The notes below the pieces were generated by a model that was given only the letters and a program-made list of their open reading frames with translations, searched no databases and was not told the DNA's origin. Both the position numbers and the translations under genes were made by a program. Shown piece by piece: positions 1 through 64,000 of a stretch of 64,000 nt of DNA; within the stretch, counting starts at the first letter, position 1, and every line of letters starts with the position of its first letter. The stretch is from Klebsormidium nitens (lineage: Eukaryota > Plantae > Klebsormidiophyceae), in NCBI GenBank assembly GCA_000708835.1, contig DF237172.1:1-64000 (forward strand), given 5' to 3'.

Positions 1-183
1 TGGGGCCGCCGTGCGGTTTGGCACCCGCGCTCCGGCGACCGTCGCCAGGTATAGGAGTCCCACGTCTCCAGCTGATGAGCGTGGTGTCCTCAGATTGTTC
101 ATCCTTTTTTAGTATCTACCTAGTACCTACCGTAGTAACCGTACTGGCTTAAGTCAGATTCCCGGGCGGAATCGTTTGACGGA

Positions 184-241
184 TCGTGCCGCACCATCGA
201 AAAGAATCTGCAGCCAGATTCTTTTCGATGGTGCGGCACGA
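184..241. repeat. perfect 27-bp inverted repeat with a 4-nt loop
   Basis: 184-210 tcgtgccgcaccatcgaaaagaatctg, loop cagc, and 215-241 is the exact reverse complement. Confidence 0.97.
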
Positions 242-571
242 ACCAGGCCGCCGAACTAGGTACGAAAAGAATGCCCCGGGGCCCGTGGGATCAGCCCGAC
301 TGGACTAGAATCTAGGAACCCCATACTCCTGAGTCCTGCCGGAAAAACAAATGACCGGTTTGTCGATCCGGTGAACAGTTCCAAGTCGACCGACCAATTC
401 GCTGTAAGTGCTCGGCCTTCTGACCAGAAAATCCATGCCCATTCCCTCATCGGCAAACTTCAGTAGGTACGTACCTTGAAGACCAGACGCACATCTTGTC
501 AGAACAAGGCGGTAGAGAATTAATTCAAGCATAAATGATCACGTCACCATAATAATTCGGACACCCGGATC

Positions 572-1240
572 CAGGGGTTCTAGCAGGATTTTGCCCGGAG
601 GTGCTGTGGCGCCCCTGTGCTTCGCCCCGGGGCGCCGACCAGCTCCCCTGGGGCGCCCAAGCCTGGGCGCCAGCGCCCGGTTCAGAAGGTGTTCTGGCGG
701 AAGCTGTGTTTAACCGAGCCGATCATGGGCTGCCTCAAGAGTCAAGAGTCGAGACGTTTGTCTACGGTTCATGCAAGCAGTCGGCAGTGGGCACAATCAA
801 AGTCTAGAAGAATCCCGTGCCCCCGTATCCAGGAACAACTGCTTTTATTGAAGCATATCCTTGCAGATGAATATTGATCATAATACTTGGCTTACCTCAG
901 TTTAGGGGGCTCGACTTGGATTCCGGCCGCAGCAGTTTCAATCAAACTTTGAGCGCTTATCCCCAGCTCCTGGAAGCATATGGGCTTCCTTTCTGTCCTA
1001 ATATGTGAGGGAAAATATCCGATAATCTCTGATTGAATGCTCTGATAATCTCGATTCTCTAGATACTTAGAAGTTGGCAATCGTCTCAGAGTTCCCGGTT
1101 GAGGCGGCCTGGAATAGTTTTCCAAAAGTAGGCGGGGCCTGCAGCCCAGGGCGCTCTGGCGCCCCGGGCTTTCGCCCGGGGGCGCCAGCATTTGCCCCGG
1201 GGCGCTCTGCGCCCCGTTTGGCGCCCCGCCAGAACCCCTG
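572..1240. mobile_element. non-autonomous hAT-type DNA transposon (MITE), 669 bp
   Basis: TIRs CAGGGGTTCTAGCAG (572) and, as reverse complement, CAGGGGTTCTGGCGG (1240). 8-bp TSD cccggatc (564-571) / cccggctc (1241-1248). Clustered subterminal GGGCGC/GCGCCC motifs at both ends. No transposase ORF. Confidence 0.85.
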
Positions 1241-1331
1241 CCCGGCTCCCAACGTAGTAGGGGGCGCCGTCGGCCGGGGGGTATCAGAATTCAGTACTGT
1301 ACAGTAGTAAGTAATTAGTGGCCAGCTGCAG

Positions 1332-1342
1332 GATGCGTTTTG
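1332..1342 (+). CDS. candidate 11-nt micro-exon of the ycaC-like gene
   Basis: ctgcag|GATGCGTTTTG|gtgagt. It converts the phase-2 end of the exon ending at 48 (GAAVRFGTRAPATVA, donor gtatag) into the phase-1 start needed at 1722. Confidence 0.5.
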
Positions 1343-1608
1343 GTGAGTCGGACGTCAGCGGTGCATGATCGACATTTGGACCATGTTGCAACAATGTTCT
1401 GGCAAGACGAAAGTCACAAGTAGGTACTCCTTCAAAACTTCAAAACTTAAGTACTCCTGTACCATGTTCTCAAGTTACACTGTAAACCAATGAGCGAGGT
1501 AGCCGCAATAATCCCCTCAAGCATCAGAGCTCAACCAACACGACTGCACGAAGACGCTGAGTCCTTGAAAGAAAACGCTACCCAAGAAGATCGAAAACGC
1601 TGGGGCCT

Positions 1609-1670
1609 TGGAAGAAGACGCTACCTAACTGGAAGAAGACGCTACCCTTATACCCTGGAAGAAGACGCTA
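1609..1670 (+). repeat. short interspaced direct repeat TGGAAGAAGACGCTA x3
   Basis: Exact copies at 1609-1623, 1630-1644 and 1656-1670, with degenerate copies upstream. Confidence 0.8.
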
Positions 1671-1721
1671 GTTCCCTGCGCCCAGCTGCTGGACACGTTC
1701 CGTGACGTCAGCTCTTTGCAG

Positions 1722-4700
1722 CGATTGCCGCCCGCTTCAAGCTCGAGGACACTGCCATGGTGCTGATCGACCATCAGGTAAGTCGCAACTCGTAAGGAAG
1801 TGTACGCACCCGTTGAAAAGATTGAGTTTCTGTCTTCCTACTTTCTATCCACTCTCTAGCTTCTTGAAGAATGAGATGAATCTAGCTGGGGGTTATCGAA
1901 GTAAGAGCTTCTCTAGGAAACTCATTTCACAAGAAGGATAGTAAAACACCCACCAGGACTCTTAATGAATATAACCTTGGGGGGACAAGAAGCGGGAGCT
2001 AGCGCAACTAGGGACGAGAATTTGTGAAGCAGTACCGTCCCAAATGCTTATGCAGAATGTGGTGATCGTGACCGTCGTGTTTGGATGGGCTTCCTTTAAT
2101 TCTGCAGTACCTACAGAATCGTATATTCCTCCGTCTTTGTGGGGGAAAACATGGACGAGAGAAACGAGCAGTGGAAAGTGACGTCATGGACTGGGCCTTT
2201 GGGTGGAATCGTTGTGTTGCTTCCTTCTCGTCCAGCTGCCATGGAGTCTGTGTCATTGACATGTTGTTGTAACGCAGTACTGTAAAGAGCACGGTCGCTG
2301 TACGGTTAGGTAATTGCCGCAGATGTTGTAATGCGCCATATTGATTCAGGCTTAACGAAAGGTTTCTACAACAAAGCGGCATAACAAGTGGTACTGAAGG
2401 TGCTTCACACGGAGATTGTGAATCCCCATTGTGGGCTCAGCTAGATCTGACTCCTGACTTCTTACATATTCCAATCCTGCACGTAGTCTGTATCAGAATG
2501 CTGGGTTCTGGAAGCTTAGAGCAGAGTTTTCAGGTCTGTGCAACTCTTTGGACCACGAAACCAACGATGGCAGCCAATCTCCAAGCTCACGATGCAATTT
2601 CGCCACAAATCACCCCACAAAGATCTTTCAAGAATCAAGCTCAAGACTAGTGATGCTTTTGGAGCATTTTTGGTCTCGTTTGTTGTCAAACGGAGACAAG
2701 TTGCGTTTCCAAGCAACCGAGGGTGCTGTAGGCAGCGGCTTTGTCAGAAAGCTGTCACGTCACTAGGAGCGGGGAAGACAGATTTCCTGCCAGTAAGCCC
2801 AGGAGGAGTTACCTGGCTTCTCACTGGTGATTCACCTTCTCTCAGGGGCTCACAGTTGGGGTTCACATTCATCTTGCTTCGCCTGCCAGCCGTGCTCTTG
2901 CCGCTAGCCACGCTCCAACACACTGTTGTAAGACACAAGTTTCACAGGGATCCCACCGCACATTCTGCTTTTGGTGACCAACTTTAACCTTGTTCCATAG
3001 CATTAGGGCACCTGCTAGCTGCTTCTGAATCTCGGACCCATCATACAGTGCAATGCCAACACTTGACGGAGACTAGAGAGCGTTGGCTTAACCAAGGAAT
3101 GCGACGTCTGGTTACCTCCAAGATCTTGCTGTTAAAGATTGATCACTTTTTCTCAATCTGCATTTCTGTCATTCACAGGAAGCTAGGCTGCTAACCAGAT
3201 TCGCTAACCAATCGTCAGCATGGTTCTTTGACCAATAACGGCGTTACAGCCATGTTAAAAACCTGGTCACTGCTCGAGTCTAGTTCTTGGACAGTTGACC
3301 AGCTTCGAACCAGCCCGTGACCGACTATGGTTAAATAGCCAAAAAACCCTGTGATTCTCCAGGTGGGCACCTGTAGCTGGATCAACTCCATCGACCAGAA
3401 GACGCTTCTCAAGAACACCGTCATCCTGGCCAAGTTCGCCGCCGCGACCGGCATGCCCACCGTGCTGACGTCATCCATGGAGACCAACGTGCAGGGTGCG
3501 TAATCGAATCCGACCTGACGCCCCATTCGTTTGTCGGTCTGTGTATCTCTGCGTTATCCTGTACACGTTTATTAAGAAGCTCTCCTTTTGGGTGGGTTCT
3601 GAGATCAGCCAGTGTTGGCAGGCCTTCTTTTCAAATGTAGTGCATTCTCTTGAAGGAGATTTGCAGCCGAGGCATGAGTGCGGTTGCACGTAACCAGAGT
3701 CTCGCAGCGGGTCACCGAAGTCTGGTTCTTCCAAAACGGACCTGAAACTTAGCAATAACCAGGTCTGGTTATTGGGTCATCAAGGCCTGATTAGCGCCGC
3801 TAACCAGAGCGGCCTGGCTAGGGTCTGGCCAAGAGCTGGTTAGCAAGCCTGGTTAGCAAGACTGGTTTAGCCAAAATTTACCTGAAGGCGAATATGTGGG
3901 CACGCTCACGAAGTCGTCGCCCGATTGTGGGGCCTCTGCTTTGATTCGGTCTCTCGTTTTGGGCTTTTTCACAGCAGCCTTTCAATGTCCTTCTAGCCAC
4001 AAAACCTTAGGCTCGGGAGAGGCTAACCAGTCGACAAGAGACAGACTTTTCCCCTCGCCGTTACAAGCACTCAGACTTGTGCTTAAATCCAACTTCAAGT
4101 CAGTTTTACACCAACGCCTGTCCCGATCGGATCGCACTTGTGATGCAGATTTGCTGCCCCTTTTCTCCAACGCCAGGCTTCAGTAAATATTCCTTGTGTA
4201 AGCCCTCACGCGACTGCTCCGCTTCGAGACTCATTGGTTACTTGTGACTTAAAATTCTCATCCAAATATCTACTCGTCGTGGTTTGTCGAGCACCTACCT
4301 ATGCCGAGTCATCTCCTTGACGTCGCGCCCGCCTCTGAACGGTTCCTATCGACTGCTCTGGCACGACCCTCTTTGCGTTTTGGGTCCCAAGACGAAACTC
4401 GTAAATGCAACTGGTGTCTAATGATGATTGATCGGACTCGTTTATGAATCCTTCATCTGTTAGTAGTGCCAGAATCAACCCAACTAAGAGTCGGACATGA
4501 AACTTAAGACGGTCAACTCGTCATGGCCAGTGGCTTCGTTATTTAGTCATTTGACTTCCCCTACTTCGAGTGTCGACCCAGTCCTTAACTCGAATCCGGC
4601 ATCTGACGTCACACTTCCTCGTTTCCTCGCAGGCCTGCTCCTGCCCGAGATCCAGGAGGCCCTGTCCGACGCCTACGAGAAGCGCGTGAAGCGCGTGGGC

Positions 4701-7201
4701 GTCGTCAACGCCTGGGACGACGAGGCCTTCACGGCCGCGGTGCGCGCCACCGGCAAGCGCAACCTCGTCATGGCCGGCGCGACCACTGACGTGTGCCTCG
4801 TGCCGCCCGCCACGTCAGCAGTGCTCGAGGGCTTCAACGTGCAGGCGAGTCGCGTTCCTGCGCTCTCAAGAAAGATGATATAAGCTCCGACCAACACTAG
4901 AAATCTAACCCAAAAAGACCCCTGCTCCGACCCAGACCCACCCTAATCAACAAACTAATTCTACCCGTCCCAGTGCGGTCACCTTATCGTTATTTCGGCT
5001 TGTTATTGTCTTTCTTGAGCTCAATTCGCGTTCCTGCGTTCTTGAGACCTTGAACGAATTAAGCGGGGTCGAGGAGAATTAGTAATTTGGGGACCGGGGC
5101 CGGGGATGCAGTTGGAAGGGCTGACGTGGCGGCTTTAGGGGCGAAACCCTAGGCGAGGCTCGTTTCGAACAGTCGGATATCGAGTAGCCCCCGTTCAAAA
5201 CCCTGACCCCCGCCACGTCACCTCTTCCAACAGCGTGCTGCAATTACAGATTCTTCTTGAATGCGCTCTGATTGACGAGAGAATGGATCAGGAAAGCAGG
5301 GACGTCGAACAATCTTCGATGCCGTCGTGCCGCCCGCCACGTCAGCAGTCCTCGAGGGCTTCAACGTGCAGACGAGCGTCGATCTGATGAGTCGGACAGC
5401 TGAAGTGGTGACTAACACGAACAGAATTGGGATCAGGTGCTTTCTGTAGCTACGAAATTGGCACCCTGAGCTTCCACTGGTGCTTCGAGTCATGCTTTCA
5501 GACCGTCAAAAGAAGTCAATGCTGGCAGTTAAAAGCGCGCACGGAAATCTGCAGTCCTCAAACCGATGAACCGACTTTACACCAGTCTCGTCACGACCAT
5601 AACGCCATTCGATCAGAACGGCACTCTAAACGAGCATCTATCACCCGAAAAGAGACTTCGCGGCCCGACTGACCCACGAGCGCAGTCATGACGCTTGCTT
5701 TTGGCGTCTCGCTTTTTCGGACAAATCCCCGACTTTCTCGCCCGGCCTGGTTCGCACTTCTTCAATGAGATGCTTCATCATTCCATCGTTAACGCCAGTT
5801 CCGACGTAGATACTGGAGCATGAGGGCGGGATCATTGGAACGGTTGCTAGATTTTCACCACGGAATCACGCAAGGAAGTAACCTGCCTCTTTAACACAGG
5901 GTTTGTTGGACGCTTAATGGTAGTTGGTATGAGCTGGTCGGAAGCTGGTGACGTCATCAGTGAGCAGACTCGAGCAGAACTAACATGGTCACAGCCGGGT
6001 TATTGGTCGTTGAAGCGAACTCAAGTCTGGTTCCGCAGCGTGGTTAGTAGCCAAACCCTTCCTTGTTACACGTTGCAGGCCGTCTTGGATGCGTCCGGCT
6101 CCCAGACCGTCATGGAGGACCAAACGGCGTGGAAGCGCATGGAGAAAGCGAACGTCAGGTGGGCACCTCTGCCAAAAGCGTCCAAAGAATTAACTCTCGG
6201 TTATCATTCTTAGAGTGGAAGTGAGGCCCGTGAAGAAAAGGATAATTAAAACCGGGGAGAGAGAAAGTAGAACCCTGACCTAAATGCCCACACGCTTCGC
6301 AAACCTATTCCACCTCAAACTACTCCCTGTCTCCCGGGCATGGCGTTATTATCTAGACGGCCTTTGAGGCATACATCGAGAGATTTCCATTAAAAACCCA
6401 ACCATGTATCCATTACTGTTTGGATACAAGTGACTCTGACGCATTTCGTCGGACCGTTTGATGAAAGAGGTCGCCTATTGAAGCGTTCAAACGAAGATTA
6501 GAGAACGAAAGAATATTGGTCGAAGGAGGACCCGGAACTACGATCAGTAACTAGGAGTGACTCGCAACACGAGGATCATCATCCAAGTCTCAGCTTTGTC
6601 GAAGCAAGACTTTTTCTTGGCTCGCTATTCTCACGAGCTTCTTCACTTAACCCTTTTATACACGAGGATTCGGATCACCCGACCTACACCGATTCCACTG
6701 CCCACTGAAAGCGTGCTCTGGGGACAGTTTGACAAACGCATCGCACAATACTGTTCCCAAAGCGTCTTTCTACTGGGGGTTTCTCGTTTAGCCTTTGGGC
6801 ATCTTCTGCTTGGAAGCTGGAAGGCATGAGAGCATCCTTCGACCATCTTAGCGAGACGGGACCGACCCGGCTTTGTGTTTTGGAGTATGAAAGCAGGGTT
6901 CGACAATCAATCACGGAATCTCCAAACGCAAAGACGTGGAACGGGTTGGCCCAGTGATTGTGGGCTAGGTAAAGACATTTCCTATCAAAGAAGCCAAGGA
7001 AAGAAAAGGGAAAAATAGTTTCAACCGTTCCATATTCAAGTAATTGGGTGGGAATACTAGCGGCCCTGGTGTCCGATCAGTACTGACCATTCGCACGTCC
7101 GCAGGCTGACCACCACCAATGCCATCGTGTCCGAGCTGGTCTACAATTGGGCCACCCCGGCGGGCCAGGCTGGCTTTGGCCTCCTCGCCCCTGGATCGTA
7201 A
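1722..7201 (+). CDS. ycaC: YcaC-like isochorismatase/cysteine-hydrolase family protein (multi-exon; 5' end incomplete)
   Basis: In-phase exons 1722-1777, 3363-3495, 4633-4844, 6079-6158, 7105-7201 (TAA). They translate to ...RFKLEDTAMVLIDHQVGTCSWINSIDQKTLLKNTVILAKFAAATGMPTVLTSSMETNVQG...KRVGVVNAWDDEAF...MAGATTDVCL...AVLDASGS...LTTTNAIVSELVYNWATPAG. The LIDHQ, R..VNAWD and TDVC motifs match the YcaC Asp-Arg-Cys triad. Possible upstream exons: <1-48 and 1332-1342. Confidence 0.92.
3183..3333 (+). repeat. dispersed 'GCTAACCAG' repeat family, copy 1
   Basis: Shares ordered motifs (gctgctaaccag...gaccaataac...ccatgtta...ctgctcgagtct...cttcgaaccagcccgtgacc) with the copies at 3691-3872, 5915-6052 and 45228-45378. 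Confidence 0.65.
3691..3872 (-). repeat. 'GCTAACCAG' repeat family, copy 2 (inverted relative to copy 1)
   Basis: Reverse complement reads ttgctaaccaggcttgctaaccag...gacccaataacc...aaccagacttcgg...gactctggtta. Confidence 0.6.
4865..5019 (-). mobile_element. G-run-core fold-back element, arm type c
   Basis: Ends CTCAAGAAAGA...TCTTTCTTGAG. Core 4896-4969 (reverse complement gacgggtagaattag...attagggtgggtctgggtcggagcagggg...ttgggttag) aligns by eye along its length with 40832-41007. Confidence 0.75.
5108..5234. repeat. small fold-back with 25-bp imperfect inverted arms
   Basis: 5108-5132 gcagttggaagggctgacgtggcgg versus the reverse complement of 5210-5234, gctgttggaagaggtgacgtggcgg (3 mismatches). 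Confidence 0.75.
5325..5371 (+). repeat. intronic copy of the last 47 nt of the preceding ycaC exon
   Basis: 46/47 identical to 4798-4844. Followed by acgagc instead of the gcgagt donor. Confidence 0.95.
5915..6052 (-). repeat. 'GCTAACCAG' repeat family, copy 3
   Basis: Reverse complement reads ggctactaacca...gaccaataac...ccatgtta...ctgctcgagtct...ccagcttccgaccagctc. Confidence 0.65.
6266..6338 (-). mobile_element. degenerate core of the G-run fold-back family
   Basis: Reverse complement cccgggagacagggagtag...taggtttgcgaagcgtgtgggcatttaggtcagggttcta resembles the core of 17264-17456, including the cccggg flank. Confidence 0.45.
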
Positions 7202-8037
7202 ATAGCTGAATCGCTAAATTAATAGCAAGAGCTGCCACATGTCAAAAATTGGTGCCAGGAGCACCTTGTCACTGGTTCTTACCGGTCTGGACACTCCCCT
7301 GCCTAGAGCTCAAGCACTCACCTCCATAGTTGGATCAACCGGCCGGGCTAAGTTAACAATAGCCGACTTCCATGTGCACTGAAGTTTCGAGCTGCAGGGT
7401 GGGCTTTGAAGATCGTTCCTATTCTTGGATACATGCAATTCTGGATCCATTTTTGGCCTTCAAAAGACCATAGGTTCATTGGACACGGATTTGGATAAAG
7501 TTGTGTTTGTGGCGCAATTGATGTGCGCGCTACTCGACTTGGAGCATGCATTGTTGTCGATCTATGTGAGTGCCAATCGCCATACAGTGATGCACGCATG
7601 TGCAATCCGCAACAATGAACGTTGATAAAATCAATTAGTATGTAAGAGATCAAGTCCACTTTCGCTTACAACATCGAAGAAGCCGGACAATTAGCAAAGA
7701 GGCTTGCACGCGAGGCAGCTGTAGTGAGTCAAATTAGATACCGCATGATACTCACGTACATATGATATACCTATGGCAATCAGAAAAGGACATGGCATCA
7801 CCTCACTTCGTTGGAGACATCTGGTTAATTCGAGCGTGCTCGATTGATCCGACACGTATCGCGTGGAATGCTTTGACTGCTGGTTAGTTGAATACGGATA
7901 AAACCGCGGGATTCCCGGCTAGCATGAGTGAGCAGATTGGGAACCTCGGATACCATAAACGGAATCAAGCCTATCTGTATCTTACATGTGTGTTCACATA
8001 CCAAGCTCTTGCAACTCTCCAAGTTTCCACCACCGAC

Positions 8038-11000
8038 CTAAGCCCCAGCCAAACGCAGCTTCTCGTAGGCTTGATCTTTTGGACCCGACAGAGACTGATG
8101 CAGATAGCTTTGTTGGATGCGCCGCCGCCTTTCCCGTTTTGCTTGCACCCAAGCCGGCACCTGAAACGGCAAATAAAAAGTTGTGAGCATCCTGTTGCAT
8201 TGATGAAAGGGAAGGGTTCGAATATGGCCGTTAAACATGCACCATGATTGGGGCTACAAACGACTACCAGATTTGCGGCTGACAACTGATCCCTCGGATG
8301 CTCAAAGTACCGAGTCAGAAGGCATCGCATGTCATGGCTACTCGTTCCCGTCAAGACAAAGGAAAAGACTTGCTCTTCTTATTGCGGTCTAGCAGTCAAA
8401 GAGGCTCCATATGTTAGCAAGGCAAGATCTGCGCTACAGTACGTGCTCCCGGGCAGAATCAATGAAGAAATGCGCAATACTTGCAAAGATCGAGCCTTGC
8501 TTACAATCAGATGGCTGAACAAGAGCTCGAGTCTGTCGACAGTTACAATCCAATCGACTGCTTTTAATCATATCCGCAAGAAAAGTCTCATACAAGATCT
8601 GCGAGTCAAATTCTTGAACGTGGACCGAAAGAGGCGTAGAAATCTTAGCGCCAGCAGCAAGTCGGTGACCGACTTTCAAGCAGTAAAGGACACTTTATAG
8701 AGCTTTGACGCCAGCCGACTGAGCTGAAAGACTGCACTGGCCGAGCGCGGCTGAAGGGGAATGACGCAAGCGTGGCTGACTGACGGGGGAAAGCACCAGG
8801 GTGGATATACTAGTGAGCATACAGCATCCGCAAGCCGGCCAAGTGAGCAGAAGCATGTGCCAGCGGCGCACGTTCGAAAAGAGAAAGAGGCAGAATCGAC
8901 AGATTGACCGGGGGAAGGAACCAGGCGACGACTCACTAGTGAGCACATAACATTCGCAAGCCGCAGAAAGATGTGCCAAGGGAGCACGGCCAAACAGATA
9001 TGACAGACTGACCGGAGGAATGAACCAGGCGAGGGAGTTGCGTGCGAGCAGCAGCAAATGCTCCACGATGAGCAGGACAAGCAGGCCCGGGTCGATCCGC
9101 CACGTCTTCTGTTCGTCGTAGATGACGACGAGGAGCAAACAGTTGCTGACGATCGCAATGACGCCCAAGTACTACGGGGAGCAAACCAGTGCAGCGGGTT
9201 AAGCGCTTCAGGAGCCCGGGTAGGCGCACCGTATTTGTGAAAAAAAACCCGTTTATTTGAGTGACTTTTGGCAGAACTGCTGCGGATTGTGGACAGCATA
9301 TTTTCTCAAATTGCCCGTGCATATTAAAGCATGGACCTGTGGGCCGTCGACAATCGCATCCAGGCGAGTTCAGATTTCGACATTCCCAATCATCAATGCC
9401 CGCACCTGGAAGAAGTTGAAAGTAGATACGCCTTCAATGGGCCTCTTACCAAACACCGAGAAGGATATTCTATAAGATCTACTAGGTTCTGAGAAGAGGC
9501 TTTCCTATCAAAGAAGCTCTTGTGTTCGATAAGCAAACCTCTGGACGAAGTACCTGGAAGATATTGAGCCACGCGCCGATCGACGCGACCCGGTGCGGCA
9601 CCGGCCGCCGCATGGTGCACGCCAGCTTGAACGAGTCGCTTCGGATCTCCGCCAGATTGTTGACCAGCGCAAAGAGCGCAACGAGCGGGAACGCCCCCGC
9701 AAACATGGTAACGACGCCGAACTGGAGCGCGAGTTCCAGAAAATCGTCGAAAGTGCCGTCGTATGCGCCGCCGCCGATGCTCGCCACGTAAGCCGGCATG
9801 TGGGACTCCCGCTCGACGCGGGACGCGGACGAGCGGCTGGCCTTCTCTTTGGTCTCTCTTTTCTCGGCTTGCTCCTCCCTGCAGAGGGAAAAGCGAAGAA
9901 GTCGGTGGAAGGTTTTTAAGGGGAAGTAGTGAGGTGGAAGGGAAAGGGGAGCGAGGACTTGCGGGAGGGTTTGGGATAAAGATTTCGATGGATAAAACAT
10001 GCGTCCGCTGCAAGACCATCTCGATGTTTCAATTCGTGCAGAAGGAGGTGGATGGAATCTAGGTATGGTGGTGGCTTTTCGAAATGGAGCGTTTTCCCGG
10101 CATTCATTGTAATTTCAGTCAGATTAAAATCGATAACAAATAGTTGATCCTTTCTGCTCTGTTAAAACAATGTGCTTTTGGACCGGATGTACAAATTGAT
10201 TACTGTTGACACCAGCTCGCTCTTGGAAGGTCGTGAATTTCCAATCACGCCGTCAATCAACGTCCAGAACGCGCCTCTCGACGCGACGATTGCTACCCAT
10301 CCTTTTCCAGACCATGTCGAATTATTTTGACCGTAACTAAGCAGAAAAAACACAAAGATCTCGGACTTCATTCGCGAGCTCCATTTCTCGAGCTCCATCC
10401 ATGGTGCAAAGCTGCTGGACCAGTCCTTGCCACCGGCTAAGCAACGAGATTTTCAGAGCAGCGACTCACTGTCGGGCCTTCCGCTCGCTCATGTAGAAGG
10501 TAAAGATCGGCACGCCCACCTCCGTGATGTTCTGGATGATCTGCAAAGTCGCAACAAGACTTGCCTGATCAATTCTCGATCTTTTGGGAAACAAGTCTCG
10601 CCAAGTCGAGCTTCCGTAGACGAGCAAACGCTACAAGCTTCTGACAATTTTACACGCATGCCCACCCAGAATCCTAAGTGGATTTTGACCTACAGTGTCT
10701 TTCCATCAACCCATAACTTGGAATCGTTGGTGCTTGGCCCGCCAGGATCAAGACAGACGAACCGTTTGCCAATTAAGTGAGTCTTGTCTATGAAGTCGCC
10801 CGCTTCCATTGCGTTGGGTTCGCTGTTCAGTTCTTCATCCTAAGATCTGCTTGCACGCAATTTAGCGAAGTTTCAAATTCTGCCATACATGCTGCAAAAC
10901 ACATGCGCACGCCTCCCGATGCTTGTTGACTTGCTTGCCCCCAACGGGTTGAAGAGGGCCGCATCGTCGTTCTTTATCCAAGGCGCCCTCGAGCGGAGAG

Positions 11001-14000
11001 TGGCTGTTGATTGCACTCACAAAGGTGTAGTACACAGCGGGAACAAGGATTCCAAATAAGGAAAATTGAGAAGAAGGGAGAGTTTGGAAGGTCAAAAACC
11101 TCCGTGACGAGGACTTACGGCGTTCGTGAAAAGGCGGCTGAAGAGGTACGAGCGCAGCATGGAAAAGTCTCGAATGTAGAAAGCGTAGTAGAAGAAGCCC
11201 ATGAAGGACTGGAGGAAGTAGATGACGAACGTCTGCAGCATACAGTTGAGGGGTCATTGTGAGGGAACGGTTTGGACTTTGATCGGGACCTTCGCAAAAA
11301 GTCGCGAGGAAGAAAGTAGAAAAAGTAAGATCGAAGGGGCTTCTCGTTTCGAAGCCTGCAAGATGAACGAGTTGAGAGCGGTGAAAGCTTGCCGTCACAT
11401 GTAAGGTATGAACAAGCGAGAAAACATGATGTCTGACAGAGACCCAATCATTCCGGGGAAGCGGGAACCCCTAACCAGGCGCAAACTTACTGCAGAGATC
11501 TGCAGAGACGATTGTTTGCGAGCCTCCCCTTGATCCTTCTCCTTAAGCCCCAAAATCTGAGCGCTCTGTGAGACATGTTTCCGGACCTGATTGCAAGCGC
11601 TCCTCACCTTGTAGACCAGTGCATCCGCTTCTTGTTCCGTTGCTAACGAACGTCTGCGGCGCAGAGCAATGCTGGAGCCAAGCTTGGGTGACCTGGCCCT
11701 ATAGCGGTTACACCGTAAAAGCCTCTGCAGATTTCCCGTTCCGAGGCTGACTGTAAAACCTCACCTTATAGACCAGCGCGTCGGCCTCCTGCTCCTTGCT
11801 GACGAACGTCTGCGTCTTGTTGAGGCGCATCGCGACGCTGGAGCCCAGCTTGGTGATCTGGCCTGCGATCCCCGAGTTGGCGCCTAGCAGTACGTACTTG
11901 AACGGGGAGCCGCCGAGAGCGTGGAAGCAGTACACAAACAGCATCTCGTATGGGGCCTGACGGAGGACAGGGCGATCAGACAGGAATTTCTACCAAGAAT
12001 TGTTTCAATATTCAAACTTATAAAAAAGATGCCTACGATCAACCAATTAATTCGTGAAAACCAAAAACCAAAGGATCAATCAAGCCGAACTCGAGCTCTA
12101 CACCAGACTTGGTCATCGAAATCCAGGCTTGGTTCGTCGATATTTGGGGGTAACGTTACGCGTGCGCGGATCGTTTGGTGGTTGTTTGGAACTTTCTTAG
12201 CAACCGCTGCTGTGAAGTTTCAACGCTTTTGCTGCTGCTCGAAAACTTCCTCTCTCTCTTTGGCGCTGAGCAGTGTCCATCAGCTCATCGGCCCAACCTA
12301 GACTTGCGTATCCCAAAAGTAGACGTATAAAGTCTCTGTGTGATGCCCGGTCTTCTGCCCCTACCCAAAAGAGACACGCAGTCGCTTTCTCTCTGAACCT
12401 GCAACTGTCAACATATATGACCGACCAATCAGGATGTTGCTTCTGTAGATATTAAAAAATAAGAAGAACGTCAGCCTTGTCTGTTTCCTGGACTCCGCTG
12501 CCTCAGAAAGCTGATATAAACCACTCGGACGCTCGGACTTTCTACGACTTCAATGCCAGAGTGATCAGAACCTTATTAGACTTGCCGCCGGCCTATACCT
12601 GCAGAAGGAAGATACCCCCCACGGCCACCAAGTTGTTCTTCATTGTCAGCAGCCGGTCCTTCCACTCCTCCCGCTGCAGAGCGCGGCTCGGGCCGTCCAC
12701 CGCCGGACGCTGCGCGATTCCGTGGCTTGGCTCGTTCGTCGGCTCGTCCCACGGTTGCGTCGTGTGCACTTCGTCTTGCTCGATGTTCACCTCCCATCTG
12801 AAAGAGATCACGAATCTGTCACTAACGAAAGAGTGTTCAATAGGAGTTGATATCCCCAAACTCCAGGCACAAGAAGCGTTTGAGAGGAAGGCAACCAAAA
12901 GTCCTACGGACGGTGTCGCCTCCTTCATTTCCATTGGAAATAAACTGCCATGGCAGTGAGCCGGGTTAAGTCCACATAGCGCCAACTTCACCGTTCCCTC
13001 ATTCGTCACTCGCCATTCGTCGCGTCCACGTTCTGACCCTGAGCGTCGTGGATCTACCCGAAACGCAGGTCCACATAGCTGACAAGCACGCTAGAGGGCC
13101 TCCTGATGTCGACTTATACCCCCGGGCTTCTCCTCGTTCCCACCGTTGTCATCGCGCATTCTAAATGCCAGAAAATTTTCCAGCGACACATTCTGGACAT
13201 CCTTAAACTCACCTGGCCTGCAGCTCGGTGTTGTACCGCTTCCAGAAGGCCAGGAAGGCGACCGCCCACATGACGACCACCATCGCAAACAAGGGCGGAA
13301 CCAGGCTGTTCCACGACCTGCGACGAAAGAAAAAGGTAAGCATCAACAATTGTGAACCGAAGAAGAAGCGCGCTGCACAAGCTCCTCGCGAAGAGGCTAC
13401 GATATTGACGAATCTGTGTAATGGAATGATATTGCCTCAAGTGAGAGCAGATGAAGAGAGACTCGGTAGAGCGCAAAGGTAAGTCGTAGGCTAAAACAGC
13501 CTTCCGAGCGGCAAGATCGCACTTTTTTATCTCAGGAACAAAAGTCAAATCTGACTTATTTTGAGTGAATCGAAGTGACCAAAAAGATATGTGACCAGTC
13601 AACATCTGTCAACTCGCGAGTAAAAGTGCCATTGAATGAGCCCTCATTGGGCCCATACAGGCCATACAATGGGAAGGATAAACCGGTATCGATGCTTTAC
13701 AGACGCTGACTAGGCTAAGCTTGAGGTTCAAATAGCAACGATCAGAACGGCGAAGAGACGGAGGCCGCACCTGAGATCGACGAAGTGAAGCAGCGCGCCC
13801 GCCACTGCCGGGAAGACGAGCCACGTTGTGTAGTACCCCAGGAATGCAAAATACATGGCGACCTGCAAGAAATGCACGGTGGATTTGTAATGTAACGATG
13901 ACTACTAAGAAAGTCGTTTCCTAAAAGCAGCTCTTTGTTCCCCAGGTTGGGCGCTGTGCAAAACGTTAGAAACTCTAAGATCTTTTCACAATTGGCAGAA

Positions 14001-16927
14001 GGATCATAGGTCAGAACAGGTGCCGTAGTGCAATAGTATTCAGGCTTATAGTCACGTAATTGGCAACTGTCTTAAAGAAAAAAGTCCATTTGTAAACGGG
14101 ACTGTTCCAGAGGGTCTTGTAAGCTCCTGAATCTTAAGCTTTGGCCTTAACAGATTCAGCACATTTATAAGATAAGCTAGGAAAAGGCAGTCTTAGGGTA
14201 CTCTGTTTCTAATAATTGTTGAGTTTCTAGGTCGTCCAAGACCTAAGCTCATCAGAAGTCAATTCCTGTATCATCCACGAACGAGTCTGGGACGTTTTCG
14301 GCGTTTTATAAGGCGGAGTCAGATCCATGAACAATTCCCGAGGATGACCTGAATGTTGGTTGAGGCGCGCGTTTCTTTTTGCGGATGTGAGCTTGGAAGT
14401 TGACAAAAGTAACGACAAAGGCCAGAAAGCCAGAAAGGGTGGTACCCAAAAAGCCAGAAAGGGTTGTACCGGAATGGGAAATTTGGCTGCACATTCTTAT
14501 AGTGAACCCACCGTATGCTTTACTTGTTCAAAATCATTCCTTGCCATGAAGATTGTGATCTGAACCGTCCAAAGCCCTCTTAGGAACCCACACAGACGGA
14601 CCAAAGCTGAACATCGCTTGAATTCAGATGGTCATGAAGCCAGCAGCAAAGAAGTGCATTGTGTTTCACGATGCGCTTCTTTGCTGCTGGCTTCATGATG
14701 CGCTTCTTTGCTGCTGGCTTCATGATGCGCTTCTTTGCTGCTGGCTTCATGATGCGCTTCTTTGCTGCTGGCTTCATGACCATCTGATTCGGATGTCTTG
14801 CGGGCTGGTGCATACCTTGAGACCGAAGTAGGAGTAGATATCGTCCAGCGGCTGCTTGGTGCCTCCCAAGAAGTTGAACGGCCAGTGGCGGACAAGCTCC
14901 TGCCGTTGAGACTCGTCTGCAGAAGGCACACCGGGAGTCGATTCGGAATAAACAGCTAAGTACAAACATTTTCCAGGCTTTGTTGCAGAGCCAGAGGCCC
15001 AAGCCTTGGCAGGCCCTTCACTGTTATACTCTACGACGTGAGGCCTTTTTGGATTCCACAGTTTCCTAGGACCATATTCGGGTAACCCTTGAAATCTCAG
15101 CCTGCCTGCAATGGCCCTTGAGGGCACGTGAACAAAAGTCCCAGACTCGTGTGCGTCAGCTCAACCACTTTGAAGGAGGACCCAAGAATACGAGGAAGCT
15201 CACTGTGCAGAGGGAAGATGTCCGTCACTGCCCCCTTCTCGCGCAGCGCCGCGACAGCTTTGGTGCCCCGGGTGATCTCGAGATGGCCCTTTCCGCCTGG
15301 GAGCGCCAGCACGGTGGGGCTACTGGTCTTGGCCTCCTAGAAAATGAGAAGTTCGTTGGTCCAGGACGAGTAGAATCCGATCGAGCGAAAAAGCAGGCAT
15401 TGCCTTGTAGGAAACCCAAATGCTTGATTGTTGAGTGTTTCGAGAATGCAGATGGTGTGATCGCCTGCTAGATGAGCAATTCGGCCTTTTGATGCACGGG
15501 CGCTACACTAGCATTGTATTGCAGACGCAAAAGCTTCTAAGTTTAAGTCCCCTTCCTGATTGCATTATCCCACAATGGATATTCCGCAGAGAAGTGCTTG
15601 CCAATACGCCTGAAATTGAGAGCCAATTGCAGACCCGGTGCCCGCTTCCAACTCCTTTGGCCTCTTGGGCTATTATACTGAAAACGAAGGCAGACTCACA
15701 ATGCTTTCAATGATGGACTCGAGGCACTGGTAACGCTCCGTCCGGCTGAAAAGAGCTCCATCAGGCTGAGGGACGAAAGAGTCTCGCAGATCCCAACTGA
15801 AATGTGTGTCAATTCCTGAAAAACAGACACGGGACCGAGTTGGTGGGGCAATGAACAGAGTGGGCAGAAACAGGGATGATGTAAGAAGAACGCCCTATTG
15901 CATTACGGGGGTCTACTGCCACGGCGCCAGAAAAGTGGGCACGTGAACGCATACTCAAAAGACAACTGGCTTCTTGGAGGGGGAGATTGTGGCAGAATCC
16001 GTATCAGCATTCGTCTTTGACATTGCTACTGCTTGAAGCCCGTAGGTCCTTCTACAAAAGAGAAGCTTCAGAGAGCCAGACAAAAGACACATGGGCGTGA
16101 AATGCGCCCAGTTCTCAAGCCCTGTAGCCTTGATAGCAAGTCTATCTCCTTCCTGCTTGCTTCAACAATCAGAGATTGGACTCACCCAAATTTGTCAACT
16201 TCGTCAACTTTAGTCGCTCCGCCTCTCTTCCAATCACCTCCAGCGGGGCACCCACCTGCAACAAGTGGGCTTTCACATAGTACTCTGCCAATTCGAGAAG
16301 CTCTATGTGGGACACCCTAAAACTGTGAAGATGATCCCCACAGTGCATCTTTCGCCAGGATCATTCTGGGCCCGGACTTCAGAGATCCACCGCAATTGCT
16401 CAATGTGACCCGGAAAATGCCAACCACTATATGTTTGCAGCATGCAGCTGTTGCTGAGAATGTTATCGGGACTATTTGCCATTTGGTGTTTCAATGTTGT
16501 GGTGGACAAGCGCAAATAAGGAAGTTACTGTCACAGACTATCACCAGCACCGCAGCACGCAGAGCCTTTGCTACAGAGCACGACGGCATTTCAAAGTGGA
16601 AACCAGGTTTACTTACAAGTAAGTATGCCAACGATTGCTTCTTTGATGTCTGAAAACACCCAACACGCCACATGCATGCAGCTGTGACTAGTAGCAGCAC
16701 CTCACTTTGAGAAACTGCTCCGCATTCCTCCCCATCACTCGGTCCACCTTCAACCCGGCAGCCTCCAGGCCCTGCACCAGAGCATCAATGGCATCCTCTG
16801 CTCCTACTCTCCTCATTTCATAATTGTTCCCATTCTGCCGGTCCGCAGCACACACTATTGCAATCTCTGGCTCGACAGCTTCATGAGCAAAGGGCTTCTC
16901 CCCAAACCTGGCGAGTCCTGTCGCCAT
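8038..16927 (-). CDS. TMEM16: anoctamin/TMEM16-family protein (plant At1g73020 type), 14 exons, 673 aa
   Basis: Exons 16927-16706, 16255-16186, 15815-15700, 15336-15204, 14916-14816, 13862-13771, 13317-13213, 12797-12599, 11956-11765, 11232-11119, 10540-10470, 9878-9554, 9171-9013, 8160-8038. All GT-AG and in phase (2022 nt). Motifs: QPLDDIYSYFGLKVAMYFAFLG, FWKRYN, FDDFLELALQFG...NNLAEIRSDSFKL...RRP...IGAWLNIFQ, VEHLLL. Confidence 0.95.
8785..8928 (-). repeat. two decayed tandem echoes of anoctamin exon-13 tail plus donor plus intron start
   Basis: 8909-8928 matches exon tail 9013-9032 at 18/20, with donor gtcaatctgtc versus gtcagtctgtc. A weaker third unit has its donor at 8784. Donor-to-donor spacing is 104 and 124 bp. 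Confidence 0.85.
11602..11698 (-). pseudogene. decayed duplicate of the 3' half of anoctamin exon 9 with its gtgagg donor
   Basis: Reads GQVT-KLGSSIALR-QTFVS-TEQEADALVYK|gtgagg versus the live GQITKLGSSVAMRLNKTQTFVSKEQEADALVYK|gtgagg. Carries two +1 insertions and a 10-nt deletion. Confidence 0.9.
12029..12106 (+). pseudogene. rps12: organelle-derived (probably mitochondrial) rps12 5' fragment, NUMT
   Basis: ATG at 12029 gives MPTINQLIRENQKPKDQSSRTRALHQ, the RPS12 N-terminus (MPT.NQLIR...RTRAL). A/T-rich codons and an AT-rich leader. Breaks off before the conserved CPQ. Lies in anoctamin intron 8. Confidence 0.75.
14624..14790. repeat. fold-back hairpin whose right arm holds four tandem 27-bp units
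   Basis: Left arm 14624-14663, loop ttt. Units ca(c/t)gatgcgcttctttgctgctggctt at 14667, 14694, 14721 and 14748. The tail catgaccatctga is complementary to the start of the left arm. Confidence 0.93.
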
Positions 16928-17263
16928 GACGTTCCTCAAAAACGCTGCAAAACGCTTTTGGTGCAGAGGCTTGATTCAGCACAACAAAAGGGCAACTTTT
17001 CCTCCTTACAAAGAAGCAACCCTAGTTTCTGACGACTGAGCTCGCGAGGCAACAGGCAACCCAGTGCCCAGCTTTGATCGGCAACTTCCACTTCAAGCCT
17101 GCTCAACAGGGCAAGCATGCACAGTGTAGAAAGCGAATCCGCTCCTGCCACCTGGCACGATCTGGACAGATTGACGAAAGTAGGGGCATCGACTTGATCC
17201 AACGGTGTTATGCTAAGTTGAGAACTTGAGTCTAGAGTATGCAGCCGAGGCAGACGATCCACT

Positions 17264-17456
17264 CTGGCAACTCTTGCTTTCACTAAGGGGTGCTTTCACT
17301 AAGACAGGCACCCGGGGGACGGGTGGGGTTGGTCTGGGGGTTAGGGTGGGTACGGGTTCGGAGCGGGTCATTATTTAGGTTAGAGTTTTTGGTTGAGGAG
17401 CCCGGGGCTCCTGTATCTTAGTGAAAGCACCCCTTAGTGAAAGCAAGAGTTGCCAG
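17264..17456 (+). mobile_element. G-run-core fold-back element, arm type a
   Basis: Perfect 41-bp TIRs (ctggcaactcttgctttcactaaggggtgctttcactaaga). Core 17318-17392 gacgggtggggttggtctgggggttagggtgggtacgggttcggagcgggtcattatttaggttagag. No TSD; flanked by T|...|T. Confidence 0.88.
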
Positions 17457-20400
17457 TATGCAGACGACTCCAATCAGTGCGCTCGCACCGTCGATTGAAA
17501 AGGTCCTGGTATGAACGACCAGGATTGCAAGATCGCGTGTTTCGCCTTCTCTCATTTGGCATCTCTATTGTATCGTGTTGTCAGCTAGGGAGAAGGATCT
17601 ACTCAAAGGAAAGCACCATGTGGACGCCAGTGCTAGTAGTAGCAGTCACTGGAAGTCAGGAGGGACTCAGGACGTGATGCCTTTGGTAGCACATCTGTTG
17701 CATTGCTTGTTCAAAGCTGTTCTTGATGAATCGCCAGTTCGTCGACACCGTGTTCAATGCAGCAAGGCTCAGGCAAGTACTTGAAGCTGAGGGTGCAGTA
17801 GACGGCGGTGTAGGACGAGTCTGCTGCGCTTGGCAGCTAAGAGAAACAGTGGTTGCGCCAGCTCAGTAGTTGCTCCGCTTCACTATTGCACCTGTACATG
17901 GAGATTGTGCTGGCTGTCTGCTGATTCATGGCAATGCCTCACATTGTTTCCTGATTTTGGCAAGCACTGTGTACAGTCCCTGTCCCAGCGGTTGTCTTGC
18001 AATTGTGGGCCCACCTTCTGGCGCACACCGTTTGTGTTGGACATGGGGAAGAAGAATAAGGGCAGAGCCGCCGGGCCCGCAAAGGTGGCCGTGTCTGGGC
18101 CCAGTGAAATTGAGATTGTGCGATTCGAATGTGAAAAGGCAATCAAGTCGTTAAAGAACAACCCGCAGCGGGCTCAGAAAACGATCAAGGAGACCTGCCA
18201 GAGGCACCCCAATGTCTCCCTGGGGTTCAGGTACCATGCGTACATTGAGAGGCGGCTGGCAGAGCATCAGCATGATGCGAGCGCGCTTAAGAAGCGGCAT
18301 GTGACTGCCGCGCTGGAAGCTGCAAATCGGGCCACGGTCCTGAGCCCCAACTCGATGGAGCACGGTTTCTTCTATGCAACGCTCTTGCAGGAGTATATGC
18401 CTCTGCGGGAGGGCAGGGAGAGGAACGTGGAGGCTGTTGCTGAGTGTGAGCGCGCGCTAGCGATTGCTGAACCAACAGATCCTGCAGAAGACATGCTCGA
18501 CGAGCTGCCAGAGGAGTTGAGAACAGCGGAGGTGAGAATTGCGCACTTCAAGCACCAGCTGCGGCAGCTCTCTTGCCAGATTAAGCTCACAGACCTTCAG
18601 AACATCTTCAAGAACGGCAGTGTGGATGCAAACGGGAATTTCGTGCCGCTGACTACAAAGGTGCGCACGGAAATGGGGTCGGCACAGCCGCTATCAGAGC
18701 AGAGGAGGGCGGAGAAGATGGAGAAGACTTCCAAGGCGGAGGTGGAGCAGATATCGCAAAGAGAGGAGCAGCCGGTGGTGAGAGACGAGGAGCAGGAAGA
18801 GCAGCAGGGCGGCGATGAGGGCGAGAAGGGACTGGGTGAGATAAGCAAAAGTCAGAATGACGGTACGGAGGAAACGCTGAGCGAGGTCAAGGGTGCCCAT
18901 GCGAAAAAGAGGCAGGACCTGGGCCAGGTCTCAAGCAGTGAGCCAGCGCAGCCGCTCAACCCAGGGGAGAGTGGGAAGGCGAGCAGCCCACAGGAAGAGG
19001 TCATGGAGACCGACGAGGAGGACGAAAATACTATGGAATGCAAAGAGTGAGTGCTGCCACACTCCCTTGAATGGTTGTCCTCAGCCACTTGCGCAAAATT
19101 GCCGAAAAGAGCCTGAAAAGATTGCCAGAGATTGCCAGAGATTGTCAAAGGCTCCTGATCATAACACGGTCACCATCTCTTTGCGTTCATAGGCTCAATT
19201 GGGATGAGGCCTTGGAACAAAGCAGCCACGCTGTAGAATGAGCGAAGGGCGATGTAAAGATTTCACAATCTCGCGGCAGCTTATGATGTTCTGTGTAAAC
19301 TACAGCCAGTTGTTTGTTCAGCTCCTACCGACGCCACCGACTGGTTTGAGCATAATGATTGCATGCCCTTCAAATTCCAGACTTGGTTTTGCAAAAAGTG
19401 CTGAAAGCTTGCAATCCTTTCAATCGTCTCCTCGTCAATCGCGAGAAGTGGAGAAATGCTGGTTATTTTGATTTCATAAGTGTAATGTCTGTTAGACCCG
19501 ACTTTCGAAACAAGGTATTTGGTACTTCCATTCTCCTCTTGAAAAGTTAGACCGCCAATCGAGCTGTTAGCCTTGTTTGCCCGTCATTGACATGCGCCTG
19601 GGAATAGTCAAAAGCTTGTCCTACAGTCAATCGATCTTTCTTTCCGCCTCCAGGTGCGACGCCACGTTTACGTCGGCAAACGAGTACCTGGCGCACCACA
19701 ATGTCGAGCACCCCTCCCTCCCGCCCGACGAACTCATCGTCCCTGTGGACCTCCCCGCCAACTTCGACGTCGACACGATGCTTCCGACAGACGGGCCGCA
19801 GGCTGCCAGGCTCATGCTAGAGGACGCCGTGAAAACACGCAACACTAACCATGGTTCAGGGAACTACTGTCCAACGCACGGTTTCGATGCGTGTCCTTCT
19901 CATTGGGGTATCAAGATTTGGACCTTCCGGTGGTTGAGGATTCGGAGCGGCGCGCGGCGCTGAGGGAGACGCTGACGACGGTGCGGGTGGCGATTGCGCG
20001 GAGGCGGCTGCTGTTGGCCCACCAGCACAAGATCTTCCAGTACTTGGTTAACGACTTGCAGGACATGCTTCCGGGTGAGTGCGAACCTTGCGCTCGCAAT
20101 TCGGATCAAGGTTGCATCAGATTTTGCGGAGGATTCGGAAAAGATCGAGGTTAGGGCTTTGCATCAAGCATATTATGGATGTAAGTGCATGAAGGAGACT
20201 GGAAAGCTGTCTCGTGCGAGGTGTGTTCCAGTTAAGGGTTCCTGGACAAAGTCTTAGACCCCAGTCTGATGTTTGCTGGGTTATATTTCTCAGGTGGACC
20301 TTGGTCAGATCCATCCTGCAAGAGACCAGAATGAAACTTGTGATTCTTCGAAATTCGCGAAGTTCTCTTTGTGTATTGTTTTTTGTTCGTTGTTGCTTTC

Positions 20401-22623
20401 ACAGGCTGCGATTCGACTACCTGTACGATTGTTCGTGTTAAACTTGTTAAGAGTCTGCACGCGACTGTGTTACGTGGACGAAGCAATATTTCTAGTTCTC
20501 GGTTCCTCCTGGAATAGCTGAATCGGAAAAGCTTTCAAGGCAGCCGGAGAGATTTCTTACCTCGTCCTCGAAAAAGTTTTTTTCACCCCCAGCCTAAGCC
20601 CCCTGCTTCGCTTACAGACCCTGCCGCCAGCGCGGAGTGGCAGCACGATTGGCACCTGTTGCGGATGGTGAACAAAGAGGACCTCGGCACCGTGCGGAGA
20701 TTTCTGCTAAACGAGGTTCTTCGCGACGACACAGAGACGGTGAGGTTCGACAAGCTAACTTCGTTCGGCCGGTGGATGAATCTTGCGGTTACCTGCCACG
20801 GAAAGGAGCACGAGGAGCGTACCCTTTTTATGATACTTGGCTGCTCGGTTCGAAGCAGGGCTTGAAACTTGCCTAAGGGCGCTGACCACTTATGCTTTTA
20901 GAATTGGTCGATGTTTCTAAATGCGAAGACGGGACGAATAGTGCCGGCCAGGCTCCGAGTTGCTGGTCGGATTAGAAAAATTTCACCCCCTTCTGGAGGC
21001 CACTCAGAAGCCAAGGCCTTCGCCATTTGCGCTGCAGATGATCAGCGGTCTTTTCAGCTCTTCTTCCTTGAATGAAGTCTTCTGGACGATACGGTTCTGA
21101 TGTATACTTCTTTCGAGGTTGTTCTACGTTTGATGGATGCCTGCCGTCAGATTTCGACCATCACAGTCGAGGGAGCCCTTAAGCGGTGCGCATATCGAAG
21201 TGGCTGCTCTCGCAACGGTTCGGTCGTTTTCAAATCCCTAAGCTATCGGGCTGTGCTGTCTTCATTCTAAGTTAGCTCTCAACATGTGTGCAGACAGAAG
21301 ACGGAGGCGATCCGAAGAGCACCAACCACTCTAGCAAGCCGGCGAGTGTCGAAGTTCCAAATCCGCTTACAGCGGCACCGGCAGGCGAGCCTTCAGCGAG
21401 GGGCGCGGTGGGAGAGTGAAGACCGCCCGCTTTGGAAGCCGTGTCGGAGGGACAAGGGGGGATTAGCGGGAGCGAGGCAAAGGCCTTGAACTACCTGATG
21501 CACGCGGACGGGTCCGCGGGAAGCGTCGGGATCGACGCGCTCCGGCAGCGGAACTTCGTGAAGGAAGCGGTGGACGACGTGACGAGCTGCATCCTGCCTT
21601 TTGGGGGGAAGGATGCGATTCAGCGCGCGCTCGGGGAAAAAGGTACGGAGCTGGTGAAGCACTTGCTCGGGTACGCGTCGGGGACCGGGGAAGCGGCTCT
21701 GCGCGGGTGTCCGGTCCACTTCCGGCGAATGAGCTTACAACAGGCGGGCGAGATCCTCAACGCATTCTGCAGCGAGCGCCTTCGGTGGCTGTTCACGTGG
21801 GACCTGCTCCGGAGCCCGCCGGTGCACTTTGCGGTTATGCAGACGTGGCTCGAGCGGCCGGAGAACGAGGGGCTTGGGGAGACGGTCCGGAGCATGGCAC
21901 TGGCGGCGCTACGGGTGCGCGCGTATGCGCTTGGGAAGCACTACCGGGCAGCCAAGGCGCGCTTGTTGGACGGAAGGGAGGTGGAAGCTGGGCGGGAAAT
22001 GGCGCATTTGGCACTGGCCGCTGCGGTTGCAACTGACGAGTTTGCGAACTGCATCTACCGAGAGACGACCGAGTTCTGCGGGCGGAAGTACGCGGACGCG
22101 CTGCTCAGCGCACGGGCCACCTTCACGGACGAGCCGGCGCCGGACACGGTCCCGGTTGATGCCATCTGGATTGAGAAAATCTTGACGGAGGCGGAGGCGC
22201 GTTTCGCCGAGGTTCCGGAGGGGCATCGGGGGTGGATTCAGACGAACTACGACATTTTGAATGGACTGAAGCCTGAGCTCCAAGCAGCCATTGAGGAGCT
22301 GAATTTTGCCAATCTCGTGAAGAAAATCGACGAGGGGGCGGTGAAGTATGGCACAGAAAGACGCTCCGAGGGCTGTGAGAGTGACCCAAGATGGGTCGTC
22401 AAGTCGTGCTTGAATGTGGCCGTCATCATGAAATGGGTGAGGCGGAAGCTGAGCGAGACCGGGGGCCGCTTTTTCTACGGCGAGGAGTACCTTGAGCGTG
22501 TTCTCCTAGGGACGGTAAGCCACCGTTTGCGGCTTGAGAAGCGCCACGTGGCGAGATTCCGAAGCCGACTGTTGGAGTACCTGATCGAGTTCTAACCGAT
22601 CAAGATCAACGTTCGATCGCAAA

Positions 22624-22696
22624 GGTTAAGGTTAAGGTCAGGGTTAAGGCTAAGGTTAAGGCTAAGGTTTGGTTCGGTCAAGGCCAAGGTTTGGTC
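22624..22696 (+). repeat. degenerate telomere-like hexamer array (GGTTAA)n
   Basis: ggttaa ggttaa ggtcag ggttaa ggctaa ggttaa ggctaa ggtttg... in an intron. Confidence 0.8.
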
Positions 22697-23151
22697 GCAG
22701 AGTTTTTGTTAAACTGCCGCTCAGTGGCCCACGAACAGACGTTGAGGGAGGAAAGGCTCACGATTGCATGCTTTCGTCCATATCTAAAGGTGCATGCATA
22801 CTGGCAAAAAGAAGTCCCGTACTCTGGGTTCATTTGTACACACGCGCATCGTTTACGCTGTACGAACGCGGTCGACCAGTTTGGCCTGGTACGACCCCCT
22901 TCGTGTCCCTATTTCTCTCTTTTCTGGTTGTCAACCACAAACAATTGATTCTCAGAATCCGCAACGGTCGGAAAGGCTTGCAGCACTTCGAGTACTCCTC
23001 CAAACACGGCGACCAACTTCAGTACACGTTCTGAATCTGTGACTCGCCGTCGGAAGTGATTAGAAAGAGCAGCAGATCAAGAGCTGCTTGACGGTTGGTG
23101 ACCAGGTTCGGATGCACGGGCATGCCAGCAGGATGTCTAGCTCTTATCAGC

Positions 23152-23265
23152 TTCCTAAAATCCAATTCCTGAAGCCCGATCCCTAAAGCCCGATCCTTCA
23201 AACCCAAATCACAAAACCGATCCCCAAAACCGATTCTCAAAATCCGGCTCCTAAAACCCGATTCT
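23152..23265 (+). repeat. degenerate 13-14-bp minisatellite, about 8 units
   Basis: Units resemble tccctaaa(a/g)cccga and lie directly upstream of the 23283 acceptor. Confidence 0.75.
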
Positions 23266-26200
23266 CTCTCCGGATCTTGCAGGAGAATTTCGACGCCCAA
23301 ACCATATTCTTGCAGCTGCGGGTGGCTTTCGGGGACAGACGGGCCGCGGTCACCAGTGAGCTGTGCGAACTGCTCGCGAGCGCACTGGAGGCCGCCGACG
23401 GCATCCCGTGCCAACTCACGGAAGCAGCGGAACAGGCGGCAGCGGAACTGGTGAGTGTGGCTGCCTCATCGCACCGTTTGGGTGGAGCTTCTCTAGGATC
23501 CTGAGGCAATTTGTCGGTTCAGCCGTTGGCCTGTTCCGTTCTATTTGGACCTGGCTTTGTTCCGAAGCGGAACCACTCTACCGTTTGGAGTCTAGGTAGT
23601 TTTGGAGCTGTCTGGGATTCAGATTGAACGTGCTCTATGTCCGCACCAGTCAGAAGATGCATACACCGGACACTTGCACCGTCAAGCGAACGTGGTACCG
23701 TGAACTTTGATGTTTTCTTGTACCAAGGTTTCTATAAAGAGCCACCAGATTGAGTCGCCATGTACCATGACTTATCGACTCGTCCGAAACCCAGCCATCA
23801 AATTTGGGCCGCAGAGACAGGCGAGACGCACCGATGATCGAGTTCTATGCTCGAATCGGGTCAGATTATGTCGTTTAGCCATGTGGATTTCTCTGTCTTG
23901 AATTGCAGTTAAGCGCCGAGTCGGAGCTAAGTTCCGAATTGGCGCCAGACGCGAAGGCCACGAAGAAAGGGAAAAAGAAAAAGAAAAAGGGTCATTCGAC
24001 GCACACACCGGGGCGTTTACCCGCCGCGGCTGGGGGAGTATTAGCCGGGAAGGTCGACTTGAGCGGAGATGACGTCAGCTCGCCCCGTCAGCTTGCCCCA
24101 GGGCCGTCACTGGCTCCCCCCGCCGACGGTGCCGACTCATCAAGAGACACCAGTGACGGCAAACCCCGTAATAAGCCCAGTTATAAACCCGTTGATGACC
24201 CGGGTGATGAATCGGGCGTCCGAATGGCCGGGGAATCAGAACCGTCCAGCCGCTCGGGAGGGGATGTCGAGATGGGCGGAGGAATCGACCAGGGGAGAGG
24301 AGAGCGGCGACAGGGAGATGCGGAGCAGGGGCCAGGAAGCGCCGGCAGTCGGACCCCGTCGGACCGTCCCAGCGTTGGCGCAAGAGGCAGAGGAGCAGTG
24401 GAGGCCGCTGACGTCATCAGCGGTCACCAGGAGGTGGGTTTGAAAAAGCTGTATAAGCGGACAACCCTCTCTCGTTCAAACCAGGCGCGATGGCGTCCTA
24501 GAGGTGCATTTGAATCTGCACCAACACGTGGCACCTTCCTGCGGTGAACTCGTCGGCCTGGGGCCGCGTGGAGCAGAGAACACTCCGCTCCTTAGAGTCG
24601 TCCAGAAAATTACTTCTCAGGAACGAATAGAAAAGCGTTCGATCAGAGTTGCGGACTAGAGCTCTTCAAACTGGCAGCGTCATTACCCATCAAATTGAAG
24701 AACGTCCAAGCAGAGTAGCTGATACAGACTCGACGGATCCAAGGATGCATTATTGACACCTTTCGCACAGGTTCGAGGGGACTCCTCTCCTGCCTCAACG
24801 GAGACGGGTCCGGGAGCCGCCTCGTCTTCCTCTCCGACCCACTCCGTTAGGCCCCTGATTACGAACCCGCCCAATGCGCCACCCGCGGCAGCGATCCCGG
24901 AGTCTCCGCTGGGCGAAACAAAGGCCCTACCGCCCGACTGCTGCAAGCCAAACGCCGGAGGCCGCTCCGACGTGGAAACGCTTTCGAAGAGCCACGTGGC
25001 AGCCGGTGAGAGGCCGCCGGGGCGCGGCAGGGGCGGAACTCTGGGCGGCCAGGATTCGAAGGCCGGGAGCTCTTCGGCACCTGCGACAGGTAAGGCCCAC
25101 TTTGTTACGACTCTGTGTTACTCACTCGTTTAGTTCGCAACACAACTGTTTTTGGGGCAAATCCATCTTGTGCGTGCTGCTGACCAAACAATTCCGATCA
25201 ATGGGCACTCCATCTTGTCACCTCGGTATTGAGGATCTGAGAAAGATGGGCCTTCGACAAAAGAAACTTCTCTGTTCAAAGACACCGAAGCTGTCCTTAG
25301 GTGTATGATGCAGCCTAGCTTGTGCGAGAAGATATACAGGGACTTTACCGTGGAAACGGCTGTCGGACACACGAGATTCCTGTTCTTAGTTTTCCTTGCC
25401 TAAATGAATGAAGTGAACTTACCAAACAGAGAAGATGCCACTGTCTTTGGTCGACAAGTTTTTCTTTGTGCATTTCCGTAGTTATTGCAAACCCGTCCTT
25501 GCAGAAGCTAAGTTTCCCTAGATCCGTTTCACCAACAAAGTGTTTCTCTAGTTATCATTCTCTGAGCCCTGGGTGTCACGTCCCAGACAGTATGAACATG
25601 TCCCTGGAAGCCGGGACTTGACACTGGCAGCTCCATGGTTCGCTTACTGCAGATTCACCGCCGAGACGGTTGGGCCGTTTCCGGCCACTCCGCTTTGTTC
25701 GGTCGGCTAGGTAGTCCGCGGATTTGTCGCTCCGCAGCTGCTGACGTTGCACCCGAACTTATCTGCGGAACTTCGAGGCTCTCCAAATTGATACTGCGGC
25801 CGGAACTCGAACTACTCGCTTCTGCCCTCTGCAGAATCTGTGACTGCGGCAATTGGGCGCCAGGATATCCAGCTAGGCCCCACCACAACCCTACTGGCCG
25901 TTTCTACCGGTTAGTGGGCTGTCACCTGCGTCCCAGGGAGCGCCGCCCGGTGTTGACGTCAGCCATGACGACTCTACTTCTCTACTCCCAGTCCCGGCCC
26001 TCACTCCCAAGGATCAGGCCGACCCTTCTGGCGAACCCCAATCTGCTGAAAGCGGACCGCGCGTAGTTCAGACGGTGCGGAATGTAATGGGCAAACGCAA
26101 AAGCAATCGCGAAGAAAAGCTGTCGGGGGCCCTTCCAGGGCAGACGAAGCCGGCGGTGATTCCTTCAGGCAACGGGGCCACTCTCATCTCCCGAGCAACA

Positions 26201-27142
26201 GCTGCGTCGCTGTCTCAGGGGTCTGGAGACCTGCAAGCAAATCCTTATCCTTACCCAAACACGAACCCTAACCTCAACCCTATCACTAACCCTCAGCATT
26301 CCCCGCTTACCAGTGAAGCCTCCCGTAAGCCCCGGGCGCCGTACAACCCCCTCGCCCGAGCGAGGCCCCTTACCCCGGCGGTTCCCACCGGGCACTCTTT
26401 GTTTCCCGAGGCAAGCGCCGTCCCGGCCACCCCGCCAAGAGGCAGAACTTCGTCGGTGGATCAACCGACTGCCAAAAACCCTGAGCCCTCGACAAGTGGA
26501 ATGGACGTGACATCAGTGGAAGCGTCCGCAGACGTCACCCATGACGTGCCCCGCCTAATGACAGGTGTTCATTCGGAGGCTGCCGGCCCAGGCGCACAGC
26601 GGTCGCCGGAGCCTGAGTCGTTCTCCCCTGAGCTGCCTTCGATACTGGCGATGCTCCTACCGGTAGAAGGTGCTAGTCAAAACGTACCCCCTCCGAATTC
26701 AATTGCGTTCTCCAATGTGTATAAATTTGAGGGCCACCGACCAAACCCCGGATCAGACTCGACCGGATCAAGCCACTCGGCTCATGCTGATTGGGTTGAA
26801 ACCCTCGAGAGTGGGCCCGATACCTGGGGCGAGTCGGCGTCGGTTCAAACAAAGAGTTACATTGCATCAGATAGGGCAGTAGGACGGAAGAAGACGAAAA
26901 ATCATAGCGGCCCGGATAAGCAGAACGGACAGGGGAGCGACGTTTGTTGCATCTGCTTTGACAGCCCAAAGAACGGGGCAATCGTGCCGTGCGGCCATTG
27001 CTTGTGCTACGAGTGTGGCACTTTGATCAAGGAAAAGAGAGCGGAGTGTCCGTTCTGCAACACCAAGATCGAGAGCATCTTTAGATTATTCCTCTGAGCT
27101 TGAGGATGAGATTGAGCAACCTTAAGCCGTAGTTTTAGGACT

Positions 27143-27461
27143 NNNNNNNNNNNNNNNNNNNNNNNNNNNNNNNNNNNNNNNNNNNNNNNNNNNNNNNNNN
27201 NNNNNNNNNNNNNNNNNNNNNNNNNNNNNNNNNNNNNNNNNNNNNNNNNNNNNNNNNNNNNNNNNNNNNNNNNNNNNNNNNNNNNNNNNNNNNNNNNNNN
27301 NNNNNNNNNNNNNNNNNNNNNNNNNNNNNNNNNNNNNNNNNNNNNNNNNNNNNNNNNNNNNNNNNNNNNNNNNNNNNNNNNNNNNNNNNNNNNNNNNNNN
27401 NNNNNNNNNNNNNNNNNNNNNNNNNNNNNNNNNNNNNNNNNNNNNNNNNNNNNNNNNNNNN
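27143..27461. other. assembly gap
   Basis: Run of N. Confidence 1.
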
Positions 27462-28349
27462 NGCGACAGCCGGGCACTAAAGTGCACGCCGGGTCGACGT
27501 GGCTCAATTGCGGTCACGGGCGACGAATAACCGGGCGCGATCTTCATGCAATGGACATGCAAACGGTGGCTCATGGCCACATGCAATTCCTCTGGGAAAC
27601 CCTAACGGCGTGATGGGTGGAAACCCTATATGCACGAATGGCGAAAAGCCTTACTAACTAGCATGAGGCACAACTAGCACGTGCATCCGAGCCGTCACGG
27701 CAACGAGGCCACACAGCGTGACACTGTGTTCGAGGGTCATCGATAGAAAGAGGCCACGATGTAATTACTTGATTGCTACAATAACCCGGTAAAGTGTTTG
27801 CAAACCGTCGAGGTCAGGTCACTTGCAGATCATTGCATATCATGTGGCCACTCTGAATTAACGATCGGCGTCAGCTTTACTTATACTTGGAAGAGCAACT
27901 GGTATGATCTCCAAAATCGTGCAAACGGTGTGCATGATCATCGGATATTGTCGCCAAGCCTGATCTCTTTCAATTAAGCAATCGGAGATGAATTGCGCGA
28001 AGCACGAGTCGAGCAATCAATGGTTACTTCTTTTCGTACTCAAACACTTGCAATTAATGCCATATGCGAGCCGCACACAAGCTGGTCTAGATTGCATGGC
28101 TCATCTTCTAGGTTATAAGGGATATGATCATATCCTTCCAACGAACTTAGGTCTTAATCAACTGCTCCCTTCTTTCACGACTAGAGAGCTGTCGGCATGA
28201 CCGAGTAACAGCTCCAGAGGTTGCGATTTCAAAGCGCATGGTCGGAGTCAATCGAATTGAATGGGCGGTTCATGGTGGAAACGGTTCGTGTTAACAACAT
28301 CAGTGTCACAACATAATTCAGAGTTGCACGGGACCGTTATGATGCATGA

Positions 28350-28713
28350 GACCTGTCAAGCCCTCGAACCCCGGCTGCGGTCCGGCCAGCAAAGACCATG
28401 CGGCACAAGGCCGAACTGACCCTTCTTGAGCCATCTCGCATAAGGTCAGCCAGAGCGCCTTCATCCATCAAAGCGCGCGCACTCTCTTCGGCCCACGTCT
28501 TCACAGTCTAACCACGATCTCGCAGAAGGCCCGCGCGGATCCTTTGCACTCGTCTGCAGCTCGGAGGAAGTACAGGGCTTTCATGCAGGCTCCCTCTGTC
28601 CGCTTCTTGCCCCGAAGTCCGGAAACAGTCAGCTGCTTCAAGGCCTCCAGGAACTCCCGGATGTTGTCCGAAGTGTGTTATGCCTTGGCGCCGCCCTGTG
28701 CCTTCGCGTCCAT
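28350..28713 (-). pseudogene. pseudogenised paralogue of the 144-aa orphan ORF
   Basis: MDAKAQGGAKA*HTSDNIREFLEALK...ARAFCEIVV/TVKTWAEES.../WLKKGQFGLVPHGL aligns with GRALDTTDKLRAFLDALK...PQGFCRAVCGTMVGWAEAE...KWGKSGKGFSLVPEAL. TAA at 28678-28680 plus two frameshifts. Confidence 0.7.
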
Positions 28714-29521
28714 CTTTCAAGATTCGAGTTTTCGAATCATTGCCCCAGCGGCTTAGCTTTGATGTCCCGGTCTAAAGAGAGAACGCCCACCGTAGCTACT
28801 ATTATGAAAGGGCAACGTGATCCTGTGGAATGACCAGGACATAGCTAGACTCGGAATCTTAGAAGGAGAATGTTGAGGAGATGTGCGTAGTCTTCTCTAT
28901 TTCAGCGTCCTCTCTGCTGCGTTCTTAGTTTAGAGTTCCTGCAGATGGAGGGGGCGAGTCTGCCGCGTGATTCACACTAAGGGAAGCTTCAGCTCTCGGT
29001 AGAAAGGTACGAATAACCGAGGATCAAAACTCTGGCTGTCACATTGAAACTGTCCTAGTGACCTTGACGAACGTAAGCCGCATCTGGGCAAAGGGGAGAA
29101 CAAGCGCATGCAGTGCTCGTGGCGTTCCAGTTGAAGTGGTGCGCCGGTATGTGTTTCCCCCTCGGCCACGAAGGCACAGTACCGGTCCGGGGCACCTCAA
29201 TGTACCGGCTCACATATCCTTCGGCGCAGTGCCGGGTGGGCGCCTCTCATAAGACCTTGCAAGACAGGTAGAGGAGGATTGGGCCAAGCCCATCACCTTT
29301 ACATACAACAAGGCGACTTGAGGGGTGCTTGTGTGGACCGGTTTCTGCTTCAGCTTCTGAGCTCGTAAGCACCTCGGCGTGGAAAGCCCCTTACCTGGAA
29401 GATTCTTCCTTTGCTCCGCTCGTTCCCAAGGTTGGACAGTTTGCTCGGTTCACAAGCAGCCTTTGTCCCCACAGTCTTTTGAACCTTCGAGCGCTTCGAG
29501 AGAGAGGGATTGGAGAATACG

Positions 29522-29956
29522 ATGGAACGCGCTTCGAAGTATGGGCGAGCTCTCGACACCACCGACAAGCTACGCGCGTTCCTAGACGCCCTCAAGTCCG
29601 GCCTGACCGGAAGCAACCGCAGCAATCTGAGCCGCCGGAACAGGCTGTTTGCTGACGTGGGCGGTAGCGTCACACCCGGGCTGATGCAGTACCTCGACCT
29701 GCTGGAAGCGGCGTACGACCGCCGGAGGGGGAGGCCCCAGGGGTTCTGCCGGGCGGTCTGCGGAACGATGGTGGGCTGGGCGGAAGCGGAAGAGCGGAAC
29801 GGTCTGGAGCACGAAGAACTAGAGGCGGAAATGTTCTCGAAGTGGGGCAAAAGCGGGAAGGGGTTCTCATTGGTCCCGGAGGCGCTGCAGGACGCGATGC
29901 GGCCTGAGTATAAGGCGGCGATGGAATATGCGGCGGACTACCTGCTGAGCGAGTAA
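29522..29956 (+). CDS. single-exon hypothetical protein, 144 aa, family not recognised
   Basis: ATG 29522 to TAA 29956, with C/G-ending codons like the known exons. A diverged paralogue at 28350-28713 supports protein-level conservation. Confidence 0.75.
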   Translation: MERASKYGRALDTTDKLRAFLDALKSGLTGSNRSNLSRRNRLFADVGGSVTPGLMQYLDLLEAAYDRRRGRPQGFCRAVCGTMVGWAEAEERNGLEHEELEAEMFSKWGKSGKGFSLVPEALQDAMRPEYKAAMEYAADYLLSE

Positions 29957-30949
29957 GCACCCGATCGAGAAACTTCTGTTCATGTACTGCGGTAATATCG
30001 AGCCGGCGCATACTGATACGCTGATACTGAACCCGCTTGCCTGATCTCCAGCGCGCTGTTTGAGCGACGGAGAGGGAAAAAGCAGTCGAAAGCTCTATGT
30101 GGAGCAGAGACTGATATTTAAAGATGCGTTTCAGGCAAGTGATAATAAAAACAAGTAACAAGTCAGCGATACGAATGATAGAGGCAAACACGAGGTACGT
30201 GACGAAAGCAACCGCTTTTCTGTTTCTGAATCACCGGAATGCAAGGGCGTAGACTTTAATCTGGTTCGTGAAAAGACGTACGGAGAGAGCCGCAAGGCCG
30301 TTTCGCCTCCTCCAGTCCCTGCTACCATTTTGACCCTTGCATTAGGTGCGCGATCTACGGCCCTTTGGTACTCTTTTTCTCAAGTCCTTGGATCGAATAT
30401 GATCGAGAAAAGCTGATGTCAGGTGCTGGTCAACAGGCCATTCTGAAATTTGGCTTGCGGGTGAGGATTTTTCTCCTTTCTTCTGGCAGTTCCGGATCGA
30501 GCGCGCTTAGCAGCGGCCTGAGGGTCGCAAAGGTCCTGACGGGGGTGTACGCCATCCAAGTGTAACTTCACACAAGGGATCCTTTTGACGTGGTATGACT
30601 CGGAGTCGACCAAGAACCTTTACTGTTTGCGTCTCTCGAATTGCGCATCATCATAATTGTTCGAGAATCTGTTTGATGAGGATCAATGCCTTGCCTGTTT
30701 TTCTTGTGCTTTCATGTGGTCACTGTAAAGATACCATGGACATAAACTTCAGCAGCCGTGATATTACCTTGTTGTTTCTAGATCCACTTTTTTCTCGTCG
30801 AAGCTGGATCGAATCAACGTATTGTTTTCAACCCCATGAAGGGCGCTTGGAATGTCTTCCTCAACTTTCCGTTTGAAGTTCAGCCGCTCTAATGACGATT
30901 TTGCTGACATTTGTGCTGACGGCGAAGCCTTCCTCTGACTGCCCACCAG

Positions 30950-33218
30950 GATCTGGACGAAGATCTCGCTGACGTCATGGTGGAGGACCTGTCAAGCCTG
31001 GATCTCCCTGACGGGTGGAGAAACTACCTGCGAGAGAGCCGTGCGGAAACGGAAATGACAGACGTGAGGGAATAGAGAGGCGCAGTGTTTCAGAAAATCC
31101 ATGGAGATTCCACAATCAAATGCTCGGCTTCTTCTCTCTTCCTTTTCGGATTGCTTCGCGTCTCTGTAATTTCGTTTGTAATATTATTTTTGTGGCTACG
31201 CCCTTTCGCTGCCCCCGCGGCCTGTCTCTTTGCTTTAACGGAAACCGTGACACCACTCCCAAACGCCTTCGATTCCTGGTACACTCAAGCAGATGCCGAT
31301 TGAGATTCTGACATTGTCAGCTTGTGGGACTGATACTCGACGCGGCACCGTGTGCAGATTGATTTGACGAAGTCTCTGGGCTTTTCGATTTTGGAACCTG
31401 CATCCATCTGCACTTCTGCCGAGTCCTTTGGTATTTCTCGATCTAGTGAACAGCAAGCCCAGTGAACAGTAAGCACTTTGGGGTTTACTAAAACCCTAAC
31501 CCAAAATATTACCCGCTCCGCACCCGTTCCCACCCTAACAACCTAACTAACCCTACCCGTCTCCATTACTGTTCACCGGCTGTTACTATTCACTACATCG
31601 ATCGGGATGTCCTGTGGGCATCCACCTTCTTCTGCTGATGCATGATGCATGATCCTGATGAAGCTCCACCTGTTCCGGCGTTAAGACAAGCAAGGTTTCC
31701 TGTCTTTCAAGGATCCGGGAGTCGAACTTTTCACTTGTCACACTTTTATACTTGTCACACTCTTTACACTTGTCGCATTGTCACCATCAGTGAGCGCTCA
31801 GATCTATAAGCAGCGGATGCTTTCTAGCCGAAAACGTTAAGCAGCCCACATATTACCTGAAGCCTGTTGAAGATAACGGAGGAAACTCAATCCGCCTCCG
31901 TGCCCTCTAGTTGGAAGACCCCAGTGACCGCAGTTTTGCTCCCCCCTCCGCAGACCGCGCCGGCCGCAGGGGCGCCCGCGGCGCGGCGCGTGCCCGCGCG
32001 CGCGCGCGGTTGGCCCGCGTCGGCTGTTTTCGACGTGGGCGGCTCTTCCGCAGATGACCGAATTACGTGCCCGGACTGCGGCAAGGGGTTCGCGAGCCGA
32101 CACTCTCTGGCCAACCACAAGCGCGTGCACGATTCTTGGCTGGCCAAGGTGAGGTCTGGTTCCGGTGCGGTTCCGTTCCGTTCCGTTCTGATGGATGCGG
32201 CGAGAACATTGGGGTTACCAAGGATCCTGCAAAAAGTCCTCGGGAAAGATCAATCAAGGAATGGTAGAGGGGGCCCTTGCAAGAATACCAGGGCGGCATT
32301 TGAATCGTACAGTTTTTCTTTTCTTTTCTGAGTCGGATAATTGGTTGAAAGCTAGATTCTAGGGAGAACTTCTCAACGAAGGCGATGCCGGAATACAAGA
32401 TTCGAACCTCACTCTGCACCTTTGTTGATCTCCTGAGTTTATTGCTTCAGAAGTTATTGATCCCGCCTTGTCCTCAGGACAAATCCTTTCCCAATCCTCT
32501 TTCGCAAGAGATCATACCAAACCTTAGGGTAACGAAGTTGTTGGCGCTCAGAGATGTACCTTTTCACGAGCGCCCTTTCAGAACTGAGCAGACGTGAGGG
32601 TTCATCTCGCTCAAAAGGAAGTGGCGGGACGATGCATTGAAAATTCACCAGGCCCGAACGGCTTTCCTGCTTCGTATAGCCAAACCGATGGCAGAACTCC
32701 CATGTGCCCGCTGTTTCGTTTGGGAACAGTATGCTCGGGATTGCCGCTCCGCTTCGTCTCTTCTTTTTAAGCTGAGGTACTTGCATTCTATCATGCACGC
32801 CATTCCGCATCTTATTTCCCGTCAATTCAGTCTATGACAACCGGGGAAGAAATTCTGGTTTCGGCTTTCTCAAGCGGGAATTCAAGCACGACCTGAAAGT
32901 GGATGACTCAGGAGCTTTTCAGGCTAGTGGGCGTTCGACCAGTCCTTACTCTCCGTATGTTGCACCTCTCAGGACGTCGGTAGCAGCTCAAGGGGCCAGA
33001 AGAGCGGAGCGTCCGCCGTCGATGTGGATTCGGACGACGATCGGACGGTCCGGCGTGTCCTGGAGAAGAAAGCCAAGTTTGGCTCCAGCCGGGGCGACCC
33101 AGCGAGAGAAAAAGCGTCCCCGAAAAATGACGTGGCTGCCGACGTGGCGCAAGCTCTGAAGGCGATGCTAGCAAAAGAAATCAAAGCGGGCGCGCGGCTC
33201 CTTACAGAGGAGGTTTAA
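30950..33218 (+). CDS. C2H2 zinc-finger protein (5' exons unresolved)
   Basis: Phase-0 exons 30950-31063 (DLDEDLADVMVEDL...), 31954-32148 (CPDCGKGFASRHSLANHKRVH) and 32973-33218 (TAA), with canonical AG/GT boundaries. Confidence 0.7.
31438..31601 (-). mobile_element. G-run-core fold-back element, arm type b
   Basis: Imperfect TIRs tcgatctagtgaacagcaagcccagtgaacagtaa and, as reverse complement, tcgatgtagtgaatagtaacagccggtgaacagtaa. Core 31487-31561 is the reverse complement of the family core. Confidence 0.82.
31729..31783 (+). repeat. short tandem repeat, about 18-bp period, 3 units
   Basis: acttgtcacac-containing units. Confidence 0.6.
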
Positions 33219-34253
33219 ACTAAGGAGCGTTAGAAAGCGAGCAGGTTGTCAAGGAGCGAGCTACATTGTCAGAACGTGATGTCCAATACAAAGTTACACG
33301 CGAAGGGATTAGGGAGTAAAAAATCAGCTTATGGCGCTGTCGACTACAGGCAAGGCGATAAGGCTGTAACAGATGGGAGGTATGAAACGGCATGATATGA
33401 ACATCTAAGATTGGGCATCAAGACTCGACGTGCGGTCTGTCGATTCTGCTCCACAAACAAACAAATCTACCAGTAGAAGATGAAAAAAACATAGATAAAA
33501 CGCCTTACAGCGTTTCCCACTTTCTCAAAAAGCAGATGTCCACGTGGTTCATCTCAAGAAGCAATTCAATTCATATAAGGTGACGGCCTTGCCCGATGGC
33601 ATGCAGAAAGGCAGACCAGCTCTGTATAGAGTGTCAACTCCAACGTACGACTGCGTTCGATCAGACACATGTGAATAATCCATCATGTTGCAAGCTGCAA
33701 TTGCGCAAGGGAGAGATAGTTGCAGGCCTCCCATATTTACAGACTCCTTGTAATGATTACGAAGGCATGTCTTGCACGTGTCAAGTCACGATTGGACGGT
33801 TGCCTTGAATGTTGTTTCCTTTTAGAACATGCGACCGCATTCGTTGGACCGTCACGCCGTCCAGACAGCTAAGAGTAATATTCCTTGACCCATCCGATTA
33901 CAGATTAGGGTCGTTTGGATTTGAAAATGAAAGCCTTCCTGGGTTCTTGGAAAATGGTACTATAATCTTTTGGAAACCAAGACTTCCGTTGATCCTCTTC
34001 GTCTCTTTCAGTGACGTCCGCCAATCAGGTACAGTTCTGCTACGACTCGTCATACTCGATACATTATTGAGCTTTACCCACATTCCTAAACGGTCTTATA
34101 ACTTTGTACGGACCTGAGTACTGGTTGGCAAACAGACTCAAACGTCACTGATATTCCTTTTCTATCATGCGCACCGCTGCCTTCAGTTGCTTCTCCATCT
34201 TTCCCGCGGTACGCGCTCGCCAAGAATCTGACTGGCGCATCCTTGGAATCATC

Positions 34254-34466
34254 TTATTGGCCCTCCGCTCTTCCGCAGGATTCCGGTCCGTTTTTCGCTC
34301 TTCCGCCGGAAGCTGATCCGTTCTCCTGGCGATCTGCTGGCGGGTCTTGGTCCGCCTCCTCATCGTTCGCCTCTTGGCGGCTGGAAACGTCCGTGTTCGT
34401 TTTCGGATCGCTTTCTGCTTTTCCGCTGTCGGAGTCATCTGACGGAACTACGGACGTGCGAACCTC
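34254..34466 (-). other. possible terminal coding exon of an unresolved gene (70 aa, acidic/low complexity)
   Basis: taacag|EVRTSVVPSDDSDSGKAESDPK...GRAEGQ*. A further coding-looking segment lies at about 35660-35757 (IVRTLFINAANDPNAWQ). No homology recognised. Confidence 0.3.
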
Positions 34467-35997
34467 CTGTTACGGGAACGAACGAAGGTTGTGAAACTTC
34501 AAGTTCTCTATGAATGCTGACTATTTGGTCACATTTAAAAATGCGACGTCGAAGTCTGATCAGCCAGTATTGAAAATCCACAAAGTCACAAGCCTTCTAC
34601 TGATCTGGCGAGATAACACTGAGCTCTTTGAAGATTGCCACAAATTGAGTCTCTGAATTCCGTGCCTTTGGGCAACAGCATGGCGCCGCAACAGCATAGG
34701 CCAGGTGATTTAGACGCGCCATCCGCGTGCCCGATGTACACCGCTTCATAGCCGCCGAAAAATCCAAATGGGGATGGACAGTCGATGCGAGCATTGACAG
34801 AACGTGCTCTTCATGCAAGCAGAGACCTTGTTCAGTCTTTTTCTTTGAGGAAGCAACAGAAAAGACACAAATCTGTTGACGTAGCCACCATCAGGTGGGT
34901 CCCTGAGCTATCGGACTAGAGGCTTTGACTTACGCGGAGTCCTTGGACTGCGTCCTAGTAGAACGTCTTTGCACGTCTTGCGGCAAATCGAGCCGACCCC
35001 CCCGCAGGCCCGCCCTTCGGGCTCGTTGCTAAATTTTCTGTCTCTATCGACATGAGTCTAACGTGGCGGACGTGCACTGCAGCACCGGGTGACTCTAATC
35101 TCAATTGTTTATAGGAAGCGTGACATGACAACAGCTTGGGACTTGAAGCAATGGCGTGGTATAAGTTCTGGAACTTAAGTGAGGCCAGGGCCTTGCCACA
35201 GCGAGGGACTACTTAGTGCATTGAAAAGCACTGGCCTTTCGATCATCGAACTCGTAAGTAACAGCCACTTGACGTACAATGCAACGTCGAAGTTTTGCAT
35301 GGTGACGAGCACGTTATATTTCCAAGTTGCAGCATACTAGATCACCTTGGTGTGCATGCACATCATCACGCGGTTGGCTGCTGCACACAATGTCGGTTTA
35401 CTGAACTTAGCCACGTACGTACTGTGGTATATATGGCAATGTTTAGAGCGAGGTATCAAATAAGTCGTTGCATGCATGCCGTACACTATAACAAGCTAGA
35501 CTCACTGGACATACTAAGCCGTCGGTCATGTGGCAGTTCAGCTAAAATGTACTTGCTTTGCCTGACTCAACGTTGTTAGCAAATGATGACCAAGAGCTTC
35601 GCAGATCGTACATGTTATCTCCCAAAACCACCAAACCAAGCCTCTTTGATTGCAGCTTGCTTCTCGCACATGTCACGATGACGTTCATGTCCTTCGCGTT
35701 TGATTGCCAGGCGTTGGGATCATTGGCGGCGTTGATGAACAGCGTTCGCACGATCTGGTAGTGCATAACAGCGATAACAGCGCAGTTGCGCTTCAAGTAT
35801 CATTGATTTCAATGCCAACAGTGTTTTTGGCGCGCTTGCATTGCAAAGCCTCGCTCTGTACGTAATGCATGACCTCACCCTCAAATATTTTTCTAAGGGA
35901 CTTTTAGCTAGTATCTACATTATGACTCTGGTCCACTGGCGGCTCTAACGCAGTCTATTAATCTAGATTGAAAGTTGCCCAAGCTTCATGCTCGAGC

Positions 35998-38900
35998 TCA
36001 GAAGAACAATCTAAAGACACTTTCGATCTTAGTGTTGCAGAACGGACATTCCCCTCTCTTTTCCTTGATCAAGGTGCCACAATCGTAGCACAAGCAGTGA
36101 CCGCACGGTATGATCGCCCCGCTCTTGGGGTTGTCGAAGCAGATACAACAACTGTCGCTCTCTTGACCGTCCTGCTTATCGGCTCCGCTACGAGCTTTCG
36201 TTTTCCTCCGTCCTACTGTTTTACCGGATGCGATCGGACTCTCTGTCCGAATCGCCGCCGAGTTGCTCCAAGAATCGGGCCCACTCTCGGTGGTTCCAGA
36301 CCAATCAGAGTTTGCCACGTGGCTTGATCCGGTAGAGTCTGGTGCAGGGGTCGGGCGGTCCCTCTCTGGTTTATATACATTGGAGGCCGCAGCGAATCCC
36401 GGAGGAGCTGCGGTTTTACTAGCACTTTCTACCGGTAGAAGCATCGCCAGTATCGACGGAAGCTCAGGGGAGAGCAAACCGGGCTCAGGCGACCGCTGTG
36501 CGCCTGAACCGATGACGTCCCACAAGCCCCCAGTCATTAGGCGGAGCATGTCTCCATTTACATCAGCGGACACCTCCGCTGACGTCGTAGCCTTCACTCT
36601 GACTGTTGCCGGCTCAGAGCTTTTGGCAGCCGGCTGACCGACTGAAGGAGTCCTGCGTTTTGAGGGGGTGATTGGAACGCCGGTCGGCTTGGGAGAGGCA
36701 GACTGCCCGGTAGGAATCGCAGACTGACCGGTAGGAACGGCAGACTGCCCGGTAGGAGCACCAAACTGCCCAGGAAGAACGGCAGACTGCCCGGTAGGAG
36801 CGGCCGGGGCAAGGGACCTCCCTTGAGCCAGGGGATTGTACGCCAGGGGCTTGCGGGGCGGTTCACTGGTAGCCAGAGGACCCCGAGGGTTACTGTCAGA
36901 TATCGGGTTAGGATTAGGGTTAGGGTTCGCTTGCAGTCGCCCAGACCCCTGGGACAGCGGGTTAGCTGTTGCTCGGGGGCTGGGAAGGATTCCGTCGCCC
37001 GAAGCATTCAAACCCGGAGTATTCACACCCGGCAGCATCACCACAGGAGGAGCAACCGACGGCTTTCCCTCTCGGTTGCTTTTCCTCTTGGCCGTTTCGC
37101 TGCGCGTCTTCTGAGTCTTGGGCGATCCAGCTTTCGCGCGTTGGGACCCGCGGGAGGGGGGGGTGAGGGGCGGAGTTGGAAGCAGGGGCCCAAAGTCGTC
37201 ATGGGTGACGTCAGCACCGGCCGTCGCTCCCCGGGACGCCGCCGGGGGCCCTACGACCGGTAGAATCGGCCGGTAGGGTTTTGGCGCAGCCTGCTGGGTG
37301 TGTTGGCGCCCACTTGCCGCGTTCGGAGACTCTGCAGAAAAGCAAGAGCGGGTGGACGGTTTGAGTTCAATCATGTTTCGCCAGAGAGAACATTTGGTCC
37401 TTACAACCGGTCCTCAAAGTTGCACTCTGACAAACATTCCAAGTGCAACGTTCGCAGTAGAGTAGTTTGAGGACGATTGGCAGATTACCTGATCTATTGT
37501 TTACGTAGTATAGGGGCCGGTAATGGCCCAGCCCTTTTAACATGCGGCTCGGTTTTCTCTTGCACAACACTCTTTGAATGCGAGTCAACTGTAGTAAGCA
37601 CACCACCGAACTGCCGCTCTTCATTCCGCCCTTCATTCTACCTGCTCCACAAACTTCTCACTCAGCGCACGGAACAAGCTAAGACAATCGCTGTTCCGTC
37701 ACCTGATTGTGAAACCGGGTACGGGGAAGAAAGGTAAATAACCGAGACCCAAGACCACAATCCTGATATGATAACGCCGTTCGCCCAAGCTCGGCTGCTT
37801 CAAATACTTCCTGGAAGGTGGTAGAGCTGCAAGTGTCCGCCAAAGAGATCTCGGGCTGCGTGACAACAACATCAGAAATCTGAAAGAACTTCCCAACGGT
37901 CTCAAGGATAAGACCGCCCCATCCTGTCGAACACGACCTGCATTCAGATCTTCGGCACAAAGTTGGCGAATCGGAACGCAGGGTCGACCGAGAAGATCTG
38001 GTTGTTGGGCTTTCCCAATTTGGCTTTGCAAAAACAAGTAACCTTGAGGTGAAAGCCAAAATGAAAAACACAAGAACCGAATCAAAGATGGGATTACCTA
38101 TCGCAGGCACTGAAGCAGCCGTCCGGCTCCGCGACGCCTGTCCGCCAAGCGTTCCGCCTCCGCTACTGGCCGTCGGCCTCTCACCGGCTGCCACATGGCT
38201 CTCCGGACCCGTCCGGACGTCCGACCGGCCTCCGGCGTCCGGCTGGCGGCAGCCGGGCGTTAGGGTTTTGGGCTCGCCCGGCGCAATTGCCGCGAACGCT
38301 CCGGTAGTTGGAGAACGAGGCGAGGTCGAGCCGGGGACATTGACGGAATTCGAAGAGAGTGTGGAGACGACACCCGAAGCGACATCCATCGAAGCAGGAG
38401 CAGCGTCCCCTCGAACCTGCAGAAGGTGCATTGGTTGAACTTTCGAGCTTCGCTTAGCCGGGTTAGCTGATCTGCTTGGACGGCTACGGGCTCTTGTATG
38501 GTGACCTGTCGCTTTGGAGAGCTCTCGACTCTGAGTTTTACAAAGTCGGAGTATTCCAATGTGTCTCCGAACGGCAAAACTTTCAATTCAAACACCGTCG
38601 AGTGGTGAGTAGGGCCCCCAAACTCATCTTTCATCTGTAAAGGAAAGCCACGCTTATCGCCATCCAGCGGGTAAGGTCAAGAAGGAGACCCAGAACTAGT
38701 TTCCGTTTAGTTCTCTAAGGAGGTGAGGCGCAGGTTGTTCTCCGCACCGAGTCGTCCCAATCCAACGTATTCCTTGCGGGAACAAGTGCCACGTGTCGTG
38801 TCCCTAAACCCATTACCATACCAGCGTTTGAGTCGTCAAATAATTATTATTTTTATGGCCTGACGAATTCGCTGGAATACTTCTGGGCGTAACGCTAGGG

Positions 38901-41900
38901 CTGCCGAAACCCGTGAACGTATTATAGTCAATTATCTGGCGTCGAACCTGACGAAATCAAACGCTGGTACGGTATGAAGCCCACCGCAAAAGCTTCACAA
39001 GAAGGAAAATACATATCCAGCTCTCAATTCGACCCACCTCATGCTGACCGCTGATGACGTCAACGGCCTCCGCTGCTCCTCCGCCGACGCTGATGCGCTC
39101 CGGTGGGGCCCGACTGCTGGCGCTTTCTGCGCCCGGCCCAAAGAGTCCCTTCCACCTCCGTCCATTCCGTTGGACCACTCCCCCTCCGGACTTGTCGACT
39201 CCCCCTCCGGATCGGCTGGACGATTCTGACTTCCAGTCAGTCATCTGGTCGCCCGAGTTAACACCCGGTTCATCACCGGGTTGACTACCGGGTTTATCAC
39301 CAGGTTCGGCATAACCGGCTTCTCTTGTTGGAGTTGAACCGGCGCCGTTGTCGGGGGAGGTTGACGTCTCCGGGATAAGCTGATGAGGCGAGCCGACGTC
39401 ATCTCCGCTCGCGTCGACTTTCCCAGCTGCTCCGCTGCTGGCCGGGGCAGGGAGCCCTTCCGCGTTGTCCGTAGACTGACCCTTCTTTTTCTTCTTCTTC
39501 CCTTTCTTGGTGCCCTTTGCGTCAGGTGCAGACTCGGCACTCAACTGCGAATTGAAACAGAAAGGTTTCGAACCGGTGGAAGAAAGAGTCGGAACAGGGT
39601 ATAAGCACGGGAATCGATGCTCAGTAACCTTCCGTGCACGAGAGGCACCCTGCGTTTGTGAAAGACTAGTCCAATTGCAACACAATACTTTTACATTGAT
39701 CTTACTCCACAAGCATTCGCGACTGCGTCCAACAAGTGCCTGATGCTGCAGGTTCTGAAGAAGCTGGACAAAGGGAGTACATCGCACTTTGGTCAAGCAG
39801 CGCTTGTTTGGAACCAAACAAAGGGGAAAAGGAGCGGGAAAAGGAGTGCAAAAGGATCAGAGGACAAAAGGATCACGCAATACTAGGGCACTCGGATAGC
39901 GTTTGTAAACATACCAGTTCTTTCACCCGCAGCATCGAACAAGGTTGTCGAAAGAGTACTCTGTTCCTCATTTCAAAGCCCCTTGTCTCTGCGGCTTGTC
40001 ACTCCTCGACGACCAGTATCAAAAGCAGTCTGCCCCGAGGACTTCTAGCAGAACTCCTTCCGGTGACGTCCCTGGTTGCCCGTGCTTACCAGTTCCGCTG
40101 CCGCTGCTTCCGCTGCCTCCTTGATCTGCCGCGGTATTCCGTCCGGCTCGTCCCGTGCGCCGTGAAGCATGATCCAAAGGTCTTTGGCCAGAGCAATCGC
40201 GGTCTCCTTATCCCCCAAGGCGGATCTCAGAGCCAGATGCAGCTCGGTAGGCCCCCAGTCCCTCTGCAAAATAGAGATATGAAAGTGGGCGTCGGAAACA
40301 TCAAGCACACTTGTGAGACTGAGTCCTGAGGGACGCTAGAGGGAGGCTCGGACAGGCCAACTCTGAGCCGTCCGGTAAATCAACTCGGTGGTAAAAGCAC
40401 CGTTCGATGTCCAGGTGCACTCGCAAGCGCAGACGCCCACTTCGAAGATTGGCTTGGGAGTGCCCAAAGATTACAGGGCTGCATACTACATATTCAACTT
40501 GTAGTATATTGAACTTCGCTGCTATCTAATCACAAAGCGTCCTGCTATAATATGCGGCTCCTAGGGCAAGTCTTGCAAGAGACCCGATGGATTTGACATG
40601 GCTAAGGCTGAAGTTACTGGTGTTGCGTTTCCCATGGTCGGCAGAGAATCCTGTTGATACTGATTGCTTCAAAGAGATCGACCGGTGGTACAAGTGAGGC
40701 CCCCGCGTTTTCCCTTCGGATTTCGGATGACCTTAGCAGGAGTGCATGGCACAAGTATGCGGATGACGCAGGCAGCAAATAGGAAGCTAGGCATAACGGA
40801 CGAAGCGTCCTGAGACCAACAGAGAATGAAACTCAAGAAAAATAATAGTAAGCCCATATAATAGTAAGGTAACCGCACTGTGACGGGTAGGGTTAGTATG
40901 GTGGTTAGGGTGGGTACGGGTGCGGAGCGGGTGTTTCTTTTAAGGTTAGGGTTTTAAGTGTTAGTCGGAGCTTACTATTATCTTGGCTTACTGTTATCTT
41001 TCTTGAGAGTTATCAACAGAGAGAAGCGCAGGCACGATATCAACCACGAGACCACTATGAAACACGTCACCAGGCATTAAAAAAGTGGACACTCGACACA
41101 AGCGATTCATCAAAACCGTGCAAGCAGGGCACTTGGATAACTGCATGTCAGCACCCGAAGCGAACCATGCCCGTTCCAAACCCAATCGAAGCTCCGACCA
41201 GCTTGTCGCCAAAAACCTCATCTTATCAGGCTTGCTCTTCCAAAATAGCAGGTCATGGGCTCACCACGTCTAATGGTTAAGTCAGCGCTGGTGTTCAGGT
41301 TGGTTCTAATTTTGTTCAAACGATATCTCTTTATTTATCACTTTATGTTCAATCTTGCTATATTTCGGGTTAGAGGTTATAACCCAGAAACTGGGCTTGG
41401 TTTCCCGTGCGGCAAAGCAATCGCTCACCTCATCCCAGAGAATCGCCTCAACGCGCCTGACGGCGCCGCTGCTGAGCCCGGCCTCGGGGAACCTCCTCCT
41501 CACCCAAGTCATGATGACGGGGACGTTCACGGATGACGTCAGCTGCCCCCACTTAGGCCCCACGAACGACGCTGCGACTTCGGGGTCTACCCCAGCAAGG
41601 ATGTCTTTTCCGAGCGCGCACGAGACCTGATCCACCACGTTCCCCACAAACTGTTTCACAAAGTCCCGCTGCTGCAGCGCGGCTACTGAGTCGGCCGGCT
41701 TGCTTTCCGCTCGGTCATCCGAGCTCGTCGTTCCGTCGTTCTGTCGTTCCGTCCCGTCGTTCTGAGCCGCCCGTTGCGCACCCTTGTCAGCGAGCAGAGT
41801 CCCCGCGTCCGCTGACGTCACTGGGGTGTGCGGGGCGCTTTTCACCCGGGCACCCGAGTCCTTTGCGCGACTCCCGACGGTCTGAGCTGGCCCTCGCGCA

Positions 41901-44900
41901 ACCTCTGCAGCAGCTGGCGTCTCCGCGTCCGCTGCTGCCGCTGCCTCCTTGATCAGCAGCGGAATTCCGTCCGGCTCGCCCCGTGCGCTGTCTACGACGA
42001 CCAAGAGGTCGGTGGCCAAGCCAGCCCCCTTCGCCCCAAAGGCGGATCGCAGGGCCAGATGTAGCTCGTCAGGCTCCCACTCTCTCTGCGAAGCGAAAGA
42101 ATATTCTTTGTGGATCGACGTGGTTTGACAATCAGTCGCTGCTCGGGCACCGTAACCTCGCACCCGAGAGGTTGCACGGCCAGTCTGCATTTCTTTAGGT
42201 GCGAGCTCTGCGAATTTCGACAATTCACTGTCATCCTCGCTATTGTTGCAACTATCAAACACAACATACTGGGTGCGACTTTGAGGGGCCTGAGCTGAAC
42301 CTAGGAATCCCCTGGTTGGCAAAAGCTTATGAGATCACTCATTGAGGATCAGTATCTAAAAAGCCAAAGACCACGGTTTGCAGTGATGCAGGTAGCAGGC
42401 GAGGAGCTAGGCATCACGCATGCAAATGCATCCAGGGCAGGCAGAAAGCTTAGTCACCGGATAGGGAAAGCCCACAGCATTCGAATCTCCAGAATCTCAT
42501 CACGAGTCAGTTCAATCTCGCAAGCAGCGCCACTCGTTCTTGCGAGCAGGACACTTGCATGCCACAGAGTTAAAGTAAGACCTCAACGTGGCCATTTCTG
42601 ACCAGTATACGAAGCTGCCCACGTTGGTACTCGTAACATAAATTTCAACCCATTGCCACGTGGCAGGCTCACCAGGTCCAAAAGGATCGCCTCCACACGC
42701 TTCGCAGAGCGGCTGCTGAGCCCGGCCTCGGCGACCTTCCGCTTCACCCACGTCATCACTACGGGGACGTTCAGGGATGACGTCAGCGAGCCCCAGGACT
42801 TAGCCCCGGGCTCATCTTGCAATCTCCCCGCAGCTTTCCGAGCGTTTACTTCCCCCAGCGACGCTTCGAGCGCGAGTTTTTGCTCCTCAAGAAGGTCAAA
42901 GATTTCCCCGACCCACGCGTGGTGCTCCTCCGGCGCAGCCGCCTCTGTTCGTCCCCTCTGCGCCAGAGCCATCTCTACGCACGTCGCCGCACTTTTGATC
43001 GCCGCCAAGCTGTCACGCAGGGACTTGCTCTCGGGCGGTTCCGCGAAGCAGCGATAGACCCGGTGCAGAACGTGGGGGAACTTTCGGCCCGAAAAGAAGA
43101 GCGCCTCGCAGTAGAGGCACTTCGCGAACTCCGCTTGCGTCAGCGTGACGGAAATCGCCAGGCGCTCCAGCGCGCTCCGCAGCTCTTCCGGCGAAGCATC
43201 GCGGCCGTCGATCGATCCCATCGCACGGTCTAGCCGCTCCTCCACCGCCCGGTACTGCAGCCGAAGCGCGTGCTCGCGCATTTTGAGCGCCGCCACAGCC
43301 ATGCACCGGATCGTCTCTCCCACGCCGTCGTTCTTGCGCTTTGCAAGCCATTGCCACAGGTCTTTCTGGAAGAAATGCTCGGACGGGCTCCGGAGAAGGT
43401 CAAGCGTGAACTCCCACCACGCCTGTTCGCTACACGCGGCGAGAAGGTACTCGTGCAAGTCCCACGCCCGGCTTACCCTCCGGAAGATCCCGGCCGGACA
43501 CCCGGGCAGGTCCGCAACCCCCGAGCCGGACAGATACTCCAGGTAACGGCTGGTTAACTCGGCCCCGCAGTCCGTCGTGTCTACAACGCAGGCGATGCGA
43601 CCCTCCACGTCATCCACCGTTTCTCTTACGAAGTTACGCCGCCGCAGCGCTTCTACCCTGTCGACTGCCCCGCTTTCCGCTGGGACTTCCGAGCTCGCCG
43701 TTCCGTTGTTCCGTCGTTCCGTTCCGTCGTTCTCGGCTGACTCGTGCACACCCTCGTCAGCGGGCAGCGTCTCCGCATCCGCTGCTTCCGTTGCTGACGT
43801 CACTGGAGTGTGCGGGGCGCTTTCCACCGGGGCAGCCGAGTCCATTGCCTTTCCCCCGTCGTTCTGAGCTGGCCCTTGCGCACCCTCGGCAGCGGGCAGC
43901 GTCTCCAGTTTCGCTGCATCCGTCGCTGACGTCACTGGGGTGTGTGGAGCGCTTTCTGCTGTTCCAGGGGGGGACTCTGCTAAGTCAAGAGCGCCCCCCG
44001 AGCTCCCCTTGACAGGGCCGCTTGCGGCGCCCCTCTCTGCTGCGCAAAGAGCGGCTTTTGCGGAGCCGGATGCGGCCGTTCCAGCTGCGTCGCTAGGCCC
44101 CGTCAATCCACCTCTTCTTCCTTGCTCGGCACCTCCAGCCTCAGACTGGGCCTCGACCTTCCCCCTGCAAACGGAGCAACGGTCGGATAAGAAGTTTCGC
44201 GGTCTTCATTAAAATTGTATGAAGCGGGCCGCCAGCTTAATCTCCCGGCGATGCGCTGGTTTTGCAAGCACCGCAGGCACCGACGAGCCGCCTGCATACA
44301 AATTCCTCGGAGGGCAGAGCTCAAAGGCTCACACACAAAGAGTCGTCTCATAGACTAGCAACAAGGACATCATCATTGGCCTGCCTGAGAGATAGCCCAA
44401 AAATGCCAAACATAGACAGACCAGCCAAGGGCAGAGCCTCGCCAAGCGTTCTCACCTGAGTAGGTCCACTGGAAGTGGATCCGTCCTCGCTTCTTGCGCC
44501 TCCGCTACCACGGCTACCGTCCCTTCTAAGCTAGCAGTGCCTACCGCCTTCCCCCCCCCCTTTGGCTCGCCGCACACTATCCCGTCCTTTGCATCTGCGG
44601 TCGGAAGACCCTTTTCGGAAGGCCGAAGCGCAGGACTTGCCCCCCGATCGTCCCCTTTAAGCCGGGCGTTCCCTTGCGAGATCGCCTCTTGCTCTGGATC
44701 GGACTCGCCAGTGGCCCCCGCACTCCGCTTGACCTCTTCGGAGGACAGACTTGCAGCAAGAAGTCTCGCTGATTTGTCCTTCGGCACGCCCTTCTTCTTC
44801 TTCCGCTTTTTGATGGTCTTCTCGGTTGGCTCCGACTCTGCTCGCAGCTGCAAATCAGAAGGAAAAGCCTTGTTTGGCGGTGTAAACACTGTTGCAGTGC

Positions 44901-47900
44901 CTGACACAATTTTTGTAGCTGGAAATCAACCTGACACAAGAATAACGTCAGCGACCAGATTGTGCGGGGTGGGGGGCGCAAGCCTGCAAGCGTCTGTATG
45001 GAAGAAAAAGACTTCAAAGATGACGGCTTCGACGCATCATGGACAAGTCGGTCTGTGTAGGCAAATGTAAGCTGCCTTCCAAGGTTACAAAATAAGGTAC
45101 ACGATGACTAGGTAAGGTAGCCTTTGACATAATCTGAATGCGACAAGGACAGAGTTGCTGATCCGAGAAGTTATTTCGGTCCCAACCCCAAGAGAACCCC
45201 ACCCAAACAAGGCGACATAGGATATTCTGGCTGCTAACCAGGCTGATTGCCAGAGTGAAGACTCAAAGTATTGGATAAGTGAACGGTACTTAATCTTGCT
45301 ACAAGGCTGGTTACTGCCAAATCTGGCCAGACAACATTTTAAGTTCGTTTTAACCAGCCCATGACCATCAATCGTTAACGGCCAACAATCCCTCCGCGAA
45401 AAGAAGTCAACGCTCACCAGTTCTGCTGCCGCCTGGTCTGCCGCTTCCTTGAGTTGGCGCGGGATACCATCGGCGCTCAGCAGCGCGCTTGCGAGCAGCG
45501 ACCCCAGTTCGTCGGCGACCGCCGCCCGTCTCTCCCCGAGAGCCACCTTCACTTGCAACTCCAGAAGTCGGGGGTCCACCCCCGTCACCTGCGGAAGTAC
45601 AGAGATTGGGCGTGAGTTTTTCCAAAACCCAGCAACAGAAAAGGATTTGAGAATGCACAGAACCTTGTGTGTAAACAATCGGATCCAGCTCTGGAGAACG
45701 GACTCCAAGGGCAGGGACAAGTGAGCTGTTACGGTGGAGGGAACAACCACCGCGTCGAATCAACGCTTTACATTGCAGCGTCTCCAACCCAGCTCTGCTC
45801 TGAAGTCGGCTGGGTGTTCACGTTTGCCTGACGAGGAGGGCTTATCTGCTTTGGAAGTGGCCCTGGTCCGCCAAAGCTTTGCGACTGAAAGAAGCGGCAA
45901 TGTCGAGTTGCTGAAAGCAGGCTCATGACAGAAGGTAGAGCTTCACGCGGTGTACTCGAAAAGTATGAGGAGAGATCGACGTCACATCACGAGCAACCTC
46001 GCTAATAAAGCCGACAGTCTGCACGCAACACCGCTTGAAAGCATGGTGGGGTTTGACACATCACTCGCCCAGTCTGCCGCAACTGTTCTCGAATGCCACC
46101 AAAAACAAATGCCACCAAATGTGCAGAACGACCCGTCGAAGCTTCTTCCAGAAGAGATCTTTGGATTCAGCGACGCACCTGGTCATTAGGACACTCCTTG
46201 CTTGTATGCACGCACCTTCGCTTGTGGTTGAGAGCATGCATTGTAAGCCTTTTCGCTCCAAGATTATCTTGTTCGTCTCTTGATAGGTGGATAAGGAGCT
46301 CCGTGAATCATATACAGAGACTCCAACTCATCGCAGTTGCCACGTGGCGATCCTCAAGCGCTGCCACGTGGCAACCGGCCGCTTACCGCTTTCAAGAGAG
46401 CGCGCTCGAGATACTTCTCCGAGTAATAGTTGTTGCCTCCAGTCTCGCCCAGCTTCCGCCTCGCCCACGTCATGATGACGGGAGCGTTGAAATAGTTGCC
46501 GACGGCCCATCTTGCCTCCCCTTCGGCTTCCCACCCCTTCAACCGTCTCTCCGTGCGGGAATCCAACCCGCTCTCGTCCTTCTCGTTCACAACGTTGGCA
46601 AATTTAAGCTCCTCGATCGCCGTTTGAAGCCCGGACTTCAGGCCTCCCAGAATGTTGTAGTGCGTTTGCAGCCACTCCCGATGCCCCGCCGACACCTTGG
46701 CCAAACGCGCCTCCTTCCCCGGCAAAACGTCGTCCAACCAATACGCGTTCATCACAACCATCTTCATCGTCGGCTCGTCCGTGAACTTGCCGTACACGAA
46801 GCGCAGGACGTCCGCATACTTCCGCCCGCAAAACTCGGTCGTCTCGCAGTAGATGCAGCTCGCAAACTCCTGGGTTGCAGTCGCAGCGGCCAGGGCCAGA
46901 CGCGCAAGCTCTTGCCGTTCTTCCCGCGTAGCCGACGCCCCCGCTCCCGCTAACAAACGCGCCTTTGCCGCCCCGTACTCCGTTGCAAGCGCGTGGGCTC
47001 TCACTCTCAGCGCCGCCAGCGCCATGCCCCGGATCGTCTCCCCGATGACGTCATTCTCCGGTTTCTCGAGCCACGCGCGCATGACCGCAAAGTGCTCCGG
47101 CGGGCTCCGGAGCAGGTCCCACGTGAACAGCCACCAGGCGCGCTCGCTGCAAAACGTGTCCAGGACCTCGCCGACCTGTTGTGACGTCATCCGCCGGAAC
47201 CGGACCGGACACCCGCGCAAATCCGCGACCCCCGTCCCTGTCCTATATTCCACCAGCAAGTTTTTCACCAGCTCCGTACCCTTTCCCCGGGAGATGCGCT
47301 GGATCATCTCTTTTCCCCCAAACGGCAGGATCCAGCTCGTCACATCCTCCAACATCTCCTTCACAAAATTCCGCTGCCGGAGCGACTCGATTCCCACGGT
47401 TCCGTCTGACCCGTCTGCAAGCGTGAGGTACTTCAGACCCAGTGTTTCGCCGTTGCTTCTGCTCCTCACAACCTCGGAAACGACCGCAACAGGAAGCGAT
47501 GGTGAATCTCCCTCCGCGCCGCTCCCTCCAGGCTCCCCTGCCGGCGCCGCCGTAGGTGGATCCGGAGATTCGGAACTTGCCGGCTCCCCCGGGGTGTTGG
47601 TCCTCTCCGTTTCCCCTTCGTCTTTTGTCTGCAGCAAATCGTTAGAGCTCACTTTATATAGAGGAAGTTTGGAAAATAGTCTAGCTGATTGGATGGATGA
47701 AATCGGACGCTGGCCGCCCGCGAAAGCAAGCGTTTTCTTTGTGTACTCGGGTCAACATATCCCTGAACTGTGATCGCAAAAGTCTGAAAATTGACATCGG
47801 TCAGAAGTCAAAAATCCTCGGATCCTCGGAATGAGTAGAGATGGACCCGGCGGCAAAGAGCCATTACTTTCGGAAAGAGGGACGTTCAGGGAACGAGCTC

Positions 47901-49983
47901 AAAAGAGCGCTGATCATCTGCTGTGCAAATGACAGGCCTTGGCTTCTAAGTGTACCCCTGAACTACGTTATGACGAGTCGTCCTTTGCTTAAAGCACACC
48001 TTATCAAGCCCACCCGAATCCAGCCGGTACTTTCACCCCCATTTTCTTTTCGAGTGGCACAAAATCAATCCGTGGAAAAAGTGAATCAGCGCCCGGCAAG
48101 GGCAGTACCTTGATGATGGATATAAAGCAGCCCCACGCATCAGAGACCGGGTAAGCTCCTCACGCCTCTTCTCAAAGCAAGTAGGCGCACGGTTCGGTCA
48201 CTAACTCACGATGTTGGTTGGGAAAGACTCACCGTCTCCCTGTCCTCATGTTGAACCTCGTCTTCCAGGAAACTCCACACCGTGGCTAGATCCTCCCTGC
48301 CCACCATCCGCAGCAGTTGCCAATCGTGCCTGGAGAATTGTACGACATAGCTGAAGCCTAATCCGAGAACTGAGAGCTTCGACCCCCCGAGAATGTTGTG
48401 ATAGGGGTCAGAAACCGGGCCTAAAAGAGTGTCCATTTAAGTACAGCTTACAGTCACAGGTGAGGCCATCATACAATTGGCATAACTGGAAAAGACTGAG
48501 GATATTGAAAAGATTATCAATAACTCCAGCGTCCAATGGATTCCCAGTATAAATCTGAACAAATCATCTTTCGGAACCTGTGTGCACCCGGAACTTCTGC
48601 ATCAACCTCTAGATCAGCCGCAGTTGACAGTTGAGACATATTCCAAGCTCTGTCAGCGTTTGCAAACTTCATATGAACAAGACCGCCAGAGTTTGAACCC
48701 ATTGGATGCAAGAAACAGTGGTTTGTTGAGTTTCTGCGGAAAGCTCGGATTCAAGCACACGCCACACTGCTTCCCAAACCACGCCATAAAGTGCCCCATG
48801 CTGTGAGCGCCTTCTGCTCATCGTACAACATGGCTCCCATCCTCCCAAGGCTCTACCCAAGCTCGGAATACAAAATGCAAAAGAATGGTAAAACTCAGTA
48901 AGACGAGAAATCTGGACTTCGGCATTCTCACTTCCGCAACTTGTTCGTGGGCAACAGTCATTGATGTGTGGCACAAACTCACTGCTTGCGCTTGATGAAG
49001 CGCTCCTCCTCAACCTCCTCACAAGACTCCACAACCCCCTCCTGCGTGCTGTCCAAGTCAGCATTCTCCCCGGGTGTGACCGGCTCGGCTGACTCGCTGC
49101 TTGGGGTCTGGCCCAGCTCCTCCCCCTCTTCCGCACCGGCACTATCCCCCCCAGACTCAACTTCGCTCAGCGTCTCCTCATTATTTTCACTTGCGCCTTT
49201 CTCATCCCCATCCGTCTCGCCCACATCGCCAGCCCGCTGCTCTTCCCGCCCCTCGTCTTCCACTTCTGTTTGCGGCCTCTGCTCTACTTCCGCCTTCGAC
49301 GTCTTCCTCGAGCCTTTCGCATACCACATCTTTGGATTCAACGGCGCCGAGGGCAGTTCGGTTCGCGCATTTGCAACCAGCGGCACGAACTTCCCGTCCG
49401 CGTCCACGCTCACGTGCTTGAACACGTGCTGAAGGCCCGCGAGCTTCATCTGGTGAGACAGCTGGCGCAGCTGATATTTATAGTGGCTGGCCCGCGACTT
49501 CGCCGTACTCAAATCGTCCGGCAGCTCTCCTAGCATGTCGTCTGCGGGATCTGTCGGTTCAACAATTCCCAGCGCGCGCTCACACTCTGCAATGGCCTCC
49601 TCGTTACTCTCCCTGCCTTCCAGAGGTATATACTCCTGGAGCAGCAGTGCGTAGAAGTATCCATGCTCCACCGAATTGGGGTTCAGAACTGTCGCTTGCT
49701 TCGCAGCTTCCAGCGCGACAGCCACGTGCCGCTTCTTCAGCGCGCTCGCATCGTGCTGCTGCTCTGCCAGCCGCTTCTCCACATATGCATGGTACCTGAA
49801 CCCCAGGGAGACATTGGGGTACTTCTGGCAGGTCTCCTTGATCGACTTCTGGGCCCGCGGCGGGTTGTTCTTCAGCGACTTGACTGCCTTTTCGCATTCG
49901 GCGCGCACAATGTCGTAGTCGCTGAGCCCAGACGTGGCTGCTTTTGCAGGCCCAACGGCGCTGCTCTTATTCTTCTTCCCCAT
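35998..49983 (-). CDS. large DUF627-(unknown domain)x3-RING protein, 11 exons, about 2461 aa
   Basis: Exons 49983-48983, 48329-48233, 47628-46387, 45588-45418, 44847-44456, 44164-42673, 42085-41429, 40263-40090, 39544-39038, 38416-38098, 37331-35998. All GT-AG, in phase and stop-free (7386 nt). The N-terminus (IVRAECEKA...AKQATVLNPNSVEHGYFYALLL...ECERALGIVEPTDPA) matches plant DUF627. The C-terminal CCICFDNPKSGAIIPCGHCLCYDCG...CPFCNTKIESVFRLF is a RING-HC. Confidence 0.82.
36691..36800 (-). repeat. coding 21-bp tandem repeat (PTGQSA[V/I/S]-like x5)
   Basis: gcagactg(c/a)ccggtagga units in the last exon of the RING gene. The paralogue has a single unit. Confidence 0.85.
40832..41007 (+). mobile_element. 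G-run-core fold-back element, arm type c
   Basis: Ends ctcaagaaaaataatagtaagcccatataatagtaag / cttactattatcttggcttactgttatctttcttgag. Core 40882-40960 has six GGG runs. Confidence 0.85.
45228..45378 (+). repeat. 'GCTAACCAG' repeat family, copy 4
   Basis: gctgctaaccagg...gttcgttttaaccagcccatgacc matches both ends of copy 1. Confidence 0.5.
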
Positions 49984-50727
49984 AGCTAACAAAGGAGGAG
50001 GCTGCCTTAAGCACAAGCTCGGGCGATCACATTCAAGAATGTAAGGCCATAGACCACCACGGGGCCAGCGGATTGGTCAAATCAAAGGGCGCGGCGGAGC
50101 AAACAGACGGTTCAGCATGTTGCAACCGTTGGTTTCCATTTTCGCAACCATTGTTTTCAATCTCCTGAGGCCCTATTGGGGCCGCTTATTGCACCGGTGA
50201 ACCCACAATGATCTTTGGAGCACGTCAAAACTTGGAGGAGCTGAACAAGCAAGTGCTGAACAAGTACAACATACGGTAGGTACACTGTCACAAGCACAGC
50301 TAGCTAGCTCCCGGCCCACGAGCAAGGTACAAACTAGACTGAGACCAAAGACAAAAAGGCGGTGGTAATGGCCGAAACACGACCACAGTATCTACTTTGC
50401 CACGTGGCGAGAAGGCCGAGCCCCCAAGCGCGTGCCCAAACTGGCCGAGAAAGGACGTGGCAGCCTGAGAAAGCTCTGCAGCCGGGCACTACTCCTCAGA
50501 CTCAGAGTGACACTGAAGGGCAGCAAGACGCAAGAGAAGAAGAGAAGACGCAAGCCAGCATCGCAGCCTGCAGACCATGACACCATGAACCTTCCTCAGG
50601 AGGGCGAAGTTGTCAGTTTCAACTGATGATCTTGGAACTTGAAGCACTCTGGACGCTGCTGCAAGCCCAACATATCAGAGTTTTCCACGCTCAATTCAAG
50701 AACTATTGCTTATGGTGGGCATGCAAG
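49984..50727. promoter_or_regulatory. divergent intergenic/promoter region between the RING gene and the AFG1-like gene
   Basis: Head-to-head starts about 745 bp apart. Contains a GCCACGTGGC G-box near 50399 and a GGCCCA site-II-like motif. No TSS evidence. Confidence 0.4.
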
Positions 50728-53700
50728 ATGGCACTGCTGCACAGTATGCAGGCGCGGGCACACAAGTCTGCCACAGAGACGCTCGCAAAGCTTTGCGTGT
50801 TCAGCTCTCGCCTGTGGCAGGAGTCGGTACTTACGGCGCTTGCATCTGATCAGAGGGTGGCTGCTAACAGGAACGTCGAGGGTGAAGAAAAGGCTGCTGA
50901 TACTAAATGTGATTCTGTGAAAGGGACACCGCTTAGAATATCTGGGCACTTGACTGGCTATTTGAGATCTCCAGTGTCAGTTGTTTGGCCAGGTGTGCAC
51001 ACGCTAGCTGTACCACCAGTTATCGGCCGACAGCAGCATGGATACAGTACATTTGCAGCACAAGAAGGTGAGGACTCAAATCTTTCATTGCCTCGTGCCC
51101 ACATCGAATGGACCAATGATCTGCTTTTAGAATCGTAAAGTCTTCATGCCTATCTGAAACAAAGACTCGAAGTTCTGTTTGGAAGGCCTTAGGGGAAGGG
51201 CAAGTGGAGCGCCTTGTCTTCTGGAGATTCTTCTCTTTGTTTTCTTCTCATTTTCCTACTTTCTGAAACGAGCGAACATCAGTCTGCGATTCGATCCCAG
51301 ATTCGGGACGCCCAGAATCGCCCCCACCAGCCCTGCCACGGGACCCCTTGGCTCGGTATGATGCCATGGTGGCGTCAGGGGCGCTGCAGTTTGACCCGCA
51401 GCAGCGCCAGGTGGCGGCCCAGCTGAGCGAGCTGGCGGCACAGCTAGCACTGCACCAGAAGGAGATGGACACTTTCCAGGTGTGTGCGGTAGCTTGAGAC
51501 TGAAGTTCAGCTGAATGAAAGGGTCTTGAGAGGGAGGTGTTTTGAACCGCAAAGGTGCGGTACTAACAACGCTTCTGTTCTGCCACACGAGCTTCTCAGG
51601 GCGTTTCAGGATCCTGAGATTAGATGCCAGAATATGGATAGTGTGCTAGTTGTACTGATGAAGAGCACTTTTGAAGTGATGAGCTGACTACAACTTGAGC
51701 CCGACCTACGCTGATTCAGTGGCCTGTCAAAGTTTGTCTTGTCATATCAGATCAGCTCTCGCATCAACCTCCTAGCTCTCAGAGGGAACGCCTCCTCAAA
51801 GCTTGATTGAGGCTCGTACTTTTCCATTTATATTCAGTGCCTATCTGATCCTCCAATTCTTTCCTTTGTGCCCAGGAAAAGCTCGACAGCTGGCTCGCAG
51901 AGCGTCAAGCTCGTTGCGAAAAGCTCATAGAAAAAGAACGGGAGGAGCTTGAGAAGCGAAGGGCACGGAACCGCAATGCGCCCAAGCGCGAGAACTTTAT
52001 AGCGGCATGGTTTCGGCAGCGGCGGAGGGACAGGGAACTAGGGGTGGGGAGGGCGGTGGCGCGCTTGAACAGGGAGAAAGCACTGGACGCCCAAATGGAG
52101 GCGAAGCCGGTGCCTCCAAAGGCGCCGGAAGGAGTGTACCTGTATGGAGCAGTGGGCTGCGGTGAGAGTGGTCGATGCCATATTCGTTGACAGTTGGCGC
52201 TCAATCCGAATGGAACTCACGTGGCTGTTGCGGCGGTCCTAATACCCAAAAAGTCACTTTAATTGTTGCCTGCCAGTATTTACTAGCGCGTGTGAATCGC
52301 GGTTACACGAACAGTGCATCCCATGCTTACCGGTCGCTCCTGCGGATGCATCTCTCTCACGGAACTCTGTGAGATGATGGTTCTTTTGAATGTGGCAAAA
52401 GCAGGACATCTGACTTGACTGACTATGAGAAGGGCTAACTCGTTAGAAGGCCCGCGATGAACTTCAAGAGACCATTTCTCATTAGAGCGGGGAGTATAAA
52501 GCTGTATATCTGACGTGTAGTCACCAGGTCGACCGCATCCAACAAAGGCGGGGCTCATCGCTAAGAGAGAGTTGAGAATTAGTTCGTCACTTGTTTGCAA
52601 CGTGCGTCCTAATCGTAATTGGTTTTGCTGCAAAATCAGGGGAAACTGCCGTGACTTAATGTAGTCTTGCTTGAAATATTGTTCATAGCGGTCACCTTCA
52701 AATCTCCGTGTCAGTAATCAGAGCTGATACCGTGAATGCTTTTCAACAAGAGCCCTCAAATCCGAGATATCACCGTGGGGAGCTTGGCGGTCCCAAGCGT
52801 CCCTCGTGACAATGCTGCTGAGCTCAGCCAAGCGTGTTCTAAACAAAGTTTGCATCTTTTGCGCAGGCAAGACTCTCTTGATGGACATGCTTTTCGCGGC
52901 CACAGACGGGGTCGTCAAGAGTCGTCGGAGGATACACTTCCATGCGGTAAGGACGTTACATTACTAGCCAGGACAGTTAGCTAAGAACGGACTGCTAAGT
53001 CGAGCTGAGACTTGACATTACCTTAGCAGGGGCGGTTCTAATTTGTGATAATTGTCATAAGAACGAGGGGGAATGAAACCGAGCGGAAACTTTGAGGGAA
53101 ATTGAGAAGCTGTGCTCTCTTTGCTGAAAAGAGATTAGCAGCCGCGTTTGGTTCTTTCGAGTTCAGCCGGTCCGCTGGTCAACGTGGAATAACGTCCTTC
53201 GTCAGAGAACCCAGTTTGCAGCCCATCTTCTGAAGTAATGCGCAGCTCGCCTTCCCGTTTTTGAACGCAGTTATCGTTTTCGACCATCCTCGCGTCTCAT
53301 TCGTGGCGTTCGGTCCATTTTGCCCGTGGTTAACTTCAGTGGTTAACTCCGGAATTTCTCCACCCCAGGCGATGCTGGAAGTCAACAGCCGCATGCACCA
53401 GTTGGAGCGCCAGCGCGAGACCCGCCAGTTTGAGAAGCGACTCGCCGCAGCAGCGGCCAAGGAGCGGGGCGAATCAGAGGAGGACACGTGGCAGGACGAA
53501 CATGACGACGACTACAAGAACATCGTCGATCTGGTGGCGGATGAGTACATGGGCGTGAAGGACGAAGCGGGGCTGCTGCTGCTGTGCTTTGACGAAGTGC
53601 AGGTGCGGATCTTATTTTTGAGGAGCGTAACCTCTCACTTTCAAGACGATGTACCAAACCCACGAACAATGAGTTGAGTCCTCGAGACGGTTGTGTAGGG

Positions 53701-56700
53701 ATAATGTAGGGCTTGTAAGAGTTTGGAGCAAGTAAGCTGTGGGTTTGACGTTTTCCTGCTCTGCGACGATGACCGCGATCGCAAAGGTCATCATGATGCA
53801 ATTTATGCTGCTTTTATTACCCTGACTTTCCAGTTAGGAATTGCTCAGCTTGAGCGAGACTTCCAAATTCTCGGGCAGGTGACGAACTTCCGTCCCTGCA
53901 ATCCTGCTGGGGGCCTTTCACCTGTATAAACGACCCTACACAATTGACACGATCCGCCTTTCGTCACCAGCGTGCTTGGTGTCCTCACACATCACCGAAA
54001 CTTCTTTTCGCAATCTGCCAAATCGCCAAAGCCCCGGCAGTGCTGGGCCTCTTAATCTCCATGTGTCGACACTCAACATGCCGCCTTTGTTACCATCGTG
54101 CTTCGGTTTCCTCACAACCCTCAAACCCGTTTCAGGTAACCGACCCGTTCACCGCCATCGTGCTGGGCGGCCTCTTGGAGCGGCTGCTCGCACGTGGCGC
54201 GGTCGTGGTGGCCACCAGCAACAAGGCCCCGCGCGCGCTCAACCAGTACGGGATGCAGGGCGAGCTGTTCGACAAGTTCGTGCGGCGGCTCGAGGACAAC
54301 TGCCACGTGTTGGGCGTCGGGACGGGGGTCGACTACCGGCGCGTGCTCGCGCGCGCGGCGGGGGACCTGGTTGGGCGGCATGAGGTGAGATTTTGACTTT
54401 GAGTGTTTGTTTCTACGCAGCTTTCAAGTTGCCGTGGTCGCGTAGTTCACTCTTAAAAGGCTTCACCTGGTTCAGGTCGCAGAGATTCGCAGTTATAGCT
54501 GTTTTCTGCAGCTGCTAGCGTTGATCTGATCTGTTCGTTTGTACGAGTCTGCTCTGCTTGAAAAGTCGTGTCCTGGCATCCTTTTCAATGCGGCAATTTA
54601 TGTCACTCATCTCCACATTCAAAAACTTTGTGCGTTTCGGTTGATTTTGAGCTGCACAAAGAGATCGAGATGACAGTCCTGAGCGATGCGCTTGTCGAAG
54701 TAGCCGATGATATCCTTTCCTTTCGGTTGCATGCCGTCTACTTCGGGTCATCCCGTTGCTCCGAACACTGCCGTCCTCTTTTAGAGTATTTGTCCTGTTT
54801 GTCAAGTTCTGAGCCTTTCTTTCCTTTGACGCTGTTGCCAACTCGAACAACTGAGGAGCACAACCGCCGTCGCACAACCCAAGAAGGTCAGAGGTAACAT
54901 GGTCGGTCCTTCCCACCAATACGGTCTGTGGGCTTTCTCATATTAAGCTTTCCCATTTTCTTCGCAGGCAAACTACTTATGGCCCATCAACCCCGCTTCT
55001 CAAGCCCGGCTAGAAACTCAGTGGAGGCAACTCATCGCCGCAGTTCCGCCCCAGTCACGCGCGGAGGGCGGTACATTCGTTCCGGTCATGTTTGGCCGGT
55101 CGCTCTATGTACCGCAGTCTTACGGCGATTTCGCCCGGTTCACATTCCCCGAGCTGTGTTCCCAGTCCGTTGGGGCGGCCGACTACATAGCGCTGTGTCA
55201 ACGGTACCATACCGTCGTGATCACCGACGTACCGCAGATGAGCATGCGGATACGAGATCAGGTAAGCCGGGGTTTTGGGACGCGCTAGCAGCTTATGGGC
55301 CTTATCGACACAAGTCGCAGGATTTTCCATTCACCGTTCAGCGTTGACTGTCTTGAGTCCCGTTCCAATTAAGGAGCGTGGAGTCTCTCCATCTTTTTCC
55401 TTGACAAAATTTATGAAGAGCTGAGTTACCGCTCCATTTCCGCCCCTTTGATGTACGCTGCTCCTATGTTTCAATCCAAGTTTTCCACATATGCAGCTTT
55501 TTCCTCGACCGGAAACAGACCCTTCCATCGCCAGTCCTCAACTCTCAGCGACGCTTTTCAAACTCCTTCGGTTTCCGGCTGTTTTGCATGTGTTGAAAAC
55601 GAGCATGATAAAACTAATTTCAGTTCTATGGAAGTTTGTTTCTCCATTGTTCAAGCGACTCGCTCCATTTCGCAGGCCCGCCGCTTCATCACGCTTGTCG
55701 ACGAGCTTTACAACCACCGGTGCCGCCTGATCTGCACCGCGGCCGCGCCGCCCGACGAGCTGTTCCTGGGGCAGGAGGAGGGATCGCTTATGGACCCGGA
55801 GCTCCTGGATATGGAGAGGTAAGCGGCTGCAGTAATTTCCGGTTCCGTTGCGAATTGCCCGTGTTCGTTCCGTTCGTAATGCCCGAGTCCGTTCTGATAT
55901 TACCGGTGGAAGAAGAACGTGGACTGCAGTTTGCAATCCCAGACCCCCACACTGCTTGGCACTCAACCTTCAAGGCAGCGCGCGACCGGTAACGTCAATG
56001 TCACCTCAAAGGTGGTCCGACGTTTGCCACGGACGGCGAAAGTCGAGGCCGAAAGGCCCAGTGCTAGGTCGCCAAAGTTACGGCATGTGAAAGCTTGCTG
56101 GCGGTGACGTTTACGGAACACATTTGTTCGCGCATATTGACCACGCGGTGTGGGGGTTCGGGAGTGCGAAGGGCAGTCCGCGTTCTTTTTCCATCCGTTC
56201 TGATACTGCTCAACTTTGACTTGCTCCGGCAGGGGTCAGTTATTCCAGTAGGATTTCGGGATTGTTCTAGTAGAATTTCGGGAATGTTCAACTTTGGGGG
56301 CTGGTGAAGAATTTTCCTGCGGTTGTCTCGGCTTGTTGCTCGCCGGGTTCAGAATCGGTAATGACGATGTGTACAGACTTGAGCTCACGAGCTTTATCCC
56401 GAGAGCGACGTGGAAAATAAGGCGGCATCGTTAGGTGTTCTGCGTCGAGTCTGCAAAGCGACCTCAACGGCCAGAAAATGTTGGCAGGAAAGCCTTCGTA
56501 CAGTCACAAGCACCTTCTGCAATGTATGATATTCCCGCTCTCCTGTGCGCAGCCTCCAGTTCGAAACCGAAGCGGAGGGCAGTCGGCTGCGGCGTGACGT
56601 CATGGCCGCGGCGGGCCTGACGCCGCTCGGTGGCGGGGCGGCCGGGAAGAGAATGTTGGATGCGCAGTTGTCAGGACGAGAGGAGCAGTTCGCGTTCAAA

Positions 56701-57178
56701 AGAGCGGTGAGCGCTCGTTCGGAATAAAGCAACCCGCTCAGAACCAGAAGGCTTTGCGTAAGCTCAGGCATTGAGGTATCTCTTAATTTAGGCAAAATAT
56801 CTATACTTTCCTCGGCGTTTCTCGCCGGCAAATGCGTTTCTCGGACGGACTGTTACTTGGAGAGACCCGAGGATGTGCTGCCGCGATTTTCGACACATGC
56901 TGGATTTGAAATTTACTCGCAATGAGGCAAAGTTTTCAGTTCTCCTTTAGCTGTTTGGGCAGGTTAAAGGTGATTCGACAAAGTTGACGGACAAACGAAG
57001 ACAAAGAATCATTGAGATTTGGATTTTTGGCCTCCAGGTTTCGAGACTTCTGGAGATGCAAACTCCAGGGTACCTCCAGTCGCGGTCAAGTTCGACAAAC
57101 TCATCAGGTACCGTCAAAGGAGACATGCAACTTTCTCAAGAGGCTTTAGCATTAGATCTGTCAGATTTCACAAGGTGA
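50728..57178 (+). CDS. AFG1: AFG1/ZapE-like P-loop ATPase, 10 exons, about 699 aa, probable organellar transit peptide
   Basis: In-phase exons 50728-51067, 51301-51479, 51876-52161, 52867-52946, 53369-53602, 54136-54384, 54968-55261, 55676-55818, 56553-56706, 57038-57178. Motifs: GVYLYGAVGCGKTLLMD, LCFDEVQVTD, VATSN, DYRR, ARRFITLVDELY, LSGREEQFAFKRAVSRLLEMQT. The start codon is inferred. Confidence 0.93.
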
Positions 57179-58905
57179 CTTGCTCGCATCAATACAGGTA
57201 TCAGCCAGGTAGGCCCGAGATCAAACAAACGCCTCCCCGACTGATACAAAGATCAGACCAAGTTTGATCGACAAGGCGATAAAATAATCAGGGCGCGATC
57301 TTTGTCGTTGACCGTCAGAAATCCGAAAAGTGTGCTTATATTGTGCATGTGTGCTAGCTACGTCGTTGCAATGCAGCATAACCAGTACTGGAGAGTTAGA
57401 TATATTGAAAACCCTTTTGATTGGTGCAAGCCCGATCGATGTTGACCTTCAAATTACATCCGTCAGGTGACGGTTTGGCCTGTATCTAGGCCGCCCAAAA
57501 TCGAAGCAGCTCCAGTTGAGTCCTGAGGAAATTGTGAAGCTAAAAGGAATCCTGGGAAAATCATTGCCGAACATAAGGGTTCCCAGTTGACGGTGGCCGC
57601 GCAGGTGACATGCTTAGGGAAAGTTGTTGCATCTGCTTAGCAACCCCATGAACGTAGCGCTGATTTGCATGCGGCCAAAGTAGGTTGTCATTGCGTGTAT
57701 GCAAGTCAATATAGTGCAAAGTGATCAACTTAAACGAGGGGAATGCCCGTAGTTGAGAGCAGAGATGCATGTTCCACTTGTTTATAGGTGCTGCTAAGCT
57801 TGGAGAAGAGCTTATCGTCTTATAATGCAAGGGAGACATGACAGCACATGAAGCCCGCCTTGAAATTCAATGATATGGTGCATTTCTCTGCTTGATATCA
57901 TATTCCGAAATCATGTGTCTAATAAGGTAGAAAAGCGCATTCGAATCAGTCTTTCACGACGTCTTGATCGATTGCAATGAGCATGAAGGCTTGCAATCAC
58001 CACCATTTGCATCAAGGGTTGTGAATGTAGCAAAAGGCAATATTACATCAAATCACCAGCATGGTGGGGTATTACGGCGTGCAGGAAAAGCAGTCTTTCA
58101 ACTTTACTTTGGCGTGGATTAGGTGGAGCGCGGACTCTGGTTGCGCCGGTTGAAGTTGCAACGTAGTCCTCAGTGGACACACAAGCTTAATCGAAGCATC
58201 AACCGCATCTCTATCATTTGCAGCGTCACTGTGCAGGTTTGAGAGTTTAAGCACTCCCTCTAGGTTGGCGTCTTGTCACACCTGGCAGCCGACTTACGCT
58301 GCGGTCTGTGATCGTCGATTGTAATCAATTTATTTGTCATCGACGGTTGGAAGCTGCAGCTGGACAGACTTTGGCGCGCAAAACGACAAACTCAACTGGT
58401 GCAGCATGCTTGGGCGGCGTTGGAGGGGACGCGGACTCGACTCAGGGGTCGGGAGCAACTGAACAAGGAAATCTGTAACACTTTTCACCTGCGCACGTGC
58501 ATTTGTGAGCAGCATTTTTGCATAAGGGACATCAGAAGCGCCGTCATCTTTGGGAGCAAAAAGCAATCTGCCACATTGCAACTTCTTTGAATGTCCAGAC
58601 TACATTTCACCAGGTCCACAAAGATTGACAAGGGTTATGAACAGTACAGAACAACAAGATCAGCGCACCATCGCTGCTGACAAAGTGGCCACGACAGAAA
58701 GGATCAGCAATGATGATCTAGAATCTGCCCAGGCAGTTATCAAGTTGGACGTGGGTGTTTCCAAAAGAGGTGATTGCGTCATGAAGCGAGCAGTGGAGAA
58801 ACCTGTCTCATAGGCCTGTTTGTGACTCTGTCTGCAAGACTAGCAAAATTAGGGTTTGTAGCCTTTCACTCCTATAGCCTTGCTTGGCGCCAACAGAGAG
58901 GAGGC

Positions 58906-61900
58906 ATGGATTTCAGTGAGACCTACAAGCACAGCGGTCCTTGTGCGTGGTCTCCCAATGGCAGAATGCTCGCAACAGCGGTCGACTTCCGCTTGGTGGT
59001 GCGGGACGCCGACAGCTTGCAGGTGCGCCTTTCTCCTTGCTAGCTTTGAACCCCAGGCAGTCAAGATTAGGGTTTTCATTTTCACCCACCCATGCTCAGA
59101 CCAGGGTGGTTTTCTGGAGTGATCCTGCATCAACTCAGGGAGCCTTATGCACTGAGGAGGCTGCTGCATTGAGGAGGCAGCTGTCTTGAAGCATCTGACA
59201 TGTTGAGCCCGTCAGTCCTGCACTCTGGTTGCTTGTGATGATGGTGGTATGCACGCAATTCCGGACGATAAAAAAATGGTTCAACTTTGTTGAAAGAACA
59301 AATGCAGGGTTCATCGATAAGCGCTGTGCCGCAAGCAGATTAAGTGTACATGATGCATCTTTCTTGTGCTCTTGAGCTGATGCAATGCTGACCTGGGGGC
59401 AGGTAGTCCAGCCGATTCTGCTGGGGCATCAGACCATCATGCACTGTTGAGTGGTTTTGTATCTTTGAGTTCAACGATTGCTTGGCCCCCATCTTCTCTC
59501 CATAAAGCTGGGCAATCAAGGTTGATCAGCATCCTTTTGGAGTAGTCTGGAAAGAGACAAAATGCATTAGCTATTGACCAACTTATGCCACTTTCAGAAG
59601 CTTTTCTAACTGCCAGAATTGCAAAGACTTCCACAGACAAATTCCAAGAAGATTGCACCCATGCCTCTGCAGGTCCTTCAGCTCTTCTCCTGCCTCGACA
59701 AGATCAACCAGATCGAGTGGGCCAGTGACTCCACCTATATCCTCTGCGCGCTCTATAAACGCTCGCTCATCCAGGTCTGGTCGGTCGCGCAGCCCGAGTG
59801 GATCTGCAAGATTGACAACGGGCCCGCCGGGCTCGTGCACGCACGCTGGTGTCCCGATGGGCGCGGAATCCTCGCCACCTCTAGTTTCCAGCTCAAGATC
59901 ACATTCTGGTCCCTTGTCACCAAGCACAGCGAGAGCCTGCAGTGGCCAAAGCTGGTAATGAGGGGCGTGAGTTTCTCGCACGACGGGAAGTTTGCGGCGG
60001 TGGCGACGCGGCGGGATTGCAAAGACTTCGTGAACATTCTGACGTCGGAATCGTGGGAGCTTGTGACGAGATTCGAGGTGGGGACGGCGGACCTGGCGGA
60101 CCTGGCGTGGGCGCCAGACGATGGAAGCATTGCAGTGTGGGATAGCATCCTGGATTACAAGGTATGGCATCTGCTTCGTAAATTCATCATTTTAATTGCA
60201 ATTTGAGTTTTTGCGTGCAAGGCAGTCTTTTGGCATAGAATGCGTGCAAGGCAGTCTTCTGGCATAGAATCATCGTAGTGGACTGCAGTCTTGACCCAAG
60301 TGTTCCGCAGGACTCAAACCTTCAAAAGCGTGTGGGACGGCATCCTTTTAATCAAGGAACCAGCTCCATCTATACAAGATCCAAATTGGTCCGAACTCTG
60401 CCCGTTTGCATTACGACTCAGATTGGGCCGACTCCCCACGAGTCCCCTAGACCTTACAGATGCTCATCCACTCTCCACTTGTTTGGACCTCACTGAATTA
60501 AACGGCCTTTGAGGACTCAGCCTGACTCCGCCAATTTCACTCTCTGCACACCCCACATTGGTTACATCTATTGGGCCCAAGCTTATCTATGGTTTACCCC
60601 AAACCGTGCAGATGCTCATCTACTCCCCCGACGGCCGCCTCACCGCCCAGTACTCCGCCTACGAAAACGCGCTCGGGATCAAAACCGCTTCGTGGTCGCC
60701 CTCCGGCCAGTTCCTCGCGATCGGAAGCTTTGACCAGACGGCCCGTGTTTTGAACCACCTGACGTGGCGACCCTTTGGCGAGTTTATTCACACTCCTACG
60801 ATACGGCCGAACGGAGCGGTGGCAGTTTACAGGGAGCTAGAGGAGGGCCGACATGTAGTGCTGGAGGGGCGTGCGGAGGGGCTGACGAACGGGATGCAGT
60901 TTCGGGAGGCGGCGGCAGCGGCGGCGGACGCGCAGGGGGCGCGAGAGGTGAGAAGAGGCTTGAGCACTCGTACCCCCCAATTACAGAACCTGAAACCGCC
61001 GGAAATACTCTATCTACTGAAGTGCCTATCGAATGTTTCGAAGTGGGGGCGTTTGATTGAATCTTGCGTTTAAGCCCCTCAGTGGAGAAGTTGGAGAAGA
61101 GAGGTGGTCGCTCAGAATTGGAAGCCCGTCGTTTCTGCTACTGAAACCCGTGGAAGAAAGTTGGCGCTTGGATCAGAGCGAGTTGAGGCTGTGCCCGGGG
61201 TCAGAGCATGGGCGCTTCACAAAGTGCTTGGCGCGATTTGCAGGGAACAGATCTCAGCTCCGCTGCGACTCCCTCCATATCTTGTTACTCGCTCTAAACA
61301 CGGCCTTTTCTTTTGCAGGGACCGACAAAAGCGCGCTACGAAGTGGTCGACGAGCAGGTGGTAGCCGTGCCAAACCGGAAGCCAGAGCCCGATAAACCGA
61401 ACCCGAAGCAAGGAATAGGTGAGCCGCGGCAGGACTAGCTGCGCCGTACCTAGTTCTCGTCCGAGCGCGCAGTTTAGACTGTCTTCCGGTCCGTCAGCGC
61501 CCGGCTGAAAGATCGCAAACCACCGTCATTAAGGAGATCTCCGAGAGCAGGACTGCCTCGGTTTGCAATCCGAAGTAGCCAGTTCATCGTGCTCAAAAGA
61601 GGGTCCTCGTACGAGAAGTCGCCCCAAAGGTGAATCTATCCAGATTCGCCCATACGCTATTATATGAAATGCCAGTCACGTTTCCTCGTTTTCACCCAAT
61701 CCTTGCCAATCAGATCTTTTCGAGTACAGCGCCCACAGCCGATACCTAACCACACCCTTGAGACGGCGAAGCTATCCAGGTGTGCGGAAGTTTCTTCGCT
61801 TTCCGCACGCATCTGCGCTTCTGCATCTCCTCTCATCTCTGAAAAAACCGGAAATTCTTCCACTCAGGTCTGCTAGAATGGAGCCCGGACAGCCAGTACC

Positions 61901-62223
61901 TCGCCACGCGCAACGACAGCATGCCGACCGCCGTGTGGGTATGGTCCATGCCGTCCCTCGAACTGACCGCCGTCCTCATCCAAAAAGAGCCCGTCAAGGC
62001 GGCCACGTGGGACCCCACGAGCGCGCGGCTCGCGATCGTGACGGGCACCGCGCGCGTGTTTCTGTGGGCGCCCGACGGCGCGTCGTGCGTGCACGTGCCT
62101 TTAGCGGACTTTCACGCCGTCGGGCTGCGGTGGAACCCGGCGGGGAACGCGTTTGTGCTGTTAGATAAGGACACGTTCTGCTGCGCATTTGTGCCACGGA
62201 CGGACGAATACGAGGGCCACTGA
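58906..62223 (+). CDS. WRAP73: WD40-repeat protein WRAP73/WDR8, 5 exons, 465 aa
   Basis: In-phase exons 58906-59022, 59673-60161, 60612-60947, 61319-61418, 61868-62223. Motifs: MDFSETYK, LFSCLDKI..IEWASDS, WICKIDNGPAGL, LGIKTASWSPSGQFLAIGSFD, PDKPNPKQGIG, YLATRNDSMPTAVWVW. Confidence 0.95.
60214..60271 (+). repeat. 29-bp tandem duplication in a WRAP73 intron
   Basis: gcgtgcaaggcagtctt(t/c)tggcatagaat twice. Confidence 0.9.
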
Positions 62224-63512
62224 GGGGCGACTGTCAGTTTCAATCGACCTTGCAGAGTCTAGTAAGCGTATATTTACCCACCCGAAGGTCCAATTCTTTG
62301 CATATACAAGAAAATAAAGGTCTCTAGTCGTCTGCATGAGGTGTGTATGTACAAGCTTTGCCATCAGTCGACGTCATATGGTGTCTGACTATCACGTGCT
62401 CAAATCAAGCTGGACGTGTAGTTCCATTCATGCATCAGATTGTGCGATTTAACGGTCAGGACCTGCCTCCATATGCAGTGCGTCTCACGTGGAGCTTCAT
62501 GGTTTATATGTATCTAGTTTGATTAGCTGAGGTGGCATACAAGTGCCTCAGTGTGACCGACACGATAAGAGCACTGATTTTGCACTCAGTAGGATCAAGC
62601 GGATTAGTCACAATACAGTAGTACGGTCACACGCGAAATGCAATGCGGCGGGTGCAACGGCCTCTTTCATATCAACGTCAATCCGGTCAGCTTTTGCAGT
62701 CACACGACCGTCGTGCTGAATGATCATTTCAAACCCATAATTAGTTCGGACGGTTCACAAACCGAAGAACTTGCTTATACTTTGTATAGCTACTGAGCAC
62801 GATCAGGGTCCAACAGATGAAATACCTTGCATTAGTTGCAGATCCGGATTAAATCTGCACACATGCATACTGAGCGTGATGCACCGTACATTTTGCATAT
62901 GCCGACGTACATGGGGGTGGATATACAAAGTTCGGGGCACGGTTACATACAAATTCTCTCCCGCCAGCGCTGTGCATGTCGTGGATCCCCTGATCGAACA
63001 TGATATGTGCGAGCCCCGGCCAGCCATGCATGCCCATGCACCAATAGGTAGTCGAGTATGCCATGCCCACTATGATGGTGAATATGGGGCATCTTTTTGA
63101 ATTTCGATCAATACTCAGTCATAGCATGAGCACACGACTGAGTTTTATGGATGTCAGATCGCGACCGTACCACACTCCTTAGTAATGCAGATCTCATGCA
63201 GCGGCTTGGAGCTGCCGAGATAGTCGCATTCGCGAATTATACGCATACCAACACCTTCTGTTGGCGTCCGCAGCGCCCAAATGCACATGACAGAGGCCCG
63301 GCCCGGCCCAGTCTTCGTTGGATTGGCAATTGCCGTCTGGATTTTTGAGCGCTGGGCCCCGCAGCAATGCAAGTAGGTCAACAAAATACCAATTATTGAG
63401 TCATGCTGATGTCAACGGACTCTTACACCGAGGGTTCTGGTTAGACGGTACGTGACCAAACTCGTCCTCAACCTTGCAGATTAGATTCTTATTCTACTAA
63501 GATACAACCTCG

Positions 63513-63553
63513 GTGACCAATGCACTAGTGCTTAAGTGACCAATGCACTAGTG
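63513..63553 (+). repeat. short direct duplication
   Basis: gtgaccaatgcactagtg twice, separated by cttaa. Confidence 0.85.
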
Positions 63554-63838
63554 TCTACCATATCCACATCCAGGCCCACCTGTGAAGGAGTCAAGCTTGA
63601 CCTTGTTACTCCCGAGACAACTCTTTGCCGCACGCTTGCTGCATCCTTCCAAAGAGCCAGACCTCCGCCCATTGCCTATCTTATTCTACTCTCAGCTTCA
63701 AGAGCACAAGTGAGCATAACGTTCGTGCTTAACAAAGGAGCTACAGAGGGCTTGACGCCGGCTGCATCAGAGCAAGCCCCCATCCTCATCCCTACCCTCG
63801 AACCCAACCCTTCACAGGAGCTCAATCCCGTTTTGGGA

Positions 63839-64000
63839 CTACGACACACTGACAGTGTGCTGCTCGGAATCAAGCCCGCTCTCTTGCTTATCAAATACCA
63901 GCCCTCCCTCAGTGAGCTGGATGTGGAGGGCGCTGGCCTCAGCGTTTGACAGTGTCTCCTTGCACTTTACACACACAGGCGCTTCCGCACCGAACTCCCG
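63839..64000 (-). CDS. possible 3' end of a gene entering from beyond the window
   Basis: Open frame REFGAEAPVCVKCKETLSNAEASALHIQLTEGG...VSVS* containing a CxxC-x12-H motif. No start is visible. Confidence 0.3.
   Translation of the reverse strand, partial: REFGAEAPVCVKCKETLSNAEASALHIQLTEGGLVFDKQESGLDSEQHTVSVS

Follow-up and report, generated by a model that had tools for sequence, protein, structure and literature searches.

The fold-back elements scattered through the window, by which we mean the whole 64,000-nucleotide stretch of the Klebsormidium nitens genome analysed here, are best explained as foldback-type MITEs: non-autonomous DNA transposons of the cut-and-paste kind, forming one very abundant family with copies on the order of a thousand; we put the probability of this reading at roughly 0.6. 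Because the 9-letter footprint of cut-and-paste transposons is present, the element is an unusual variant of a known transposon type and not a new type of element. A full copy consists, in order, of a 9-bp target-site duplication (TSD), about 6 non-inverted terminal nucleotides, an arm of 36-41 bp, a core of 55-85 bp that is asymmetric and G-rich, the inverted counterpart of the arm, another stretch of about 6 terminal nucleotides and the second TSD. The visible elements measure 155-193 bp, or 167-210 bp when the termini are included and the TSDs are not.

Five copies were listed in the initial annotation. Four of them are clear (4865-5019, 17264-17456, 31438-31601 and 40832-41007, here copies 1, 3, 4 and 5), but the fifth (6266-6338, copy 2) is only a decayed relic. 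That these form one fold-back family with a common G-rich core and differing arms was borne out for the four clear copies, where pairwise BLAST of the cores and alignment agree. All four sit in non-coding DNA and fold into long hairpins, the pairing of which does not need the core. No ORF longer than 52 amino acids was found inside the two copies checked (copies 3 and 5), and no arm-only or core-less copies were found in the window. An assembly gap at 27143-27462 falls between the copy ending at 17456, 9.7 kb away, and the copy starting at 31438, 4 kb away; since no copy touches this gap, its continuity is irrelevant to the finding.

The flanks of the elements had been reported to have no consistent TSD. 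On the contrary, a 9-bp direct repeat borders 4/4 good copies: TCGCGTTCC matches at 9/9 positions around copy 1, GGCAGACGA/TGCAGACGA at 8/9 around copy 3, GTCCTTTGG/GTCCTGTGG at 8/9 around copy 4 and CAACAGAGA at 9/9 around copy 5, with an empirical P of 1e-4 to 1.4e-3 for each of these four copies with readable flanks, all from one window. Relative to the visible inverted repeat, the left TSD occupies a fixed offset of −15 to −7, and the right TSD follows at a variable distance of 2-7 nt. The roughly 6 terminal nucleotides in between are not conserved between copies. A 15-bp TSD was rejected, as it fits copies 1 and 3 and not copies 4 and 5. An origin of the 6 terminal nucleotides in a previous TSD was also discarded, the expected overlap of left and right sides being absent on inspection by hand.

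Copy 5 (plus strand) has its left TSD, CAACAGAGA, at 40817-40825, matching 41014-41022 at 9/9 positions with mismatches bounding the repeat on both sides. Between this TSD and the inverted repeat lie 6 non-inverted terminal nucleotides (40826-40831), giving a sub-terminal layout. The 5' arm (40832-40868) consists of a CTCAAGAAA block and two tandem 16-bp units with ATAATAGTAAG (period 16, 12/16). The core (40871-40958), which by nhmmer and BLAST is the nearest to the family consensus, has 0 mismatches to the core 28-mer, a PQS and a G4Hunter score of 1.56. The 3' arm (40971-41007; period 16, 14/16) completes an inverted repeat of 37 nt at 89% identity, and is followed by 6 terminal nucleotides (41008-41013) and the right TSD, again CAACAGAGA (41014-41022). 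Copy 3, on the same strand, is bounded by GGCAGACGA at 17249-17257 and TGCAGACGA at 17459-17467 (8/9; in a local alignment with one gap, 12 of 13 columns match, P 0.002). Its 5' arm (17264-17304) is a CTGGCAACTC block plus two 16-bp units with GCTTTCACTAAG (period 16, 13/16), and forms with the 3' arm (17416-17456) an inverted repeat of 41 nt at 100% identity. The core was placed at 17306-17396 by contig depth and has a G4Hunter score of 2.36; homology across the family is sharpest at 17316-17368, and loose ends of contigs begin at 17311/17316 and 17364-17368. Paralogous contigs match copy 3 from 17261 to 17459/60.

The remaining copies lie on the minus strand. Copy 4, located by nhmmer and alignment, has arms at 31438-31474 and 31563-31601, each a TCGATCTAGTG block with two units bearing AGTGAACAG, and a core at 31483-31565 whose G-rich strand is the minus strand; its TSDs are GTCCTTTGG (31423-31431) and GTCCTGTGG (31609-31617), which agree at 8/9 positions. 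Copy 1 (4865-5019; nhmmer, alignment) has arms of the copy-5 type and is older, and its window-left arm has lost one 16-bp unit. Its core, at 4896-4980, likewise has the G-rich strand on the minus strand, and the TSD TCGCGTTCC is found at 4850-4858 and 5026-5034 (9/9); the repeat in fact extends to 13 nt, a 13/13 local match with 5026-5038 (P 5e-5). Copy 2 (6226-6371; nhmmer E 0.008, 12 bits, and partly by eye) retains a core at about 6259-6344 within degenerate arms spanning about 6226-6371, and by eye an inner CCCGGG segment resembles copy 3.

Each arm is built from a terminal block of about 9 nt and two tandem 16-bp units. The doubled 16-bp motif claimed for each arm type was recovered in 5/6 arms of copies 3, 4 and 5 (12-14 of 16 positions; 14/16 in one copy-4 arm), but the other copy-4 arm fits best at 17 bp (11/17) and none is detectable in the decayed element at 4865. 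When the two arms of one element are compared, z is 10.9-23.4 in copies 3, 4 and 5 but falls to 2.5 in copy 1, which is decayed. The three arm types described previously are real, with element ends reading CTCAAG..CTTGAG, CTGGCA..TGCCAG and TCGATC..ATCGA, and loose ends of contigs indicate that the genome holds further types. The arms of copies 1 and 5 are 67-75% identical, with 72% identity in the core, and copy 4 arms are significantly like copy 5 arms (z up to 6.6). The 17264-type arms are only 40-47% identical to other arms, no different from shuffles. A fourth arm type, seen as the consensus of loose ends at 17299, has the CTCAAG end as in copy 5 (z 4.4 against copy 1) joined to an inner segment that from 17300 onward is as in copy 3. 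As judged from these comparisons, the arms of the sub-families appear to be related (4865 and 40832, 31438, and the fourth type), mosaic, or diverged past recognition (17264). We read this pattern as modular evolution in one lineage, in which arms are replaced or re-shaped and the loop between them is inherited. Recombination between copies, or template switching between them, might change the arms, as might the tracking of different transposase specificities.

The core is common to all of these arm types, with 72-81% identity between them over 76 nt. A core 28-mer with up to 3 mismatches gave 3 matches against 0 expected, and pairwise BLAST among the four cores gave E values of 1e-6 to 1e-15. 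The GGG runs and TTAGGG words noted earlier are present in every copy, and the motif GGGTGGGNNNGGGT(G)CGGAGCRGGG occurs in 4/4 copies. By motif, the core is predicted to be G-quadruplex-capable: loops of 1, 3 and 7-8 nt are found in 4/4 copies, and G4Hunter scores are 1.56-2.36 in 4/4 copies, compared with 0.4% of window positions scoring at least 1.5. A telomere-derived repeat was considered and rejected, as the telomere unit of Klebsormidium is TTTTAGGG (PMC3622300) and not TTAGGG, and the longest match, TTAGGGTTTTAG (12 nt), occurs only in copies 4 and 5. Searches with the core pattern gave 0 matches in prokaryotic genomes, 0 in IMG/VR and 2 in metagenomes (L001 and L002). The first of these is a chance match; the second, an environmental contig, carries a true core-like stretch of about 58 nt, with 26 nt identical, and no recognisable arms. 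A Logan contig of another organism, which bears the only two relatives found for the window's RING ORF, contained one unrelated foldback and no core.

Conservation of the interior with drift of the ends had been described as the reverse of ordinary MITEs. This holds only between sub-families, where the core is 72-81% identical and copy-3 arms are at chance, but inside the main arm type (copies 1 and 5) decay has been similar in arms (67-75%) and core (72%). In the old copies 1 and 2 the core has decayed too. Both this even decay inside a single arm type and the decayed state of copy 2 argue against host-level constraint on individual cores, of which there is no sign.

Copy number was estimated from the contigs of one DNA run, of which 560 match. 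The summed depth over the core was 17,432-34,516, against a baseline of about 20 (870-1,700x), and in the bin 17313-17413 the summed contig depth reached 12,268, compared with about 20 in the flanks of copy 3. The parts specific to copy 3 had a summed depth of 273-488, equivalent to about 14-25 copies. The core is thus present in roughly 900-1,700 genome copies, a rough figure from summed contig depths and not a direct copy count. Genome-wide, the core is 50-100 times commoner than the 17264-type arms, and the copy-3 type accounts for about 1-2% of the copies with a core, as seen in contigs. Since the core has about 900-1,700 copies and the 17264-type parts have about 14-25, a conserved core with variable arms is a feature of the family across the genome. 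The 53-nt centre of the core is found in hundreds of distinct contigs. A single contig of the copy-3 type, at single-copy depth, has no core and joins 17324 to 17393; it is the only such contig.

The elements have the features of MITEs, being small and non-coding, with inverted repeats, a fixed-length TSD and a high, dispersed copy number. They also share with Mutator/Foldback elements the 9-bp TSD and composite arms of tandem repeats with short non-inverted termini; Mutator/Foldback (MULE) elements have TSDs of 8-10 bp, mostly 9 bp (PMC3169594). The family was therefore most likely moved by MULE transposases, an assignment to superfamily made from TSD length and architecture because no autonomous element with these ends was found. 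No transposase ORF was seen among the ten ORFs scanned of the window's 16 of at least 200 amino acids. A second MITE in the window (55902-56198), unrelated to the foldback family, also has a 9-bp TSD, and a 9-bp-cutting transposase has therefore worked in this genome. In the mechanism we propose, a DDE transposase provided in trans, and most likely of the Mutator-like MULE/Foldback group, would bind the four 16-bp units, pair the ends, excise the element and insert it with a 9-bp staggered cut. The core may be neutral cargo or may aid transposition, for example via its G-quadruplex-capable run.

Other superfamilies were compared with this assignment. Merlin-type elements have TSDs of 8-9 bp, and the superfamily may be Merlin-type rather than MULE. 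The initial annotation had proposed Helentron-associated HINE/DINE-1 elements and Cryptons as comparators, neither of which fits the 9-bp TSDs and long inverted arms. Helitrons and Helentrons make no TSD, insert between A and T or T and T, and have a 5' TC end, a 3' CTRR end and a 3' hairpin; the 9-bp TSDs and the three pairs of element ends given above exclude them here. Cryptons lack terminal inverted repeats (TIRs) and a staggered-cut TSD and use tyrosine-recombinase sites, so a non-autonomous Crypton was rejected on the long inverted arms and 9-bp TSDs. KDZ transposons were rejected on the 9-bp TSD, by criteria that come from fungal families only, in which the TSD is 7 bp (Kyakuja) or 8 bp (Zisupton, Dileera) (PMC12730594).

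Among the closest known systems are Tm1 of root-knot nematodes and other Mutator/Foldback-type elements whose inverted repeats are sub-terminal, which share the 9-bp TSD with the present family (PMC3169594). Tm1 also has composite inverted arms made from tandem repeats, of 13-15 bp where those here are 16 bp, a short non-inverted sequence between the TSD and the inverted repeat, and MITE-like non-coding members (PMC3169594). However, Tm1 has conserved asymmetric 7-bp end motifs (A1/A2) and variable repeat numbers, whereas here the roughly 6 terminal nucleotides vary and most arms have exactly two units. The present family further differs from Tm1 in having sub-families with a common loop and different arms, and in being without a known transposase-bearing member. 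The foldbacks of plants and Drosophila (FB, FARE, SoFT, Hairpin), known from PMC3169594 and from general background, resemble the family in the large share taken up by the arms, the tandem sub-repeats of the arms and the central loop, and FARE carries a transposase with a MULE domain. Unlike the family here, they are usually larger with long variable arms, and the literature consulted describes no conserved G-rich loop that their arm types have in common.

Our literature searches returned nothing pertinent on MITEs with a conserved centre and different TIRs, nothing on G4-bearing MITEs, and no paper on Klebsormidium MITEs. A parallel exists among retroelements. CORE-SINEs, V-SINEs and Deu-SINEs, which are retrotransposed RNA-polymerase-III elements, have a central domain conserved across families with different functional ends. 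A conserved centre with differing ends is thus common to both, but the family described here has inverted repeats and fixed-length TSDs, and it is therefore a DNA transposon.

Provided that the census holds, the family, with about a thousand copies near genes, probably outnumbers every other DNA transposon in this model streptophyte alga. The sub-families would form a natural experiment in which the ends of a MITE change while the interior stays, and they bear on two questions, namely how a MITE passes from one transposase to another and whether its internal sequences can matter for transposition. Repeat annotation should model core and arms separately, because a single consensus would mis-assemble the family.

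There is also a possible tie to the intron-forming 9-bp-TSD MITEs of this genome. A published screen, as we read it, listed no introners for the species. Introners of Micromonas, Aureococcus and other algae are, like the present family, short non-autonomous DNA transposons with TIRs and TSDs, a very high copy number and an algal host (PMC9860276, PMC12130899). The family might itself be an intron-generating ('introner-like') MITE of which the copies here are non-genic members, which would add to the foldback-MITE explanation and not replace it; we regard this as possible, with the balance somewhat against it. In its favour, the main arm type, on either strand, has GTAAG twice near the 5' end and terminates in AG preceded by a pyrimidine run (CTTTCTTGAG). 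However, the four copies all lie in non-coding DNA, and, on inspection of both strands by hand, none of them could be spliced out precisely as a GT..AG intron that uses the TSD. If splicing started at the internal GTAAG, 37 or 53 extra nucleotides would stay behind and be out of frame. RNA contigs contain no joint across copy 3. These four copies, unlike the algal introners, are not introns: no GT..AG pair fits them and the RNA lacks a joint over copy 3. In the species table of PMC9860276, the K. nitens row reads 1 0 0 0 and the Aureococcus row 1 1 1 0; by comparison of the two, and going by the entries alone, the K. nitens row was read as 'aquatic, no introners found'.

The cross-sub-family conservation of the core could reflect function, the core being a selected cis-acting module that sub-families with differing arms kept or re-acquired since it made transposition likelier. 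Candidate roles are those of an internal enhancer, a bend or loop that helps the ends to pair, or a G-quadruplex by which replication is stalled or a host factor recruited, and the family would then be the MITE counterpart of CORE-SINEs. The identity of the core across arm types where copy-3 arms are at chance level, the intact G-quadruplex motif in 4/4 copies, the centre shared by hundreds of contigs, the single copy-3-type contig without a core and the core-like stretch in the unrelated environmental contig without these arms are all consistent with selection. However, recent common descent with arm replacement yields an identical picture without function, and the old copies lose the core as quickly as the arms. 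Moreover, core-less relatives would have gone unseen, because copies were found via the core. Selection on the core is doubtful in our view. A stronger form, in which the G-rich core would be a portable cis module kept or captured by several transposon lineages with unrelated transposase-binding arms, as it promotes their spread, would make this the first 'core-domain' MITE superfamily, and the family might also be the source of transposon-made introns in this genome; we consider this form unlikely.

Alternatively, the arm types would be unrelated MITEs, each of which acquired part of the same very abundant element, either through nested insertion or through a template switch in gap repair, in which case the common core would say nothing of a common design. 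The copy-3 arms lack significant similarity to other arms, the rarity of the copy-3 type among core-bearing copies is as for an occasional chimera of a thousand-copy donor, and the distance from arm to core differs by type, being 4 vs 13 nt at the 5' arm and 12-24 nt at the 3' arm. Nevertheless, all types have one architecture, in arm length, terminal block with two 16-bp units, 9-bp TSD and offset of about 6 nt, and no footprint or TSD is found beside the core inside the elements. The fourth type, joining a copy-5 terminus to a copy-3 inner segment, points to a network of relatives, and independent capture seems improbable to us.

That the elements are hairpin-RNA or structured non-coding RNA genes and not transposons is very improbable: the long perfect stems and the core-bearing contigs in RNA-type runs (about 60 per run, in runs only guessed to be RNA) would suit such genes, but RNA contigs are expected for MITEs in UTRs and introns, the TSDs and dispersed copies in unrelated contexts speak for transposition, and Rfam gave no match at gathering thresholds across the whole window and only noise (E 5.8 and 9.5) in a permissive search on copy 5. 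A second MITE in the window (55902-56198), unrelated to the foldback family, also has a 9-bp TSD, and a 9-bp-cutting transposase has therefore worked in this genome.

All five named sites were read and aligned in a single orientation, and a G-rich core beginning GACGGGTAGGG and ending GGTTAGGGTTTTAG was common to four of them: copy 1 (4865–5019, minus strand), copy 3 (17264–17456, plus), copy 4 (31438–31601, minus) and copy 5 (40832–41007, plus). With up to three mismatches allowed, a 28-nt word from the centre of the core had three matches in the window against none in 100 shuffles, and pairwise BLAST between cores gave E values of 1e-6 to 1e-15. The remaining site, copy 2 (6266–6338), matched a profile built from the other four weakly (E 0.008) and has degenerate arms (about 6226–6371), indicating an old, decayed copy. 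Several copies with one G-rich core, as described in the initial annotation, are thus confirmed, four clearly and the fifth in decay. The assembly gap at 27143–27462 is kilobases from every copy and leaves this finding unaffected. The asymmetric core does not self-pair, and the motif GGGTGGGNNNGGGT(G)CGGAGCRGGG is found in 4/4 good copies. G4Hunter maxima were 1.56–2.36 in the four copies, a value of 1.5 being reached by 0.4% of the 25-nt windows in the window; by computation, a G-quadruplex motif is present in the core, as a candidate quadruplex only.

Each good copy folds as a single long hairpin, with arms of 41 nt and 100% complementarity in copy 3 and of 37 nt and 89% complementarity in copy 5. 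Each arm was then scanned for its best internal tandem period. This was 16 bp (12–14/16 matches) in both arms of copies 3 and 5 and in one arm of copy 4, but 17 bp in the remaining arm of copy 4, and the scan gave no clear repeat in the arms of the decayed copy 1. These exceptions apart, the scan agrees with the doubled motif of 16-bp spacing noticed earlier, and resolves an arm into about 9 nt of terminal block and then two 16-bp units in tandem.

Target-site duplications (TSDs) were sought in two ways. In the first test, 25 nt from each side were locally aligned and compared with 20,000 random pseudo-elements from the window. Copies 1, 3, 4 and 5 scored 13 (P = 5e-5), 10 (P = 0.002), 7 (P = 0.07) and 9 (P = 0.007), respectively, and the left repeat started 14–15 nt ahead of the arm in all four. 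In the second test, the left 9-mer was fixed at −15 to −7 and the right start left free, 0–10 nt past the arm; matches in the same order were 9/9, 8/9, 8/9 and 9/9, with empirical P values of 1e-4, 1.4e-3, 1.4e-3 and 1e-4. Such matches at a fixed left offset identify a 9-bp TSD as the footprint of the element, contrary to the earlier reading that no consistent TSD exists. The duplications had been missed since they are set off from the inverted arms by about 6 nt per end (6+6 in two copies, 6+7 in one, 6+2–3 in one). These terminal nucleotides are part of the element, without inverted repetition. For the arm type of copy 3 (the 17264 type) they are backed by paralogous contigs, whose similarity extends to 17261 and 17459/17460, a few nucleotides past the perfect arms. 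The repeat of copy 1 is longer (13 nt), which may be chance or a local target feature.

Copy number was estimated by placing contigs from four runs, one of DNA and three presumed to be RNA, on 16000–19000 at 80% likeness. From the DNA run 560 contigs were placed, almost all at the core. Depths are rough only, since the runs are kept as Logan contigs and depth is the sum of contig means, but against a baseline of about 20 over unique flanks the summed depth was 17,432 at 17334 (~870-fold), 34,516 at 17340 (~1,700-fold) and 23,463 at 17358 (~1,170-fold). At 17384–17399, specific to the 17264 arm type, it was 273–488 (~14–24-fold), and the bin with the right arm of copy 3 had a mean depth of 163, about 17 copies by our own arithmetic; about 1–2% of copies are of the 17264 type, making it a minor sub-family. 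Loose contig ends start at 17311/17316 on the left and 17364–17368 on the right, which limits family-wide homology to the central 53 nt and a second block, TTTTGGGTTAGGGTTTTTAG, that recurs in the loose-end consensus past a spacer of variable length. The left consensuses are heterogeneous (agreement ~0.5). The largest group is like the main, 40832-type arm of copies 5 and 1 (..TAAGGTAACCGAACT), a second group (36 contigs) is unlike it, and a third (7 contigs, agreement 0.72) reads AACTCAAGTGTGACCTAACAGCCGTGTGAC and is a fourth arm type, its motif again doubled at 16 bp. Contig depth and loose ends therefore extend the annotated pattern of one core with several arm types genome-wide. One genome variant of the 17264 type lacks 68 nt of core (joint 17324 to 17393), and two others have the core partly duplicated, with joints going back 48 and 71 nt (17311–17381, contigs of sequencing run X1).

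The arm types were compared with one another against shuffles. Arms of copies 5 and 4 were significantly alike (z up to 6.6), and the fourth type resembled copy 4 (z 4.5) and copy 1 (z 4.4), with a CTCAAG end common to it and copy 1. The 17264 arms matched no other arm type (z 1 or less). However, the fourth type enters homology with copy 3 as early as 17300, and so has the inner segment TAAGACAGGCACCC of copy 3 plus the main-type CTCAAG terminus. Given this mixed arm and the common architecture and TSD layout, the arm types look like a mosaic network in one lineage, not unrelated elements. Identity over the 76-nt core and over the arms was 74–81% and 40–47% for copy 3 versus the rest, 80% and 60–66% for copy 5 versus copy 4, and 72% and 67–75% for copy 5 versus copy 1, which share an arm type. 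The proposed reversal of conservation relative to ordinary MITEs thus holds between sub-families but not within one; old individual copies lose the core at the same pace as everything else.

The small size, lack of an ORF, inverted ends, fixed-length TSD, high copy number and non-coding sites beside genes define a MITE. The family is a real and very abundant one of foldback type, its structure, footprint and abundance being established, and its unusual trait is modular evolution, with diverse arms around one G-rich core. A Mutator affinity is probable. Tm1 (Mutator/Foldback) likewise has a 9-bp TSD, tandem repeats in composite arms and short non-inverted termini, a layout that its authors also report for other Mutator-like elements with 'sub-TIRs' (PMC3169594), whereas the KDZ families described have TSDs of 7 or 8 bp (PMC12730594). 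A second, unrelated MITE of 297 bp (55902–56198; 55893–56207 with TSD) has 58-nt arms of 79% complementarity, no G-rich core, and a 9-bp TSD (TCTGATATT / TCTGATACT) directly at the TIR, and transposases with a 9-bp stagger have therefore been active here. No transposase was found among the 10 scanned of the window's 16 ORFs of at least 200 aa, nor was an autonomous partner among the window ORFs scanned.

In the mechanism we propose, a MULE-type transposase made elsewhere would bind the four 16-bp units and pair the element ends, and the element would be cut and pasted with a 9-bp stagger. Recombination or template switching between copies could give rise to new arm types, as could selection for a fit to another transposase; the loop containing the core would be carried along. 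The core itself might help transposition: it is kept across arm types with its G-run motif intact, but against such a role the copies were ascertained via the core, and in old copies it decays equally. Helitron/Helentron derivatives and Cryptons have no such 9-bp TSD and Cryptons have no TIRs, so that the comparators first suggested, Helentron-associated HINE/DINE-1-like and non-autonomous Crypton elements, are both ruled out by the TSD and the latter also by the inverted arms.

No Rfam family matches the core, and searches of 185,579 prokaryotic genomes and of IMG/VR gave no match. An environmental contig, L002, has a true core-like stretch (26 identical nt, followed at the expected distance by the GGTTCAGGTTTTGA block) with no recognisable arms. 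TTTTAGGG is the telomere unit of Klebsormidium (PMC3622300). The longest piece of this array in the core is 12 nt, present in copies 4 and 5 only, so 'telomere-like' describes a weak resemblance. The C-rich strand of copies 4 and 5 carries AAACCCTAA, which we take to be the plant telo-box word.

On both strands, two GTAAG words stand close to the 5' end of the main arm type, whose 3' end is CTTTCTTGAG. As introns the copies were rejected: 0/4 could be removed as a GT..AG intron via the TSD, RNA-type contigs showed no joint across copy 3, and 4/4 good copies lie outside coding sequence. In one species table the K. nitens row is 1 0 0 0, which, judged against the known introner hosts there, we take to mean that no introners were found (PMC9860276). 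Copy 3 is flanked on both sides by contigs from the runs guessed to be RNA (16185–17645). In the left stretch, a CT..AC joint links 16252 with 16703 and corresponds to a minus-strand GT..AG intron; this stretch ends 13 nt inside the left arm (17276); the right stretch starts at 17604–17645, and RNA depth is almost nil over 17460–17604. Copy 3 may occupy a divergent promoter or start site.

Near copy 1, CCGCCACGTCA / TGACGTGGCGG occurs three times (4813–4823, 5108–5132, 5210–5234), two of the sites forming a 25-nt inverted pair (5108–5234); the ACGT-core words there look like bZIP-type promoter boxes. A foldback at 14624–14787, with no clear TSD seen, sets one 27–28-nt unit (TCATGAAGCCAGCAGCAAAGAAGTGCAT) opposite four tandem inverted copies, and FB-type elements likewise have unequal repeat numbers between arms. 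Two large paralogous gene regions (17604–27097 and 35998–49983) have a DUF627 match near the start (17830–19050), C-terminal RING fingers (26075–27097 and 35998–37374) and short internal duplications (..EPDGIP..IKEAAEAAA..; 40045–40308 and 41306–42322), and 18043–18528 has 1–3 more paralogues in DNA and RNA contigs. A 167-bp foldback without the G-rich core (10574–10740; 30-nt arms, 90%; interior unrelated) lies in L003, a Logan contig of another organism that encodes RING proteins 49–64% identical.

Follow-up and report, generated by a model that had tools for sequence, protein, structure and literature searches.

The locus on the minus strand of contig DF237172.1 of Klebsormidium nitens raises the question of how a head typical of a deubiquitinase family came to share a reading frame with a C-terminal RING finger, and whether the two belong to one expressed gene. 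The window analyzed here covers 64,000 nucleotides (positions 1 to 64,000 of the contig). DUF627, an uncharacterized head, occurs on UBP-type deubiquitinase genes of a group that is specific to plants. The in-phase minus-strand model of 11 exons proposed in the earlier note proved essentially right, as an independently built model also runs from an ATG at 49983 to a stop at 35998 in 11 exons, with GT..AG borders at every intron and a joined coding sequence of 7386 nt (2461 aa) that has no internal stops. We consider it fairly probable that the locus is a genuine, expressed gene and that its product, about 2,461 residues long, is a modular RING-type ubiquitin ligase, with a DUF627-family head and a body made of a helical domain (X) and PWI domains. 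The features of the gene, its RNA-supported introns and its paralogue are listed below.

Exon 1, 48983..49983 (-), aa 1-333: ATG at 49983; TPR-like head of the DUF627 family around 49558-49872, then a long helix; the tail is acidic and of low complexity; RNA contig 48982-49816 is spliced to exon 2.
Exon 2, 48233..48329 (-), 97 nt, aa 334-366: last remnant of the DUF629-side exons; joints 48328/48982 and 47628/48233 found in 4 of 4 RNA runs.
Exon 3, 46387..47628 (-), aa 367-780: low-complexity linker, domain X copy 1 and N-terminal half of PWI-1; covered by RNA contigs 46385-47628 and by the X alignment.
Exon 4, 45418..45588 (-), aa 781-837: C-terminal half of PWI-1, with the motif GIPRQLKEAA; joints at both ends in RNA.
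Exon 5, 44456..44847 (-), aa 838-968: disordered, with a poly-Lys NLS-like run KKRKKKKG; joints in RNA.
Exon 6, 42673..44164 (-), aa 969-1465: domain X copy 2 and N-terminal half of PWI-2; acceptor in RNA, donor at 42673 (CTG/GTGAGC, phase 0) predicted.
Exon 7, 41429..42085 (-), aa 1466-1684: C-terminal half of PWI-2, a degenerate X remnant without core, and N-terminal half of PWI-3; predicted splice sites, self-similarity, and 46% identity to L006 324-1001 of a related alga.
Exon 8, 40090..40263 (-), aa 1685-1742: C-terminal half of PWI-3; predicted sites; homologue of exon b in the annotated model of paralogue A (P0002).
Exon 9, 39038..39544 (-), aa 1743-1911: disordered, with a poly-Lys NLS-like run KKGKKKKKKG; predicted sites equal to annotated junctions of paralogue A; conserved in L006.
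Exon 10, 38098..38416 (-), aa 1912-2017: low-complexity linker; predicted sites matching those of paralogue A.
Exon 11, 35998..37331 (-), aa 2018-2461 and stop: Pro/Gln-rich repeats, conserved pre-RING region, C3HC4 RING at about 36016-36159, and the tail ESVFRLFF.
Introns 1-5, supported by RNA (-): 48982-48330, 48232-47629, 46386-45589, 45417-44848 and 44455-44165.
Paralogue A, 18043..27097 (+), tail-to-tail with the gene: DUF627 head, C2H2/DUF629 remnant, in-frame premature TGA at 21417-21419 between head and repeat, one X-PWI unit, and RING.

For the 5' half of the model, RNA contigs of four runs from four studies were placed on 44000-49999, and the spliced contigs contain five introns (CT..AC ends on the plus strand) that connect the N-terminal exon with the first repeat and with the exons beyond it. 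In each of the four runs, a spliced contig of 1454 nt leads in frame from exon 1 through exon 2 into 523 nt of exon 3, and overlaps the next contig by 21-30 nt within a single uninterrupted ORF, while contigs of 5.3-6.0 kb join exons 3, 4, 5 and 6 and then extend for 4539-4569 nt more. The earlier note had named the read-through stops at 46354 and 42583 as places where transcripts might end; the stop at 46354 is intronic because the RNA contigs splice out 46386-45589, and transcripts do not end at 42583 because contigs continue 2984-4569 nt beyond position 44000. The end of a 3713-nt contig lies 2984 nt past 44000, where the predicted exons sum to 2985 nt at the end of exon 10. The RNA-like runs contain 0.52-0.57 of the words of 40001-50000, and the predicted exons make up 0.524, plus one retained-intron contig. 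For the 3' part, we infer introns 6-10 and the presence of the RING in the mRNA, the predicted junctions of exons 6-11 being based on splice-site homology with the annotated model of paralogue A, length bookkeeping and conservation.

For the head of the gene, its homology to the DUF627-DUF629 (plant UBP-type) family held, but a Pfam DUF627 match of its own did not, as the N-terminal 217 aa did not match PF04781 even at E<=10, and the whole exon-1 ORF gave no match either. Scores above the gathering cut-off of 27.6 bits were obtained for paralogue A (30.6 bits), the orthologue P0015 (32.5), P0016 (28.3) and P0019 (34.8), to the last three of which the head is 73%, 71% and 60% identical, respectively, over about 215 aa. 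It is also 60-67% identical over about 200 aa to the canonical Klebsormidium-type first exons P0018 and P0019, which contain DUF627 and the start of DUF629. The putative DUF627 assignment rests on the scores of paralogue A and P0015 together with the 71-73% sequence identity to such copies. Exon 2 is homologous to residues 417-460 of P0016, to paralogue A and to positions 13352-13471 of the canonical gene L008; the DUF629 region with a C2H2-type finger after DUF627 is absent, the RNA contigs splicing exon 1 to the 97-nt exon and then to domain X. An AF2 model of the head (pLDDT 79) has helices at 22-36, 41-54, 59-74, 81-100, 105-118 and 125-138, and its best Foldseek matches are TPR domains of CHIP/STUB1 (E 4.6e-4, prob 1.0, TM by target 0.60-0.75), the matches to CHIP, HOP, Sgt2 and designed TPRs all having prob 1.0. 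A feature search of the ESM Atlas with the head returned TPR clusters as well (score 0.94-0.95), and the modeled head is a three-TPR domain, its helices forming three helix-turn-helix repeats and a capping helix as in the TPR fold.

For the body of the gene, the internal repeated domain that had been reported is real, with self-similarity and alignment giving two full X-PWI units and a third PWI. The repeat consists of a new all-helical domain X followed by an intron-split PWI domain, and in each PWI the interrupting intron is of phase 0 and has the same position. The second copy of X is 40% identical to the first, only 12 clusters match X among 1.84 billion (1.84e9) representatives, and searches of X returned no recognizable fold or function. 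The K. nitens PWI segments give no match to Pfam PWI (PF01480, cut-off 22 bits), and the homologous exons of relatives, L003 and L004 among them, align to its C-terminal half with 22.6, 23.2 and 28.8 bits. A profile of the C-terminal part of the repeat (A3) matches the PWI structures of SRm160/SRRM1 (1mp1, E 3.1e-5; 6ff4_Y, E 6.9e-4), and the same two structures rank first and second in VIA-wide against the AF2 PWI model (pLDDT 83), with Z 7.8 and rmsd 2.9 over 87 aa for 1mp1 and Z 7.2 over 86 of 95 aa for 6ff4_Y, both Z values being moderate for a helical model. The top row of an ESM Atlas fold search was a PWI cluster. A four-helix PWI fold, with profile similarity to solved PWI domains, is thus predicted. 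PWI domains are otherwise known from splicing and RNP proteins, and their presence in the repeat changes the likely biology of the gene. These domains were missed in the first reading of the locus.

For the C-terminus, the RING-HC assignment was confirmed by Pfam, residues 406-453 of the exon 11 ORF matching zf-C3HC4_3 (PF13920) with 46.5 bits (cut-off 27; E=3.1e-12). Among solved structures, the RING resembles MEX3C most closely in sequence (E 1.9e-8), ahead of CBL, cIAP and MDM2. In agreement with the reported lack of UCH in the modeled exons, no Pfam match to UCH (peptidase C19) was obtained for any exon ORF searched singly at E<=0.1, nor for P0002. The public model of the gene is 2387 aa long, ends at 34254 and has no RING match on record; it is reproduced exactly, in frame and with GT..AG introns, by exons 1-10 plus 37331-36433 and 34466-34254, a splicing pattern that apparently removes the RING. 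For paralogue A the annotation gives two genes, KFL_002230030 (500 aa) and KFL_002230035 (1069 aa), which are split at the TGA and lie only 79 nt apart. As both public models miss the architecture, searches of database architectures would not find it.

The public annotation itself suggests that the main product may lack the RING, with exon 11 spliced from 36433 to a terminal exon at 34466-34254, the protein comprising TPR-X-PWI only and the RING ORF being an unused relic or a minor isoform. The exact reproduction of the 2387 aa is in its favor, and the lengths of the RNA contigs are compatible with it as well, provided that the 3'UTR measures about 450 nt. However, the 142 codons that would be skipped, the last ones of the gene including the RING, have a dN/dS of 0.23 relative to the orthologue L006 and are therefore under purifying selection, and four gene copies agree in all eight zinc ligands and in the position of the stop. 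The alternative terminal exon has no homologue beside paralogue A, in L006 (where only 1.2 kb lies between the two RING exons of the tail-to-tail pair) or elsewhere, the donor ACCG/GTAGAA is weaker than all other donors of the gene, and the annotated model of paralogue A ends in the RING. A main product without the RING is thus distinctly unlikely. That the head and the RING body are separate genes or proteins, with transcript ends or starts in the interval that separates exon 2 from the first repeat, or at 46354/42583, is far less credible again, even though paralogue A is annotated as two genes and the contigs of the gene under study break inside exon 3 (47106-47135), as the 1454-nt contig and its overlap bridge precisely this region and the fate of both stops largely refutes the separation for the 5' half.

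It is also conceivable, if unlikely, that the gene is a young, decaying, lineage-specific chimera that is transcribed with little or no selected function, its head-RING combination being an accident of segmental duplication. The premature TGA in paralogue A, the degenerate third X copy and the lost zinc-finger exons in the gene under study, a dN/dS of about 0.5 in the linker parts, and the restriction of the family to a handful of clusters all agree with decay. On the other hand, comparison of the paralogues with their orthologues in a second alga gives 70-73% identity for the head, and the frames are open; the internal duplication, like the fusion, is older than the split from this alga; contig depth is similar across the four studies and splicing is clean; and the RING is strongly constrained. 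A transcribed gene for a RING-type ligase with a DUF627-family head thus remains the favored reading.

With respect to its origin, the architecture had been interpreted as an eraser-to-writer domain swap, which was upheld in part, the head being derived from the DUF627-DUF629 family and the tail being a genuine RING. X-PWI-RING occurs on one strand in the distant relative L004 and also in L006, a close relative whose gene pair is likewise arranged tail-to-tail. In the more distant relatives L003, L004, L005 and L007, the helical-PWI-RING body has no detectable DUF627 head within 10 kb upstream, and a replacement of UCH by RING inside one gene, in place, is therefore not supported. A better reading is a partial 5' duplication of the DUF627-DUF629 gene that became attached to an older RING gene. 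In this scheme, exons 1-4 of the canonical DUF627-DUF629 gene of the lineage would have been duplicated and placed ahead of an older X-PWI-RING gene, and the fused gene would then have been duplicated in inverted orientation. Subsequently, the zinc-finger exons may have disappeared from the gene under study and one more X-PWI unit arisen within it, while paralogue A may have kept the finger and acquired the premature TGA. After the head, paralogue A shares the next three small exons with the canonical DUF627-DUF629 gene, and its finger exon scores 17.8 bits for zf-C2H2 and 14.1 bits for DUF629, both below cut-off; this remnant does not occur in the gene under study. The paralogue had been described as having the same layout, which is correct as to collinearity but not as to an intact copy of that layout, given its TGA, its two annotated genes and its C2H2/DUF629 remnant.

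From N- to C-terminus, the predicted protein would start with a three-TPR DUF627 head and a 33-residue DUF629-side remnant, continue with two X-PWI units separated by a Lys-rich NLS-like segment, add a third PWI and another Lys-rich segment, and reach its IAP/MDM2/MEX3-like RING after a long Pro/Gln-rich linker that is disordered. The Lys-rich runs may bring it to the nucleus, the PWI domains may dock it on nucleic acid or on RNP/spliceosome-type complexes, and the RING would recruit E2~ubiquitin. The TPR head would bind a peptide ligand, probably one that the canonical DUF627-DUF629 protein also recognizes; the part of a DUB substrate-targeting module, which the earlier note gave to the head, is putative. 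Nuclear localization and the ligase, RNP-binding and ligand-binding functions are putative. It is a speculative and rather doubtful proposal that the ligase and the canonical protein, presumably a deubiquitinase, dock on one and the same ligand through their near-identical TPR heads (60-67% identity) and form a matched, exon-shuffled writer/eraser pair for nuclear RNP/spliceosome-associated targets reached via PWI.

Several known systems resemble parts of this architecture. Land-plant UBP/USP-type proteins with DUF627-DUF629-peptidase C19 form group G14 in rice (e.g. Os09g37580) and group G16 in poplar (PtrUBP30-32) (PMC6249995, PMC8281628). They share the homologous TPR-like DUF627 head, and paralogue A also keeps a C2H2 finger and a weak DUF629 match, whereas the gene under study lacks UCH, retains DUF629 only as the 33-residue remnant, and has an X-PWI body and a C-terminal RING, so that its predicted activity is the opposite one, ligase rather than deubiquitinase. 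CHIP/STUB1, with three TPRs and a C-terminal U-box E3 domain, follows the same logic of an N-terminal peptide-binding TPR and a C-terminal E2-recruiting RING-like domain; however, there is no sequence relationship, and the gene product, with a RING in place of the U-box, exceeds it in length by about 2,100 residues, with X, PWI and disordered segments lying between the two ends. MEX3C and other IAP/MDM2-type C-terminal RINGs are similar in that the RING, with its hydrophobic tail, ends the protein. The MEX3-type RNA-binding ligases share the concept of nucleic-acid-binding modules combined with a RING, but the modules in this gene would be PWI and not KH, with no homology beyond the RING. The likeness to SRRM1/SRm160 PWI (PF01480; 1mp1, 6ff4_Y), is seen by profile and, at 24-27% identity, in the structural match of the AF2 model; in contrast to these, the K. 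nitens copies are too diverged for the Pfam cut-off and occur three per protein, each preceded by X, in a RING protein.

The gene links PWI domains to a RING, a combination for which no published description of a ligase was found, and introduces a helical domain, X, that is new and has very few relatives. The presence of the same DUF627 head (60-67% identity) on a RING ligase and on a canonical presumed-deubiquitinase gene represents a natural experiment; as the head is shared, the bound ligand is likely common to the ubiquitin writer and the presumed eraser, and this pair provides a handle for finding the DUF627 ligand. The family is lineage-restricted. The premature stop in paralogue A and the degenerate third repeat in the gene under study suggest relaxed constraint in part of it.

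The window has the same coordinates as scaffold DF237172.1 of Klebsormidium nitens NIES-2285 (GCA_000708835.1). Gene B, the focal gene, modelled with 11 coding exons from a DUF627-type head to a RING finger, lies on the minus strand with its ATG at 49983 and its stop at 35998.

Coding exons of gene B, with the basis of their boundaries
Exon 1: 49983-48983, minus strand, joints from RNA contigs
Exon 2: 48329-48233, minus strand, joints from RNA contigs
Exon 3: 47628-46387, minus strand, joints from RNA contigs
Exon 4: 45588-45418, minus strand, joints from RNA contigs
Exon 5: 44847-44456, minus strand, joints from RNA contigs
Exon 6: 44164-42673, minus strand, start from RNA, end predicted
Exon 7: 42085-41429, minus strand, predicted sites
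Exon 8: 40263-40090, minus strand, predicted sites
Exon 9: 39544-39038, minus strand, predicted sites
Exon 10: 38416-38098, minus strand, predicted sites
Exon 11: 37331-35998, minus strand, predicted sites

Across 18 RNA-like runs from six studies, a fraction of 0.46-0.57 of the words sampled from 40001-50000 was present. RNA contigs from four runs of four studies were placed on 44000-49999, an interval that holds the least supported part of the model, the link between head and repeats, at which the public annotation divides the plus-strand copy, paralogue A, into two genes. These contigs contain five joints of gene B, reading CT..AC on the plus strand and thus GT..AG on the minus strand: a single 1454-nt contig per run unites exons 1, 2 and 3, and contigs of 5.3-6.0 kb unite exons 3, 4, 5 and 6 and extend 4539-4569 nt past 44000. 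The transcript end at the stop at 46354 contemplated in the earlier note is contradicted by the RNA contigs, in which this position falls inside the spliced-out intron 3. The junctions from exon 6 to exon 11 are predicted, at canonical in-phase sites in positions homologous to P0002, the annotated model of paralogue A; in a frame and length check the joined coding sequence comprises 7386 nt and 2461 codons with zero internal stops. Database searches took single exons or public proteins as queries. Three bookkeeping checks are consistent with the 11-exon model, while falling short of proof: the share of predicted exons in 40001-50000 is 0.524 versus 0.52-0.57 observed in RNA, the end of exon 10 is predicted 2985 nt past 44000 and one contig ends at 2984 nt, and the long contigs equal the predicted coding remainder of 4319 nt plus 220-250 nt. 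Poly-lysine runs in exons 5 and 9 resemble nuclear localisation signals. Within intron 3, low-depth RNA contigs cover 45560-46361 (depth 3-11 versus 40-127 in exons), pointing to pre-mRNA or to a degree of intron retention. At 46455, all four runs have a contig that agrees with the last part of exon 3 and then runs into 255 nt unlike the window; the first 30 letters after the break correspond to the segment FPEAGLSSGA in exon 7 (near 41480), and a cross-over between repeat copies during assembly is the most likely cause.

For the 3' end, the RING of gene B was recognized as zf-C3HC4_3 (46.5 bits), the sole Pfam match among the ten largest exon ORFs, and by sequence the solved RING nearest to it belongs to the RNA-binding ligase MEX3C, with CBL, IAPs and MDM2 next. 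The public annotation presents gene B as one gene of 2387 aa that ends at 34254, without a Pfam match on record. Its structure was rebuilt by length arithmetic alone: exons 1-10 together with 37331-36433 and 34466-34254 give exactly 2387 aa, in frame and with a GT..AG intron, and only this 1966-nt intron (36432-34467), by which the RING is lost and a terminal exon of 70 residues is gained, reproduces the public length. Very probably, then, the RING is spliced out in the public model. As the terminal exon (34466-34254) has no homologue in any place examined, this intron is probably an annotation error. Since, in addition, the 142 skipped codons are constrained (dN/dS 0.23 in comparison with a related alga's orthologue), all zinc ligands and the position of the stop are kept in four gene copies, and the two RING exons of that alga lie only 1.2 kb apart (contig L006, 5719-6956), we think that the RING-less model is wrong, or a minor isoform at most. 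In K. nitens the RING exons are 8.9 kb apart (27100-35990), with an annotated gene for a 351-aa C2H2 protein between them (29522-33218); given the 1.2-kb distance in the related alga, this spacer was inserted or expanded in K. nitens.

For paralogue A (18043-27097, plus strand), collinearity with gene B in a tail-to-tail arrangement was established by blastn and tblastx, in which the conserved blocks behave like exons; the extra internal material of gene B is a duplicate of its own repeat unit. The same layout had been claimed for both copies, and the claim stands as to collinearity, but paralogue A is interrupted by an in-frame TGA (21417-21419, plus strand), 42 codons into the exon of the helical domain X, where gene B reads GGA. 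Hence the public annotation cuts paralogue A into KFL_002230030 (500 aa) and KFL_002230035 (1069 aa). Its orthologue in the related alga (L009, 7347-7847) has an open frame at the TGA site. A 70-nt intronic element before the X exon (47885-47952, minus strand; 21001-21072, plus strand) is 83% identical between the paralogues, above the 72-77% of the neighbouring exons; the RNA contigs do not show it as an exon, and an Rfam search of the whole window, this element included, returned no match.

The head of gene B itself was not recognized as DUF627 by Pfam; the domain was detected in paralogue A (30.6 bits, cut-off 27.6), in the related alga's orthologue P0015 (32.5) and in P0019 (34.8). P0018 and P0019 represent the first exon of a separate canonical gene in Klebsormidium-type assemblies, which runs from DUF627 into DUF629 (37-43 bits) and whose contig L008 stops 3.3 kb after exon 1. 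The gene B head is 60-67% identical to both over about 200 residues. In P0016, the head protein of paralogue A, the head is followed by a C2H2 finger and two more small exons; together these are 42-57% identical to the three exons that come next in the canonical locus L008, and they match DUF629 weakly; gene B retains only exon 2, the last of these C2H2/DUF629-side exons. AF2 folds the head (pLDDT 79) into three TPR repeats closed by a capping helix, and this model best matches the TPR domain of CHIP/STUB1. A head HMM run against the contigs L001 and L003-L009, translated in six frames, found matches in L008 and L009 only, scanning metagenomes with the head alignment yielded no locus, and in the literature found DUF627 is mentioned only in two surveys of deubiquitinase families. 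We hypothesize that the head serves as a targeting module. From the DUF627-RING gene proposed in the earlier note, the multi-exon gene B, its RNA-joined exons 1-6 and the RING are retained; its head appears to be of DUF627 type, an indirect assignment through the sequences of relatives, and we infer the link of the RING to the rest of the gene.

The repeat unit of gene B spans about 390 residues, and a four-copy profile searched against 1.84 billion representatives recovered only 12 clusters, without any Pfam domain apart from the RING of paralogue A; the contigs of six of these 12 (L001, L003-L007) resemble eukaryotic genomic fragments. Word searches with domain X and P0002 gave one protein each, with a length window that conceals long relatives. 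Domain X, the first ~290 residues, is all-helical with the motif WW-x-FT-x-DLLRSP and was modelled with high confidence (pLDDT 83). Foldseek with the X-plus-PWI model gave no match in the PDB at E<=0.001, and an ESM Atlas feature search with domain X gave no usable match. VIA-wide paired the X core with helical bundles of a generic kind and with GPCRs (Z<=6.9), matches that were rejected as a fold assignment. The last ~100 residues, divided by a phase-0 intron, form a PWI domain, of nucleic-acid-binding type: the downstream short exons of relatives match Pfam PWI (22.6-28.8 bits), a profile of these segments matches the PWI structures of SRm160 (E 3.1e-5) and SRRM1 (E 6.9e-4), the same two are the best structural matches of the model (Z 7.8 and 7.2), and a PWI cluster stands in the top row of an ESM Atlas fold search. 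The order in gene B is X-PWI, X-PWI, an X remnant without its core, and a third PWI. In its working logic the protein is like CHIP, with a TPR and an E2-recruiting domain, and like MEX3, with a nucleic-acid binder and a C-terminal RING, but it belongs to neither family; a PWI-RING ligase is not described in any paper found.

Among distant relatives, L004 has X, PWI and RING together on a single strand and L007 is arranged TPR-PWI-X-PWI; a DUF627-type head was undetected within 10 kb upstream in these relatives. The most economical reading of the origin of gene B is that a partial 5' duplicate of the DUF627-DUF629 gene would have been fused onto an existing X-PWI-RING gene. The eraser-to-writer swap envisaged in the earlier note survives by half: the head is borrowed from a deubiquitinase-type family, but it would have been grafted onto a pre-existing ligase. 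In the closer alga (SRR23617307) both heads are present (P0015, P0017), as are the neighbouring anoctamin gene, the RING pair in tail-to-tail orientation and the extra repeat of gene B; its split from K. nitens is therefore younger than the fusion and than both duplications, the inverted and the internal one. In L007, an ENA metagenome contig, classical TPR repeats (TPR_7, 31.6 bits) lie upstream of PWI-X-PWI on the same strand (1401-3016 and 6552-9650); the X-PWI family may thus have had a TPR head, of another kind, from earlier on. The anoctamin/TMEM16 gene upstream of paralogue A (1-16927, minus strand) is syntenic in L009. At 59600-61100 (plus strand), a series of ORFs resembles a WD-repeat protein by eye.
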